Assembly: GCF_023055435.1 (NCBI RefSeq)
Contig: NW_025963879.1
Location: 24,924,001-24,988,000 of the forward strand
Source: Haliotis rufescens
Taxonomy: Eukaryota
Length of the DNA: 64,000 nucleotides
Direction of reading: 5' to 3'
Positions 1 through 64,000 of the stretch are shown piece after piece. The translations under genes were made by a program, and so were the position numbers. Position 1 is the stretch's first letter, and the number at the start of each line of letters is the position of its first letter. A model generated the notes under the pieces. It had not been told where the DNA came from. It ran no database searches and saw nothing but the letters and a program-made list of their open reading frames with translations.

Positions 1-1512
1 ATGAGGGGGAGGAGCAGAGCAGTACCACCTATTGTCCGGGGACTGGTCAAATGACGCATCTGAGTCTTCCCCAGATGTCATCATTGTACTGTTACAGGGT
101 ATGAGGGGGAGGAGCAGAGCAGCACCACCTATTGTCCGGGGACTGGTCAAATGACGCACTTGAGTCTTCCCCAGATGTCATCATTGTACTGTTACAGGGT
201 AGGGGGAGGAGCAGAGCAGCACCACCTATTGCCCGGGGACTGGTCAAATGACGCACTTGAGTCTTCCCCAGAGGTCAACATTGTACTGTTACAGGAAATG
301 AGGGGGTGGAGCAGAGCAGTACCACCTATTGTCCGGGGACTGGTCAAAAGACGCACTTGAGTCTTCCCCAGATGTCATCATTGTACTGTTATAGGGTATG
401 AGGGGGAGGAGCAGAGCAGCACCACCTATTGTCCGGGGACTGGTCAAATGACGCACTTGAGTCTTCCCCAGATGTCATCATTGTACTGTTACAGGGTAGG
501 GGGAGGAACAGAGCAGCACCACCTATTGTCCGGGGACTGGTCAAATGACGCACTTGAGTCTTCCCCAGAGGTCAACATTGTACTGTTACAGGAAATGAGG
601 GGGTGGAGCAGAGCAGTACCACCTATTGTCCGGGGACTGGTCAAATGACGCACTTGAGTCTTCCCCAGATGTCATCATTGTACTGTTACAGGGTATGAGG
701 GGGAGGAGCAGAGCAGCACCACCTATTGTCCGGGGACTGGTCAAATGACGCACTTGAGTCTTCCCCAGAGGTCAACATTGTACTGTTACAGGAAATGAGG
801 GGGTGGAGCAGAGCAGTACCACCTATTTCCCGGGGACTGGTCAAATGACGCACTTGAGTCTTCCCCAGATGTCATCATTGTACTGTTACAGGGTATGAGG
901 GGGAGGAGCAGAGCAGCACCACCTATTGTCCGGGGACTGGTCAAATGACGCACTTGAGTCTTCCCCAGAGGTCAACATTGTACTGTTACAGGAAATGAGG
1001 GGGTGGAGCAGAGCAGTACCACCTATTGTCCGGGGACTGGTCAAATTTCGCATCTGAGCCTTCCCCAGGGGTCATCATTGTACTGTTACAGGGTATGAGG
1101 GGGAGGAGCAGAGCAGTACCACCTATTGTCCGGGGACTGGTCAAATGACGCATCTGAGCCTTCCCCAGGGGTCATCATTGTACTGTTACAGGATATGAGG
1201 GAGAGGAGCAGAGCAGTATCACCTATTGTCCGGGGACTGGTCAAATGACGCACCTGAGTCTTCCCCAGATGTCATCATTGTACTGTTACAGGATATGAGG
1301 GGGAGGAGCAGAGCAGTATCACCTATTGTCCGGGAACTGGTCAAATGACGCATCTGAGTCTTCCCCAGAGGTCATCATTGTACTGTTACAGGATATGAGG
1401 GGGAGGAGCAGAGCAGCACCACCTATTGTCCGGGGACAGGTCAAATGACGCATCTGAGTCTTCCCCAGAGGTCATCATTGTAATGTTACAGGATATGAGG
1501 GGGAGGAGCAGA
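1..1512. repeat. 100-bp tandem satellite, ~15 units (array runs off the window start)
   Basis: Unit atgagggggaggagcagagcagtaccacctattgtccggggactggtcaaatgacgcatctgagtcttccccagatgtcatcattgtactgttacagggt recurs at 1, 101 and onward, with alternating variants. The same family recurs downstream of TRIM copies 1, 3, 4 and 5. Confidence 0.97.
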
Positions 1513-2520
1513 GTTTGTTATGGAGCTATTTCTACTCTGTATCCTGGTGATGTTGTGAGATATGTATGTGTAAGATGTGTTTTACGAGACACTAATCCTT
1601 GCTCGTCACGCTGGAAAACACAAATGAGCAACATTGTTTTGTTTCAGCTTCAAAGACGTTGTTCCGACGACACTGATGCAGAAGGAAGTTCCACTGTTCT
1701 GCCACGTGTCCTGCAGAGGAATCAGGCCCAGGAGAGTCAAGTCAGAGTTAGATAGGCGGATCATATGACGTGGAACACGAAAACAGCCAAACCAGTCTAG
1801 AATGTTACTTAAATTCGTCGCCTGATTTCTGTACGTCATAGAAGGTGCCTAAATTGGTGGTCAGTTGGTCCCAGCTAAGCATTAATTACAGTAATTGTTT
1901 TGCTAAATTTACTAAACTGTGGCGTGTTGTGAAGCACAGAACCATTAGCTCTCTTGTTGTTGGGAGGAATTGCCACATTCACTCTGGAACACGAAGCGGT
2001 TCGATGGTAATAAATCGTGATGCGATGTTTTGTGAAGCGGTGTAAAATACATGCTTCAAGTGATGAATGTTGTATGTGAAAAAATGGATATCACTGTTCG
2101 TGCTGTCGATATATGTTGCTCATTAATTAATCCAATGTACATATACGTTTGTGTGTGATAACACGAAGATGTATTCACTGTTGTGCTATCGATGCTTGAT
2201 GCTTGATACAGAAACATACAGCATTTACGACTTTGTGCTTATTGTACAATTGCACCCACCAAGTGAGCTTGAAAGAATTAGTTTGCGAGCAGCTTACAGA
2301 GATATTAGCCACTGAATGTTGGTAAATAATCTTGTTATACAGGTGTAGGAAACCAGCAAGAAAAGAGTATCGTAACTTATTCTCGAGTAAATAAGTGTAG
2401 TTTTCCAGTCATCAATATTACAGCTGTCTCATGTAAGTCTGTCAGTTTGTTTCCACTCGCCCCTTTTTCTGTGACCTGCAAGCAGCTTGTCCCACAATGA
2501 CACGAGTTGGTAACGAACGA

Positions 2521-2870
2521 ATCACGCCCACACCCCTCTAGGATAGATCTCACCGGTTGATCAATTTCCCTCGACATCGGTAACCTGCTTGTCTCAGGTA
2601 AGTGGTTTGTCACAAGGCTTGCGACTACTTCAGTTATAACGCTACACACCTGTCCTACTGTGTACTGGTAACACCACAAGGGTTCATCTAACGAACTTAT
2701 CACGCCCACACCCCTCTAGGATAGATCTCACCGGTTGATCAATTTCCCTCGACACCGGTAACCTGCTTGTCTCAGGTAAGTGTGTTGTCACAAGGCTTGC
2801 GTCTACTTCAGATATAACGCTACACACCTGTCCTACTGTGTACTGGTAATACCACAATGGGTCATCTAAC
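2521..2870 (+). repeat. 178-bp direct duplication containing the putative non-coding first exon and splice donor of TRIM copy 1
   Basis: atcacgcccacacccctctagg starts at 2521 and 2699. Each copy has ctcag|GTAAGT (GT at 2598 and 2776). Confidence 0.8.
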
Positions 2871-3530
2871 TATACGGTCATCTCCAGGCAGATTCGCATG
2901 ACCGGGCACCTAATTAAATGTAACATGTAGGCTAACCAGAATATTTCAAAGATCCACTGTCATTAAATACTCTGATCGGCCACTTGACTTCAATACTGAG
3001 ACCGATCCCGAAGTATGTGTTACTGTATGTATATATCACGTGTGTCTGTTACAGTTGTGACTGACATGATCCCTGACAAATGCTTAAGTAACTAATATGG
3101 GAAAATACTTCGACATAACTGTATTATTTCACATCTGATATGGTAGTATATGAACTGTACTTTCGATATGGTATTGAGTGGGTGTCACCTCATAACTATG
3201 TCACGTGATCGATACACTGCACACGGTTCACAAGTGCACGCACTTCATGTTGTAAAGCCAGCCTGTCACTGATTTGACAAGCACCACCCACGAGCTGCCA
3301 TTGTGAGGCCACTGTTTCTAGGTTCTCGGTGTCACCATGACATACATTGCATAACAAACGCGTACTGCCAGGCCATCAATATTTTACTAATTAACCAACT
3401 TCAGCAAGCGGACTAAAACCAACCATACAACCAAACAAAACTACTTAGGTACCACCTCATGTGTTCAAAACTGGTTATGAATGTCAAGAAGTACATGTCC
3501 TGATGAACTGACGACATACTATATAGATGA

Positions 3531-3678
3531 NNNNNNNNNNNNNNNNNNNNNNNNNNNNNNNNNNNNNNNNNNNNNNNNNNNNNNNNNNNNNNNNNNNNNN
3601 NNNNNNNNNNNNNNNNNNNNNNNNNNNNNNNNNNNNNNNNNNNNNNNNNNNNNNNNNNNNNNNNNNNNNNNNNNNNNN
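3531..3678. other. Assembly gap (148 N)
   Basis: Run of N. Confidence 1.
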
Positions 3679-3954
3679 CAGGTACGGTAAGTCAAAGTGA
3701 GACTCGTCTTAAAGTGTTAACTTGATAGAATCTGCACACATCTGTGATGATGTTTTTATTTATATATAGGTTTATGCTTTCAAGATCTGGATGATTCCAG
3801 TTTGGGGAATACACAATCGTTTTTTTTGAACTTTTGATCGGGAGAGTAAATTATCACAACTGAAGTCGGCCTTAGTGTTTAAGAGTGTTAAGCTCAGGTT
3901 GTGTATGTTTTCTACACAAGCAATACACGACTGGTTTGTCTTTTTCTAGGTAAG

Positions 3955-6341
3955 ATGGCGACCTCCCAGAAGCTAACAGAACACTTCCTGACATGCACGA
4001 TATGTACAGAGGTGTTTGACAAGCCCTGTACACTTGTATGTAATCACACCTTCTGTCGTAAATGTGTCGTCAACTACACCAAAACCAGACCAGAAGCCAT
4101 TAGTGCCAAGTCTCTCCTGTGTCCATTCTGCAGGAAGATGACGAAAGTGTCTGCCCCTGAGAGACCAGTGGAGGAGTGGGCGGATGACGTCAAGCCTAGC
4201 TTTGTCATCCAGGGACTTTTGGACTCGTTTGGCCCCGGATCTAAAGGTGAGCGTTTGTGGTTTGTATGAATATAAATGTTATTTCGAAGCAGGTAACTCC
4301 ACACCTGATTGGATAATAGGAATGTGTGTTGAGTGAGAAGATATTTTGTAAGGTTTCAAAATTTATCGAAAGTCATTTATTAAGTTGTGTTCGTGTACAC
4401 TGTTTTAACAAGTAACAACGATTATCCGGACATGATTCGAAAGGGAGATGGTCTAAGGTCTATCTCAGACACAATTGCCATTTTTCTCTGAAATCTATAT
4501 CTATATGGCGATTTCTATCAGTGAGACAAATCCAATGTTATTTACATAATTTTTCACATTACGTGGTATTGGGATGTTATTGATGCATGTTGTCTCACCC
4601 AAGTGAGTGATGTACATGATATGCCACATGAAGTTCTGTAATAGATTGTGATGTAGAACTGTTAATATCTCTTCATGATTACATTCCTATTTCAGATACG
4701 ACTCACTGTAGTTATTGTAAGGAGGAAGGGGAGACAACTCCAGCTACATCTTGGTGCTCTGTTTGTGACGACGCACTCTGTGAACGATGTATTCGAGTAC
4801 ACAGACGAATTCCATCTTTCCGTCACCATGACGTAGTTGACCTGTCTGGAGAGACAAAGGTTCGCGTCAAGAGAAAGGTCATGTGTAAACTTCACAAAGA
4901 TGAAAATATCAAATATATTTGTAAAGATTGTAAAACAGCAGTTTGTCAAAAATGCTGCACTATCCATCACAGGAAATGTGACTTGGTTGTTGAAATTGAG
5001 TCGGAGATTCCTTCCATGAAAACTGAGCTGAGAAGGAATAAAGAGGTATTGTTGAACAAACAAGACGAGATGAAAACACATATTGGTAAACAAACCTCCA
5101 AAGTCAATGAAGCATTAACGCTTTACTTACAAATAGAATCGAATATCAAATCTGCAAGTGTCAAAACAATTGAGGTGATCAAAGTCAAGGAACGGACACT
5201 TTTGGCTGAACTGAAAGAAATGTCTGACAAACACATTGGAGAACTGAAAGCAGACATAAAGTCAGGTGAGATGTCAGTACAGGTGTACCAACAACAGGCA
5301 GAGCTGATAGACCAGACTCTACAATCTGAGTGTGACATGGGTGTGTATGAGATGTACCAGGGATGTGAGGCCGTTGATGTGGAGGCTGTCGGAGTCGCAG
5401 ACGTGAAGGAGAAGGGAAGAATAGCCAGGATCATGTTCAGACAGGACACGGACAAGCTGAGTAGAGCACTGGACGATCTACAGCTGGGTGAGATAGACGT
5501 CCTGTATGAGGGTGTGCTGGACCTGAAGGCGACTCTTGTGGTACAGGACACCATTAACACCAGAGTAGCAGGGGATATGTTAAGAGAAGACATCTGTGAC
5601 GGGGTAGTGGTAGTGGTGAATGGTACAGACACAGTGGTAGTCACAGACATCTACAACAACAGTGTGAAGTCCTTCTACACCAGGAACAAGCAGCCGTGTC
5701 ACAGCAGGCTCAGTGTGGGTGGTAATCCGTATGGTATAACAAAGTTGAAGGACAACCAGGTGGCTTTCACTATGCTGGGTACCAGACAGATTGTAACAGT
5801 ACAAGTCAACCCTGACCTGGAGCTGCTGTCAACCATCACAACCAGCAAACAGTACTGGGGTATAACGTCTCTGACACCATCAACACTAGCAGCAAGTTCC
5901 CACTCCCCTCCCTGTGTTGATATCCTGGATATGGCGGGACACGTGCTGAGGTCAATTTGTCCAGGCCAACCTAGTAGATACATCTTGAAGTATCCCTTCT
6001 TCCTTTGTACCACGAGGACAGGAAACATCCTGGTGTGTGACAGTGGATCCACGTGTGTCGTGTGTCTGACTCCCGAGGGAGATGTGGTGTTCACATACAG
6101 CCCTACAGGAGACACAGCACTGAAGGATGCACTTGGTATCACAAGCACGAGCACAGGCGACATCCTGGTAGCAGACCAAACACTACACAGAGTCCTCCAT
6201 CTGACTGAGTCAGGACAATTTGTTAGAAACATACTGACATCACGGGATGGTGTCCAGAGTCCACGTGGAGTGTGTGTTGGTGGGCGTGGCCGCATGTACG
6301 TATGTACACCAGATGGAGTGAAGGTATTTACATGTAAGTGA
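3955..6341 (+). CDS. TRIM-NHL-like E3 ligase copy 1 (RING, B-box1, B-box2, coiled coil, NHL-like propeller), 645 aa
   Basis: Exons 3955-4246 and 4696-6341; phase-1 GT-AG intron (aaag|gtgagc ... tttcag|atacg). C3HC4 RING CTIC..CNHTFCRKC..CPFC; B-box1 CSYC..CSVCDDALCERC..H..H; B-box2 CKLH..CKDCKTAVCQKC..HH; NHL-type blades (PYGIT, GNILVCD, GDILVAD, PRGVCV). Confidence 0.93.
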
Positions 6342-8740
6342 ATGAACATGTCGCAATCCTCCTTTCAATGAACTGTAGTCACGTGTGAGTTGAGGATTTA
6401 GGTTTGGATATGTATCATTGTGTATTTACCTTTAAGCACATTTCACTGTGTTTTAGTAAAATCACATTATATATTAATGTTTAATCACTCATCTGAGCTT
6501 TGCTATTTGAATGTGATGAATGAAGATTTAATCATACATGGTCTGTAAGTGTACATATTATTTTTGTAATCTCAATAGCAAGACACGGTTATTCACTACC
6601 GCTTCAGATCTAATCTGAACATGTTTTCCATTTTATGTATTACAAACTTCGATTCGATAAAATGTCATTATATCGAATACCAGATCCTCCGCATGATGTG
6701 TTTTTCATGTTTGTAACCACAATGCGAGTGTTACATGGAGCTATTCCTTCTGTTCGACACTCTTTTGTTACAGATGTATATATCAAGCGCCGTTTTACTA
6801 TTTATTCCTGATTTCATATCAATAATTCATTTAATGATACCCCAAAATGAATTATTGTGAATTATCATCATGCCAGTGTTTTATGGATCTATTCGTGATA
6901 TCCGATATATCTGTGTAATATTTACATGACAGCCAGACTTATAGGCATTCAATGACCACAATGATCCGGGCGACAGTTGCTGAGTTCGACAGGTTAATCG
7001 TGGCTGCACACCGCCAAACCAGTCAACGTGAAAAGCCCGTATTAAGCAGCCATTGTGACCAACCGATCTCCAATTTAGTCACCTTGTATAACATGGGTAC
7101 AAATCAAGGGACGAATTTAAGTACAATGTCAGCCTCAGTGTTCAACAGAATCACCTGAAACTACTCTTGTACATATATACATTAAATGTACTGATTGTTT
7201 TTGTAACTTCACCTAATGTTTCGCGTTATGAAGCACAGAACCAACAGCTCTCTCGTTTCTGTGGTGAGGACTTGTCACATTCATTTGGCTTCTGAGCGGT
7301 CGAAGGGAGATAAATCGTGATTGGATGTTTTGTGAAGCGCAATAAAATACAGTGAACGAAAGTACACGTGAAGCCAGGAACATTTTATCACATAGAGTGT
7401 TGTTTATGTTTTGTGAAGCGCAATAAAATACAGTGAACGAAAGTACACGTGAAGCCAGGAACATTTTATCACATAGAGTGTTGTTTATGTGTGTTGCAAA
7501 TAAATGAATAGACTGTAATTCTGTTTGTTGGTCAACAATGCGATATTCAAGCTGCATGTATGACGGTAAATAATCGAGTATGAACGCGAGAAAGCAGTGA
7601 TTGACATCACGAGCAACATACCAAGTCGTTGGGTCACGATGACACTGTATCAACCAGGTGAAGGAGTCTGACCATTTGGTCACCTCGTACGACAAGCACA
7701 GGTTGCTGAGGACCTATTCTAGCCCGGAATCCCCACGTGGAGACCTTCATTGGTTGCTTGTTGTTCACCGCCTGTGCGATAAAGACGCACAAAGGCCTTT
7801 CCATATTCATAGGAAATCTCTGCTTGAAGCAGAGTCGACTGTATGATTCCGACTATATCATGAGCAAGTCTTTATTGAACACCATCAAATTGTGATGATA
7901 CCAGGTGTTCGCTAAAAGGTGAGCGTAGCCTGTCCCACCGGCGGCTCCCATTACCAGCAAGTCAGTTGTTCACCTGAAAAGACACTGAAACATGTGGTTC
8001 AAGTCAAAACAGGGAATAACATCTGACATCAGTTTCACCATGTTAGTTTTGCCGACGTGGGCAACCTAAGCATGCTATACAATCAATAGAAGAAAGTGAA
8101 CTATTCTAGAGCTGAGGGGACTGTTCTCGACCTGTGAACCGTTGTTTTGTACCCAGTACTAAGTGGCATTCGCAAATAATCAATAGATATCACATATATT
8201 GATACTAACACATTACATTACACATACTATTCTAATACACAAAGCAAAAAAACAGGAACCCTGGTTACAAAAGGAAAACTCCTGGTAGATTTGACGTATC
8301 AAAGTAATCAGTAGGCCATTGTGGGACATTGCTATGTCCATCCAACACTAACAGGCATACGTCACCCATGCCGCGGTCAACGTGACTTCAAGTATATTGA
8401 ATTGTGTACCATCTGAGAAGAAGATCGCGGATTTATAAAAAAAATTCTTGGGTAGGAAATTTGAGTCTGAAGACACACGTTAATACTACGTCACATATTG
8501 TAGGTACAGTACTGGTATGCCCGTTGATGTCAGATCAGCGTTTATGAGATATACAAATGGCCTATAAAATGTCATCAAATACTCAGGATTCCTAAGGTGG
8601 GCTTTGTTAATACCTCAGACCTGGGATAAGTGCAGATAAGGTATGAAACATCAGTCAAAGTCTATCATACCTTTTACTATATACTTATATTTTTAAGTTT
8701 GGCACGTATACTAGTTGTTTCTTATTTTTATGCCATAGTC

Positions 8741-9277
8741 AGAGCAGAGCAGCATCATCTGTTGTCCGGGGACTGGTCAAATGACGCATCTGAGTCTTCC
8801 CCAGAGGTCATCATTGTACTGTTACAGGATATGAGGGGGAGGAGCAGAGCAGCATCACCTATTCTCCGGGAACTGGTCAAATGACGCATCTGAGTCTTCC
8901 CCAGAGGTCATCATTGTACTGTTACATTATATGAGGGGGAGGAACAGAGCAGCATCACCTATTGTCCGGGGATTGGTCAAATGACGCATCTGAGTCTTCC
9001 CCAGAGGTCATCCTTGTACTGTTACAGGATATTGGGGGAGGAGCAGGGCAGTCCCACCTATTGTACGGGGACTGGTCAAATGACGCATCTGAGTCTTCCC
9101 CAGGGGTCAACATTGTACTGTTACAGGATATGAGGGGGAGGAGCAGAGCAGTACCACCTATTGTCCGGGGACTGGTCAAATGACGCATCTGAGTCTTCCC
9201 CAGGGGTCAACATTGTACTGTTACAGGATATGAGGGGGAGGAGCAGAGCAGTACCACCTATTATCCGGGGACTGGTA
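8741..9277. repeat. 100-bp satellite, ~5 units
   Basis: Same unit as 1-1512. Confidence 0.95.
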
Positions 9278-9387
9278 ATTGGCTTGTGGAGAAATCTAAC
9301 TCCCAAACATTTCTGAAATTTATGGGTCATCTTGATGCACATGTCAGACACCACGTCCCTTGTTTTCACGTGGGTCTCTTGAACCAT

Positions 9388-10080
9388 TACATCACGTAGC
9401 TCACCTTTGGTTACATAAATTAGCTTACCTTTGGTTACGTCAAGTAGCTCACCTTTGGTTACATGAATTAGCTTACCTTTGGTAACGCAAAGTGGCCCAC
9501 CTTTGGTTATATCACGTAGCTCACCTTTGGTTACATAAATTAGCTTACCTTTGGTTACGTCTAGTAGCTCCCCTTTGGTTACGTCACGTAGCTCACCTTT
9601 GGTTACATAAATGAGCTTACCTTTGGTAACGTCAAGTGGCCCACCTTTGGTAACATCACGTAGCTCACCTTTGGTTACATTCATTAGCTTACCTTGTGTT
9701 ACGTCAATAAGCTCACCTTTGGTTACATCACGTAGCTCACCATTGGTTACATACATAAGCTTACCTTTGGTTACGTCACGTAGCTCACCTTTGGTTACAT
9801 AAATGAGCTTACCTTTGATTACATCAAGTAGCCTACCATTGCTTTCATCACGTAGGTCACCTTTGGTTACATAAATTAGCTTACCTTTGGTAACGTCAAG
9901 TAGCCCACCTTTGGTTACATGAATTAGCTTACCTTTGGTAACGCCAAGTGGCCCACCTTTGGTAACATAAATGAGCTCACCTTTTGTCACATAAATTAGC
10001 TTACCTTTGATTACATCAAGTAGCCTACCATTGGTTTCATCCAGTAGCCTACCTGTGGTTACATAAATTAGCTTACTTAC
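9388..10080. repeat. 24-bp minisatellite with 48-bp dimer structure
   Basis: gttacatcacgtagctcacctttg alternates with gttacataaattagcttacctttg. Confidence 0.93.
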
Positions 10081-10779
10081 ATATAATTTAACATTCCGTT
10101 GTCTAATATGCATACGAGTAGTAGTAGTTGTAGTAGCAGTGGTGGTAGTAGTAGTAGTAGTCGTGGTATGCCATAAAGAGACCTGTTCAAGTCGCAAACA
10201 GAAGGTATAAAACATCCATAATAATGAGAGACATACGTCAGTAGTCAATCATATCATATCGCGTGCCAGTGAAGAGAACGAAGAAGAGGAAAAAAAATGA
10301 TTCTAGTTATGATGTGAGCTGAATTATCTGTCGTGTTGCAATCAGCTCATTAGATATTCCAGTTGTAAGGCTATTGCAGTCATGCAGTCGGGATGGAATA
10401 AGTGATCAAACGAGGCTGGCAGTATCATCTCAGGTGAGGAGATGGCGTATAGATCCAATGTGATGAGATGACAAATTATTATTATTATTCATAATGATTC
10501 AAGATGCAGTTTGGTTGCTTAGTAATGTACACGTATCTACATGTTTTATATCCGAGTGAGTGAATGCTGTTTAACACCACAGTCAGCAATATGCTACTTA
10601 TAGCACAACGACCTGTGAAGAAGTGTTGGGCTAAACAGTGCTTGGTGGCATCAGCAAAGAACCAGGTCTTCGGGCACGATGAAACAATCTCATCATGGGA
10701 TCTTGAAGAAGGTATGAACGAACACGTGACAGGTGACCTCACAGCGGTGTTTGCAATGACAAAGGACCATAAGAACTCA

Positions 10780-13326
10780 CTCTAATGCTTTAACCACCAA
10801 CACTGTTGCATAGAAGACCCACACTAATGCAACAGCAACCAACACTAATGCATCAGACACACACACTTATACATTAGCAACCAACACCAATGTATTAGCA
10901 ACCGACACTAATGCATTTATAACTCACACTTATGCATCAGTAACCCAAATTAATGCCTTAGCAACCCACACAAGTGCATAAGCAACCCACATTAATGCAT
11001 CAGCAGCCAAAACTAATGCATCAGCAACCCAAACTAATATATTAGCAACCAACACTAATACATTAGCAACCCACACTTATGTATTAGCAACCGACACTAA
11101 TGCACCAGCAACCAACACTAATGCATCAGCAACCCACACTAATTCATTTGCAACAAACCCTTATGCATTAGCAGCCCCCACTAATGCATCACCAACCCTA
11201 ACTAATACATTAACAACCGACACAGATGCATTATCAACCAACACTCATGCATCAGCAACCATGACTTATGCATCAGCAACCAAGACTTATGCTTAAGCAA
11301 CCCACACTAATGCATTGGCAACCCACACAAGTGCATTAGCAACCACACTAGTTCACCAGCAACCCAAACTAAAGCATCAGAAGCTCACACTAATGTATTA
11401 GGAACCCACACTTAAGCATCAGACACACACACTAATACATGAGCAACCAACACTCATGTATTAAAAGCCTACACTTAAGCATCAGGCACACACACTAATA
11501 CATTAGCAACCAACACAGATGCATTATCAACCCATACTAATGCACCAGCAACCCACACAAGTGCATAAGCAACCCACATTAATGCGTCAGCAGCCAAAAC
11601 TAATGCATCAGCAACCCAAACTAATATATTAGCAGACAACACTAATACATTAGCAACCCACACTTATGTATTAGCAACCAACACTAATGCATCAGCAACC
11701 CACACTTATTGATTAGCAACAAACCCTAATGCATTAGCAGCCCCCACTAATGCTTCACCAACCCTAACTAATACATTACCAACCAACACTGATGCATAAC
11801 AACCCACACCATTGCATCTGTAACCCACACAAATGCATTGGCAACCCACACAAGGGCATTAGCAACCACACTAATGCGCATCAGCAACTCACACTAATGC
11901 ATCAGACACCAACACTACTTCAGCAACCAACACTCATGCATAAGGAACCCACACTAAAGCATCAGGCACACACACTAATACATTAGCAACCAAAACTCAT
12001 GTATTAGGAGCCATCACTAAAGCATCAGGCACACACACTAATACATTAGCAACCAAAACTCATGTATTAGAAACCTACACTAAAGCATCAGGCACACACA
12101 CTAATATCTAGCAACCAACACTAATGCATTTATAGCCAACTATTATGCTTCAGTTAGCCAAACTAAAGCCTTAGCAACCCACGCAAGAGCATTAGCAGCC
12201 CACACTAATGCATCAGCAGCCAACACTAATGCATCAGCAACCCAAACTTATATATTAGCAACCAACACTAATACATTAGCAACCAGCACTTATGTATTAG
12301 CGACCGACACTTATGCATTAGCAGCAAACCCTAATGCATTAGCAACCCACACTAATGCATTAACAACCCACACTAATGTATCAGCGACCAATACAAATGC
12401 ATAAGGCACCAACACTAATACTTCAGTGAGTGAGTGAGTGAGTATGGTTTTCGATGGTCTTCGGCGTGACGAGCGGACGCTTTAACCACTAGGCTACCCG
12501 ACCGCCCCACTAATACTTCAGCAACCAACACTAATATATTAGGAACCCACACTAAAGCATCAGACACACACACTAATACATTTGCAACCAGCACTCATGT
12601 ATTAGGAACCCACACTAAAGCATCAGGCACACACACTAATACATTAGCAACCACAACTCATGTATTAGGAGCCTTCACTAAAGCATCACGCACAAACACT
12701 AATACATTAGCAACCAAAGCTCACGTATTAGGAGCCTTCACTAAAGCAGCAGGCACACCCACTAATACTTTACTAACCAACACTCATGCGTTAGCAACCC
12801 ACACTAAAGCATCAGGCACTAACACTGATACATTAGCAGCCAACACTCGCGCATTAGGAGCCTTCACTAAAGCACCAGGCGCACACACTAATACATTAAC
12901 AACCAACACTCATGCGTTAGGACTCACACTAATGCAGTAGACACACACTAATACATTAGCAACCAACACTCATATATAAGGAACCCACACTAAAGCATCA
13001 GACACACACACTTATACATTAGCAACCAAAACTCATCCATCAGCAGCCCACACTAAAGCATCAGACACACACACTTATACATTAGCAACCAAAACTCATG
13101 TATTAGGAACACACACTAAAGTATCAGACACACACACTAATACATTACCAACCAACACTCATCCATCAGCAGCCCACACTAAAGCATCAGACACACAGAC
13201 TTATACATTACCAACCAATACTCATGTATTAGGAATCCACACTAAAGCATCAGACACACACACCTATACATTAGCAACCAACACTCCTGTATTAGGAACC
13301 CACACTAAAGTATCAGGCACACACAT
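10780..13326. repeat. 21-bp satellite (cactaatgcattagcaacc[c/a]a), degenerate, with 42-bp dimers
   Basis: About 2.5 kb of 21-bp periodic sequence with palindromic core ctaatgcattag. Confidence 0.93.
12427..12507 (-). mobile_element. Internally deleted tRNA-derived SINE (ACTC-tail family A) inserted in the satellite
   Basis: SINE head gggcggtcgggtagcctagtggttaaag and (ACTC)n tail; 14-bp TSD cactaatacttcag at 12413-12426 and 12508-12521. Confidence 0.85.
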
Positions 13327-13573
13327 TTTGTAGTATTTATTTTGTTGTTCAACAATGATTGTAACTGTATTACATTGTTTCTGTTGGCATTCAGAAGTTC
13401 ATTGCATGGACAAAAATCAAGTGTACACGATATACGTCTTTTCCTTTGGACAAGAGGTCGCTCACATGGCGTTCATAGCGACACAACTTGATGTTCTTAC
13501 GTTTTTCAGGAGACCGTATTCTTGAAATGACATAAACACCGACGGACTACTTACACTTTCCTGGGGGAAGCCT

Positions 13574-13583
13574 GGGAATTCCC
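13574..13583. promoter_or_regulatory. Palindromic NF-kB-type site GGGAATTCCC upstream of TRIM copy 2
   Basis: Exact GGGRNNYYCC consensus; homologous sites at 38817 and 58422. Confidence 0.5.
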
Positions 13584-14469
13584 TTACACGAATACAGGAA
13601 AAAAGCGTTGTTTCTGATTATTTAGACCCTTTATTCTTGAACTCAAACACGTCAGAGTGTTTGACTGCATAATCGTTCACGAACCAAACCATCCAAACTA
13701 TCATAGTACCGACTCGATCCGTGTCTAGACTGACAGCGACAGCCTATGGCAATCTATGGATTTACCTTAGTATCTTTATAAACATTTTTCAATGATCGAT
13801 AATTCATAAATGATGACCAATATATGTAACCGACACAGGTTCATTGACAACTCGGAAATCTTTACCGTCATACCCGTCACGTTTATCATTTTGTACCTTA
13901 TGTAAATGTATTACGACTCGCTGACATTCTGACTGACTTACTGAGGTAAGACCTTTCTCCTCTAAAGATGATATTTTCTTTATGCATTTGTTTTTAGTGA
14001 ACTGTTTTGATGTCACCACTGTCATCATATTTAAACCTGTCATTGAATTTTGTACAACCACTCTATTGCTTACTGACAATGTCATTGCAGTGCAGTAACT
14101 TTATTAATTGTATATTTGATTGTATACCATTTGTTGGGTGTTTGTTGGTTTCACCCTAAATTCTGTTACGAACTAATTTCTGGGTTAACATATTGTTTAA
14201 ATATGGAAATTTGACATGTATCGATATGTCATGGTCGCATGTAATATAAAATAAATAACAAATAAAATAGTTTATATTTAATTCGAATTTTATGTACTTC
14301 TGCTGTGCTTATTTAACATGAATGATTTACTACACTGTATAAAATATGCTGCTTGCGTGTGGGATAACAGGTCGCTCTGATTCACTGCGGTGCTACAGTG
14401 TGGGCCTGCTCTCAGAACCTCAACGTAAACACAGTCCTACCTCTGGTTACACACGTGCATTCGTCACCA

Positions 14470-14573
14470 CTCGACTCTTTCCGTAAACTGCGAGAAGCTT
14501 GTCCCGGAATGACACGAGTTGGTCACGAATGAATCACTTCCTGCTGCTCAATTTCCCTCAACACCAGGTAAGT
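14470..14573 (+). promoter_or_regulatory. Putative proximal promoter / non-coding first exon of the TRIM unit, ending in CAG|GTAAGT
   Basis: Consensus donor conserved in all six units (GT at 2598/2776, 14568, 29023, 40085, 50990, 59839). ETS-like cacttcctg and GAS-like ttccgtaaa lie just upstream in units 2-6. The coding exon starts after a pyrimidine-rich AG, which implies an upstream UTR exon. Confidence 0.55.
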
Positions 14574-15488
14574 GCGTGTTGACACAAGGCTTGCATCTAC
14601 TTCAGTTATAACGCCACACACCTGTCCTACTGTGTACTGGTAACACCACAAGGGTTCATCTAACTTTTCAGTCATCTCCAGGCAGATTCTCATGACCGGG
14701 CACCTAATTAAATGTAACATGTAGGCTAACCGGAATACGTCAAAGATCTACTTTCACTATTGCCTTCGATACTTGATTTCAATACTGAGACTGATCCGAT
14801 GTATGTGTATGTATATATCACGTGTGTCTATTACAGTTATTACTGATATGATCCCTGACAAATGCTTCAGTAAACCATACGGGAAAATACTTCTACATAA
14901 CTATATTATTTCACATCTGATATGCTAGTATGTGAACCCTAATAATGTCTCCTACTTTCGATATGGTAATGAGTGGGTGTCACCCCATAACTATGTCACG
15001 TGATCGATACACTGCACACACTTCATGTTGTAAAGCGAGCGTGTGACCTCGAGTTGTAAAGCACTATTCACTGTCAGCTCACTGATCCCGGGTACACACA
15101 CACGGGTGAATGGGTAGCTATAAAATTCCTATTTATGCTTCCTGTACGACCGCCGAGAGTTGAGAAAATCACACACGCATATACACGAGCACGCAAGCAC
15201 GCAAGCACGCACGCACGCAAGCACGCACGAACGCATGTGTAAGGCAGAATATTAGTTCTTAATTTATAAGATCTGTATACATCTGAAAGATGTTTTATAC
15301 ATGTATGACACGGGATATTTGTTAATTGTTTCAAGATCTGGATGATCCAGGCGATGAACGGTAGGATACAAATACCCTTTCTTAACTACAGTCGGTCTTA
15401 GTGTCACGTGTTCAAGAATTGTAAGCTCGGATTGTGGCTAAGATCATGATGTTTTGTTCAGCGGCTGGTTTGTTATTTTGTAGGTAAG

Positions 15489-17937
15489 ATGGCGACCTCC
15501 CAGAAGTTAACAGAACACTTCCTGACATGCACGATATGTACAGAGGTGTTTGACAAGCCCTGTACACTTGTATGTAATCACACCTTCTGTCGGAAATGTG
15601 TGGTCAGCTACACCAAAACCAGACCAGAAGCCATCAGTGCCAAGTCTCTCCTGTGTCCATTCTGCAGCAAGATGACGAAAGTGTCTGCCCCTGAGAGACC
15701 AGTGGAGGAGTGGGCAGATGACGTCAAGCCCAGCTTTGTCATCCAGGGACTCTTGGACTCGTTTGGCCCCGGATCTAAAGGTGAGAGTTTGTGGTTTGTA
15801 TGAATATAAATGTTATTTCGAAGCAGGTAACTCCACACCTGATTGGATTATAGGAATGTGTGTTGAGTGAGAAGATATTTTGTAAGGTTTCAAAATGTAT
15901 CGAAAGTCATTTATTAAGTTGTTTGTAGACTGTATGTAGACTATGAAATCGTATCGTGTACGCTGTTTTAACAAGTAACAACGATTATCCGGACATGATT
16001 CGAAAGGGAGATAGTCTAAGGCCTATCTCAGACACAATCGCTATTTTCTTCTGAAATCTATATGGGGATTTCTATCAGTGAGACAAATCCAATGTTATTT
16101 ACATACTTTTTCACATTACGTGGTATTGGGATGTTATTGATGCATGTTGTCTCACACGTGTGAGTGATATGCCACATGAAGTTCTGTAACAGATAGTGAT
16201 ATAGCACTGTTACTATCTCTACGTGATTACATTCCTATTTCAGATACGACTCACTGCAGTTATTGCAAGGAGGAAGGGGAGACAACTCCGGCTACATCTT
16301 GGTGCTCAATTTGTGACGACGCACTCTGTGAACGATGTATACGAGTACACAGACGAATTCCATCTTTCCGTCACCATGACGTAGTTGATATGTCTGGAGA
16401 GACAAAGGTTAGGGTCAAGAGAAAGGTCATGTGTAAAATTCACAAAGATGAAAGCATCAAATACATTTGTAAAGATTGTAAAACAGCTGTTTGTCAAAAA
16501 TGCTGCACTATCCATCACAGGAAATGTGACTTGGTTGTTGAAATTGAGTCGGAGATTCCTGCAATGAAAACCGAGCTGAGAAGGAATAAAGCGGATTTGT
16601 TGAAGAAACAGGACGAGATGAAAACACATGTTAAAAAACAAACCTCAAAAGTCAATGAAGAATTTACACTTTACTTACAAATAGAATCGAATATCAAGTC
16701 TGCAGGTCTCAAAGCAATAGAGATGATCAAAGTGAAGGAACGGAACCTTCTGGCTGAACTGAAAGCAATGTCTGACAGACACATTGGAGAACTGAAGGCA
16801 GACATAAAGTCAGTTGAGATGTCAGTACAGATGTACCAACAACAGGCAGAGCTGATAGACCAGACTCTACAATCTGAGTGTGACATGGGTGTGTATGAGA
16901 TGTACCAGGGATGTGAGGCCGTTGATGTGGAGGCTGTCGGAGTCGCAGACGTGAAGGAGAAGAGAAGAATAGCCAGGATCATGTTCAGACAGGACACGGA
17001 CAAGCTGAATAGAGCACTGGACGATCTACAGCTGGGTGAGATAGACGTCCTGTATGAGGATGTGCTGGACCTGAAGGTTACTCCTGTGTTACAGGACACC
17101 ATTAACCTGCTGGACCTGAAGGCTACTCCTGTGTTACCGGACACCATTAACGTCGGAGTAGCAGGAGATACATATGGAGCAAACCTCATGGACGTGAAGG
17201 TGTTAGTGGTGAATGGTACAGACACAGTGGTAATCACAGACATCATCAACAACAGTGTGAAGTCCTTCTACACCAGGAACAAGCAGCCAGGTCACAGCAG
17301 GCTCAGTCTGGGTGGTAGTCCGTATGGTATAACAAAGTTGAAGGACAACCAGGTGGCTGTCACTGTGCCGGATACCAGAGAGATTGTAACAGTACAAGTC
17401 AACCCTGACCTGGTGCTGCTGTCAGCCATCACAACCAGCAAACAGTACCGGGGTATAACGTCTCTGACACCATCAACACTAGCAGCAAGTTCCATCTCCC
17501 CTCCCTGTGTTGATATCCTGAATATGGCGGGACACGTGCTGAAGTCGATTCGTCCAGACCACCCTAGAAGAAACATCTTGAAGAATCCCAACTTCCTCTG
17601 TACCACGAGGACAGGAAACATCCTGGTGTGTGACCGGGGATCCAAGTGTGTCGTGTGTCTGACTCCCGAGGGAGATGAGGTGTTCACCTACAGCCCTACA
17701 GGAGACACAGCAATGGGGTGGCCACACGGTATCACAAGTACCAGCACAGGCGACATCCTGGTGACAGACAACCATCTACACAGAGTCCTCCATCTGACTG
17801 AGTCAGGACAATTTGTTAGAAACATACTGACATCACAGGATGCCGTCCAGAGTCCACGTGGAGTGTGTGTTGGTGGGCGTGGCCGCATGTACGTGTGTAC
17901 AGCATATGGCGTGCAGGTATTTACATGCTGTAAATGA
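15489..17937 (+). CDS. TRIM-NHL-like E3 ligase copy 2, 661 aa
   Basis: Exons 15489-15780 and 16244-17937; same phase-1 intron and domain motifs as copy 1. Confidence 0.93.
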
Positions 17938-18975
17938 GTTAACATGTCGCAATCATCCTTTCAATCAACTGTAGTCACGTGTGAGTTGAGGATTTATGTG
18001 TTTTGATATGTATCATTGTGTATTTACCTTGAAGCACATTTCCCTGTGTTTTAGTAAAATCACATTATATATTAGTGTTGAATCACTCATCTGAGCTTTG
18101 CTATTTGAATGTGATGAATTAAGATTTAATCATACATGGTCTGTAAGTGTACACATTATATTTGTAATCGCAATAGCAAGACACGGTTATTCACTACTGC
18201 TTCAGATCTTATCTGAACATCTTTTCCATTTTGTTTATAACAAAGTTCGAATGTAAGTGGATTTGATAAAATGTCATTATATCGAATACCAGATCCTCCG
18301 CATGATGTGTTTTTCATTGGTGCAACCACTATGACAGTGTAACGGAGCTATTCCTTCTGTGTTATAACTAGAAGTGGTGTGAGCTGAGATGGTGTAGGAT
18401 GGATATTTACATGACAGTAATCCTTGCTTGCTATGCTGAGGACAATAAGCAGCAATGTTTTGTTACAGCTTTACACACGGGGCGCCGTTTTACTATTTAT
18501 TCCTGATTTATAACACTGTTTTGTTACAGACTTATAGACATTCTTCCGACCACATAGATCCGGGCGACAGTTGCACTGCTGTGTCACTGTGACCTGCAAA
18601 GGAGGCCCGCGAGAGTCTGGCGTTTCTGAGTTCTACGTTCGAGAGGCTGATCATGTGACATGCGGTACGGAAATCGCCGAAACAGTCAAAGTGAAAAGCC
18701 CGTATTAAGCAGCCGTTGTGACCAACCGATAACCAATTTAGTCACCTTGTATAACATGTGTAGGAATCAAGGGCCGATGTCAGCTAAGTACAATGTCAGC
18801 CGCAGTGTTCAACAGAATCGCGTGAAACTACTATTGTACATATATAAATTAACCCGTTTCTCTCTCGTTTCTGTGGTGAGGACTTCTTACATTCACTTGG
18901 TAACTGAGAGGTCGGAGGGAGATAAATCGTGATTGGATGTTTTTCAAGGCGCAATAAAATATAGTGAACGAATAT

Positions 18976-19143
18976 GAGTGAGTGAGTGAGTATTGTTTTA
19001 CCTGCTTTTAGCAATATTCCAGCAATATCACGGCGGGGGACACCAGAAATGGGCTTCACACATTGTACCCATGTCGGGAATCGAACCCGGGTCTTCGGCG
19101 TGACGAGCGAAGGCTTTAACCACTACGCTACCCGAGCGACCCT
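18976..19143 (-). mobile_element. tRNA-derived SINE family A (~165 bp, ACTC tail)
   Basis: Minus strand has A box (tagcgtagtgg) and B box (ggttcgattcc). 12-bp TSD gtgaacgaatat at 18964-18975 and 19144-19155. Empty site in paralogous units (e.g. ~7352). Confidence 0.92.
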
Positions 19144-19391
19144 GTGAACGAATATACACGTGAAGCCAGGAACATTTGATCATAGAACGCTGTTTATGTG
19201 TGTTGCAAATAAATTAATCCACTGTAATGCTATGTTTGTTGGTCAACACCGCGATATTTAAGCTGCATGTATATCTCGGTAAATAATCGAGAATGAACGC
19301 GAGAAAGCAGTGACTGACATCACGAGCAACATCCAAAGTTGCTGGGTCAAGAGGACACTGTATCAACCAGGTGACGGAGTCTGACCATTTG

Positions 19392-20490
19392 ACAGCAGCT
19401 AGGGTATAACTCCCATGTTGCCCAACAAACCCTTTGCCAGCAGCTCGGATGTAACTCCTTTGTTGCACAGTAAACTCCTTGCCAACAGCTAGGGTATAAC
19501 TCTCATGTTGCCCAATAAACCCCCTGCCAGCAGCTAGGGTGTAACTGCTTTGTTGCACAGTAAACTCCTTGCCAACAGCTAGGGTATAACTCTCATGTTG
19601 CCCAATAAACCCCTTGCCAGCAGCTCGGGTGTAAATCCTTTGTTGCACAGTAAACTCCTTGCCAACAGCTAGGGTATAACTCTCATGTTGCCCAATAAAC
19701 CCCTTGCCAGCAGCTGGGGTGTAACTCCTTTGTTGCACAGTAAACTCCTTGCCAACAGCTAGGGTATAACTCCCATGTTGCTCAATAAACCCCTTGCCAA
19801 CAGCTAGGGTATAACTCCCATGTTGCCAAATAACCCCTTGCCAGCAGCTCGGGTGTAAATCCTTTGTTGCACAGTAAACTCCTTGCCAACAGCTAGGGTA
19901 TAACTCCCATGTTGCCCAATAAACCCCTTGCCAGCAGCTGGGGTGTAACTCCTTTGTTGCACAGTAAACTCCTTGCCAACAGCTAGGGTATAACTCCCAT
20001 GTTGCCCAATAAACCCCTTGTCAGCAGCGAGGGTGTAACTCACATGTTGCCCAGGTAACCACTTGCCAGCAGCTGGGGTTTAACTCACATGTTGCCCAGG
20101 TAACCACTTGCCAGCAGCTGGGGTGTAACTCACATGTTGCCCAGGTAACCACTTGCCAGCAGCTGGGGTGTAACTAACATGTTGCCCAGGTAACCACTTG
20201 TCAGCAGTTGGGGTGTAACTCACATGTTGCCCAGGTAACCACTTGCCAGCAGCTGGGGTGTAACTCACATGTTGCCCAGGTAACCACTTGCCAGCAGCTG
20301 GGGTGTAACTTATATGTTGCCCAGGTAACCACTTGCCAGCAGCTGGGGTGTAACTCACATGTTGCCCAGGTAACCACTTGCCAGCAGCTGGGGTGTAACT
20401 TACATGTTGCCCAGGTAACCACTTGCCAGCAGCTAGGGTTTAACTCACATGTTGCCCAGGTAACCACTTGCCAGCAGCTGGGGTGTTGTC
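19392..20490. repeat. 45-bp minisatellite (90-bp dimer to ~20030, then monomer)
   Basis: Unit cagcagctggggtgtaactcacatgttgcccaggtaaccacttgc; the left part alternates two variants. Confidence 0.95.
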
Positions 20491-21030
20491 ACATGTTGCT
20501 AGCGGTTGTAACCAGACGTTGTAGTATGCTCACACTGATTCTCTCCAACAAGTCTGTGATTTGTCAATGTTCCCAGGTGCTCTACCCTGAGCAGTATCAG
20601 GTTTCAGTGTTGTCACCTTTGGGTTAGTTCTTTGTTGTTTTACATCCATTTACCTCTCTTATAGCTCCCGTGTATTACATTTTTTACAAGATGACTAATA
20701 TGCTGGTAATGAAATATGTTACAACTTGTACTCTTTTTTACGAATAAATATGTTTACTGGATGACATTGTTAATTATATGACCATGTGACTTCATGCTGT
20801 TAAGATAGACTCCAATGTCAGTTGAATGGCTTATAACCCTCCTTGTTCGATTCAGCAAATAGCAAAACGTTTAAGACCCGCATCACTCCAAACATCCCAA
20901 CACGTTAAGTCGACATGCCTTGATACAGCTGGAATACTGGTAAAACTGGCGTTAAACCAAAGTCACTCCCTAGAATAATCAACCCTTGAAACCTAGACTT
21001 TATACACGACTATATATTTACCCAACACAC

Positions 21031-21514
21031 GGGTCCGTTCCACAAAGCAGTCTGAACGCAACTCATAACTCCCATTCTTGAACATAGACTTCCGACAGTC
21101 GCAGCACTTAGGTGGTCGTAACTTCCATACTTTAACATAGACTTATGACAGTCGCAGCACTAAGATGATCGCAACTCCTATACTTTAACATAGACTTGCG
21201 ACAGTCGTAGCACTAAGATGATCGCAACTCCGGATCCCATACTTTAACATAAACTTGCGACAGTCGCAGCAAGCACTAAGGTGATCGTAACTTCCATACT
21301 TTAACAAAAACCTGCGACAGTCGCAGCAATAAGATGATCGTAACTTCCATACTTTAACATAGACTTGCGACAGTCGCAGCACTAAGGTGATCGTAACTCC
21401 CATACTTTAACATAGACTTGCGACAGTCGCAGCACCAAGATGATTGTAACTCCCATACTTTAACATAGACTTGTGACAGTCACAGCAATACGATCGCTTT
21501 CTGGAACGTGGCTC
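21031..21514. mobile_element. MITE-like element with internal 53-bp tandem repeats
   Basis: Imperfect terminal inverted repeats (gggtccgttccacaaagc ... gctttctggaacgtggc) flank ~8 units of taactcccatactttaacatagacttgcgacagtcgcagcactaaggtgatcg, each with palindrome tgcgac-a-gtcgca. Confidence 0.7.
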
Positions 21515-21975
21515 AATTAAATACGAGGGTACGGGTGGTCCGAGGCTAGTCGTTATGCACAGTTGCGTTCCTTTGTTGACCAATGATCCTCCCACAAGCT
21601 GACACGCCGTGACATGACTGGAAGATTGTTCAAAGTGGCATTAAACTCAACACACTCACTCACTGTCCCCAGTGCCTGTATCTACCTCCTAAGATGGAGA
21701 CTGAGTGGTTACAGTGTGTAACCTGATTAGGTCAGGTTGTGTGGCATGGTTTGTTTTGTCAATGGTTTCTGTGGTCCATACCTCACACACTGACCCTGTT
21801 AGCTATTTGAATGTAAGACATCTTCCCGAGACAAGGTCGTTAACTGATTATAAAAGTCCAGTTTCCACTGTTGGAATTCTAGAGTTACAGTTTGGCTGGA
21901 CTAACGAGTCTATGCATAGACCAATCATTATATCAGAAAAATCAAGGGTGAACTCCCCAGTGGTTGAAATACGTT

Positions 21976-21981
21976 TTTATT
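21976..21981 (-). terminator. Candidate polyadenylation signal (AATAAA) of the ARF-like gene
   Basis: tttatt on the plus strand, ~500 bp past the stop, after a U/GU-rich putative 3'UTR. Confidence 0.45.
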
Positions 21982-22474
21982 AAAAACAACAAATACAAAC
22001 AATATTTACAACATATTTACAAATACACAACAAAATAAAAATGAATCTATGACACTGTAAATAAAGCCATTCGTTGATTTCTGTAGAGTTTCAAACTTAA
22101 CGAAACTGAGCTATCACAGTCTAATTTCAGACACAGTTCACCGCCAGTATAGCAACATAACCGCTCATGCAGCGTAACACAACACTCACTCACATAATCA
22201 TTTCGTTGATTTCAATATCCAAGGGAATTTGAACTTCACATTGCCACCGTTGTGAGAACCTTTAAGAACGAGTTCAAGTATGTCTTCCAAATGAAGTTAC
22301 CTCCGGGATGGCAGACGCACTTACACGCACCAGCAGAACTGGACTCTATCCTCTCGACTTATATGGTGTCTCGCTGAACTTCAGACGGGGAGAAGAGCCC
22401 TGTATACCACATACTTGTTCATTGTGCTGTTTTGATTCTTTATTATGCTTGGTGTTGTGGAACGTCCCCTGTCA

Positions 22475-24266
22475 TCATCGACGAGCTTTCTGAAAGTCTT
22501 TCACGAGTCGCGACATTTCCTGCACTGATTCTAATAACCCTTCTCCGTTTGGTGCGCATGCGCCGTGTATGTACCATTTCCGGTCACTGAGGTCCCTCAT
22601 GTCAAGTTCCGCGACGACATCCGAGGGCTTTAGGGCACCTATGTACAGACACACAAGGATACATAACAAAATGAAGATATAACAGGATCGGAAAATAGGC
22701 CTATTTTCAGCAATGCGAATGGTACATAAATAGAGACATAATTTCTGTATATGTAGTGTCGAGTTGTGTCCCTTGACTGTATAAAACACACCTGACGTTT
22801 GATATATAAGTCATTGGCTATTATATGCCAGTGGCGTTGGGGTGGCCCACTTGTTTGACACCCAATCCCCACCCCGTATAATTCATGAAGCCGATTTCCC
22901 ACTTTGTAACATGACAGGAATTTGGCTTAACATGGCCCAGCACCCACCCACTCACTCACTTCGTAAACCGTTATAGCTAGTCGTGCCGGAGACTGGTTTC
23001 AGTCCTCCCAAACCCTGCTCATGGTATCAACCACTGGTTTGCCTTCCGTAGGTGAGACAGCCTGGTTCCCTGGGTATGCTGCGCTGGCGCTACAGTGAAC
23101 CAGGGAACAAGGCTGAAGGTTTGATTGTTGTCACATGGACCACTCTGACGCACCCACCTGGCAAATCCTGCTTGTTGGCGATCACCACCACCGGTACCCC
23201 CGCCATCTCCGGCGTACTGCAGATTCCGTGCAGCTCCGACCTGGCTTCCTTTATGCGCAGACGGTCTGCGCTGTCCACCACGTAGATCAGACCTGGGGGT
23301 TATTTAAGAATTGACTTAATCAATTTTTGCCTTTACGGAAATATAAACGTAAAGGTCGGTGAGCAGAATGTGTGAATACGCATAGTCAACAATAATATAT
23401 TTACAGACTGCTTGCATAACCATTAACACAAACACACTGTGGATAACAATATGAAACCAGTGACATCGTTTAGCGCAATTATGCACAAACCCCGCCCATT
23501 CGATTATCAGCCAATCAGAAACAGGAGTCCATTAGTGGGTGCGGCGTTTTTTCAACTCCATTTTGATACGACAGACAAGGTGACCCGTGAAGATCCGGGG
23601 TAGCTTAGATCTTCAGCAACCCATGCTTGCCGTAAAAGGCGACTGTGCTTGTCGTAAGAGGCGACTAACGGGATCGGGTGGTCAGGCTTGCCGACTTGAT
23701 GCATGTCATCGTATCCCAATTGCGTAGGTCGATGCTCATGGTGTCAATCATTGGATTGGCTGGTCCAGACGCGATTATTTACAGAACGTTGTCATATAGC
23801 GGGAATATTGCTGAGTGAAACAACAAAATAACAAAACAGACAAGGTGCACTGCGAACTGTCGATCATGCCCTCTGAAGTGCATGGCTCCCCGTGTGTAGT
23901 TCTTATATTACACCTACCTTGTGTGTTCAGGTAGTAGTGTTTCCACAGCTGTCTGATCTTCTCCTGGCCCCCAACGTCCCACACCGTGAACGTCACGCCC
24001 TTCACCGGACTGACCGTCTCCACGTTGAAGCCGATGGTGGGGATGGTGCACACGCTCTCGTTCAGCTTCAGCTTGTATAGGATGGTCGTTTTACCTGGGA
24101 CAACACCACCATATTACCGAGACGGATAACATTTGTAATGCGACGAATCCACGCACTGATCTTGCTCACTGCGCTACATTATATTCTTCCTGCACACTGG
24201 TCACTAATATTATGGGTGACATGGGGTTTAAAGTCGCGTCCAAGATTGTGGCACTTATATAGCGAC

Positions 24267-24349
<83 letters not shown>

Positions 24350-25436
24350 TGCTTGTATTCGTCCGAACTGATGCCGACATGCCGCATTTTAACATGTATA
24401 TCCCACTCAGACACAGTATACTTACTCCGAGCCGACCAGTCCTTGTTTAAGCCCCTTAATCCCAAGCGCCAGACAGGGTTACAACAAGTATGATCTTTTA
24501 ACGTCTTTTGGTATGACGCGCCCAGGGATCGAACTCAAGACCTTCCGCTCTCCGGGCTGACGCTCCACCACTAGACCACGGAGGCGGTCCATTTTATTAC
24601 TGACCAAGCACAACAATATCATACCATCATACCATAACAAATATACACGCTTGGTTCGAATTCCGATGAGGATTCTATTGACTTCAAGTTTCAGCGATAT
24701 ATCAACAAGGTGTCGTTGTACATTGCACATCTTCTGTGGGTCTTAAACACATTATACCACGTCCCTATCTATAGCATGGTTTATTTGCGAGAGTTCGAGT
24801 GAGTGAGTATGGTTTCACTACGTTTTTAGCAATATTCCAGCAATATCACGGCGGGGGACACCAGGAATGGGCTTCATACATTGTATCCATGTCGGGAATC
24901 GAACCCGGGTCTTCGGTGTGACAAGCGAACGCTTTAACCACCAGGCTACCCGACCGCCCGCACTAAAGTTCGAAGTTCTGATTAAACAGATGAAATGTTA
25001 AGCCCTGTTGGCAAGTGGATCGATGCAAGCTTAATAACTTCATGACAAAAAGGTATTTAAAGTTTAATACCCCACCCTCCCAATAATACAAAAGTGTTAA
25101 AGCACTACATTTTGAATCAGAAAAGAATAATAATTACACATGTTGTAACCCCCTCCATCTAAAGATCCGGGTTACAATTGATCTTCAGCAAGCCATGCTT
25201 GTCGTAAAAGTCGGCTAACGGGATCGGGTGGTGGTCAGTTTCGATTATTTGCAAATCGCCGTCTTATAGTTATATTGCTGAGTGTGCCGTTAAATAAACA
25301 AACAAACAAACAAAACGTACACCCCCGAGGCCTCCCCATGCCTACCTGCTGGATCCAGTCCCAGCATCAGGATCCGAGCTGGTTCCGATGAAAACTCACT
25401 GTAGATCTGCATAAGCCGCGATAGTAACAAACCCAT
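22475..25436 (-). CDS. ADP-ribosylation factor family (ARF/ARL) small GTPase, 188 aa
   Basis: Exons 25436-25346, 24094-23918, 23292-23158 and 22638-22475, joined by three phase-1 GT-AG introns into an open frame. N-terminal MG (myristoylation), P-loop [26 protein letters not shown], and G5 (GACA). Confidence 0.95.
23582..23835 (+). mobile_element. Non-tRNA SINE-like element (family D) with structured 5' head, full-length, in ARF intron 2
   Basis: Begins gacccgtgaagatccgggg; 3' tail (ggaatattgctgag...aaacaacaaa) resembles the other SINE tails; TSD acagacaaggt at 23571-23581 and 23836-23846. Confidence 0.8.
24215..24589 (-). mobile_element. tRNA-derived SINE family B (Meta-domain-like) containing an expanded (GT)n
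   Basis: Reverse-complement homolog of 26277-26627 with A/B boxes; (GT)~40 at ~24270-24348. Confidence 0.85.
24797..24960 (-). mobile_element. tRNA-derived SINE family A
   Basis: Near-identical to 18976-19143. Confidence 0.9.
25162..25317 (+). mobile_element. Truncated family D element
   Basis: aagatccgggtt...gatcttcagc...gcttgtcgtaaaag...ctaacgggatc head and (AAAC)n tail. Confidence 0.7.
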
Positions 25437-25737
25437 AGCGATATCACCAAATATCACCTGAACACGATGAATGTTCCTTGAAATGTGTCCCGTTCTGTAG
25501 AAACAGTGTAAGTGAATAACAAAGAGTTGTATCACAATTGTCCGTTCACACTCTGAATTATCACCAGCTATTATCCCAAAGGTTCTCTGTCTGACTGCCT
25601 CACGTTGATATGACCACACACACCACTGACAACCTTATATACTTCACGTTCAGGAAACCAGGCGGCGAAATATACAACACGCAACTTTGCCCTGTCAATT
25701 TCTGTCCACGTGGGGTTCTAAAAATAGCTCACGACAG

Positions 25738-25790
25738 TTTGGCGAAAATGACGTCACTCGGCTATAACCACAACAAACTGGTCACGTGAT
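25738..25790. promoter_or_regulatory. Putative ARF-gene promoter motifs (E2F-like tttggcgaaa, CRE TGACGTCA at 25749-25756, E-box gtCACGTGat)
   Basis: Clustered consensus motifs in a CpG-containing stretch ~300 bp upstream of the ATG on the minus strand. Confidence 0.4.
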
Positions 25791-26276
25791 TGTAGTCAAC
25801 GCACAATAACGTGATCTTATTGCTCACTACCGTAAAGTTATGTTGTGTATACATTACAGTTTAAAGACAGACAGTTTAGTCGTATATGTGGCCAGAAGAC
25901 CAATAGTACATCATGTTTACATTAAGGCGTTATAAATGTTACAATGAGCGCACCTTAATATAACTGTACAAGTAACAAAGACATTTGTTCACAAACGGAC
26001 TGTTCTCTTGTGAAATATATGATACAATAATAGAGATCGCTTAGATAATAGACTATCGTCACCAGTCTGCATTAATATCACAAACCCTTCAAACGAAGGC
26101 CTGATTACAAAATACTGGGGTAAATATTTCATTCTTATGGTACTGTAGTCTGGGCAAATCATCAACACATGAAATTCATCTTCTGTAGGCCAGGAGTATC
26201 TTCTGTTTCAGGAGTTTTGGAAAATCACAGTTATACATATTGGATATGTTTTGTCATCTACCGTCTTAAATATGTA

Positions 26277-26627
26277 GACCGCCTCCGTGGTCTAGTGGTA
26301 GAGCGTCCGCCCGGAGAGCGGAAGGTTCGGGGTTCGATCCCCGGTTGCGTCATACCAAAAGACGTTAAAAGATGGTACTTGTTGTTACCCTGTCTGGCGC
26401 TCGGCATTAAGGCTAAAACAAGGACTGGTCGGCTCGGAGTCAGTATACTGTGTCTGAGTGGGGTATTCATGTTAAACTGCGGCATGGTATCTCAGTGAGC
26501 TAGCACTATAAATCGGCATCAGTCCGGACAATTACAAGCAACCACATACACACATACGTACATGCCCGTCGCTATATAAGTGCAATAATCTTGGACGCGA
26601 CGTTAAACCCAATTTCCCATCACCACC
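26277..26627 (+). mobile_element. tRNA-derived SINE family B (Meta-domain-like), full-length
   Basis: A box tggtctagtgg, B box ggttcgatccc, core gtcataccaaaagacgttaaaagatggtac; 13-bp TSD tcttaaatatgta at 26264-26276 and 26628-26640. Confidence 0.9.
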
Positions 26628-27009
26628 TCTTAAATATGTATGTGTCTATCTATATGTTTGTGTGTGTGCGTGTGTGAGTGTGTGCGTGCGAGCATGCGTG
26701 CATGCGTACGTGCGTGCGTGTGTGTGTGTGTGTGTGTTTAAATTTAACGTTGCATCGGCATTTTTTCAGCCATATATCGACGAGAACAAGTTGATGTAAA
26801 CACAATTGTGTCACGAAGTTATTTTTAAAAACACATTTTTCAAACTTATTTGTGCATAACAATAGTCTACCAATAGTAAATATAACTATTTCCCGTTATC
26901 AATATTGCTCCATATAATTATATCGTACATCACGGATTCCTTTGCAATGTGCTTATTGTTCCATATTTTAAAACACCGTTTTGAGGTTGCACAGAGGTGG
27001 TGCAAGAGG

Positions 27010-27430
27010 ACACTCATGCAGTTTTAACCAACACTAGTGCATTACCAACCAACACTCATGCATTAGCAAGCAACACTCATGCTTTAGCAACCGATACTAA
27101 TGCATTACCAACCAACACGCATGCATTAGCAACCCACACTAATGCATTACCAAGCAATACTACTGTATTAGCAACCAACACTCATGCATAAGCAACCCAC
27201 ACTAATGCATTAGCAACCCACACTAATGCATTACCAACCAACAGTAATCCATTAGCAACCCATACTAATGCATTAGCAACCCACACTAATGCATTACAAA
27301 CCCACACTAATGCATTACCAAGCCACACTAATGCATTAGCAACCAACACTAATGCATTACCAACCAACACTAATGCACGAGCAACCAACACTAATGCATT
27401 AGCAACTAACACTAATGCTTTAGCAACCCT
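27010..27430. repeat. 21-bp satellite
   Basis: Same unit as 10780-13326, more homogeneous. Confidence 0.9.
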
Positions 27431-28531
27431 AACCTAACCCTAACCTAACCCTGACAAAGTGATAGTCAGGTTTTGTTAAGTACTTGGACAATGATGACTT
27501 TTCATGAATGTAGTAGTATTTAATGTAATCGGTGGTAAGGAAGTTATTATATTTATATGCTCGAAATATCTGTAAACTTCTGTAATATCATGGATGGATG
27601 TCAAGAGTTAAAGTAACAGGTGGAATATTCTGTGATGTTCAAGGGACACTGGACTTTTCTGACACTGTGTAGGAAATGCTTAAAGCTGGTAACATTATCT
27701 AAGTGCGGCTGGCGTGTCACTGTTTCATCCCATATTTCATCTGTCATTACATCAAGACCAGTTGTTTTGTGTAATTCCTAGCCTAGGCCTATCTCGGATG
27801 CTTGATGACTGTTGTTGATAGGTGAATATCACTGAACATTTTGATATCACCACTGCCATCATAATTTTGCATTTGATACTGCCACTGACCATTGTACTAC
27901 CACTCTATTGGGAGCTGCCAGTGTAATTGCTGTGCAGAAATGAGTATTGATTTGTAAAACTAGTAAATTGTGTAATACAATTGTTGATTGCATACCATTT
28001 GTTGGTTTCACACGAAATTCTGTTTTGAACAGATTTTTTTACTAACATATTGTTTCAATTGCATATCGACACCTGACAAGATGTCAGAATCATACATTGG
28101 TTAGGAATGTTGATATGAGAGAAGGAGACTGCCAACACTTGGAAGGCTATCAGTCAACTGTTTGAAGGTGCAAGCAGATAGTAATTTTAATGAAATAAAC
28201 TTGCTGTTCCGCGAAATAATTTTGTGTTTCCAGCACAACACATATAAAACTGTGTCAAACAACAGTTCTTGCAACAATAAAAATATCACTTCCTGGTTTT
28301 ATATAACAGAAAACTGCTTATCTCTTCGTAACAAACACACTCCGTGTACATGACATTTGTCTCCGATGGAGAAACATAACTGTTAATGTTGTCCTATCCA
28401 TCATGTAGTGCACGATGCTCAATTTAAAATGCCAGATAAAAATAAATAACAAATCAAATATTTGACTTTTAAATATAATTTTATGAACTGCTGCTGCCCT
28501 TATACAAGACTGATTTCCCTTTGAGTTAATA

Positions 28532-28790
28532 GTGAGTGAGTGAGTGATATTCTAGTTATATCAGGGCGTGTCAGTTTAACGTGGGGCAAAAGCCAGAACT
28601 GTAACAGGTCTCAGACGTTTACCACTTTGGTGATACCAACGAGCACGGGTATGGTGCTGACAAACATGTAAACATGATCAGGGAGAACCGGGATTCGAAC
28701 CCACAATCGTAGGTTTCCTGCATGCTCAAGGGACGCAACTCTGCACAGCGTATCGCGGCGCCTTAGACATCTGAGCCACCCGTGCCCCCT
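28532..28790 (-). mobile_element. tRNA(Leu/Ser-like)-derived SINE family C
   Basis: Reverse-complement homolog of 29834-30118; ACTC tail; TSD-like ctttg[a/g]gttaa on both flanks; absent from the other units. Confidence 0.85.
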
Positions 28791-29559
28791 CTTTGGGTTA
28801 ACAGGTCGCTCCGATTCACTGCGCTGCTACATTGTGCCATAGTTTCTCCATATAACTCCACGTAAACACAATCCAACCTGTGGTCGAATCCCATTTCCTT
28901 GTTACACACATTCATTCGTCAACACTCGCCCCTTTCCGTAAACTGCGAGAAGCTTGTCCCGGAATGACAAGAGCTGGCCACGAATGAATCACTTCCTGCT
29001 TCTCAATTTCCCTCAACACGAGGTAAGTGTGTGTTGTCACAAGGCTTGCATCTACTTCAGTTATAACGCTACACACCTGTCCTACTGTGTACTGGTAACA
29101 CCACAAGGGTTTATCTAACTATACAGTCATCTCCAGGCAGATTCTCATTACCGGGCACCTTATTTAATGTAACATGTAGGCTAACCGGAATACTTTAAAG
29201 ATCCACTTTCACTATTGCCTTCGATCGACGAATTGACTTCAATACTGAGACTGATCCCGATGTATGTGTACGTGTATATCACGTGTGTCTGTTACAGTTA
29301 TTACTGACATGACCCCTGACAAATCCTGCAGTAAACTATACGGGAAAATACTTCTACGTAACTGTATCATTTTACACCTGATATGGTAGTAAGTGAACTG
29401 TAATAATGTCTCCTACTTTCGATATGGTAATGAGTGGGTGTCACCCAACAACTATGTCACGCGATCGATACACTGCACACATCTCCTCACTGACAGGCCA
29501 CAGATCCAGGGTATATACAGACGGGAGTTGAGAAATACTCACACACACACACACACACA

Positions 29560-29603
<44 letters not shown>

Positions 29604-29833
29604 CATTCTGACACCCACGCACACAAAATACAGTGTATTGCAGAATGTTAGTTCATAATTCATAACATCTGCACACATCTGAGATAATGTTGTTTTTACG
29701 AAACGGGATATTTGTTAATTGTTTCAAGATCTGGATGATCCAGGCGGTGAATGGGAGGATAGAAAATACCCTTACTCAGTTTTGAACGGGACAGTAAATA
29801 AGTGCCACAACTACAGCCAGTGTTTGTGTTCCA

Positions 29834-30118
29834 GGGGGGCACGGGTGGCCCAGTCGTCTAAGGCGCCGCGATTCGCTGTGCAGAGTTGCGTCCCTTGGGC
29901 ACGCCAGAAACCTATGATCGTGGGTTCGAATCCCGGTTCGCCCCGATTATGTTTCTAGGTTAGTCAGCACCATACCCGTGCTCGTGGGTTTCACCGAAGT
30001 GGTAAACGTCTGAGACCTGCATCACTTCGGGCTTTCCTCCCACATTAAGCTGACACGCCGCGATATAACTGGAATATTATTAAAAGCAGCGTTAAACCCA
30101 ACTAACTCACTCACTCAT
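29834..30118 (+). mobile_element. tRNA(Leu/Ser-like)-derived SINE family C
   Basis: A box tggcccagtcg-tctaaggcg, B box ggttcgaatcc, ACTC tail; TSD gtgttcca. Confidence 0.85.
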
Positions 30119-30208
30119 TTAGTGTTCCATGTTTAAGGACAGAGGCTAAAATTTGTATTTAGTGTACAGCGGAAATACCAGGGCTGGTTTTGGCTTTGTG
30201 TAGGTAAG

Positions 30209-33200
30209 ATGGCGACCTCCCAGAAGTTAACAGAACACTTCCTGACATGCACGATATGTACAGAGGTGTTTGACAAGCCCTGTACACTTGTATGTAATCA
30301 CACCTTCTGTCGGAAATGTGTCGTCAGCTACACCAAAACCAGACCAGAAGCCATCAGTGCCAAGTCTCTCCTGTGTCCATTCTGCAGAAAGATGACGAAA
30401 GTGTCTGCCCCTGAGAGACCAGCGGAGGAGTGGGCGGATGATGTCAAGCCTATCTTTGTCATCCAGGGACTCTTGGACTCGTTTGGTCCCGGATCTAAAG
30501 GTGAGTGTTTGTGATCTGTACGAATATTAGTGTGGTTCCTAGGACAGAGTGAGTAAGTATGGTATACAGCCCTTTCAGCAATATACCCGCAATATTACGG
30601 GGAGGGACAACAGAAATGGGCTTCAAAGTGTGCTCATGTTCGGAATTGTCGTGACGAGCGAACGCCTTAACCACTACCCCTACATTTGATTTGAATATAG
30701 AAATACGTTATGTTTAAGGTTTCTGTGCTATATGGAAAGTCGTCTATAGGTTGTTTGTAGGGTTTGTGTATATCATGAAATCATATCATGTACAGGTACA
30801 GTTTTAACAAGTGGCAATGATCCTCCAAGCACGTTGAGCATGCTGAGTATAGGAACGTATGTGAAGTTAAGAAGAAAGTTTTCTGTTTCTTTTCTAACCC
30901 CGTTGATGATGTTGTTTTGAAGGTTTGCATACAAAATGAAATCCTATTGTAAACATGTGCTTAATGAGTAACATCGATATAATCTAAGGTGTATCGGGTA
31001 GCCTAGTGGTTATTCCCGAGATCAATTCCCGACATGGGTTCAATGTGTTAAGCCCTAGACTGGTTTACCTAATCAAGAGCGCTTGAGCTCTTCGCCTACA
31101 GCCCCTAGGAGTCGAAGGGCAAGGTACCTGTCTGGCTCAATTCGAACTATTTCCACAATACAGCATTTCGCTACCGTGAAACGTTGACCTATTTCCGTGA
31201 AGCGGTTCTGGCTGTCGAGAGGATCGGGGACAGGCCTACAGCGGGAAACGTTGACACTGTTTCAGTGTAGCGAGGTATTAGCACTTTTGTACAGAGTGAA
31301 TAATTTACATAACAAGCTACAGGAGTAAACATATCAGCATTAGGGAGGTAACTATTACAGAGAAGCTTAGTTCATTATTAAAAAAACCCAACACACTCAC
31401 AACAATTTTCACAATATCTGCATGTCTCCACTGATCGCCTTCATTATGAAATAAAAAAATGTAGCTGTTACTTTGAAATAATTCTCTCTGGTGTAGATAT
31501 CTCAATGTCAACAGTGCCTTGTATACTGCTATGCCTGTGTCAACTGAACGTCCCCAATGCTAGTTTTTTAACATACTATGTTTGTTTTCTACTTTTATTT
31601 AACATACATATTTAGACTGAAATGTGATCGCATTCATATTCCTGATTCTGGAGGACCACATGCAAATTACAATTTGTTTTACTTCTGGATTACACATGTG
31701 CGCTTTATGACAGTAAAGGTACTGCATCAATAGGTAGTTATGCTGCAACATTTCAATGCCCCGTGTTGATACTCTGGACCAAAGTTATATTGTTATTTCA
31801 GATACGACCGACTGCAGTTATTGCAGGGAGGAAGGGGAGACAACTCCAGCTACATCTTGGTGCTCTGTCTGTGATGACGCACTCTGTGAACGATGTTTAC
31901 GGATGCACAAACGAATCCCATCTACCAATCACCATGGCGTAGTTGACCTGTCAGGAGAGACAAAGATGAAGGTCAAAAGAAAGGTCATGTGTAAAGTTCA
32001 CAAGGATGAAAATATCAAATATATTTGTAAAGATTGTAAAACAGCTGTTTGTCAAACATGCTGCACTATCCATCACAGGAAATGTGACTTGGTTGTTGAA
32101 ATTGAGTCTGAGATTCCTTCCATGAAAACTGAGCTGAGAAGGAATAAAGAGGTATTGTTGAAGAAACAAGACGAGATGAAAACACATATTGGTAAACAAA
32201 CCTCCAAAGTCAATGAAGCATTAACGCTTTACTTACAAATAGAATCGAATATCAAATCTGCAAGTGTCAAAGCAATTGAGGTGATCAAAGTCAAGGAACG
32301 GACACTTTTGGCTGAACTGAAAGAAATGTCTGACCAACACATTGGAGAACTGAAGGCAGACATAAAGTCAGGTGAGATGTCAGTACAGATGTACCAACAA
32401 CAGGCAGAGCTGATAGACCAGACTCTACAATCTGAGTGTGACATGGGTGTGTATGAGATGTACCAGGGATGTGAGGCTGGTGATGTGGAGGCTGTCGGAG
32501 TCGCAGGCGTGAAGGAGAAGGGAAGAATAGCCTGGATCATGTTCAGACAGGACACGGACAAGCTTAGAAGAGCACTGGATGATCTACAGCTGGGTGAGAT
32601 AGACGTCCTGTATGAGGGTGTGCTGGACCTGAAGGCTACTCCTGTGTTACAGGACACCATTAACGTGCTGGACCTGAAGGCGACCTCTGTGTTACAGGAC
32701 ACCATTAACGTCAGACTAGCAGGTGATACATCTAGAGCAAACCTCATTGACGTGAAGGTGTTTGTGGTGAATGGTACAGACACAGTGGTAGTCACAGACA
32801 AGAACAACCACAGTGTGAAGTCCTTCTACACCAGGAACAAGCAGCACGGTCACAGCAGGCTCCGTGTAGGTAGTGTCCCGTATGGTATAACAACGTTGAA
32901 GGACAACCAGGTGGCTGTCACTGTGCCGGATACCAGACAGATTGTAACAGTACAAGTCAACCCTGGCCTAGTGCTGCTGTCAACCATCACAACCAGCAAA
33001 CAGTACTACGGTATAACGTCTCTGACACCATCAACACTAGCAGCAAGTTCCACCTCCCCTCCCTGTGTTGATATCCTGGATATGACGGGACACGTGCTGA
33101 AGTCAATTTGTTCAGGACAACCTATGAGATACATCTTGAAGAATTCCTACTTCCTCTGTACCACGAGGACAGGAAACATCCTGGTGTGTGACAGTGGATC

Positions 33201-33492
33201 CAAGTGTGTCGTGTGTCTGACTCCCGAGGGAGATGTGGTGTTCACCTACAGCACTACAGGAGACACAGCACTGAAGTTTCCACTTGGTATCACAAGTACC
33301 AGCACAGGCGACATTCTGGTGACAGACTGCCATCTACACAGAGTCCTCCATCTGACTGAGTCAGGACAGTTTGTAAGAAACATACTGACATCACAGGACG
33401 GTGTCCGGAGTCCACGTGGAGTTTGTGTTGGTGGGCGTGGCCGCATGTACGTGTGTACACCAGATGAAGTGAAGGTATTTACATTGAAGTGA
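30209..33492 (+). CDS. TRIM-NHL-like E3 ligase copy 3, 660 aa
   Basis: Exons 30209-30500 and 31802-33492; 1301-bp intron of a different lineage (contains a degenerate family A SINE at ~30547-30680). Confidence 0.93.
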
Positions 33493-35787
33493 ATGAACAT
33501 GTCGCAATCCTTCTTTCAATCAACTGTAGTCACATGTGAGTTGAGGATTTAGGTTTTGATATGTGTCATTGTGTATTCACCTTTAAGCACATTTCACTGT
33601 GTTTTAGTAAAATCACATTATATTTTAGTCTTTAATCACTCATCTGAGCTTTGCTACTTGAATGTGATGAATGAAGATATAATCATACATGGTCTGTAAG
33701 TGTACACATTATATTTGTAATCTCAATAGCAAGACACGGTTACTCACGTACTGCCTTTAGACTTCAGATCTAATCTGAACATGTTTTCCATTTTATGTTT
33801 TAAAAAGTTCGAATGTAAGTGGCTTTGATGAAGGATCCTTACATCGAATACCAGTTCCTCCGCATGATGTATTTTGCATGTTTGCACCACAATGCAAGTG
33901 TAACATTGAGCTATTCCTTCTGTTCAGGACTGTTTTGTTGCAGATTTATATATCAAGCGCCGTTTTACTATTTATTCCTGATTTTATATCAATAATTCAT
34001 TTAATGATTCCCCAAAATGAATTGTTGTGAATTATCATAATGCCAGTGTATTATGGATCTATTCGTGATATCTGAAACATCTGTGTAATATTAACATGAC
34101 AGCCAGACTTATAGGCATTCTTACGACCACCATGATCCGGGCGACAGTTGCTGAGTTCGACAGGCTGATCGTGGCTGCACACCGCCAAACCAGTCAACGT
34201 CAAAAACCCGTATTAAGCAGCCATTGTGACCAACCGATCACCAATTTACTCACCTTGTATGACATGTGTAGAAATCAAGGGACGAATTTAAGTACAATTT
34301 CAGCCTCAGTGTTCAACAGAATCCCCTGAAACTACCTTTGTGCATATATACATTAAATGTACTGATTGTTTTTGTAACTACATCTAATGTTTCGCGTAAT
34401 GAAGCACAGAACCGACAGCTCTCTCGTTTCTGTGGTGAGGACTTGTCACATTCATTTGGCTTCTGAGCGGTCGAAGGGAGATAAATCGTGATTGGATGTT
34501 TTGTGAAGCGCAATAAAATACAGTGAACGAAAGTACACGTGAAGCCAGGAACATTTTATGTGTTTTGCAAATAAATGAACTGTAATTCTGTTTGTTGGTC
34601 AACAATGCGATATTCTAGCTACATGTATGACGGTAAATAATCGTGTATGAACACGAGAAAGCAGTGATTGACATCACGAGCAACATCCCAAGTCGTTGGG
34701 TCACGATGACACTGTATCAACCAGGTGAAGGAGTCTGACCATTTGGTCGCCTCGTACGACCAGCACAGGTTGCTGAGGATCTATTCTAGCCCGGAATCCC
34801 CACGTGGAGACCTTCATTGGTTGCTTGTTGTTCACCGCCAGTGCGATAAAGACGCACAAAGGCCTTTCCATATTCATAGGAAATCTCTGCTTGAAGCAGA
34901 GTCGACTGTATGATTCCGACTATATCATGAGCGTATCCTGCCCAACCGGCGGCCCCCACTACCAGCAAGTCAGTTGTTCACCTGAAAAGACACTGAAACA
35001 TGTGGTTCAAGTCAAAACAGGGAATAACATCTGACATCAGGTTCAGTGAACTATTCTAGAGCCAAGGGGGCTGTTTTCCACCTGTGTACCGTTGTTTTGT
35101 ACCCAGGTACATGCAACTACATGTTCACGTAGGTCTCTTATTTGTATGTGTACCTTTCCTGTACCCCGCAGACATAAAATTGTACCTAGTTTTTAGTGCA
35201 AATAAAGTATATTTGTCAAAGCCTGTGTAACAGTAGCACCAGATTCACTTATTCCCCTTGTCGTTATCCCTTACTCACTCACTCACTCACTCACTCACTC
35301 ACTCACTCACAAACAGACTAACACAACGCATATTAATATGTCTGAATATGGACTGCTCAACAGGATTTAATGGAATAAAAGTTTCCAAAAATAAAATATG
35401 ATGAAAACAACTCACTGCACACAAGTTAATCTACCATGTGCCATTCAAATAACAACAAGGGTGCTTCATAAAAATGACGGACTTTTTTAATATTCACGAA
35501 TTTGTACACCGAATCTATTCACGTTGTGCAAATTTCTGATGGACATGTCTGTCTGCGCATATTTTGAGCCCATACAGACAGACATCTCTCAACCCACCTA
35601 GGTGTTTTGAAGAAAACTTTTGCTGATAAAATAATGATCCGTTTTAGAGATGCGGGGTTAAATATAGTTCATCATTTATCAAAATGTGCATCGTTCTAAT
35701 ATTAGTCATAATGTTTCACACAACGTGAGGCAAGGACATGAAGGATGGTCAGACAATTTGGAGGCGACGCTAGATAATCATCAGTAT

Positions 35788-35986
35788 TGTTTGTTTGTTG
35801 TTAAGCGCTGAACTCGGCAATGTTCCAGCTATATGACGGCAATTGGGATAGATGACATGCATCAACCAAATCAGCGAGCCTGACCACACGATCCCGTTAG
35901 TCGCCTCCTACGATAAGCATTGTCGCCATTTACAGCTAGCATGGGTAGCTGAAGACCTATAGTATTCTAATCCGATCTTCACGGGT
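35788..35986 (-). mobile_element. Family D element
   Basis: Reverse complement of the family D head and (AAAC)n tail; duplicated at 46033-46229. Confidence 0.75.
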
Positions 35987-36773
35987 GTTATCAGTACTAA
36001 GTGGCATACGCAAATAATCACTAGATATCGCATATATTGATACTAACACATTGAATATTCTAATACACAAAGCAAGAAACAGGAAACCTGGGTACAAAAG
36101 GAAAACTCCTGGTAGATTTGACGTATCAAAGTAATCAGTAGGCCATGTGTTTGTCCTGTACACACGTTGTAGGACATTGCTATGTCCACCCAACACTAAC
36201 AGGCATACGTCACCTATGCCGCGGTCAACGTGACTTCAAGAATATTTAATTGTGTACCAACTGGGAAGAAGAGAGCGGATTTATAAAAATGTCTTGGGTA
36301 GGAAATTTGAGTCTGAAGACACACGTTAATACTACGTCACATATTGTAGGTACAGTACTGGTATGCCCGTTGACGTCAGATCAGCGTTTATGAAATATGC
36401 ACATGGCCTATAAAATGTCATCAAATATACTCAGGATTCCTAAGGTGGACTTGCTGGAGTGGGCTATGTTAATACCCGGGATACATCAGACCTGGGATAA
36501 GAGCAGATAAGGTATGATACATCAATCAAAGTCTATCATACCTTCTCTTGTCAATATTTGTTAGATCTTTTTCTGAAACATCTGAGGCTTCACAGATAGT
36601 GCAGCTGTTTTCTTATCCTTTAACGCTGTGATTCATGGACACAATCATTACTTTGAGGTGATAAAACTTCGACAAAATGTGTACCCTTGAAAAGATAAAA
36701 AGGTAAATTATCAACTTAAGCCATTTGTAAGTTTGGCGCGTATACTAGTTGTTTGTTATTTTTATGCCACAGT

Positions 36774-38285
36774 CAGAGCAGAGCAGTACCACCTATTGTC
36801 CGGGGACTGGTCAAATGACGCACCTGAGTCTTCCCCAGAAGAAGTACTGTTACAGGATATGAGGGGGAGGAGCAGAGCAGTACCACCTATTGTCCGGGGA
36901 CTGGTCAAATGACGCACCTGAGTCTTCCCCAGAGGTCATCATTGTACTGTTACAGGATATGAGGGGGAGGAGCAGAGCAGTACCACCTATTGTCCGGGGA
37001 CTGGTAATTGGCCTGTGGAGAAATCTAACTCCCAAACATTTCTGAACATTATTGGTCCACTTGATGCACATGTCTGACACAACGTCCCTTGTTTTCACGT
37101 GGGTCTCTTGAACCATTACATCAAGTATCTCAACTTTGGTTACATAAATTAGCTTACCTTTGGTTACATCAAGTAGCACACCAACACTCATGTATTAGCA
37201 GACCACACTAAAGCATCAGGCACCCACACTAATACATTAGCAACCAACAATCATGCGTTATGAGCCAACACTAAAGCATCAGGCACCCACACTATTTCAT
37301 TAGCAACCAACACTTATGCGTTAGAAATCAACACTAAAGCATCAGGCACATACACTAATACATTAGCAGACAACACTCATGCGTTAGAAATCCACACTAA
37401 AGCATCAGGCACATACACTAATACATTAGCAGACAACACTCATGCGTTAGAAATCAGCACTAAAGCATCAGACACATACACTTATACATTAGCAGACAAC
37501 ACTCATGCGTTAGGAACCCACACTAAAGCATCAGGCACACACACTAATACATTAGCAACCAACATTCATGCGTTAGAAACCCACACTAAAGCATCAGGCA
37601 CACACACTAATACATTAGCATCCAACACTCATGTATTAGAAATCCACACTAAAGCATCAGGCACATACACTAATACATTAGCAGACAACACTCATGCGTT
37701 TGGAACCCACACTAAAGCATCATACACCCACACTAATACATTAGCAACCAACACTCGTGTATTAGCAACCCACACTAAAGCATCAGGCAACCACACTAAT
37801 ACTTAAACAACCAACACTCATGCGTTAGAAATCCACACTAAAGCATCAGGCACACACACTAATACCTTAGCAACCAACACTCATGTATTAGCAGCCCACA
37901 CTAAAGCATCAGGCACACACACTAATACTTAAACAACCAACACTCATGCGTTAGAAATCCACACTAAAGCATCAGGCACATACACTTATACATTAGCAAC
38001 AAACACTCATGCGTTAGGAACCCACACTAAAGCATCAGGCACACACACTAATACCTTAGCAACCAACACTCATGTATTAGAAATCCACACTAAAGCATCA
38101 GGCACATACAGTAATACCTTAGCAGACAACACTCATGCGTTAGGAACCCACACTAATACATTCTCAACCCACACTAATACATTAACAACCAGCGCTAATG
38201 CATTAGCAACCCACACTAATACATTAACAAACTACAATTATGCATTAGCAACCTACACTAATGTATTAGCGACCCACACCAACCC
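36774..38285. repeat. Satellite cassette: 100-bp (~2 units), 24-bp (~2 units), then 21-bp array
   Basis: Same three satellites in the same order as 8741-13326. Confidence 0.9.
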
Positions 38286-38353
38286 ACATCGTAAGCAGCA
38301 GTACGTGGACATCAGTGTTTGGAACACTCAATACCTGATTGTTGCTGCTGACC

Positions 38354-38387
38354 TGACGTGACGGGGAATCCCCTTGTAGTGACGTCA
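38354..38387. promoter_or_regulatory. NF-kB (GGGGAATCCCC) plus CRE (TGACGTCA) composite element upstream of copy 4
   Basis: kB at 38363-38373 and CRE at 38380-38387; conserved at 49271-49295. Confidence 0.55.
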
Positions 38388-38805
38388 CATTCAAGAAGAA
38401 CACGTGTTCTCGTGTCATCACAGATTTTCAGTGGTCCATTCATATGTAAATTTACTGCTATTTGTTCCCTTTTAGCCAAATGGAATCTGATTATTTAGAC
38501 TGCTTGTTCTCTTCTCTTCCATCGACAATTTACAAATATTGAAACATCAATTGTTTTAGTTACTTTAATTAGCAAAACATTTTGTAGTATTTATTTTATT
38601 GTTAAACACTGATTGTAACTGTATTACATTGTTTCTGTTGACATTGCATGGAAAGAAAATCAAGTTTACACGATATACGTCTTTTCCTTTGGACAAGAGG
38701 TCGCTTGCATGACGTTCATAACGACACAACTTGATGTTCTTACGTTTTTCAGGAGACGGTATTCTTGAAATGACATAAACACAAACGGACTACTTACACT
38801 TTCTT

Positions 38806-38826
38806 GGGGAACCCCTGGGAATTCCC
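38806..38826. promoter_or_regulatory. Tandem NF-kB-type sites GGGGAACCCC-T-GGGAATTCCC
   Basis: Two adjacent kB-consensus decamers; homologs at 13563-13583, 49710-49730 and 58411-58431. Confidence 0.5.
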
Positions 38827-40989
38827 TTACATGAATACAGGAAAAAGCGTTGTTTCTGGTTATTTAGACCCTTTATTCTTGAACTCAAACACTTAGCACA
38901 CATTGAGAAACGTCAGAGTGTTTGACTGCATAATCGTTCACGAATCAAACCATCCAAACTATCGTAGTACCGACTCGATCCGTGTCTAGACTGACAGCGA
39001 CAGCCTGCGGGAATCTATGGATTTACCTTAGTATCTTTATAAACATTGTTCAATGATCGATAAGTGATAATTGATGACCAATATGTAACCGCCACAGGTT
39101 CATTGACAACTCGGAAATCTCTACCGTCATACCCGTCATATTTATCATTTTGTACTTAATGTAAATGTATTACGACGCGCTGACATTCTGACTGACTTAC
39201 TGAGGTAAGACCTTTCTCCTCTAAAGATGATATTTTAGTGATTTTTTGATGTCACCACTGCCATCATATTTAATACTGCCATTGAATTTTGTACTACACT
39301 CTATTGCATACTGACAATGTTATTTCTGTGCAGTAACTTTATTTATTGTATTTTTGATTGTATACCATTTGTTGGGTGTTTGTTGGTTTCACCCTAAATT
39401 CTGTACGAACAAATTTCTGGGTTAACCTATTGTTTTAATATGGAAATCGATACGCACAATATGTCAAAATCCTACATTGATGAGGAATGTTCATATGATA
39501 GATGGAGAAACATCCCTGCTTATACAACATGGGTCTATCGTGCTACTGAATGGCATTCAACAGGTGGAAGGCAATCAGTCAACTGTTCGAAGGTGCAAGT
39601 GGAAAGACATGTGGCCATTTTAATGTAATAAACTTGCTGTTCAGCGAAATAATTTTGTACTTACAACAGATGACATATAAAACTGCGTCAAAGAACAGTT
39701 CTTGCAGCCAGCTGAGTGGTGCAACCATATTGTACATGTCGCATCAATTAAACATGCAATATAAAATAAATAACAAATAAAATAGTTTATATTTAATTCG
39801 AACTTTCTGGACTTCTGCTGTGCTTGTTTAACACGAATGATTTACTACACTGTATAAACTATGCTGCTTGCGTGTGGGATAACAGGTCGCTCTGATTCAC
39901 TGCGGTGCTACAGCGTGGGCCTGCTTTCAGAACCTCCTACTTGTTGTCGAAATCCACTTCTGGTTACACACGTGCATTCGTCACCACTCGACTCTTTCCG
40001 TAAACTGCGAGAAGCTTGTCCCGGAATGACACGAGTTGGTCACGAATGAATCACTTCCTGCTGCTCAATTTCCCTCAACACCAGGTAAGTGTGTGTTGTC
40101 ACAAGGCCTGTGTCTACTTCAGTCATAACGCTACACACCTGTCCTACTGTGTACTGGTAACACCACAAGGGTTCATCTAACTAAACAGTCATCTCCAGGC
40201 AGATTCTCATGACCGGGCACCTAATTAAATGTAACATGTAGGCTAACCGGAATACATCAAAGATCTACTTTCACTATTGCCTTCGATACTTGACTTCAAT
40301 AGTGAGACTGATCCGATGTACGTGTATGTATATATCACCTGTGTCTATTACAGTTATTACTGACATGATCCCTGACAAATGCTTCAGTAAACCATACGGG
40401 AAAATACTTCTACATAACTATATTATTTCACATCTGATATGCTAGTATGTGAACCCTAATAATGTCTCCTACTTTCGATATGGTAATAAGTGGGTGTCAC
40501 CCCATAACTATGTCACGTGATCGATACACTGCACACACTTCATGTTGTAAAGCGAGGGTGTGACCTCGAGTTGTAAAGCACCATTCACTACCTGCTCACT
40601 GATCCCGGGTATACACAAACGGGTGAATGGGTAGCTATAAAACACCTATTTATGCTACCTGTACGACCGCCGAGAGTTGAGAAAATCACACACGCATATA
40701 CACGAGCACGCAAGCACGCAAGCACACACGAACGCATGTGTAAGGCAGAATATTAGTTCTTAATTCATAAGATCTGTATACATCTGAAAAATATTTTATA
40801 CATGTATGACACGGGATATTTGTTAATTGTTTCAAGATCTGGATGATCCAGGCGATGAACGGTAGGATACAAATACCCTTTCTTAACTACAGTCGGTCTT
40901 AGTGTCACGTGTTCAAGAACTGTAAGCTCGGATTGTGGCTAAGATCAGGATGTTTTGTTCAGCGGCTGGTTTGTCATTTTGTAGGTAAG

Positions 40990-43465
40990 ATGGCGACCTC
41001 CCAGAAGTTAACAGAACACTTCCTGACATGCACGATATGTACAGAGGTTTTTGACAAGCCCTGTACACTTGTATGTAATCACACCTTCTGTCGGAAATGT
41101 GTGGTCAACTACACCAAAACCAGACCAGAAGCCATCAGTGCCAAGTCTCTCCTGTGTCCATTCTGCAGGAAGATGACGAAAGTGTCTGCCCCTGAAAGAC
41201 CAGTGGAGGAGTGGGCGGATGACGTCAAGCCTAGCTTTGTCATCCAGGGACTCTTGGACTCGTTTGGCCCCGGATCTAAAGGTGAGAGTTTGTGGTTTGT
41301 ATGAATATAAATGTTATTTCGAAGCAGGTAACTCCACACCTGATTGGATTATAGGAATGTGTGTTGAGTGAGAAGATATTTTGTATGGTTTCAAAATTTA
41401 TCGAAAGTCATTTATTAAGTTGTTTTTAGACTGTATGTAGACTATGAAATCGTATCGTGTACACTGTTTTAACAAGTAACAATGATTATCCGGACATGAT
41501 TCGAAAGGGAGATGGTCTAAGGTCTATCTCAGACACAATCGCTATTTTCTTCTGAAATCTATATGGGGATTTCTATCAGTGAGACAAATCCAATTATTTA
41601 CATACTTTTTCACATTACATCGTATTGGGATGTTATTGATGCATGTTGTCTCACCCGTGTGAGTGATATGCCACATGAACTGCTGTAATAGATAGTGATA
41701 TAGAACTGTTAATATCTCTACATGATTACATTCCTATTTCAGATACGGCTCACTGCAGTTATTGCAAGGAGGAAGGGGAGACAACTCCGGCTACATCTTG
41801 GTGCTCTGATTGTGACGACGCACTCTGTGAACTATGTATACGAGTACACAAACGAATTCCATCTTCCCGACACCATGACGTAGTTGACCTGTCTGGTGAG
41901 ACAAAGGTTAGGGTCAAGAGAAAGGTCATGTGTAAAATTCACAAAGATGAAAACATCAAATACATTTGTAAAGATTGTAAAACAGTTGTTTGTCAACAAT
42001 GCTGCACTATCCATCACAGAAAATGTGACTTGGTTGTTGAAATTGAGTCGGAGATTCCTGCAATAAAAACCGAGCTGAGAAGGAATAAAGAGGATTTGTT
42101 GAAGAAACAGGACGAGGTGAAAACACATGTTAAAAAACAAACCTCAAAAGTCAATGAAGAATTAACACTTTACGTACAAATAGAATCGAATATCAAGTCT
42201 GGAAGTCGCAAAGCAATAGAGATGATCAAATTCAAGGAACAGAACCTCCTGGCTGAACTGAAAGAGATGTCTGACAAACACATTCGAGAACTGAAGGCAG
42301 ACATAAAGTCAGTTGAGATGTCAGTACAGATGTACCAACAACAGGCTGAGCTGATAGACCAGACTCTACAATCTGAGTGTGACATGGGTGTGTATGAGAT
42401 GTACCAGGGATGTGAGGCCGGTGATGTGGAGGCTGTCGGAGTCTCATACGTGAAGGAGAAGGGAAGAATAGCCAGGATCATGTTCAGACAGGACACGGAC
42501 AAGCTGAGTAGAGCACTGGACGATCTACAGCTGGGTGAGATAGACGTCCTGTATGAGGATGTGCTGGACCTGAAGGCTACTCCTGTGTTACAGGACACCA
42601 TTAACGTGCTGGACAGGAAGGCTACTCCTGTGTTACAGGACACCACTAACGTGCTGGACCTGAAGGCTACTCCTGTGTTACAGGGCACCATTAACACCAG
42701 AGTAGCAGGAGATGTACGTCGAGCACACTCCACTGACGTGACGGTGTTAGTGGTGAATGGTACAGACACAATGGTAGTCACAGACTATAGGAACAACAGT
42801 GTGAAGTCCTTTTACACCAGGAACAAGCAGCCAGGTCACAACAGGCTCGTCCGTGGGGTATAACAGTGTTGAAAGACAACCAAGTGGCTGTCACTGTGCT
42901 GGACACCAGTCAGATTGTAACAGTACAAGTCAACCCTGACCTGGTGCTGCTGTCAACCATCACAACCAGCAAACAGTACTGGGGTATAACGTCTCTGACA
43001 CCATCAACACTAGCAGCAAGTTCTAACTCCCCTCCCTGTGTTGATATCCTGGATATGGCGGGACACGTGCAGAGGTCAAATTTTCCAGGCCAACCTAATA
43101 GATACTTCTTGATGAAACTCTCCTTCCTCTGTACCACGAGGACAGGAAACATCCTGGTGTCTGACGTGGGATCCAAGAGTGTCGTGTGTCTGACTCCCGA
43201 GGGAGATGAGGTGTTCACCTACAGCCCTACAGGAGACACAGAAATGGTGCATCCACGTGGTATCACAAGCACCAGCACAGGCGACATCCTGGTGACAGAC
43301 CTCAATCTTGACAGAGTCCTCCATCTGACTGAGGCAGGACAGTTTGTTAAAAACATACTGACATCACAGGACGGCGTCAAGCGTCCACATGGTGTGTGTG
43401 TTGGTGGGCGTGGCCGTATGTACGTGTGTTTGTCAGATACGGTGAAGGTATTTACATTGAAGTGA
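40990..43465 (+). pseudogene. TRIM-NHL-like copy 4, frameshifted (or a truncated 470-aa RBCC-only gene)
   Basis: Exon 40990-41281 and exon 2 from 41743. A 13-bp deletion (agtgtgggtggtc relative to copy 5) after 42848 gives TAA at 42861-42863. The rest of the propeller is open in another frame to 43465. Confidence 0.88.
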
Positions 43466-46032
43466 ATGAACATGTCGCAATCCTCCTTTCAATCAACTGT
43501 AGTCACGTGTGAGTTGAGGATATAGGTTTTGATATGTGTCATTGTGTATTTACCTTTAAGCATATTTCACTGTGTTTTAGTAAAATCACATTTGTATAAG
43601 TGTTTAATCACTCATCTGAGCTTTGCTATTTGAATTTGTTGAATGAAGATTTAATCATACATGGTCTGTAAGTGTACACATTATATTTGTAATGTCAATA
43701 GCAAGACACGGCTATTTACTACTGCTTCAGACCTAATCTGAACATGTTTTCCATTGTTTATATTACAAACTTCGAATGTAAGTGGATTTGATAAAAGATC
43801 ATTATATCGAAAACCAGATCCTCCGCATGATGTGTTTTTCATTTGTGCAACCACTATGACAGTGAAACGGAGCTAGTCCTTCTGTGTTATAACTAGAAGT
43901 GGTGTGAGCTGAGATGGTGTAGGATGGATATTTACATGACAGTAATCCTTGCTTGCTATGTTGAGGACACTGTTTTGTTACAGATTTACACACGGGGCGC
44001 CGTTTTACTATTTATTCCGCATGATGTGTTTTTCATGTTTGCACCACAATGCGAGTGTAACATGGAGCTATTCCTTTTGTTCAGGACTGTTTTATTACAG
44101 GTTTATATATCAAGCGCCGTTTTACTATTTATTCCTGATTTTATATTTTATAATTCATTTAATCATCCCCCAAAATGAATTATTTGGAATTATCATCATG
44201 CCAGTGTATTATGGATCTATTCGTGATATCTGATATATCTGTGTAATATTTACATGACAGCCAGACTTATAGGCATTCTTACGACCACAATGATCCGGGC
44301 GACAGTTGCTGAGTTCGACAGGCTGATCGTGGCTGCACACCGCCAAACCTGTCAACGTGAAAAGCCCGTATTAAGCAGCCATTGTGACCAACCGATCACC
44401 AATTTAGTCACCTTGTATAACATGTGTAGGAATCAAGGGACGAATTTAAGTACAATGTCAGCCTCAGTGTTCAACAGAATCACCTGAAACTACTATTGTA
44501 CATATATACATTAAATGTACTGATTGTTTTGGTAACTTTACTGAACTGTTTCGCGTTTTGAAGCACAGAACCGACAGCTCTCTCGTTTCTGTGGTGATGA
44601 CACTTGTCACATTCACTTGGCTTCTGAGCGGTCGAAGGGAGATAAATCGTGATTGGATGTTTTGTGAAGCGCAATAAAATACAGTGAACGAAAGTACACG
44701 TGAAGCCAGGAACATTTAATCACAAAGAGTGCTGTTTATGTGTGTTGCAAATAAATGAATCGACTGTAATTCTGTTTGTTGGTCAACAATGCGATATTCA
44801 AGCTGCATGTATGACGGTAAATAATCGAGTATGAACGCGAGAAAGCAGTGACTGACATCACGAGCAACATCCCAAGTCGTTGGGTCACGATGACACTGTA
44901 TCAACCAAGTAGCGGAGTCTGACCATTTGGTCGCCTCGTACGACACGCACAGGATGCTGAGGATCTATTCTAACCCGGAATCCCCATGTGGAGACCTTCA
45001 TTGGCTGCTTGTTGTTCACCGCCAGAGCGATAAAGACGCACAAAGGCCTTTTGGTATTCATAGGAAATCTCTGCGTTAAGCAGAGTCGACTGTATGATTC
45101 CGACTATATCATGAGCAAGTCTTTATTGAACACCTTCAAACTGTGATGATACCAGGTGTTTGCTAAAAGGTGAGCGTATCCTGTCCCACCGGCGTCTCCC
45201 ATTACCAGCAAGTCAGTTGTTCACCTGAAAAGACACTGAAACATGTGGATCAAGTCCAAACAGGGAATTACATCTGACATCAGTTTCACCATGTTTCTTT
45301 GCCGACGTGGGCAACCTGAACATACTATACAATCAATAGAAGCAAGTGAACTATTCTAGACCTGTGGGAGTGTTCACGACCTGTGTACCGTTGTTTTGTA
45401 CCCAGGTACATGCATCTACATGTTCACGATGTTCTCTGATTTCTATGTTACCTTTCACCTACCCTGCAGACATAAAATTGTACCTAGTTTTTGGTGCAAA
45501 TAAAGAAGATTTGTCAAAGTCTCCGTAACTGTAGCACCAGAATCCTTTTTTCCCCTTGTCGTTATACCTTACTCACTCACTCACTCACTCAAAAACAGAC
45601 TAACACAACGCATATTACTGTGTCTGAATATGGACTGCTCAACAGAATATAATGGAATAAAAGTTACTGCACACAAGTTAATCTACCATGTGCCATTCAA
45701 GTAACAACAAGGATGCTTCATAAAAATGAAATAAAATATTCACGAATTTGTACAGCGAATCTATTCACGTTGTGCGAATTTCTGATGGACATGTCTGTCT
45801 GCGCATATTTGGAGCCCATACAGACAGGCATCTCTCAACCCACCTAGGTGTTTTGAAGAAAACTTTCGCTGATAAAGTAATGATCCGTTTTAGAGATGCG
45901 GGGTTAGATAGAGTTCATCATTTATCAAAATGTGCATCGTTCTAATATTAGTCATAATGTTTCATACAATGCGAGATAAGGACATGAAGGATGGTCAGAC
46001 AATTTGGAGGCGACGCTAGATAATCATCAGTA

Positions 46033-46229
46033 TTGTTTGTTTGTTGTTTAACGCCGAACTCGGCAATGTTGCAGCTATATGACGGCAATTGGGATACGAT
46101 GACATGCATCAACCAAGTCAGCGAGCCTGACCACACGATCCCGTTACTCGCCTCTTACGACAAGCATTGTCGCCATTTACAGCTAGCATGGGTAGCTGAA
46201 TACCTATTCTACCCCGGATCTTCACGGGT
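46033..46229 (-). mobile_element. Family D element
   Basis: Paralog of 35788-35986. Confidence 0.75.
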
Positions 46230-47009
46230 GTTATCAGTACTAAGTGGCATACGCAAATAATCAATAGATATCGCATATATTGATACTAACACATTGAATA
46301 TTCTAATACACAAAGCAAAAAACAGGAAACCTGGGTACAAAAGGAAAACTCCTGGTAGATTTGACGTATCAAAGTAATCAGTAGGCCATGTGTTTGTCAT
46401 GTAAACATTTTGTGGGACATTGCTATGTCCATCCAACACCAACAGGCATACGTCACCCATGCCGCGGTCAACGTGACTTCAAGAATATTGAATTATGTAC
46501 CAGCTGAGAAGAAGATGTCTTGGGTCGGAAATTTGAGTCTGAACACACACGTTAATACTACGTCACATATTGTAGGTACAGCACTAGTATGCCCGTTGAT
46601 GTCAGATCAGCGTTTATGAGATATACACATGGCCTATAAAATGTCATCAAATACTCAGGATTCCTAAGGTGGACTTGCTGGAGTGGGCTATGTTAATACT
46701 TGCGAAAAATCAGACATGGGATAAGTGCAGATAAGGTATGATACATCAATCAAAGTCTATCATACCTTCTCTGGTATGACAACAATATTTGTTAGATCTT
46801 TTTCTGAAACATCCGAGGCTTCACAAATAGTGCAGCTGTTTTCTTATCCTTTATCATGTGATTCATGGACACACGCATTACTTTGAGCTGATAAAACTTC
46901 ACAAAATGTGTTCCCTTGAAAAGATAAAATGATAAAGGTAAATGATTAACTTAAGCCATTTTTAAGTTTGGCACGTATACTAGTTGTTCGTTATTTTTAT
47001 GCCACAGTC

Positions 47010-48131
47010 AGAGCAGAGCAGTACCACCTATTGTCCGGGGACTGGTCAAATGACGCATCTTAGTCCTCCCCAGAGGCCACCATTGTACTGTTACAGGATA
47101 TGAGGGGGAGGAGCAGAGACGTACCACCTATTGTCCGGGGACTGGTCAAATGACGCGCCTGAGTCTTCCCCAGAGGCCACCATTGTACTGTTACAGGATA
47201 TGAGGGGGAGGAGCAGAGCAGTACCACCTATTGTCCGGGGACTGGTCAAATGACGCGCCTGAGTCTTCCCCAGAGGCCACCATTGTACTGTTACAGGATA
47301 TGAGGGGGAGGAGCAGAGACGTACCACCTATTGTCCGGGGACTGGTCAAATGGCGCATCTGAGTCTTCCCCAGAGGTCATCATTGTACTGTTACAGGATA
47401 TGAGGGGGAGGAGCAGAGCAGTACCAGCTATTGTCCGGGGACTGGTAATTGGCCTGTGGAGGAATCTAACTCCCAAACATTTCTGAACATTATGGGTCCA
47501 CTTGATGCACATGTCTGACACCACGTTCCTTGTTTTCACGTGGGTCTCTTGAACCATTACATCAAGTATCTCAACTTTGGTAACATCAAGTATCTCAACT
47601 TTGGTAACATCAAGTATCTCAACTTTGGTAACATCAAGTAGCTTACCGTTGATTACGTCAAGTGGCCCAACTTTGGGTTACATCACGTAGCTCACCTTTG
47701 GTTACATAAATTAGCTTACCTTTGGTTACGTCAAGTAGCTCACCTTTGGTTAGATAAATAAGCTTACCTTTGGTAACTTCAAGTAACCCACCTTTGGTTA
47801 CATCACGTAGCTCACCTTTGGTTACATATATTAGCTTACCTTTGATTACATCAAGTAGCTTACCATTGGTTTCATCCAGTAGCGTACTTGTGGTTACATA
47901 AATTAGCTTACTTATATATACTTTAACATTCCGTTGTCTCATATGCATACGAGTAGTAGTAGTATGAGTGAGTGAGTTTAGTTTTACGCCGCTTTTAGCA
48001 ATATTTCAGCAATATCACAGCAGGGACACCAGAAATGGGCTTCATGTCGGGAATCGAACCCGGGTCTTCGGCGTGACGAGCAAACGCTTTAACCACTAGG
48101 CTACCCGACCGCCCCAGTAGCAGTAGTAGTG

Positions 48132-48168
<37 letters not shown>

Positions 48169-49195
48169 CAGTAGTAGTAGTAGTAGTAGAAGTCGTTGTA
48201 TGCCATAAAGAGACCTGTTCAAGTCGCATACAGAAGGTATAAAACATACATAATAATGAGAGAAATACGTCAGTAGTCAATCATATCATATCACGTGTCT
48301 TGAGCCAGTGAAGAGAACGAAGAAGAGGAAAAATAATTATTTTTTATGTTTTATATCCGAGCGAGTGAATGCTGTTTAACGCCACAGTCAGCAATATGCT
48401 ACTAAAAGCACAACGTGAAGAAGTGTTGGGCTAAACAGTGCTTGGTGGCATCAGCAAAGAACCAGGTCGTCGGGCACGATGAAACAATCTAAGCATGGGA
48501 TCTTGAAGAATGTATGAAAGAACACGTGACAGGTGAGCTCACAGCGGTGTTTCCAATGACAAAGGACCATAAGAACTCACTCTAATGCATTAACCACCAA
48601 CACTATTGCACAATCGACCCACACTTATGCATCAGTAACCAACACTAATGCATCAACAGCCAACACTTATACAACAGCAACCCACACTAATAATTCAGCA
48701 ACCAACACTAATGCATTAGGAACCCACACTAAAGCATCAGGCACCCACACTAATACATTAGCAACTAACACTCATGCGTTAGGAACCCACACTAAAACAT
48801 GATGCACATACACTAATACATTAGCAACCAACACTCATGCATTAGCAGCCCACACTAAAGCATCAGGCACCCACACTGATACATTAGCAACTAACACTAA
48901 TACTTTTACAACCCACACTGATGCATTAGCAACCAACACTTGTACATTAGCAACCCACACTAATACATTATCAACCCACACTAATACATTTCAACCCACA
49001 ATAATACATTTCAACCCACACTAATACATTATTAACCAACACTTATACATTATCAACCCACACTTATACATTAGCAAACCACACTAATACATGAGCAACC
49101 CACACTAATGCACCAGAAACCAACAGATGCATTAGCAACCCACAATTATGCATTAGCAACCTACACTAATGTATTAGCAACCCACACCAACCCAC
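47010..49195. repeat. Satellite cassette: 100-bp (~4 units), 24-bp array, (AGT)n, spacer, 21-bp array
   Basis: Same order as in unit 1. Confidence 0.88.
47966..48115 (-). mobile_element. tRNA-derived SINE family A inserted in the (AGT)n microsatellite
   Basis: Homologous to 18976-19143; empty site at ~10117-10165. Confidence 0.9.
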
Positions 49196-49270
49196 ATTGT
49201 AAGCAGTAGTGCGTGGACATCAGTGTTTGGAACACTCAATACCTGAATGTTTCTGCTGACCTGACGTGAC

Positions 49271-49295
49271 GGGGAATCCCCTTGTAGTGACGTCA
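49271..49295. promoter_or_regulatory. NF-kB plus CRE composite element upstream of copy 5
   Basis: GGGGAATCCCC at 49271-49281 and TGACGTCA at 49288-49295. Confidence 0.55.
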
Positions 49296-51886
49296 TATTC
49301 AAGAAGAACACGTATTCTCCTGTCATCACTGATTTTCAGTGGTCCATTCATCTGTAAATTCACTGCTATTTTGCCCTTTTAGCCAAATGGGATCTGATTA
49401 TTTAGACAGCTTATTCTCTTCTCTTCCATTGACAATTTACATTTGAAACATCAATTGTTTTAGTTACTTTAATTAGCAAAACATTTTGTAGTATTTATTT
49501 TGTTGTTAAACACTGATTGCAACTGTATTACATTGTTTCTGTTGACATTGCATGGAAAGAAAATAAAGTTTACACTATATACGTCTTTTCCTTTGGACAA
49601 GAGGTCGCTCACATGACGTTCATAACGACACAACTTGATATTCTTACGTTTTTCAGGAGACCGTATTCTTGAAATGACATAAACACCGACGGACTACTTA
49701 CACTTTCCTGGGAAACCCCTAGGAATTTCCTTACACGAATACATGAAAAAGCGTTGTTGCTGATTATTTAGACCCTTTATTCTTGAACTCAAACACTAAG
49801 CACACACTGAGAAAACGTCAGAGTGTTTGACTATCGTAGTATCGACTCGATCCGTGTCTAGACTGACAGCGACAGCCTACGGGAATCTATGGATTTACCT
49901 TTGCATCTTTATAAACATTTTTCAATGATCGATAATTGATAATTGATGATCAATATGTAACCGCCACAGGTTCATTGACAACTCGGAAATCTCTACCGTC
50001 ATACCCGTCACGTTTATCATCTTGTACTTAATGTAAATGTATTACACGCGCTGACATTCTGACTGACTTACTGAGGTAAGACCTTTCTCCTCTAAAGATG
50101 ATATTTTCTTTATGCATTTGTTTTTAGTAATTTTTTAATGTCACCACTGCCATCATATTTAATACTGCCATTAAATTTTGTACTACACTCTATTGCATAC
50201 TGACAATGTTATTTCTGTGCAGTAACTTTATTTATTGTATTTTTGATTGTATACCATTTGTTGGGTGTTTGTTGGTTTCACCCTAAATTCTGTTACGAAC
50301 TAATTTCTGGGTTAACATATTGTTTTAATATGGAAATCGATACGTATCAATATGTCAAAATCCTACATTGATGAGGAATGTTCATATGATAGATGGAGAA
50401 ACATCCTTGCTTATACAACATTGGTCTATCGTGCTACTGAATGGCAGCCAAGAGGTGGAAGGCATCAGTCAACTGTTTGAAGGTGCAAGTGGAAAGACAT
50501 GTGGCCAGTTTAATGTAATAAACTTGCTGTTCAGCGAAATAATTTTGTACTTACAACAGATGACATATAAAACTGCATCAAAGAACAGTTCTTGCAGCCA
50601 GCTGAGTGGTGCAACCATATTGTACATGTCGCATCAATTAAACATGCAATATAAAATAAATAACAAATAAAATAGTTTATATTTAATTCGAACTTTCTGG
50701 ACTTCTGCTGTGCTTATTTAACACGAATGATTTACTACACTGTATAAACTATGCTGCTTGCGTGTGGGATAACAGGTCGCTCTGATTCACTGCGGTGCTA
50801 CAGCGTGGGCCTGCTTTCAGAACCTCCACCTTAACACAGTCCTACCTGTTGTCGAAATCCACTTCTGGTTACACACGTGCATTCGTCACCACTCGACTCT
50901 TTCCGTAAACTGCGAGAAGCTTGTCCCGGAATGACACGAGTTGGTCACGAATGAATCACTTCCTGCTGCTCAATTTCCCTCAACACCAGGTAAGTGTGTG
51001 TTGTCACAAGGCCTGTGTCTACTTCAGTCATAACGCTACACACCTGTCCTACTGTGTACTGGTAACACCACAAGGGTTCATCTAACTATACAGTCATCTC
51101 CAGGCAGATTCTCATGACCGGGCACCTAATTAAATGTTACATGTAGGCTAACCGGAATACATCAAAGATCTACTTTCACTATTGCCTTCGATACTTGACT
51201 TCAATACTGAGACTGATCCGATGTATGTGTATGTATATATCACGTGTGTCTATTACAGTTATTACTGACATGATCCCTGACAAATGCTTCAGTAAACCAT
51301 ACGGGAAAATACTTCTACATAACTGTATTATTTCATATCTGATATGGTAGTATGTGAACCCTAATAATGTCTCATACTTTCGATATGGTAATGAGTGGGT
51401 GTCACCCCATAACTATGTCACGTGATTTATACACTGCACAATGTTCATGTTGTGAAGCCAGCGGGTGACCTCGAGTTGTAAAGCACCCTTCACTATCTGC
51501 TCACTGATCCCGGGTACACACAAACGGGTGAATGGGTAGCTATAAAGTACCTATTTATGCTTCCTGTACGACCGCCGAGAGTTGAGAAAATCACACACGC
51601 ATATACACGAGCACGCAAGCACGCAAGCACGCACGCACGCACGTGTAAGGCAGAATATTAGTTCTTAATTCATAAGATCTGCATACATCTGAAAAATGTT
51701 TTATATGACACGGGATATTTTAATTGTTTCAAGATCTGGATGATCCAGGCGATGAACGGTAGGATACAAATATTCTTTCTTAACTACAGTCGGTCTTAGT
51801 GTCACGAGTTCAAGAACTGTAAGCTCGGATTGTGGCTAAGATCATGTTGTTTTGTTCAGCGTCTGGTTTGTCTTTTTGTAGGTAAG

Positions 51887-54332
51887 ATGGCGACCTCCCA
51901 AAAGTTAACAGAACACTTCCTGACATGCACGATATGTACAGAGGTGTTTGACAAGCCCTGTACACTTGTATGTAATCACACCTTCTGTCGGAAATGTGTC
52001 GTCAACTACACCAAAACCAGACCAGAAGCCGTCAGTGCCAAGTCTCTCCTGTGTCCATTCTGCAGCAAGATGACGAAAGTGTCTTCCCCTGAGAGACCAG
52101 TGGAGGAGTGGGCGGATGACGTCAAGCCTATCTTTGTCATCCAGGGACTCTTGGACTCGTTTGGCCCCGGATCTAAAGGTGAGAGTTTGTGGTTTGTATG
52201 AATATAAATGTTATTTCGAAGCAGGTAACTCCACACCTGATTGGATTATAGGAATGTGTGTTGAGTGAGAAGATATTTTGTATGGTTTCAAAATGTATCG
52301 AAAGTCATTTATTAAGTTGTTTGTAGACTGTATGTAGACTATGAAATCGTATCGTGTACACTGTTTTAACAAGTAACAACGATTATCCGAACATGATTCG
52401 AAAGGGAGATAGTCTAAGGTCTATCTCAGACACAATCGCTATTTTCTTCTGAAATCTATATGGGGATTTCTATCAGTGAGACAAATCCAATGTTATTTAC
52501 ATACTTTTTCACATTACGTCGTATTGGGATGTTATTGATGCATGTTGTCTCACACGTGTGAGTGATATGCCACATGAAGTTCTGTAATAGATAGTGATAT
52601 AGAACTGTGACTATCTCTACATGATTACATTCCTATTTCAGATACGACTCACTGCAGTTATTGCAAGGAGGAAGGGGAGACAACTCCGGCTACATCTTGG
52701 TGCTCTGTTTGTGACGACGCACTCTGTGAACGATGTATACAAGTACACAGACGAATTCCATCTTTCCGTCACCATGACGTAGTTGATATGTCTGGAGAGA
52801 CAAAGGTTAGGGTCAAGAGAAAGGTCATGTGTAAAATTCACAAAGATGAAAACATCAAATACATTTGTAAAGATTGTAAAACAGCTGTTTGTCAAAAATG
52901 CTGCACAATCCATCACAGGAAATGTGACTTGGTTGTTGAAATTGAGTCGGAGATTCCTGCAATGAAAACCGAGCTGAGAAGGAATAAAGAGGATTTGTTG
53001 AAGAAACAAGACGAGATGAAAACACATGTTAAAAAACAAACCTCAAAAGTCAATGAAGAATTAACACTTTACTTACAAATAGAATCGAATATCAAGTCTG
53101 CAAGCCTCAAAGCAATAGAGATGATCAAAGTCAAGGAACAGAACCTTCTGGCTGAACTGAAAGCGATGTCTGACAGACACATTGGAGAACTGAAGGCAGA
53201 CATAAAGTCAGTTGAGATGTCAGTACAGATGTACCAACAACAGGCTGAGCTGATAGACCAGACTCTACAATCTGAGTGTGACATGGGTGTGTATGAGATG
53301 TACCAGGGATGTGAGGCCGGTGATGTGGAGGCTGTCGGAGTCGCAGACGTGAAAGAGAAGGGAAGAATAGCCAGGATCATGTTCAGACAGGACAAGGACA
53401 AGCTGAGTAGAGCACTGGACGATCTACAGCTGGGTGAGATAGACGTCCTGTATGAGGATGTGCTGGACCTGAAGGCTATTCCTGTGTTACAGGACACCAT
53501 TAACGTGCTGGACCTGAAGGCTACTCCTGTGTTACAGGACACCATTAACGTCAGAGTAGCAGGAGATACATATTGGACCAGCCCCATTGACGTGACGGTG
53601 TTTGTGGTGAATGGTAAAGACACAGTGGTAGTCACAGACTACAACAACAACAGTGTGAAGTCCTTCTATTCCAGGAACAAGCAGCAAGGTCACAGCAGAC
53701 TCAGTGTGGGTGGTCGTCCGTGGGGTATAACAAAGTTGACGGACAACCAGGTGGCTGTCACTGTGCCGTCAGCCACTCAGATTGTAACTGTGCAAGTCAA
53801 CCCTGACCTGGTGCTGCTGTCAGCCATCACAACCTGCAAACAGTACTGGGGTATAACGTCTCTGACACCATCAACACTAGCAGCAGGTTCCTACTCCCAT
53901 CCCTGTGTTGATATCCTGGGTATGACGGGACACGTGCTGAGGTCAATTTGTCAAGGCCAACCTAGTAGATACATCTTGAAGAAACCCTCCTTCCTCTGTA
54001 CCACGAGGACAGGAAACATCCTGGTGTGTGACCGGGGATCCGAGTGTGTCGCGTGTCTGACTCCCGAGGGAGATGTGGTGTTCACCTACAGCCCTACAGG
54101 AGACACAGCCCTGAAGTATCCATACGGTATCACAAGTACCAGCACAGGCGAGATCCTGGTGACAGACAGCCATCTACAAAGAGTCATCCATCTGACTGAG
54201 TCAGGACAGTTTGTTAGACACATGCTGACATCACAGGATGGTGTCAAGTATCCACGTGGAGTGTGTGTTGGTGGGCGTGGTCGTATGTACGTGTGTATGT
54301 CAGATGAAGTGAAGGTATTTACATATAAGTGA
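51887..54332 (+). CDS. TRIM-NHL-like E3 ligase copy 5, 660 aa
   Basis: Exons 51887-52178 and 52642-54332; intact frame and motifs. Confidence 0.93.
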
Positions 54333-57104
54333 GTGAACATGTCACAATCCTCCTTTCAATCAACTGTATTCACGTGTGAGTTGAGGATTTAGATTTGATA
54401 TGTGTCATTGTGTCTTAACCTTTAAGCACATTTCACTGTGTTTTAGTAAAATCACATTATATATTAGTGTTTAATCACTCATCTGAGCTTTGCTATTTGA
54501 ATGTGATGAATTAAGATTTAATCATACATGGTCTGTAAATGTACATATTATATTTGTAATCTAAATAGCAAGACACGGTTACTCACGTACTGCTTTTAGT
54601 CTTCAGATCTAATCTGAACATGTTTTCCATTTTATGTTTTACAAACTTCGACTGTAGGTGGATTTGATAAAATGTCATTACATCGAATACCAGATCCTCC
54701 GCATGATGTGTTTTTCATGTTTGCACCGCAAGCGAGTGTAACATGGAGCTATTCCTTCTGTTCAGGACTGTTTTGTGACAGATTTATATATCAAGCGCCG
54801 ATTTACTATTTATTCCTGATTTTACATCAATAATTCATTTAATGATACCCCAAAATGAATTATTGTGAATTATCATCATGCCAGTGTATTATGGATCTAT
54901 TCGTGATATCTGATATATCTGTGTAATATTTACATGACAGCCAGACTTATAGGCATTCTTACGACCACAATGATCCGGGCGACAGTTGCTGAGTTCGACA
55001 GGCTGATCGTGGCTGCACACCGCCTAACCTGTCAACGTGAAAAGCCCGTATTAAGCAGCCATTGTGACCAACCGATCACCAATTTAGTCACCTTGTTTGA
55101 CATGGGTACAAATCAAGGGACGAATTTAAGTATAATATCAGCCTCAGTGTTCCACAGAATTCCCTGGAACTACTATTGTACATATATACATTAAATGTAC
55201 TGATTGTTTTGGTAACTTACTGAACTGTTTCGCGTTATGAAGCACAGAACCGACAGCTCTCTCGTTTCTGTGGTGAGGACTTGTCACATTCACTTGGCTT
55301 CTGAGCGGTCGAAGGGAGATAAATCGTGATTGGATGTTTTGTGAAGCGCAATAAAATACAGTGAACGAAAATACACGTGAAGCCAGGCACATTTTATCAC
55401 ATAGAGTGCTGTTTATGTGTGTTGCAAATAAATGAATCGACTGCGATATTCAAGCTGCATGTATGACGGTAAATAATCGTGTATGATTGCGAGAAACCAG
55501 TGACTGACATCACAAGCAACATCCCAAGTCGTTGGGTCACGATGACACTGTATCAACCAAGTAGCGGAGTCTGACCATTTGGTCGCCACGTACGACACGC
55601 ACAGGTTGCTGAGGACCTATTCTAACTCGGAATCCCCACGTGGAGACCTTCATTGGCTGCTTGTTGTTCACTGCCAGTGCGCTAAAGACGCACAAAGGCC
55701 TTTTCCATATTCATAGGAAATCTCTGCGTTAATCAGTGTCGACTGTATGATTCCGACTATATCATGAGCAAGTCTTTATTGAACCCCATCAAATTATGAT
55801 GATACCAGGTGTTTGCTAAAAGGTGAGCGTATCCTGTCCCACCGGCGGCTCCCATTACCAGCAAGTCAGTTGTTCACCTGAATATACACTGAAACATGTG
55901 GTTTAAGTCCAAACAGGGAATTACATCTGACATCAGTTTCACTATGTTAGTTTTGCCGACATGGGCAAACTGAACATACTATACAATCAATAGAAGCAAG
56001 TGAACTATTCTAGAGCTGAGGGGGCTGTTCTCGACCTGTGAGCCGTTGTTTTGTACCCAGGTACATGCATCTACATGGTCACGATGTTCTCTCCTTTGTA
56101 TGTGTACCTTTCACTTCCCTGCAGACATAAAATTGTACCTAGTTTTTAGTGTAAATAAAGAAAATTTGTCAAAGCCTGCGTAACAGTAGCACCAGAATCC
56201 TTTTTTCCCCTTGTCGTTATCCCTTACTATATCGGTCACTCACTCTAAAACAGACTAACACAACGCATATTACTATGTCTGAATATGGACTGCTCAACAG
56301 GATATGATGGAATAAAAGTTACTGCACACAAGTTAATCTACCATGTGCCATTCAAAAAACAACAAGGGTGCTTCATAAAAATGACGGACTTTTTAATATT
56401 CACGAATTTGTACACCGAATCTATTCACGTTGTGCGAATTTCTGATGGACATGTCTGTCTGCGCATATTTGGAGTCCATACAGACAGGCATCTCTCAACC
56501 CACCTAGGTGTTTTGAAGAAAACTTTCGCTGATCAAGTAATGATCCGTTTTAGAGATACGGGGTTAGATATAGTTCATCATTAATCAAAATGTGCATCGT
56601 TCTAATATCAGTCATGTCGGAAATTTGAGTCTGAACACACACGTTAATACTACGTCACATATTGTAGGTACAGTGCTAGTATGCCCGTTGATGTCAGATC
56701 AGCGTTTATGAGATATACACATGGCCTATAAAATGTCATCAAATACTCAGGATTCCTAAGGTGGACTTGCTGGAGTGGGCTATGTTAATACCTGGGATAA
56801 ATCAGACCTGGGATAAGTGCAGATAAGGTATGATACATCAATCAAAGTCTATCATACCTTCTCTGGTATGACAACAATATTTGTTATATCTTTTCCTGAA
56901 ACATCCGAGGCTTCACAAATATTGCAGCTGTTTTCTTATCCCTTATCACTGTGATTCATGGACACAATCATTACTTTGAGCTGATAAAACTTCTACAAAA
57001 TGTGTACCCTTGAAAAGATAAAATGATGAAGGTAAATGATAAACTTAAGCCATTTTTAAGTTTGACACGTATACTAGTTGTTTGTTATTTTTATGCCACA
57101 GACA

Positions 57105-58065
57105 GAGCAGAGCAGTACCACCTATTGTCCGGGGACTGGTCAAATGACGTATCTGAGTCTTCCCCAGAGGTCATCATTGTACTGTTACAGGATATAAGGG
57201 GGAGGAGCAGAGCAGTACCACCTATTGTCCGGGGACTGGTCAAATGACGCACCTGAGTCTTCCCCAGGGGTCATCATTGTACTGTTACAGGATATAAGGG
57301 GGAGGAGCAGAGCAGCACCACCTATTGTCGGGGGACTGGTAATTGGCCTGTGGAGAAATCTAACTCCCAAACATTTCTGAAGATTATGGGTCCACTTGAT
57401 GCAAATGTCTGACACCACGTCCCTTGTTTTCACGTTGGTCTCTTGAACCATTACATCAAGTATCTCAACTTTGGTAAAATCAAGTAGCTTACCTTTGGTT
57501 ACATCACGTAGCTCACCTTTGGTTATATAAATTAGCTTACCTTTGGTTACACTAATACATTAGCAGACAACACTCATGCGTTAGGAACCCACACTAAAGC
57601 ATCAGATACACACACTAATACATTAGCATTAAACCCCCATGTATTAGGAACCCACACTAAAGCATCATGCAACCACACTATTACTTTAACAACCAACACT
57701 TATGCATTAGGAACCCACACTAAAGCATCAGACACACACACTAATACATTAACAACCAACACTCATGCGTTAGGAACCCACACTAAAGCATCAGGCACAT
57801 ACACTAATACATTAGCAACCAACACTAATGCATTAGCAGCCCACACTAATACATTATCAACCCACACTAATACATTCTCAACCCACACTAATACATTAAC
57901 AACCAACGCTAATGCATTAGCATCCCACACTGATGCATTAGCTACCCACACTAATTAATCAGCAACCAACACTAATGCATTAGCAACCCACACTAATACA
58001 TTAACAAACCACAATTATGCATTAGCAACCTACACTAATGTATTAGCAACCCACACCAACCCACA
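57105..58065. repeat. Satellite cassette: 100-bp (~2 units), 24-bp, 21-bp
   Basis: Same three satellites; the 24-bp array is fused directly to the 21-bp array at ~57550. Confidence 0.88.
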
Positions 58066-60197
58066 TCGTAAGCAGCAGTGTGTGGACATCAGTGTTTGGA
58101 ACACTCAATACCTGATTGTTGCTGCTGACCTGACGTGACGTGGTAGCCCCTTGTAGTGACGTCACATTCAAGAAGAACACGTGTTCTCGTGTCATCACTG
58201 ATTTTCAGTTAAACATTGATTGTAACTGTATTACATTGTTTCTGTTGACATTGCATGGAAAAAATTCAAGTGTACACGATATCCGTCTTTTCCTTTGGAC
58301 AAGAGGCCGCTCACATGACGTTCATAACGACACAACTTGATGTTCTTACGTGTTTAGGGGACCGTATTCTTGAAATGACATATACACCGACGGACTACTT
58401 ACACTTTCCTGGGGAACCCCTGGGAATTCCCTTACACGCATACACGAAAAAGCGTTGTTTCTGGTTATTTAGTGCCATTTTTCTTGAACTCAAACACTTA
58501 GCACACATTGAGAAACGTCAGAGTGTTTGACTGCATAATCGTTCACGAACCAAACCATCCAAACTATCGTAGTATCGACTCGATCCGTGTCTTGACTGAC
58601 AGCGACAGCCTACGGGAATCTATGGATTTACCTTAGTATCTTTATAACATTTTTCAATGATTGATAAGTGATAATTGATGACCAATATGTAACCGCCACA
58701 GGTTCATTGACAACTCGATATCTCTACTGTCATACCCGTCACATTTATCATTTTGTACTTAATGTAAATGTATTACGACGCGCTGACATTCTGACTGACT
58801 TATTGAGGTAAGACCATTTTCCTCTAAAGATGATATTTTCTTTATGCATTAGTTTTTAGTGATTTTTTTTATGTCACCACTGCCATCATATTTAATACTG
58901 CCATTGAATTTTGTACTACACTCTATTGCATACTTACAATGTCATCGCTGTGCAGTAACTTTATTAGTTGTATTTTTGATTGTATACCATTTGTTGGGTG
59001 TTTGTTTGTTTCACCCTAAATTCTTTTACAAACAAATTTCTGGGTTAACATATTGTTTTAATATGGAAATCGATACGTATCAATATGTCAAAATCCTACA
59101 TTGATGAGGAATGTTGATTTCATAGATGGAGAAACATCCCTGCTTATACAACATGGGTCTATCGTGCTATTGAATGGCAGCCAACACGTGGAAGGCAATC
59201 AGTCAACTGTTCTAAGGTGCAAGTGGAAAGACATGTGGCCATTTAAATGTAATAAACTTGCTGTTCAGCGTAATAATTTTGTACTTACAACACAGGACAT
59301 ACAAAATTGCATAAAAAACATTTCTTGCAATAACATCACATATCACTTCCTGGTTTCATATAACAGAAAAAACTGCTTATCTCTTTGTAACTTTAACCAA
59401 CTCCATGTACATGACATTTGTCTCCGACTGATAATGTTGTGCTGTCTATCATGTAGCCCACGGTTCTCAGTGGTGCAACAGTATTGTACTTGTTGCATCA
59501 ATTAAACATGCAATATAAAATAAATAACAAATATAATAGTTTATATTTAATTCGAATTTTATGTACTTCTGCTGTGCTTATTTAACACGAATGATTTACT
59601 ACACTGTATAAAATATGCTGCTTGCGTGTGGGATAACAGGTCGCTCTGATTCACTGCGGTGCTACAGCGTGGGCCTGCTTTCAGAACCTCCTACTTGTTG
59701 TCGAAATCCACTTCTGGTTACACACGTGCATTCGTCACCACTCGACTCTTTCCGTAAACTGCGAGAAGCTTGTCCCGGAATGACACGAGTTGGTCACGAA
59801 CGATTCACTTCCTGCTGATCAATTTCCCTCAACACCAGGTAAGTGTGTGTTGTCACAAGGCATGTGTCTGCTTCAGTTATAACGCTACACACCTGTCCTA
59901 CTGTGTACTGGTAACACCACAAGGGTTCATCTAACTATACAGTCATCTCCAGGCAGATTCTCATGACGGGGCACCTAATTGAATATAACATGTAGGCTAA
60001 CCGGAATACTTCAAAGATCCATTTTAAACTACTTGATTTCAATACTGAGACTGATCCCGATGTATGTGTATGTATATATCACGTGTGTCTGTTACAGTTA
60101 TTAGTGACATGATTCAAGACAAATGCTGCAGTAAACAATATCAGAAAATACTTCTACATAACCATATTATTTCACATCTGATAGAGTCCGACCTTAA

Positions 60198-62292
60198 AGG
60201 GGCACTGATCTAACGCAATTCCCCGGACTGGTTGTTGCCTTTGTTATTGTTTTTTTTCCCTGTGAGTACCCGGATGATACGCAACGCAACTGAGCGTGAC
60301 CAGAGACTGAGCCACCGTCTGCAAGGACAGCTAAATAAACTTGGAGCCTGGAGGCAATATTTGTTTTACGCATTTTTGCATAAACACCTATTGGTTAACC
60401 GTGATCTATAAAGATTTCGACAAAGGGCGCATGTTAATTAATTTCTTCAGCCTAAACAAACAGACAAAAAGGACGGCGGAGCTCATCGGATGTCGTCATT
60501 GTGAAATACCCCAGATGGTTATAGTTTAATACTGAAAAAAGTATCCATGCAGTGAAAGCATTTTCGGATTTCGGATTGCGTCGATAATACGATTATTACT
60601 CCCTAGTTGTCATCCACGTTTTCTGGTATAACCCCACACTTGTGTATTTGTCGTCATTCACTTGATGCTCAGTTAATGAATTTATTACAGGTACAATTAG
60701 TGGTAGCACCACTTAGATTACCTGACAATGGTTCCCATTTGGCATGTATTGTGTCCGGGGTAATTATTCAATCTAAATCCAGGTTTGAAGTGAGGTGAAA
60801 TGTGTGTTATGTAATATGCACGTGGCAGACCAGCAAGAGGTGAATGAACAGTTGATTTTTTGTTGTTGTAAATCAACGGATCGTTCCTAGTCATCAAAGG
60901 ATTAACAGAAAAAACGTTGATTGATTAATCACTGTTATCTTGCACAGTGGATATGTCAAAAGTGAGTGTTTACATCTCAAGGTTTACTAAAACAAAGGGA
61001 ATACACTCATATCATGGCGTGAAGTGCCGATGTAAAAACAACATACTTTGTTCAAAGGGTTAACTGATAATACGTTGATTGATTGATCATTGTTATCTAT
61101 CACTCAATGGAATTTTTAGGAACCGTGGACGTTATGAAAATAGTTGTCACGTGGGCTTTCTCAGCCGACCTTTGAGACTTGACACCTATGTGAAACACCT
61201 GAAACAATCCAAGTGATCAGTTGAGGAACGAACACGGGTTATAATATCCCGAAACGATATATATCTTTTAAAATATTTGATTGTTACAGAGATACGTGAC
61301 ATTGAATAAGTTTCTTTGTACAGCTGCAGACGAGTGGGATATTGTTTCTTTGTGTGGATATTCACGGATACATTCCTCGAACAAGGAAGCTGCCCAAAAA
61401 TTAAACACATAAATTTGGTAGGTTGTAATTATGGTATTTGCATTTTGTTTTCCTTCATTTGCTGTAGCATTGAACCGATTCCTCCTTGTTTCTCCACGTA
61501 TTGGTTGGGAAATTCTTCAATGCGCTATAGACGTTGTTTTCACAGGTCTTTTCCTTTATAGGAATATATAGGTGTATATATTACCGTCAATTTGTAAAAT
61601 GTGATTCTCTCAGGCAATTTATAAAATGTGTAAATATTTCAGTCAATTTTGACTAAAAAATCTGTCCAGATTGATTAAGACGATCAAAAGGGCCTACAAA
61701 CATCACAACAGATTATTTATGTAGGATTAGAAGCCAAACAACATAGAAATGCACTTTTCAACATAACATTTTCAGTCTCTTGGTGATGACATTAAACATC
61801 AAAATGTTTGGAATTCGTTATCATAAGGACACAGATGGAAATGCTTTTCAGTCACTTTGTAAAATAACTGAATATTAAGGCGTTTAATAAATTTGAAAAT
61901 GTTACATATTTTGACAGTAAAAAAATATACACACTATAAAAAAAGCAAGGCTCAGGTGAAATATTTACTTTGTGTTGAAAGTCAAAATAGTGTAAACGAA
62001 AATCGCAAAATTACCAAGCAAGTGACTTATCAAAACTTCGTCACCATTACCGATGCTACCCATAGAAATACCTACATTTCCTTATTATCTCGAAAACTGT
62101 GTTTCATTTTGTTTATCAATGTCACCATACGCCCTTATTACTACCCATAAAAGTGACTAATGCGCTTACGAATGGCGCAACAGAGGTTGCGTACTAGTCT
62201 AGATTTCTGCTATACATCCGGGTACTCACTGGGAAAAAACAATAACAACGGCAACAACCAGTCCCGGGGAATTGCGTTAGATCAGTGCCCCT
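60198..62292. mobile_element. Non-autonomous DNA transposon, ~2.1 kb, TTAA TSD, AGG termini (Kolobok-like)
   Basis: ~80-bp imperfect TIRs (aggggcactgatctaacgcaattcccc...gagtacccggatg and catccgggtactc...ggggaattgcgttagatcagtgcccct); TTAA at 60194-60197 and 62293-62296; absent from the other units; no transposase ORF. Confidence 0.88.
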
Positions 62293-62882
62293 TTAACGTC
62301 TCCCACTTTCGATATGGTAATGAGTGGATGTCACCCGACAACTATGTCCGTGATCGGTACACTGCACACTCTTCATGTTGTAAAGCCAGCGGGTGGCCTC
62401 GAGTTGAAAAGCACCATTCACAATCTTCTAACTGATCCCGGGTTTACACAGACGGGTCAATTGGTAAATATATACTGTTCCTGCAGGACCGCCGCGAGTT
62501 GAGAAACACACACACACACACACACACTCATATACGCGCGCACGCAAGCACGCACGCACGCACGCACGCACACATACAAATGCAGTCAGCCTAATTGTAA
62601 GGCAGAATGTTAGTTCTTAATTCATAAGATCTGCATACATCTGAAATAATGTTTTTTTATGAAACGGGATATTTGTTTATTTTTTCAAGATCCGGATGAT
62701 CCAGGCGGTGAATGGAATGATACTAATACACGACCTTAGTTTTGAACGGGACAACAAATAAGTGCCACAACTACAGTCGGTCCTAGTGTCACGTGTTTAA
62801 GAACAGTAAGCTCGGATTGTGGCTAAGATCAGTATGTTGTGTACACCGGAAATCGACGGCTTGTTTGTATTTAATAGGTAAG

Positions 62883-63064
62883 ATGACGACCTCCAAGAAG
62901 TTAACAGAAGACTTCCTGACATGCACGATATGTACAGAGGTGTTTGACAAGGCCTGTACACTTGTATGTAATCACACCTTCTGTCGGAAATGTGTCGTCA
63001 ACTACGCCAAAACCAGACCAGAAGCCATCAGCCATCTTGGACTCGTTTGGTCCCGGATCTAAAG
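62883..63064 (+). pseudogene. TRIM-NHL-like copy 6, RING exon disrupted (exon 2 lies beyond the window)
   Basis: Exon is 182 bp versus 292 bp in the other copies. The net 110-bp deletion removes the last RING Cys pair and frameshifts to TAA at 63060-63062. The donor aaag|gtgaga is retained. Confidence 0.88.
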
Positions 63065-63108
63065 GTGAGAGTTTGTGGTTTGTACGTATATAAGTGTGGT
63101 TCCACAAC

Positions 63109-63250
63109 TGAGTGAGCAAGTATGGTATACGGCCTTTTCACCAATATTCCAGCAATATCACGGCGGGGGACACCAGAAATTTGGTTTCACACATTGTGCC
63201 CATGCTTGGAATCGGCGTGACGATCGAACGCTTTAACCACTAGGCTACAG
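63109..63250 (-). mobile_element. Degenerate family A SINE in the copy 6 intron (same site as in the copy 3 intron)
   Basis: gagtgag...caatattccagcaatatcacggcgggggacaccag...ctttaaccactaggctac. Confidence 0.75.
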
Positions 63251-64000
63251 CTCTGCCCCGAGAGGTACCATAACATTTGATATGAATATAGAAACACGTT
63301 ATGTTTAAGGTTTCTGTGCTATATCGAAAGTCATCTATAGGTTGTTTGTAAGGTTTGTGTTGAATATGAAATCATATCGTGTACACGTACAGTGTTAACA
63401 AGTGGTAGCGATCCTCCAAACCTGATGATACAGGTGACATGACATCCGGTCGACGTCTATTACGCTGAGGATAAGAACGTGTGTAAAGTAAAGAAGAAAG
63501 TTTTATAGTTTCTGTGGATTGTGTAAACCTGTTGATGATGTTGTTTGAAGGGTTTGTGTACAAAATGAAATCCTATTGTGTACATGTGCTTCATGAGTAA
63601 CACCGATATGATCTAAGGTCTATCTCAGACACAAACGCTGTCTTTTCCATGATCTATGTGACGAAATTAACCAGTGCAACAAATCCAGTGCTATTTACAT
63701 CATATTTCACGTTAGCACTTATTGAAATGTTTGTGATGCATATTTTCTCATGATGTTCATGAGTTCATGATGCGCCACATGAAGTTCTATATGGAACATA
63801 ATTGCATGGCGCCGTGGTTCTTTTGGTTTTGGTTTGAGAAAGTTACATGGGATGAGTAGTTGGAAAGATGTAAACAAACTTCTAAAAGAAACTTTTTCTT
63901 TATCTCACAAATGTATTATGATATGCTTACATACAAAGTACATACATAACTATTTTTTAAAACATTCCTAGCTGTAAATTATTACACCAAACATTTTTAT

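What the first reader, a model, noticed from the sequence alone, without database searches (positions are those of the whole stretch)
3955..63300. Patchwork sharing between paralogs suggests gene-conversion shuffling of modules and loops
Seen: relationships change along the gene. Intron type groups copies {1,2,4,5} (449-463 bp) against {3,6} (shared SINE insertion). The coiled coil groups {1,3} (IPSM..THIGK..NEAL..KSGEM) against {2,4,5} (IPA..THVKK..NEE..KSVEM). Within the propeller: TRVAGD {1,4}; ANLxDVKV {2,3}; DVTV, TDY and PWG {4,5}; LSAITT and CDRG {2,5}; GDEVF {2,4}; terminal VFTLK {3,4}. A 3' flank block (~18327 and ~43851) is shared only by {2,4}. Inference: no single tree fits, so ectopic conversion or unequal crossover mixes loop variants combinatorially, and the broken copies may serve as sequence donors, as pseudogenes do in avian Ig diversification.
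Basis: partly seen in the sequence, partly recalled or inferred. Interest (0 to 1): 0.7.

Follow-up and report, generated by a model that had tools for sequence, protein, structure and literature searches.

The report
Abalone TRIM genes shuffle selected loops
A tandem array of abalone TRIM ubiquitin-ligase genes is a genuine patchwork, likely made by slow germline recombination between copies while selection diversifies the predicted target-binding face of their propeller domain, and no sign was found of antibody-style copying from broken genes.

Summary
The window holds five full copies (copy 4 frameshifted) and the start of a sixth copy of a two-coding-exon RING/B-box/coiled-coil/NHL gene of abalone. 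At least 31 close copies lie in three clusters on this contig. The patchwork is real. PHI, decay of linkage against a single-tree simulation, triplet tests and a partition test all reject one tree, and the decay also shows at synonymous and non-coding sites and among H. rubra paralogs. Module swaps are clear. A second force was missed: dN/dS is 1.9-2.9 on the top-face loops of the six-bladed propeller, against 0.48 on the bottom loops. The pseudogene-donor (avian Ig) idea is unsupported: 18 of 31 copies have full open frames, lesions are private, there is no AID-motif bias, one copy kept its loops across two species, and copy 6 has no propeller (its B-box is fused to a PABP fragment). It works like fish finTRIM and NLR-B30.2 families, with NHL in place of B30.2. 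The scan noted conversion in other TRIM genes of this genome before.

The parts
3955..6341 (+). TRIM copy 1: RING exon 3955-4246, intron 449 bp, B-box/B-box/coiled-coil/NHL exon 4696-6341; open frame, 645 aa
15489..17937 (+). TRIM copy 2: exons 15489-15780 and 16244-17937; open frame, 661 aa
30209..33492 (+). TRIM copy 3: exons 30209-30500 and 31802-33492, long-type intron of 1301 bp; open frame, 660 aa
   Evidence: a contig of a probable RNA run skips exactly these 1301 bases, GT..AG (may come from a paralog)
40990..43465 (+). TRIM copy 4: exons 40990-41281 and 41743-43465; 13-nt frameshifting deletion after about 42848 (blade 1-2 loop)
   Evidence: one contig of run X3 spans the junction with no difference
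51887..54332 (+). TRIM copy 5: exons 51887-52178 and 52642-54332; open frame, 660 aa
62883..64000 (+). Copy 6: RING exon with a 110-nt internal deletion (62883-63064) and start of a long-type intron. Its second exon lies just beyond the window: B-box 1 fused to a poly(A)-binding-protein fragment, no NHL
5013..5219 (+). Tract of codons 204-272 in which copy 1 matches copy 3 at 25 of 25 informative sites against copy 2 (copy 3 counterpart about 32119-32325)
   Evidence: G=37.9 vs window null maximum 29.5
5541..6338 (+). Six-bladed NHL propeller of copy 1; its b-c and d-a (top-face) loops carry the hypervariable codons
5574..5612 (+). Blade-1 entry loop haplotype of copy 1 (10 rare linked substitutions, one synonymous) shared with L004 and, at 9 of the 10, with L006, whose B-box and coiled coil group with L009
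42905..43249 (+). Propeller tract of copy 4 (codons 460-574) matching L003 at 31 of 31 informative sites against L020; codons 575-603 share rare variants with L013 of the oppositely oriented cluster
42561..42695 (+). 45-bp in-frame linker repeat between coiled coil and propeller: 3 units here, 2 in copies 2 (17063-17151), 3 (32620-32711) and 5 (53460-53551), 1 in copy 1
18327..18496 (+). 3' flank block, also at about 43851-44010; likely the ancestral state, lost in copies 1, 3 and 5

Best explanation
This is a tandem family of abalone TRIM genes (RING, two B-boxes, coiled coil, six-bladed NHL propeller) whose copies are mosaics, likely made over many generations by germline non-allelic recombination (gene conversion and unequal crossover), while positive selection likely drives the top-face loops of the propeller that are predicted to bind the target. 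Shown: gene anatomy, fold, incompatible histories along the gene, dN/dS above 1 on top loops and purifying selection on RING and B-boxes. Inferred: misaligned neighbours exchange whole modules (breaks often near the B-box/coiled-coil and coiled-coil/propeller linkers, where a 45-bp repeat changes copy number) and shorter propeller tracts. New loop residues arise mostly by point mutation and are then spread and recombined between copies. Each protein would bind a different foreign or altered target with its propeller face and ubiquitinate it with a conserved RING, as a cytosolic sensor or restriction factor. Broken copies are ordinary young birth-and-death casualties that took part in exchange like any other copy.
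For: PHI p=0.001 for 5 window copies and for 27 family copies, p=0.004 on synonymous sites of the family. r2 between paralogous variants falls from 0.19 (1-3 bp) to 0.05 (over 250 bp), while 200 single-tree simulations with site-specific rates stay flat at 0.073. The same decay appears at synonymous sites (p=0.005), short introns (p=0.046), 3' flanks (p=0.014) and among 10 H. rubra proteins (p=0.001). 77 of 5313 triplets, involving 14 of 23 copies, exceed the maximum of 100 single-tree simulations. Contiguous partitions fit better than all 40 random codon partitions, both in RBCC (-4966 vs -5042+/-12) and inside the propeller (-5596 vs -5672+/-15). Two-copy variants within 15 bp share the same pair 16 of 179 times, against 11 of 5050 beyond 600 bp. 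RING exons of copies 2 and 3 are 97% identical while their introns align only over about 90 bp at 75%. dN/dS among 16 open-frame copies: RING 0.27, B-boxes 0.29, whole propeller 1.41 [1.10-1.85], top loops 2.94 [2.00-4.48] by pattern or 1.94 [1.37-2.82] by model strands, bottom loops 0.48 [0.20-1.43]. The top face is the ligand face in Brat (PMC4015489, passages).
Against: Synonymous sites inside the propeller alone do not reject one tree (PHI p=0.11; 0 of 5313 third-position triplets above the null maximum), so some loop sharing may be convergence or multi-base mutation. Only 1 of 253 pairs has a perfectly identical run above the null 95% level, so recent long conversion tracts are rare. The pattern-based loop set was chosen after I had seen the alignment (the strand-based set is mechanical and gives the lower figure). 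Strands also give 1.21 [0.82-1.78] and the coiled coil 0.97. Three of the 16 'open' copies have a doubtful start or splice site (L006, L007, L013). Conversion and crossover cannot be told apart from one haplotype. No ligand, ligase activity or immune role was tested.
Confidence: 0.75

Rival explanations
1. One duplication tree plus repeated convergent mutation at hypervariable loop codons and unequal retention of ancestral states; no exchange is needed.
For: Many cited motifs are ancestral or single-base changes. Propeller synonymous sites alone are not significant. The whole-gene tree is near star-like. Top loops are under strong selection, which favours convergence.
Against: Single-tree simulation with site-specific rates gives no distance decay. 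Decay is present in synonymous, intron and flank sites. Tracts with 25:0 and 31:0 informative sites, and a loop haplotype of about ten linked rare changes with a synonymous one, cannot plausibly recur. This rival may still explain part of the single-residue sharing in loops.
Confidence: 0.12
2. A programmed or somatic diversification system in which broken copies are templates for expressed copies, as in avian Ig gene conversion.
For: 13 of 31 close copies are disrupted or carry large deletions. Variation sits in binding loops. Broken copies take a slightly larger share of two-copy variants (0.48 vs 0.42).
Against: 18 of 31 copies have full open frames, so there is no single acceptor. The excess is not significant (p=0.09). 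Lesions are private. Broken copies show the same dN/dS profile as open ones (RING 0.29, top loops 3.12), so they died recently. WRC motifs are not hotter than other C/G sites (0.66 vs 0.60). One H. cracherodii protein matches L017 at 100%, 99% and 95% over three propeller thirds, so loops can stay put across a speciation. Copy 6 has no propeller.
Confidence: 0.03
3. The mosaics are assembly chimeras of collapsed repeats or haplotype switches.
For: No listed contig piece spans a whole copy. Two pairs of loci are 99.6% and 99.8% identical over 10 kb and may be uncollapsed haplotypes.
Against: Window copies differ by 9-13% in the propeller, and each carries many private substitutions. Shared tracts are mostly imperfect, whereas assembly switches would give perfect identity. 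The decay recurs in H. rubra proteins from another assembly. The copy 4 deletion is spanned by a short-read contig (X3 may be the assembled animal). The near-identical duplicates were dropped before the tests.
Confidence: 0.05

Closest known systems
Teleost finTRIM and btr TRIM-B30.2 families (PMC2657112, PMC3137616; passages read)
   Same: Large lineage-specific RBCC families with pseudogenes, positive selection on variable loops of the C-terminal domain and GARD breakpoints between paralogs.
   Different: The C-terminal domain here is an NHL propeller, not B30.2; B-boxes, coiled coil and propeller lie in one exon; RING and B-boxes are under purifying selection here; the host is a mollusc.
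Zebrafish NLR-B30.2 family (bioRxiv 10.1101/027151; passages read)
   Same: Conversion acting differently on different domains, combined with positive selection on the recognition domain.
   Different: NACHT/LRR proteins with B30.2; no ligase; conversion inferred there from synonymous divergence.
TRIM-NHL proteins TRIM2/3/71, Thin, Brat, Mei-P26 (PMC9634614 and PMC4015489, passages read)
   Same: RBCC plus a six-bladed NHL propeller; TM-score 0.74-0.84; top face defined by b-c and d-a loops.
   Different: Only 13-18% identical. Those are few-copy, conserved regulators with a fixed, often basic top face. Here at least 144 propeller matches occur in the genome and the top face is hypervariable (K+R 3-8, D+E 1-6 among 54 loop residues). 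No filamin domain was found by Pfam.
Avian immunoglobulin gene conversion (PMC10917233, abstract; PMC7986818, search listing)
   Same: Segments are copied between homologous genes and variation falls in binding loops.
   Different: There it is somatic, unidirectional from pseudogenes and AID-linked. Here most copies are open, no direction or AID signature is seen, and the record is germline.

Membership tests
TRIM/RBCC with NHL domain | N-terminal C3HC4 RING | tested here: met
   PF00097 and PF13445 above cutoff
TRIM/RBCC with NHL domain | One or two B-boxes after the RING | tested here: met
   PF22586 and PF00643
TRIM/RBCC with NHL domain | Coiled coil after the B-boxes | not tested
   Assigned from position and sequence only; no coiled-coil prediction was run
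TRIM/RBCC with NHL domain | Six-bladed NHL propeller at the C-terminus | tested here: met
   AlphaFold2 pLDDT 96.9, pTM 0.93; best solved matches are the NHL domains of Thin, TRIM2, TRIM71, TRIM3; PF01436
TRIM/RBCC with NHL domain | E3 ligase activity | not testable with these tools
   RING dN/dS 0.27 is indirect support only
RNA-binding TRIM-NHL regulators (Brat/LIN-41 type) | Conserved, positively charged top face | tested here: not met
   Top loops are the most variable part; K+R minus D+E runs from -1 to +6 among 15 copies. No electrostatic map was computed.
RNA-binding TRIM-NHL regulators (Brat/LIN-41 type) | Orthology to wech, TRIM71 or TRIM2/3 | not tested
   Database names ('wech-like', 'TRIM71-like', 'TRIM56-like') vary among near-identical proteins; identity to solved domains is 13-18%
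finTRIM / TRIM-B30.2 | B30.2 (PRY-SPRY) domain | tested here: not met
   No such Pfam hit; the fold is a propeller
finTRIM / TRIM-B30.2 | Multigene expansion with positive selection on C-terminal loops and recombination between paralogs | tested here: met
Avian Ig-type gene conversion | One or few expressed acceptors and an array of pseudogene donors | tested here: not met
   18 of 31 close copies have full open frames
Avian Ig-type gene conversion | Unidirectional transfer from pseudogenes | tested here: inconclusive
   No significant enrichment (p=0.09); direction could be argued for one tract only, which favours an open copy
Avian Ig-type gene conversion | AID-type hotspot signature | tested here: not met
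   Variants per site at WRC/GYW 0.66 vs 0.60 at other C/G in the propeller, 0.42 vs 0.39 in RBCC; a germline test only
Avian Ig-type gene conversion | Somatic occurrence in immune cells | not testable with these tools
   Only short contigs and small-RNA reads were available

The most novel reading that the evidence does not exclude
Abalones use the NHL propeller as a variable recognition module: a repertoire of more than a hundred TRIM ligases whose twelve top-face loops are diversified by selection and reassorted almost independently by short conversion tracts, giving a mollusc counterpart of TRIM5/finTRIM restriction factors, with occasional TRIMCyp-like capture of a new C-terminal domain (the PABP RRM fusion).
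Probability: 0.45. Interest if true: 0.7.

Novelty: new variant of a known kind. Interest (0 to 1): 0.45.

Why it matters
Recombination among tandem paralogs is ordinary. What is less ordinary is that a fold known mainly from conserved, few-copy RNA regulators here behaves like an arms-race recognition domain, with variation concentrated on the ligand face in two Haliotis lineages that expanded separately. If it binds pathogen molecules, it gives molluscs a defined, testable family of intracellular sensors and a candidate locus for disease-resistance mapping in farmed and endangered abalone. My literature searches returned no paper describing this family's evolution; the library lacks most subscription journals and I read no supplements.

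Tried and rejected
Single-sequence AlphaFold2 of the propeller failed (pLDDT 35.7); a 91-sequence alignment was used instead. AU tests between six segment trees rejected every foreign tree, but each segment's own ML tree is favoured by construction, so I rely on the random-partition test. A perfect-identity fragment test found 1 of 253 pairs above the null 95% level. A sliding linkage map gave low values near codons 360-385 but on few site pairs, so a breakpoint hotspot is not established. No RNA holder on record was listed. Contigs were too short to span a copy. The one small-RNA run laid gave 0 reads, which is no test. A 5' loose end from a probable RNA contig has no match in the window. A loop variant from other runs matched L016 with one mismatch, so it does not show a loop absent from this genome. 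No TRIM-RRM fusion appeared among the best 120 of 502 hits for the copy 7 fusion exon; only lengths of 107-342 aa were searched. No codon-model program (codeml, HyPhy) or GENECONV was available. Rows dropped: L012 (5' part missing) from all alignments; L025 and L026 (near-identical duplicates) from all tests; L005 from all but the flank display; L001, L010, L016 and L024 (one search kept L024). PHI and the two-copy variant counts kept L001 and L010, whose partly misaligned stretches add noise.
Full report
What is there. The window holds repeat units of 10.8-14.7 kb, each with a two-coding-exon gene: a 292-nt RING exon and a 1.65-1.72 kb exon for two B-boxes, a coiled-coil region and NHL repeats. 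Copies 1, 2, 3 and 5 have open frames; copy 4 has a 13-nt deletion; copy 6 begins at 62883 with a RING exon that lacks 110 nt. The closest database proteins are named from Haliotis rufescens, H. cracherodii, H. rubra and H. asinina. The propeller has 144 scored matches in the genome, a lower bound. Of these, 31 at 76-100% identity lie on the same contig in three clusters at about 23.8-24.0 Mb (minus strand), 24.8-25.0 Mb (plus, with the window) and 25.17-25.24 Mb (minus). I fetched the 26 outside the window and 13 more distant paralogs. A contig of a probable RNA run skips the copy 3 intron exactly, so at least one family member is likely spliced as modelled.

Checking the observation. Intron lengths, motifs and the flank block are as described. 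In the five full copies, 24 of 35 informative B-box and coiled-coil sites group {1,3}, 10 of them synonymous. In the propeller only 1 of 31 does, and 9 of the 10 possible splits occur; the six synonymous sites there each give a different split. But the family view weakens several examples. The {4,5} states DVTV, TDY and PWG are family-majority states, two of them also outgroup-majority, and the {2,4} flank block is present in many other copies and was likely lost in 1, 3 and 5. That loss still conflicts with the coding groups, because copy 5 goes with 2 and 4 in intron and coiled coil.

Is one tree rejected? Yes. PHI gives p=0.001 for the window copies (79 sites) and for 27 family copies, and p=0.004 on family synonymous sites; it gives p=0.073 for window synonymous sites, p=0.098 for the window propeller and p=0.11 for family propeller synonymous sites. 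Among 23 copies, r2 between variants falls from 0.19 at 1-3 bp to 0.10 at 10-30 bp and 0.05 beyond 250 bp. It falls faster in the propeller (0.051 by 60-120 bp) than in RBCC (0.092). Simulations on one tree with site-specific rates stay at 0.073. The decay holds for synonymous sites, 14 short introns and 16 flanks (p=0.005, 0.046, 0.014) and for 10 H. rubra proteins (p=0.001). In triplet scans, 77 of 5313 triplets exceed the maximum of 100 simulations; for the propeller alone 3 do, for third positions 1, for propeller third positions 0. Contiguous halves fit better than 40 of 40 random codon partitions in both RBCC and propeller. The 3' flank separates the 23.9-Mb cluster cleanly (bootstrap 100) while coding segments mix across clusters.

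Concrete events. Copy 1 matches copy 3 at 25 of 25 informative sites over codons 204-272 against copy 2. Copy 2 follows copy 5 over codons 72-393 (66:8) but not outside (31:51). Copy 4 matches L003 at 31 of 31 sites over codons 460-574 and shares rare variants with L013, of the inverted cluster, at 575-603. L006 pairs with L009 in B-box and coiled coil but carries copy 1's blade-1 loop haplotype. The 45-bp linker repeat varies from one to three units in the window, direct evidence of slippage or out-of-register exchange. Perfect long tracts are nearly absent, and one H. cracherodii protein is the near-identical counterpart of L017 in every segment, while the other three have no such counterpart and change best match along their length. 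Exchange is therefore slow and in part older than that species split. The ten H. rubra propellers group apart from the H. rufescens copies.

The second force. The model is a six-bladed propeller (pLDDT 96.9), closest to the NHL domains of Thin, TRIM2, TRIM71 and TRIM3. The b-c and d-a loops form the top face, which binds RNA in Brat (PMC4015489, passages). Pairwise dN/dS, which does not depend on a tree, is 0.27 in the RING, 0.29 in the B-boxes, 0.97 in the coiled coil and 1.41 in the propeller. It is 2.94 in 54 pattern-defined top-loop codons, and 17 of the 19 codons with five or more amino acids fall among them. With loops taken mechanically from the model it is 1.94 on top, 0.48 at the bottom and 1.21 in strands; site variability correlates between H. 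rufescens and H. rubra (rho 0.51). Most loop peptides are private to one copy, so mutation and selection make the variants and recombination redistributes them (inference).

Pseudogene donors. Eighteen of 31 copies have full open frames, three of them with a doubtful start or splice site. Lesions are private. Broken copies have the same dN/dS profile as open ones, their share of two-copy variants is not significantly raised, and AID-type motifs are not hotter. Chicken Ig conversion is somatic and pseudogene-templated (PMC10917233, abstract). A somatic process cannot be excluded from a germline assembly, but nothing here asks for one.

Mechanism and confidence. Shown: anatomy, fold, mosaicism, selection pattern. 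Inferred: germline misalignment with conversion and unequal crossover (about 0.85 for modules, 0.7 for loop-scale tracts) and a role as target-recognising ligases in innate defence (about 0.55, by analogy with finTRIM and NLR-B30.2; PMC2657112, PMC3137616 and bioRxiv 10.1101/027151, passages). PMC9634614 (passages) notes that NHL top faces differ among human TRIMs and that TRIM56 may act on influenza RNA synthesis. PMC8382680 and PMC9334734 (passages) list a B-box orthogroup expanded in bivalves and 22 TRIMs in Aplysia, without this analysis. The labels 'SINE', 'coiled coil', the WRC/GYW motif, the NHL repeat pattern and TRIMCyp are recalled and come from no call.

Verdict. The process is well known; its application to a positively selected NHL face in a large mollusc TRIM family did not turn up in my searches. 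New variant of a known kind, interest 0.45.

Noticed in passing
L008:3777-4600 (copy 6 exon 2), L008:5479-8077 (copy 7), L041:2551-5750: Three copies in this cluster have exon 2 cut after B-box 1 and joined in frame, at the same base, to an intronless poly(A)-binding-protein fragment (RRM4 and linker), 92% identical to each other. Copy 7 keeps an open RING/B-box/RRM frame of about 293 aa; the other two are frameshifted. It resembles a TRIMCyp-type retrocopy capture, probably decaying.
   Followed up: partly
P0004, P0014, P0121-P0126, P0129, P0132 against L002-L004, L009, copies 1 and 3: Public annotation lists 'isoforms' that join the RING exon of one copy to the second exon of another (for example the L002 RING on L004, whose own RING exon is frameshifted), and one joins copy 1 to copy 3 inside exon 2. 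The RING exon with its 5 upstream bases is 297 nt, so skipping or swapping it would keep the frame. Probably read mis-mapping between 97% identical exons, but cassette splicing is untested.
   Followed up: partly
L023/L025 and L024/L026: A block duplicated at a distance of 24,279 bp, 99.6% and 99.8% identical over 10 kb with identical coding sequences: a very recent duplication or uncollapsed haplotypes.
   Followed up: partly
window 3679-7409 and L005:4342-8071: Copy 1 has a 98.6% identical twin 49 kb upstream.
   Followed up: partly
window 1-1513, 8742-13325, 36776-38279, 47011-49187, 57105-58056: Each unit's spacer carries the same series of 100-bp, 24-bp and 21/63-bp tandem arrays in very different copy numbers; the spacer after copy 2 instead has 45-bp and 53-bp arrays (19389-21494). 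They could promote misalignment.
   Followed up: no
window 43851-44230: Copy 4's flank holds the ancestral block followed by the deletion-type sequence of copies 1, 3 and 5, as if made by an unequal crossover between the two flank types.
   Followed up: partly
codons 99-218 of all copies: Synonymous divergence in the B-box region is about twice that of the RING and propeller, both within the family (pS 0.16 vs 0.08) and against distant paralogs (0.56 vs 0.27-0.29); unexplained.
   Followed up: no
window 31700-34300: No listed run holds more than 0.37 of the sampled words of copy 3's second exon, which may mean strong differences between animals or fragmented contigs.
   Followed up: no
P0024, P0092: H. 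rubra records of this subfamily carry an Arf-type GTPase Pfam hit (PF00025) besides RING and B-boxes; fusion or annotation merge not checked.
   Followed up: no

What the first reader, a model, noticed from the sequence alone, without database searches (positions are those of the whole stretch)
3955..54332. Tandem TRIM-NHL array with CDR-like hypervariable loops on one propeller face: candidate diversified intracellular receptor/E3-ligase repertoire
Seen: the RING exon is almost invariant across copies 1-5 and the propeller strands are nearly identical (e.g. GITSLTPSTLAA, FLCTTRTGNILV, GVCVGGRGRMYVC). Differences cluster at two recurring positions per blade. Before strand A (copies 1-5): MLREDIC/TYGANLM/TSRANLI/VRRAHST/TYWTSPI; NPY/SPY/VPY/-PW/RPW; YW/YR/YY/YW/YW; YPF/NPN/NSY/KLS/KPS; LKDAL/MGWPH/LKFPL/MVHPR/LKYPY; QSPR/QSPR/RSPR/KRPH/KYPR. 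After strand B: TD-IY/II/KN/YR/YN; LGTR/PDTR/PDTR/LDTS/PSAT; S-H/I/T/N/Y; D-S/R/S/V/R; D-QT/NH/CH/LN/SH; C-TPDG/TAYG/TPDE/LSDT/MSDE. Some changes hit codon positions 1-2 only (cac/atc/acc/aac/tac). Known: in NHL propellers (Brat, LIN-41/TRIM71) the d-a and b-c loops form the top face that binds ligand/RNA, and TRIM5 PRYSPRY and fish finTRIMs diversify their C-terminal recognition loops in host-pathogen arms races. Inference: a constant ubiquitin-ligase chassis with a variable recognition surface, i.e. an invertebrate cytosolic sensor family under diversifying selection.
Basis: partly seen in the sequence, partly recalled or inferred. Interest (0 to 1): 0.88.

Follow-up and report, generated by a model that had tools for sequence, protein, structure and literature searches.

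The report
Hypervariable TRIM-NHL ligase gene array
A tandem array of red-abalone ubiquitin-ligase genes keeps its enzyme half constant while selection diversifies one face of its beta-propeller, the pattern expected of a germline repertoire of intracellular recognition receptors; what they bind, and whether they are expressed, is untested.

Summary
The window (Haliotis rufescens) holds five tandem two-exon genes, each RING, two B-boxes, coiled coil and a six-bladed NHL propeller. Four are intact. Copy 4 has a 13-nt frameshifting deletion. A sixth, truncated RING exon is a relic.

The array belongs to a family with at least 85 copies in this genome. In 17 intact close paralogs, dN/dS is 0.23 in RING and B-boxes, 0.54 in the coiled coil and 1.15 across the NHL domain.

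I defined loop classes in advance from an AlphaFold model (pLDDT 96):
- Top-face loops (d-a and b-c): omega 1.5-1.6, significantly above 1.
- Bottom half: 0.55-0.60.
- M2a against M1a: LRT 248, with 20% of sites at omega about 5.
- 26 of the 28 selected sites that can be assigned to a half lie in the top half. They are rich in Tyr and Trp.

Top-loop omega exceeds bottom-half omega in five other clusters of the genome. Paralogs also recombine (PHI p<0.001), but tree-free and per-segment tests hold.

An immune or genetic-conflict role is inference. Other first readers of this scan flagged similar arrays elsewhere in this genome. I class it as a new variant of the TRIM5/finTRIM principle, built on an NHL propeller.

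The parts
3955..4246 (+). Copy 1, exon 1 (RING, 97 codons plus 1 base, phase-1 donor)
   Evidence: Pfam RING families matched the equivalent exon of copy 5
4696..6341 (+). Copy 1, exon 2 (B-box1, B-box2, coiled coil, one 15-aa linker repeat, NHL propeller at 5538-6338); intact
15489..15780 (+). Copy 2, exon 1 (RING)
16244..17937 (+). Copy 2, exon 2 (two linker repeats; NHL at 17134-17934); intact. Matches RefSeq model P0004 except for that model's alternative C-terminal tail
30209..30500 (+). Copy 3, exon 1 (RING); its intron is 1301 nt against about 450-465 nt in the other copies
31802..33492 (+). Copy 3, exon 2 (NHL at 32689-33489); intact
40990..41281 (+). Copy 4, exon 1 (RING), intact
41743..43465 (+). 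Copy 4, exon 2: pseudogene. A 13-nt deletion between 42848 and 42849 in the blade-1/blade-2 d-a loop shifts the frame, with a stop at 42861-42863. Three linker repeats at 42561-42695
51887..52178 (+). Copy 5, exon 1 (RING; C3HC4 ligands C14, C17, C29, H31, C34, C37, C56, C59)
52642..54332 (+). Copy 5, exon 2; intact. The two exons together equal RefSeq 'protein wech-like' P0001 (660 aa) exactly
53529..54329 (+). Copy 5 NHL six-bladed propeller (267 aa), used as the structural reference
   Evidence: AF2 pLDDT 96.2, pTM 0.93, 24 strands; Foldseek to Thin, TRIM2, TRIM3 and LIN41 NHL, TM 0.81-0.85
53550..53582 (+). Hypervariable d-a loop closing blade 6 to blade 1 (12 alleles in 17 paralogs). The other top loops in copy 5 are 53640-53651, 53706-53726, 53766-53777, 53832-53843, 53892-53903, 53952-53984, 54033-54044, 54090-54119, 54168-54179, 54228-54260 and 54297-54305
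62883..63064 (+). Relic sixth RING exon, 182 nt instead of 292, with a premature stop. No second exon was found for it: the acceptor pattern search found none after 52636, and the next family match on this contig lies beyond the window's end

Best explanation
The window holds part of a large, Haliotis-specific, tandemly duplicated family of TRIM-type E3 ubiquitin ligases: RING, B-box1, B-box2, long coiled coil, flexible repeat linker and a six-bladed NHL propeller.

Shown here:
- The catalytic and assembly half (RING, B-boxes, coiled coil) and the propeller framework, including its bottom face, are under purifying selection.
- The d-a and b-c loops, which form the top ligand-binding face of NHL propellers, are under diversifying selection.
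- Each paralog carries a unique top face, rich in Tyr, Trp, Asn and His.
- Genes are born by tandem duplication, exchange sequence by recombination or gene conversion, and often die as pseudogenes.

Inferred:
- Each paralog's top face binds a different, fast-changing ligand. The ligand is most likely a protein or RNA of a virus, an intracellular pathogen or a selfish genetic element.
- As in other TRIMs, ligand binding would bring RING domains together on the coiled-coil scaffold. The bound target would then be ubiquitinated, or a signal triggered.
- On this reading the family is a germline repertoire of cytosolic recognition and effector molecules, analogous to TRIM5alpha and fish finTRIMs, with an NHL propeller in place of a B30.2/SPRY domain.
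For: Architecture. Pfam finds RING, two B-boxes and NHL. The AF2 model of the N-terminal part has one continuous helix at residues 100-209 with block-mean pLDDT about 86-95 and a disordered repeat linker. The AF2 propeller has pLDDT 96.2 and matches Thin, TRIM2, TRIM3 and LIN41 NHL at TM 0.81-0.85.

Selection by domain. dN/dS is 0.23 for RING, 0.23 for B-boxes, 0.54 for the coiled coil and 1.15 for NHL.

Selection by structural class:
- Top loops: dS 0.168, dN 0.248, omega 1.48 (CI 1.09-2.14). Bottom half: 0.55 (0.35-0.91).
- ML estimates: top loops 1.63 (p=0.0004), top half 1.69 (p=3.5e-6), bottom half 0.60.

Site models. M2a against M1a gives LRT 248 for NHL, with 20% of sites at omega 5. 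Each third of the domain on its own tree gives 72.8, 72.3 and 41.7. B-boxes give 0.

Where the selected sites lie. Of 29 sites with posterior above 0.95, 26 are in the top half, 2 in the bottom half and 1 at the C-terminus (p=2.3e-5). Tyr is enriched 5.9-fold and Trp 58-fold at these sites.

Within the window. All six pairs of intact copies have top-half pN (0.134-0.182) above pS (0.086-0.141).

Replication. In all five other clusters on another contig, top-loop omega exceeds bottom-half omega. It is above 1, with confidence intervals excluding 1, in the two youngest clusters, 1.88 and 2.96.

Family. At least 85 matches in the genome, and about 12 of 30 close copies broken. The nine relatives I looked up, down to about 36% NHL identity, are all Haliotis.

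Literature. The top surface is defined as the b-c plus d-a loops and is the ligand platform in Brat (PMC4015489) and in TRIM2/3/71 (PMC9634614).
Against: - No evidence of expression, induction by infection, E3 activity or any ligand.
- Recombination among paralogs is significant and is known to inflate site-model tests.
- Synonymous divergence is also about twice as high in the top loops (0.168 against 0.08). Part of the excess could therefore be mutational, or reflect older coalescence of the loops.
- Class-level omega is only about 1.5-1.7.
- In the older clusters, top-loop omega is about 0.8-1.1.
- One very recent pair (L016 and L018) shows almost no NHL change.
- Canonical TRIM-NHL proteins are developmental RNA regulators, not immune receptors.
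- No ISRE-like motif was found in the window.
Confidence: 0.6

Rival explanations
1. Endogenous regulatory diversification. Like Brat, LIN-41 and Mei-P26, these are RNA-binding TRIM-NHL proteins. The paralogs have diversified to recognise different host or transposon transcripts, for example in germline or transposon control, rather than exogenous pathogens.
For: The NHL top face is an RNA-binding platform in Brat and LIN41 (PMC4015489; PMC5908797). Top loops are on average net positive, +2.7 against -0.8 for bottom loops. Aromatic residues at selected sites could stack on bases. The genome is repeat-rich around the array.
Against: Top-loop net charge swings from -4 to +6 between paralogs, and Arg/Lys are not enriched at selected sites (0.95x and 1.37x). 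That is unlike the uniformly electropositive RNA-binding faces. Stable host targets would give purifying selection, not omega above 1. A transposon-targeting version is still a genetic-conflict model and overlaps the best explanation.
Confidence: 0.2
2. Relaxed constraint in a redundant, decaying gene family. Loops simply tolerate change, and the array is drifting towards pseudogenes with no adaptive diversification.
For: About 40% of close copies are broken, including copy 4 and the relic sixth RING exon. Surface loops are generally the least constrained part of a propeller.
Against: Relaxation drives omega towards 1, not above it. Top loops give 1.48-1.63, significantly above 1, with a site class at omega about 5. 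Bottom-face loops, equally exposed, have omega 0.43-0.52. RING, B-boxes and the propeller's bottom half remain under purifying selection in the same genes, while its strands as a class sit near omega 1 because their top-face ends are variable. Selected sites show a strongly non-random Tyr/Trp-rich composition.
Confidence: 0.08
3. Artefact of gene conversion and mosaic histories. Recombination among paralogs creates homoplasy that codon site models misread as repeated nonsynonymous change.
For: PHI test p<0.001 for exon 2, for NHL and for the N-terminal part. Tree topologies differ between N-terminal and NHL partitions: copies 2 and 5 are sisters with 100% support only in the N-terminal tree. 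dS is uneven along the gene.
Against: Tree-free pairwise dN/dS gives the same answer. Each third of the domain analysed on its own tree keeps LRT 42-73. The B-box partition, also in the recombining array, gives LRT 0. The top-above-bottom asymmetry holds in all five other clusters. PHI on NHL third codon positions alone is not significant (p=0.11).
Confidence: 0.07
4. Local mutational hot spots, or targeted mutagenesis or multi-nucleotide mutation, in the loop-coding segments.
For: The synonymous rate is also raised in top loops: relative rate 1.6 against 0.7-0.8, and dS 0.168 against 0.08. Many selected codons differ at two positions.
Against: A raised mutation rate alone leaves omega unchanged, yet omega is above 1 there and below 1 on the bottom face. 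The amino-acid outcome is biased towards Tyr and Trp. No repeat or motif that could target mutation was seen at the loops. The raised dS is equally expected if old loop variants are retained while conversion homogenises the framework.
Confidence: 0.05

Closest known systems
TRIM5alpha/TRIM22 of mammals and finTRIM/btr of teleost fish (class IV TRIMs with B30.2/PRY-SPRY)
   Same: RING, B-box and coiled-coil E3 chassis under purifying selection. Lineage-specific tandem expansion. Positive selection concentrated in surface loops of the C-terminal recognition domain (finTRIM: PMC2657112).
   Different: The recognition module here is a six-bladed NHL beta-propeller, not B30.2, and the host is a gastropod mollusc. 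Antiviral function and interferon-type induction are shown for TRIM5 and finTRIM but are untested here.
Canonical TRIM-NHL proteins: Brat, LIN-41/TRIM71, Mei-P26, NHL-2, TRIM2, TRIM3, TRIM32/Thin
   Same: Same fold (TM 0.81-0.85) and the same tripartite motif. The ligand-binding top face is formed by the d-a and b-c loops (PMC4015489, PMC9634614).
   Different: Those proteins are single-copy, conserved developmental or neuronal regulators with an electropositive RNA-binding face, and most carry a filamin domain. Here there are at least 85 copies, no filamin domain but a 15-aa tandem-repeat linker, a hypervariable face of variable charge, and only about 15-20% sequence identity to solved NHL domains.
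Expanded substrate-adaptor families of ubiquitin ligases under positive selection (F-box and MATH-BTB genes of nematodes and plants).
   Same: A constant ligase-docking module paired with a diversifying substrate-binding domain, large tandem arrays, and birth-and-death turnover. Proposed to target pathogen proteins for degradation.
   Different: A different domain pair. Those are adaptors for cullin ligases, whereas here the E3 (RING) and the receptor are in one polypeptide.
TRIM expansions noted in bivalves, for example TRIM genes among OsHV-1 resistance-associated loci in Crassostrea gigas (PMC9437489)
   Same: Molluscan TRIM genes linked statistically to the outcome of viral disease. Multi-copy families.
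   Different: That work does not resolve domain type, structure or site-wise selection. No paper describing hypervariable NHL faces in abalone turned up in seven literature searches. Aplysia is reported to have only 22 TRIM genes (PMC9334734).

Membership tests
TRIM (tripartite motif) E3 ligases | N-terminal C3HC4 RING finger | tested here: met
   Exon 1 matches zf-RING_UBOX, zf-C3HC4, zf-C3HC4_4 and zf-RING_2 above their cut-offs. All eight zinc ligands are kept in 10 copies.
TRIM (tripartite motif) E3 ligases | One or two B-box zinc fingers after the RING | tested here: met
   ANCHR-like B-box at residues 4-45 and zf-B_box at residues 60-92 of exon 2, both above cut-off. Cys and His columns are nearly invariant in alignment A2.
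TRIM (tripartite motif) E3 ligases | Long coiled-coil helix after the B-boxes | tested here: met
   The AF2 model has one continuous helix at residues 100-209 (block-mean pLDDT about 86-95) followed by shorter helices. Antiparallel dimerisation itself was not tested.
TRIM (tripartite motif) E3 ligases | E2-dependent ubiquitin-ligase activity | not testable with these tools
   Needs a biochemical assay.
TRIM-NHL subfamily (class VII) | C-terminal six-bladed NHL beta-propeller | tested here: met
   Pfam NHL. AF2 gives 24 strands in six blades, pLDDT 96.2. Best Foldseek matches are NHL domains of Thin, TRIM2, TRIM3, LIN41 and Brat.
TRIM-NHL subfamily (class VII) | Filamin/Ig domain between coiled coil and NHL (present in TRIM2, TRIM3, TRIM71; absent in TRIM32/Thin) | tested here: not met
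   No filamin match in Pfam. The interval is a disordered 15-aa repeat present in 1-3 copies. The architecture is therefore TRIM32-like.
TRIM-NHL subfamily (class VII) | Uniformly electropositive, RNA-binding top face | tested here: inconclusive
   Net charge of top-loop residues is +2.7 on average but ranges from -4 to +6 between paralogs. No electrostatic surface could be computed and there is no binding assay.
Diversifying TRIM restriction-factor families (TRIM5alpha, finTRIM) | B30.2/PRY-SPRY recognition domain | tested here: not met
   No SPRY or PRY match. The C-terminal domain is NHL. This is not a member, only a functional analogue.
Diversifying TRIM restriction-factor families (TRIM5alpha, finTRIM) | Positive selection focused on ligand-contact loops of the C-terminal domain while the RBCC half is conserved | tested here: met
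Diversifying TRIM restriction-factor families (TRIM5alpha, finTRIM) | Expression in immune-relevant cells, induction by infection, and restriction of a pathogen | not tested

The most novel reading that the evidence does not exclude
Abalone carry a germline-encoded repertoire of about a hundred or more cytosolic 'propeller antibodies'. These would be TRIM E3 ligases whose NHL top face acts as a Tyr/Trp-rich paratope built from twelve hypervariable loops. The loops would be diversified by positive selection and reshuffled between tandem paralogs by gene conversion. Each ligase would capture a different viral, bacterial-effector or transposon product and ubiquitinate it. If so, this is an invertebrate intracellular recognition system of a kind not described before for NHL domains.
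Probability: 0.35. Interest if true: 0.85.

Novelty: new variant of a known kind. Interest (0 to 1): 0.66.

Why it matters
Molluscs lack adaptive immunity and a canonical interferon system, and abalone suffer severe viral (herpesvirus) and intracellular bacterial (withering syndrome) disease. That disease background is from my own knowledge and was not checked here.

A large family of E3 ligases with a selectively diversified binding face is a concrete, testable candidate for specific intracellular pathogen recognition or restriction in a lophotrochozoan.

It would also show that the TRIM5/finTRIM principle (constant ligase, diversifying C-terminal receptor) has arisen independently on a different fold. 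And it would extend the NHL propeller, known so far as a conserved RNA- or protein-binding module in development, to a variable recognition scaffold.

The twelve-loop, Tyr/Trp-rich face on a very stable scaffold may also interest binder engineers; designed 'Pizza' propellers are among this domain's matches in the sequence and fold searches.

Tried and rejected
I made no further attempt by other routes, so expression is untested.
- Non-coding divergence as a neutral yardstick. A global alignment of the five units was too indel-ridden in the intron and flanks for a clean rate. Well-aligned non-coding blocks are about 85-95% identical, the NHL-coding part 83-94%. I used this only qualitatively.
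It was rewritten with EM. The first run's M1a optimum hit the edge of the branch-scale grid; widening the grid lowered the LRT from 272 to 248.
- My FUBAR-like posterior uses a rather flat prior. I rely on the class-level and M2a results instead.
- ISRE-like motif: no match in the window. kappaB-like palindromes were found but are paralogous copies, so they are not independent evidence.
- Literature: seven searches found no description of this family in abalone. The Mercenaria genome paper has no TRIM content.
- The spliced two-exon protein was never joined for any search. Exons were searched and folded separately by reference. Agreement with RefSeq model P0001 was checked only exon by exon.
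- The N run at 3531-3678 was left as it is.
- No 3-D coordinates are returned by the structure tool. 'Top' and 'bottom' were therefore assigned from strand order (DSSP), not from measured positions.


Full report
WHAT IS THERE. The window is G000:C101:24924001-24988000 of a 1.33-Gb assembly. The organism is the red abalone, Haliotis rufescens: the product of copy 5 is identical to RefSeq 'protein wech-like', 660 aa. Repeat analysis shows a tandem unit of 10.8-14.7 kb.

Each unit carries a two-exon gene on the + strand. Exon 1 is 292 nt, begins with ATG and ends at a GT donor in phase 1. Exon 2 is 1.65-1.72 kb and begins after a TTTCAG acceptor. Exon 1 encodes a C3HC4 RING. Exon 2 encodes two B-boxes, a region without Pfam match, and NHL repeats.

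Copies 1, 2, 3 and 5 are intact. Copy 4 has a 13-nt deletion between 42848 and 42849 that shifts the frame. A sixth RING exon at 62883-63064 is truncated and carries a stop.

Between the coiled coil and the propeller lies a 15-aa repeat. It is present once in copy 1, twice in copies 2, 3 and 5, and three times in copy 4. The rest of the window is satellites of 21/63, 24, 45 and 100 nt, plus unique spacer.

The spliced protein was not joined for any search. Exons were handled separately by reference.

STRUCTURE. An AlphaFold2 model of the C-terminal 267 residues of copy 5 was built with a 55-row alignment of homologues. It has mean pLDDT 96.2 and pTM 0.93, with 24 strands, that is six four-stranded blades. 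Its best Foldseek matches are the NHL domains of Drosophila Thin, human TRIM2 and TRIM3, zebrafish LIN41 and Brat, at TM 0.76-0.85 and 15-20% identity.

The N-terminal 295 residues of exon 2 fold as two small zinc-finger modules and one continuous helix at residues 100-209. Shorter helices follow, then a disordered repeat linker. The tripartite motif is therefore complete. There is no filamin domain, so the architecture is that of TRIM32/Thin rather than TRIM2/3/71.

From the strand order I assigned every residue to a strand (a-d), a top loop (d-a or b-c) or a bottom loop (a-b or c-d). Strand residues were assigned to the half nearer the top or the bottom. For NHL propellers the b-c and d-a loops form the top surface by definition. 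That surface is the RNA-binding platform of Brat (PMC4015489) and the putative interaction surface of TRIM2/3/71 (PMC9634614). The structure tool returns no coordinates, so the assignment is topological.

THE FAMILY. A six-frame search of the genome with exon 2 of copy 5 gave 85 matches at E<=1e-20 from 896 first-look candidates.
- About 30 close copies (78-100% identity) lie on the same contig between 23.83 and 25.24 Mb. About 12 of them are broken: four have in-frame stops and eight are split between frames.
- Further clusters at 64-71% identity lie on contig C79, and at about 49% on C13.
- The nine database relatives I looked up, down to about 36% identity in the propeller, all belong to Haliotis species. 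A land snail appears at 34%.

SELECTION. I built a codon alignment of 17 distinct intact close paralogs, including the four intact window copies. It has almost no indels in the propeller.

Pairwise Nei-Gojobori estimates need no tree. They give:
- RING exon: dN/dS 0.23.
- B-boxes: 0.23.
- Coiled coil: 0.54.
- Whole propeller: 1.15.

Within the propeller, using the structure-defined classes:
- Top loops: dS 0.168, dN 0.248, ratio 1.48 (bootstrap 95% CI 1.09-2.14).
- Top half: 1.48 (1.13-2.02).
- Bottom loops: 0.43.
- Bottom half: 0.55 (0.35-0.91).

Maximum-likelihood MG94 fits per class agree. Top loops give 1.63 (LRT against omega=1 p=0.0004), b-c loops alone 2.25, the top half 1.69 (p=3.5e-6) and the bottom half 0.60 (p=0.0035).

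I wrote my own implementation of M1a and M2a. Branch lengths were fixed up to a scale factor, and omegas and weights were optimised on a grid with EM. For the propeller it gives LRT 248, with 20% of sites at omega about 5. For the B-boxes the LRT is 0. For the coiled coil it is 14.9, with 0.9% of sites in the positive class.

Of the 29 propeller sites with posterior above 0.95:
- 21 are in top loops.
- 5 are at the start of strand a.
- 26 lie in the top half, 2 in the bottom half and 1 at the C-terminus (Fisher p=2.3e-5).

Positions with four or more residue types number 42 of 145 in the top half against 2 of 110 in the bottom half (p=7.5e-10). Each top loop has 7-14 alleles among the 17 genes, each bottom loop 1-5. 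No two genes share the same top face.

Selected positions are strongly enriched in Tyr (13.7% against 2.3%), Trp (4.5% against 0.1%), Asn and His, but not in Arg or Lys. Net charge of the top loops ranges from -4 to +6.

Inside the window, all six pairs of intact copies have top-half pN (0.134-0.182) above pS (0.086-0.141). Their bottom-half pN is 0.034-0.062.

CONFOUNDERS. Paralogs recombine. The PHI test gives p<0.001 for exon 2, for the propeller and for the N-terminal part. Partition trees also disagree: copies 2 and 5 are sisters with 100% support only in the N-terminal tree.

Recombination can inflate site-model tests, so I relied on three checks:
- The pairwise estimates, which use no tree.
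- Separate trees for each third of the propeller, where the LRT stays at 72.8, 72.3 and 41.7.
- Replication in five other clusters on contig C79. Top-loop omega exceeds bottom-half omega in every one. It is above 1, with confidence intervals excluding 1, in the two youngest clusters (1.88 and 2.96), and near 0.8-1.1 in the three others, two of which have dS 0.25-0.33.

Synonymous divergence is also about twice as high in the top loops. This would fit retention of old loop variants while conversion homogenises the framework. A contribution from local mutation or multi-nucleotide changes cannot be excluded.

The very recent pair L016 and L018 shows almost no propeller change. Diversification is therefore not instantaneous after duplication.

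INTERPRETATION. The shown facts are:
- A constant RING, B-box and coiled-coil half.
- A conserved propeller framework and bottom face.
- A positively selected, Tyr/Trp-rich, paralog-unique top face.
- Tandem birth, sequence exchange and frequent death of copies.
- Restriction to one gastropod genus, as far as the relatives I looked up show.

These are the hallmarks of gene families engaged in genetic conflict. They parallel TRIM5alpha and fish finTRIMs (PMC2657112), with an NHL propeller instead of B30.2.

The likeliest mechanism, by analogy with TRIM proteins, is paralog-specific capture of a pathogen or selfish-element product on the top face, followed by RING-dependent ubiquitination or signalling. 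This step is inferred, not shown.

The nature of the ligand is open. The lack of Arg/Lys enrichment and the variable charge argue weakly for proteins over RNA.

RefSeq models match my exon models exactly for several copies. The model for copy 2 carries an extra 3' splice. That hints at transcript evidence but proves nothing here.

In oysters, ten TRIM genes are among loci associated with herpesvirus survival (PMC9437489). This is a distant and indirect parallel.

NOVELTY AND SCORE. Seven literature searches found no description of hypervariable NHL faces or of this abalone family. Aplysia is reported to have only 22 TRIMs (PMC9334734).

The principle (a TRIM with a diversifying C-terminal receptor) is known. 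The fold, the phylum and the twelve-loop paratope-like face are new, hence 'new variant of a known kind'.

Other first readers of this scan flagged similar arrays elsewhere in this genome. None of those notes had been followed up. Part of one of them, about 1 Mb upstream, is covered by the paralogs analysed here.

Interest is moderate to high. The evolutionary signal is strong and the hypothesis is directly testable, but there are no functional data.

Noticed in passing
window 42561-42695; also 5460-5540, 17040-17135, 32600-32690, 53440-53530 (approximate): A 45-nt (15-aa) in-frame tandem repeat forms the linker between coiled coil and propeller. Its copy number varies between paralogs: 1 in copy 1, 2 in copies 2, 3 and 5, and 3 in copy 4. 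AF2 predicts it disordered (pLDDT about 40). It may set the reach of the propeller from the coiled-coil scaffold.
   Followed up: partly
window 13574-13583; 38363-38373 and 38806-38826; 49271-49281 and 49710-49719; 58411-58431: kappaB-like palindromes (GGGAATTCCC, GGGGAATCCCC), one beside a TGACGTCA CRE-like site. They lie in unique DNA just 3' of the 21/63-nt satellite, 1.9-2.6 kb upstream of the RING exons of copies 2, 4 and 5. There are 20 matches against 2.5 expected, but the sites are paralogous copies and palindromes are counted twice, so this is only a lead for Rel/NF-kappaB-type regulation.
   Followed up: partly
window 1-1513, 8742-9276, 36776-37005, 47011-47446, 57105-57340 (100-nt); 9387-10073, 47557-47908 (24-nt); 10774-13325, 27026-27428, 37174-38279, 48574-49187, 57549-58056 (21/63-nt); 19389-20486 (45-nt): Each intergenic spacer carries the same set of satellites in the same order, with very different array lengths between units. 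The long ORFs at 9121-10248(-) and 19214-19738(-) are just translations of these repeats, not genes.
   Followed up: partly
exon 2 of the 17 paralogs (window copies: 4696-5000, 16244-16550, 31802-32100, 52642-52950): Synonymous divergence in the B-box segment (dS 0.22) is more than twice that of the coiled coil, RING exon and propeller framework (0.08-0.09). This suggests that gene conversion homogenises some segments of the gene more than others.
   Followed up: partly
window 17915-17937 (end of copy 2) against RefSeq model P0004: The RefSeq protein for copy 2 is identical to my model except that the last 6 residues are replaced by a 20-residue tail. That implies an annotated extra 3' splice, which would remove the end of the last propeller strand.
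   Followed up: no
window 30501-31801: The intron of copy 3 is 1301 nt against about 450-465 nt in the other copies (an insertion of about 840 nt). Several paralogs elsewhere on the contig also have introns longer than 1.4 kb.
   Followed up: no
database relatives P0012 (H. rufescens, 783 aa) and P0027/P0096 (H. rubra): Some annotated family members carry extra domains: an RRM in P0012 and an Arf/small-GTPase domain in P0027 and P0096. These are either real fusions or merged gene models.
   Followed up: no
window 3531-3678: A run of 148 N lies just upstream of copy 1's RING exon.
   Followed up: no
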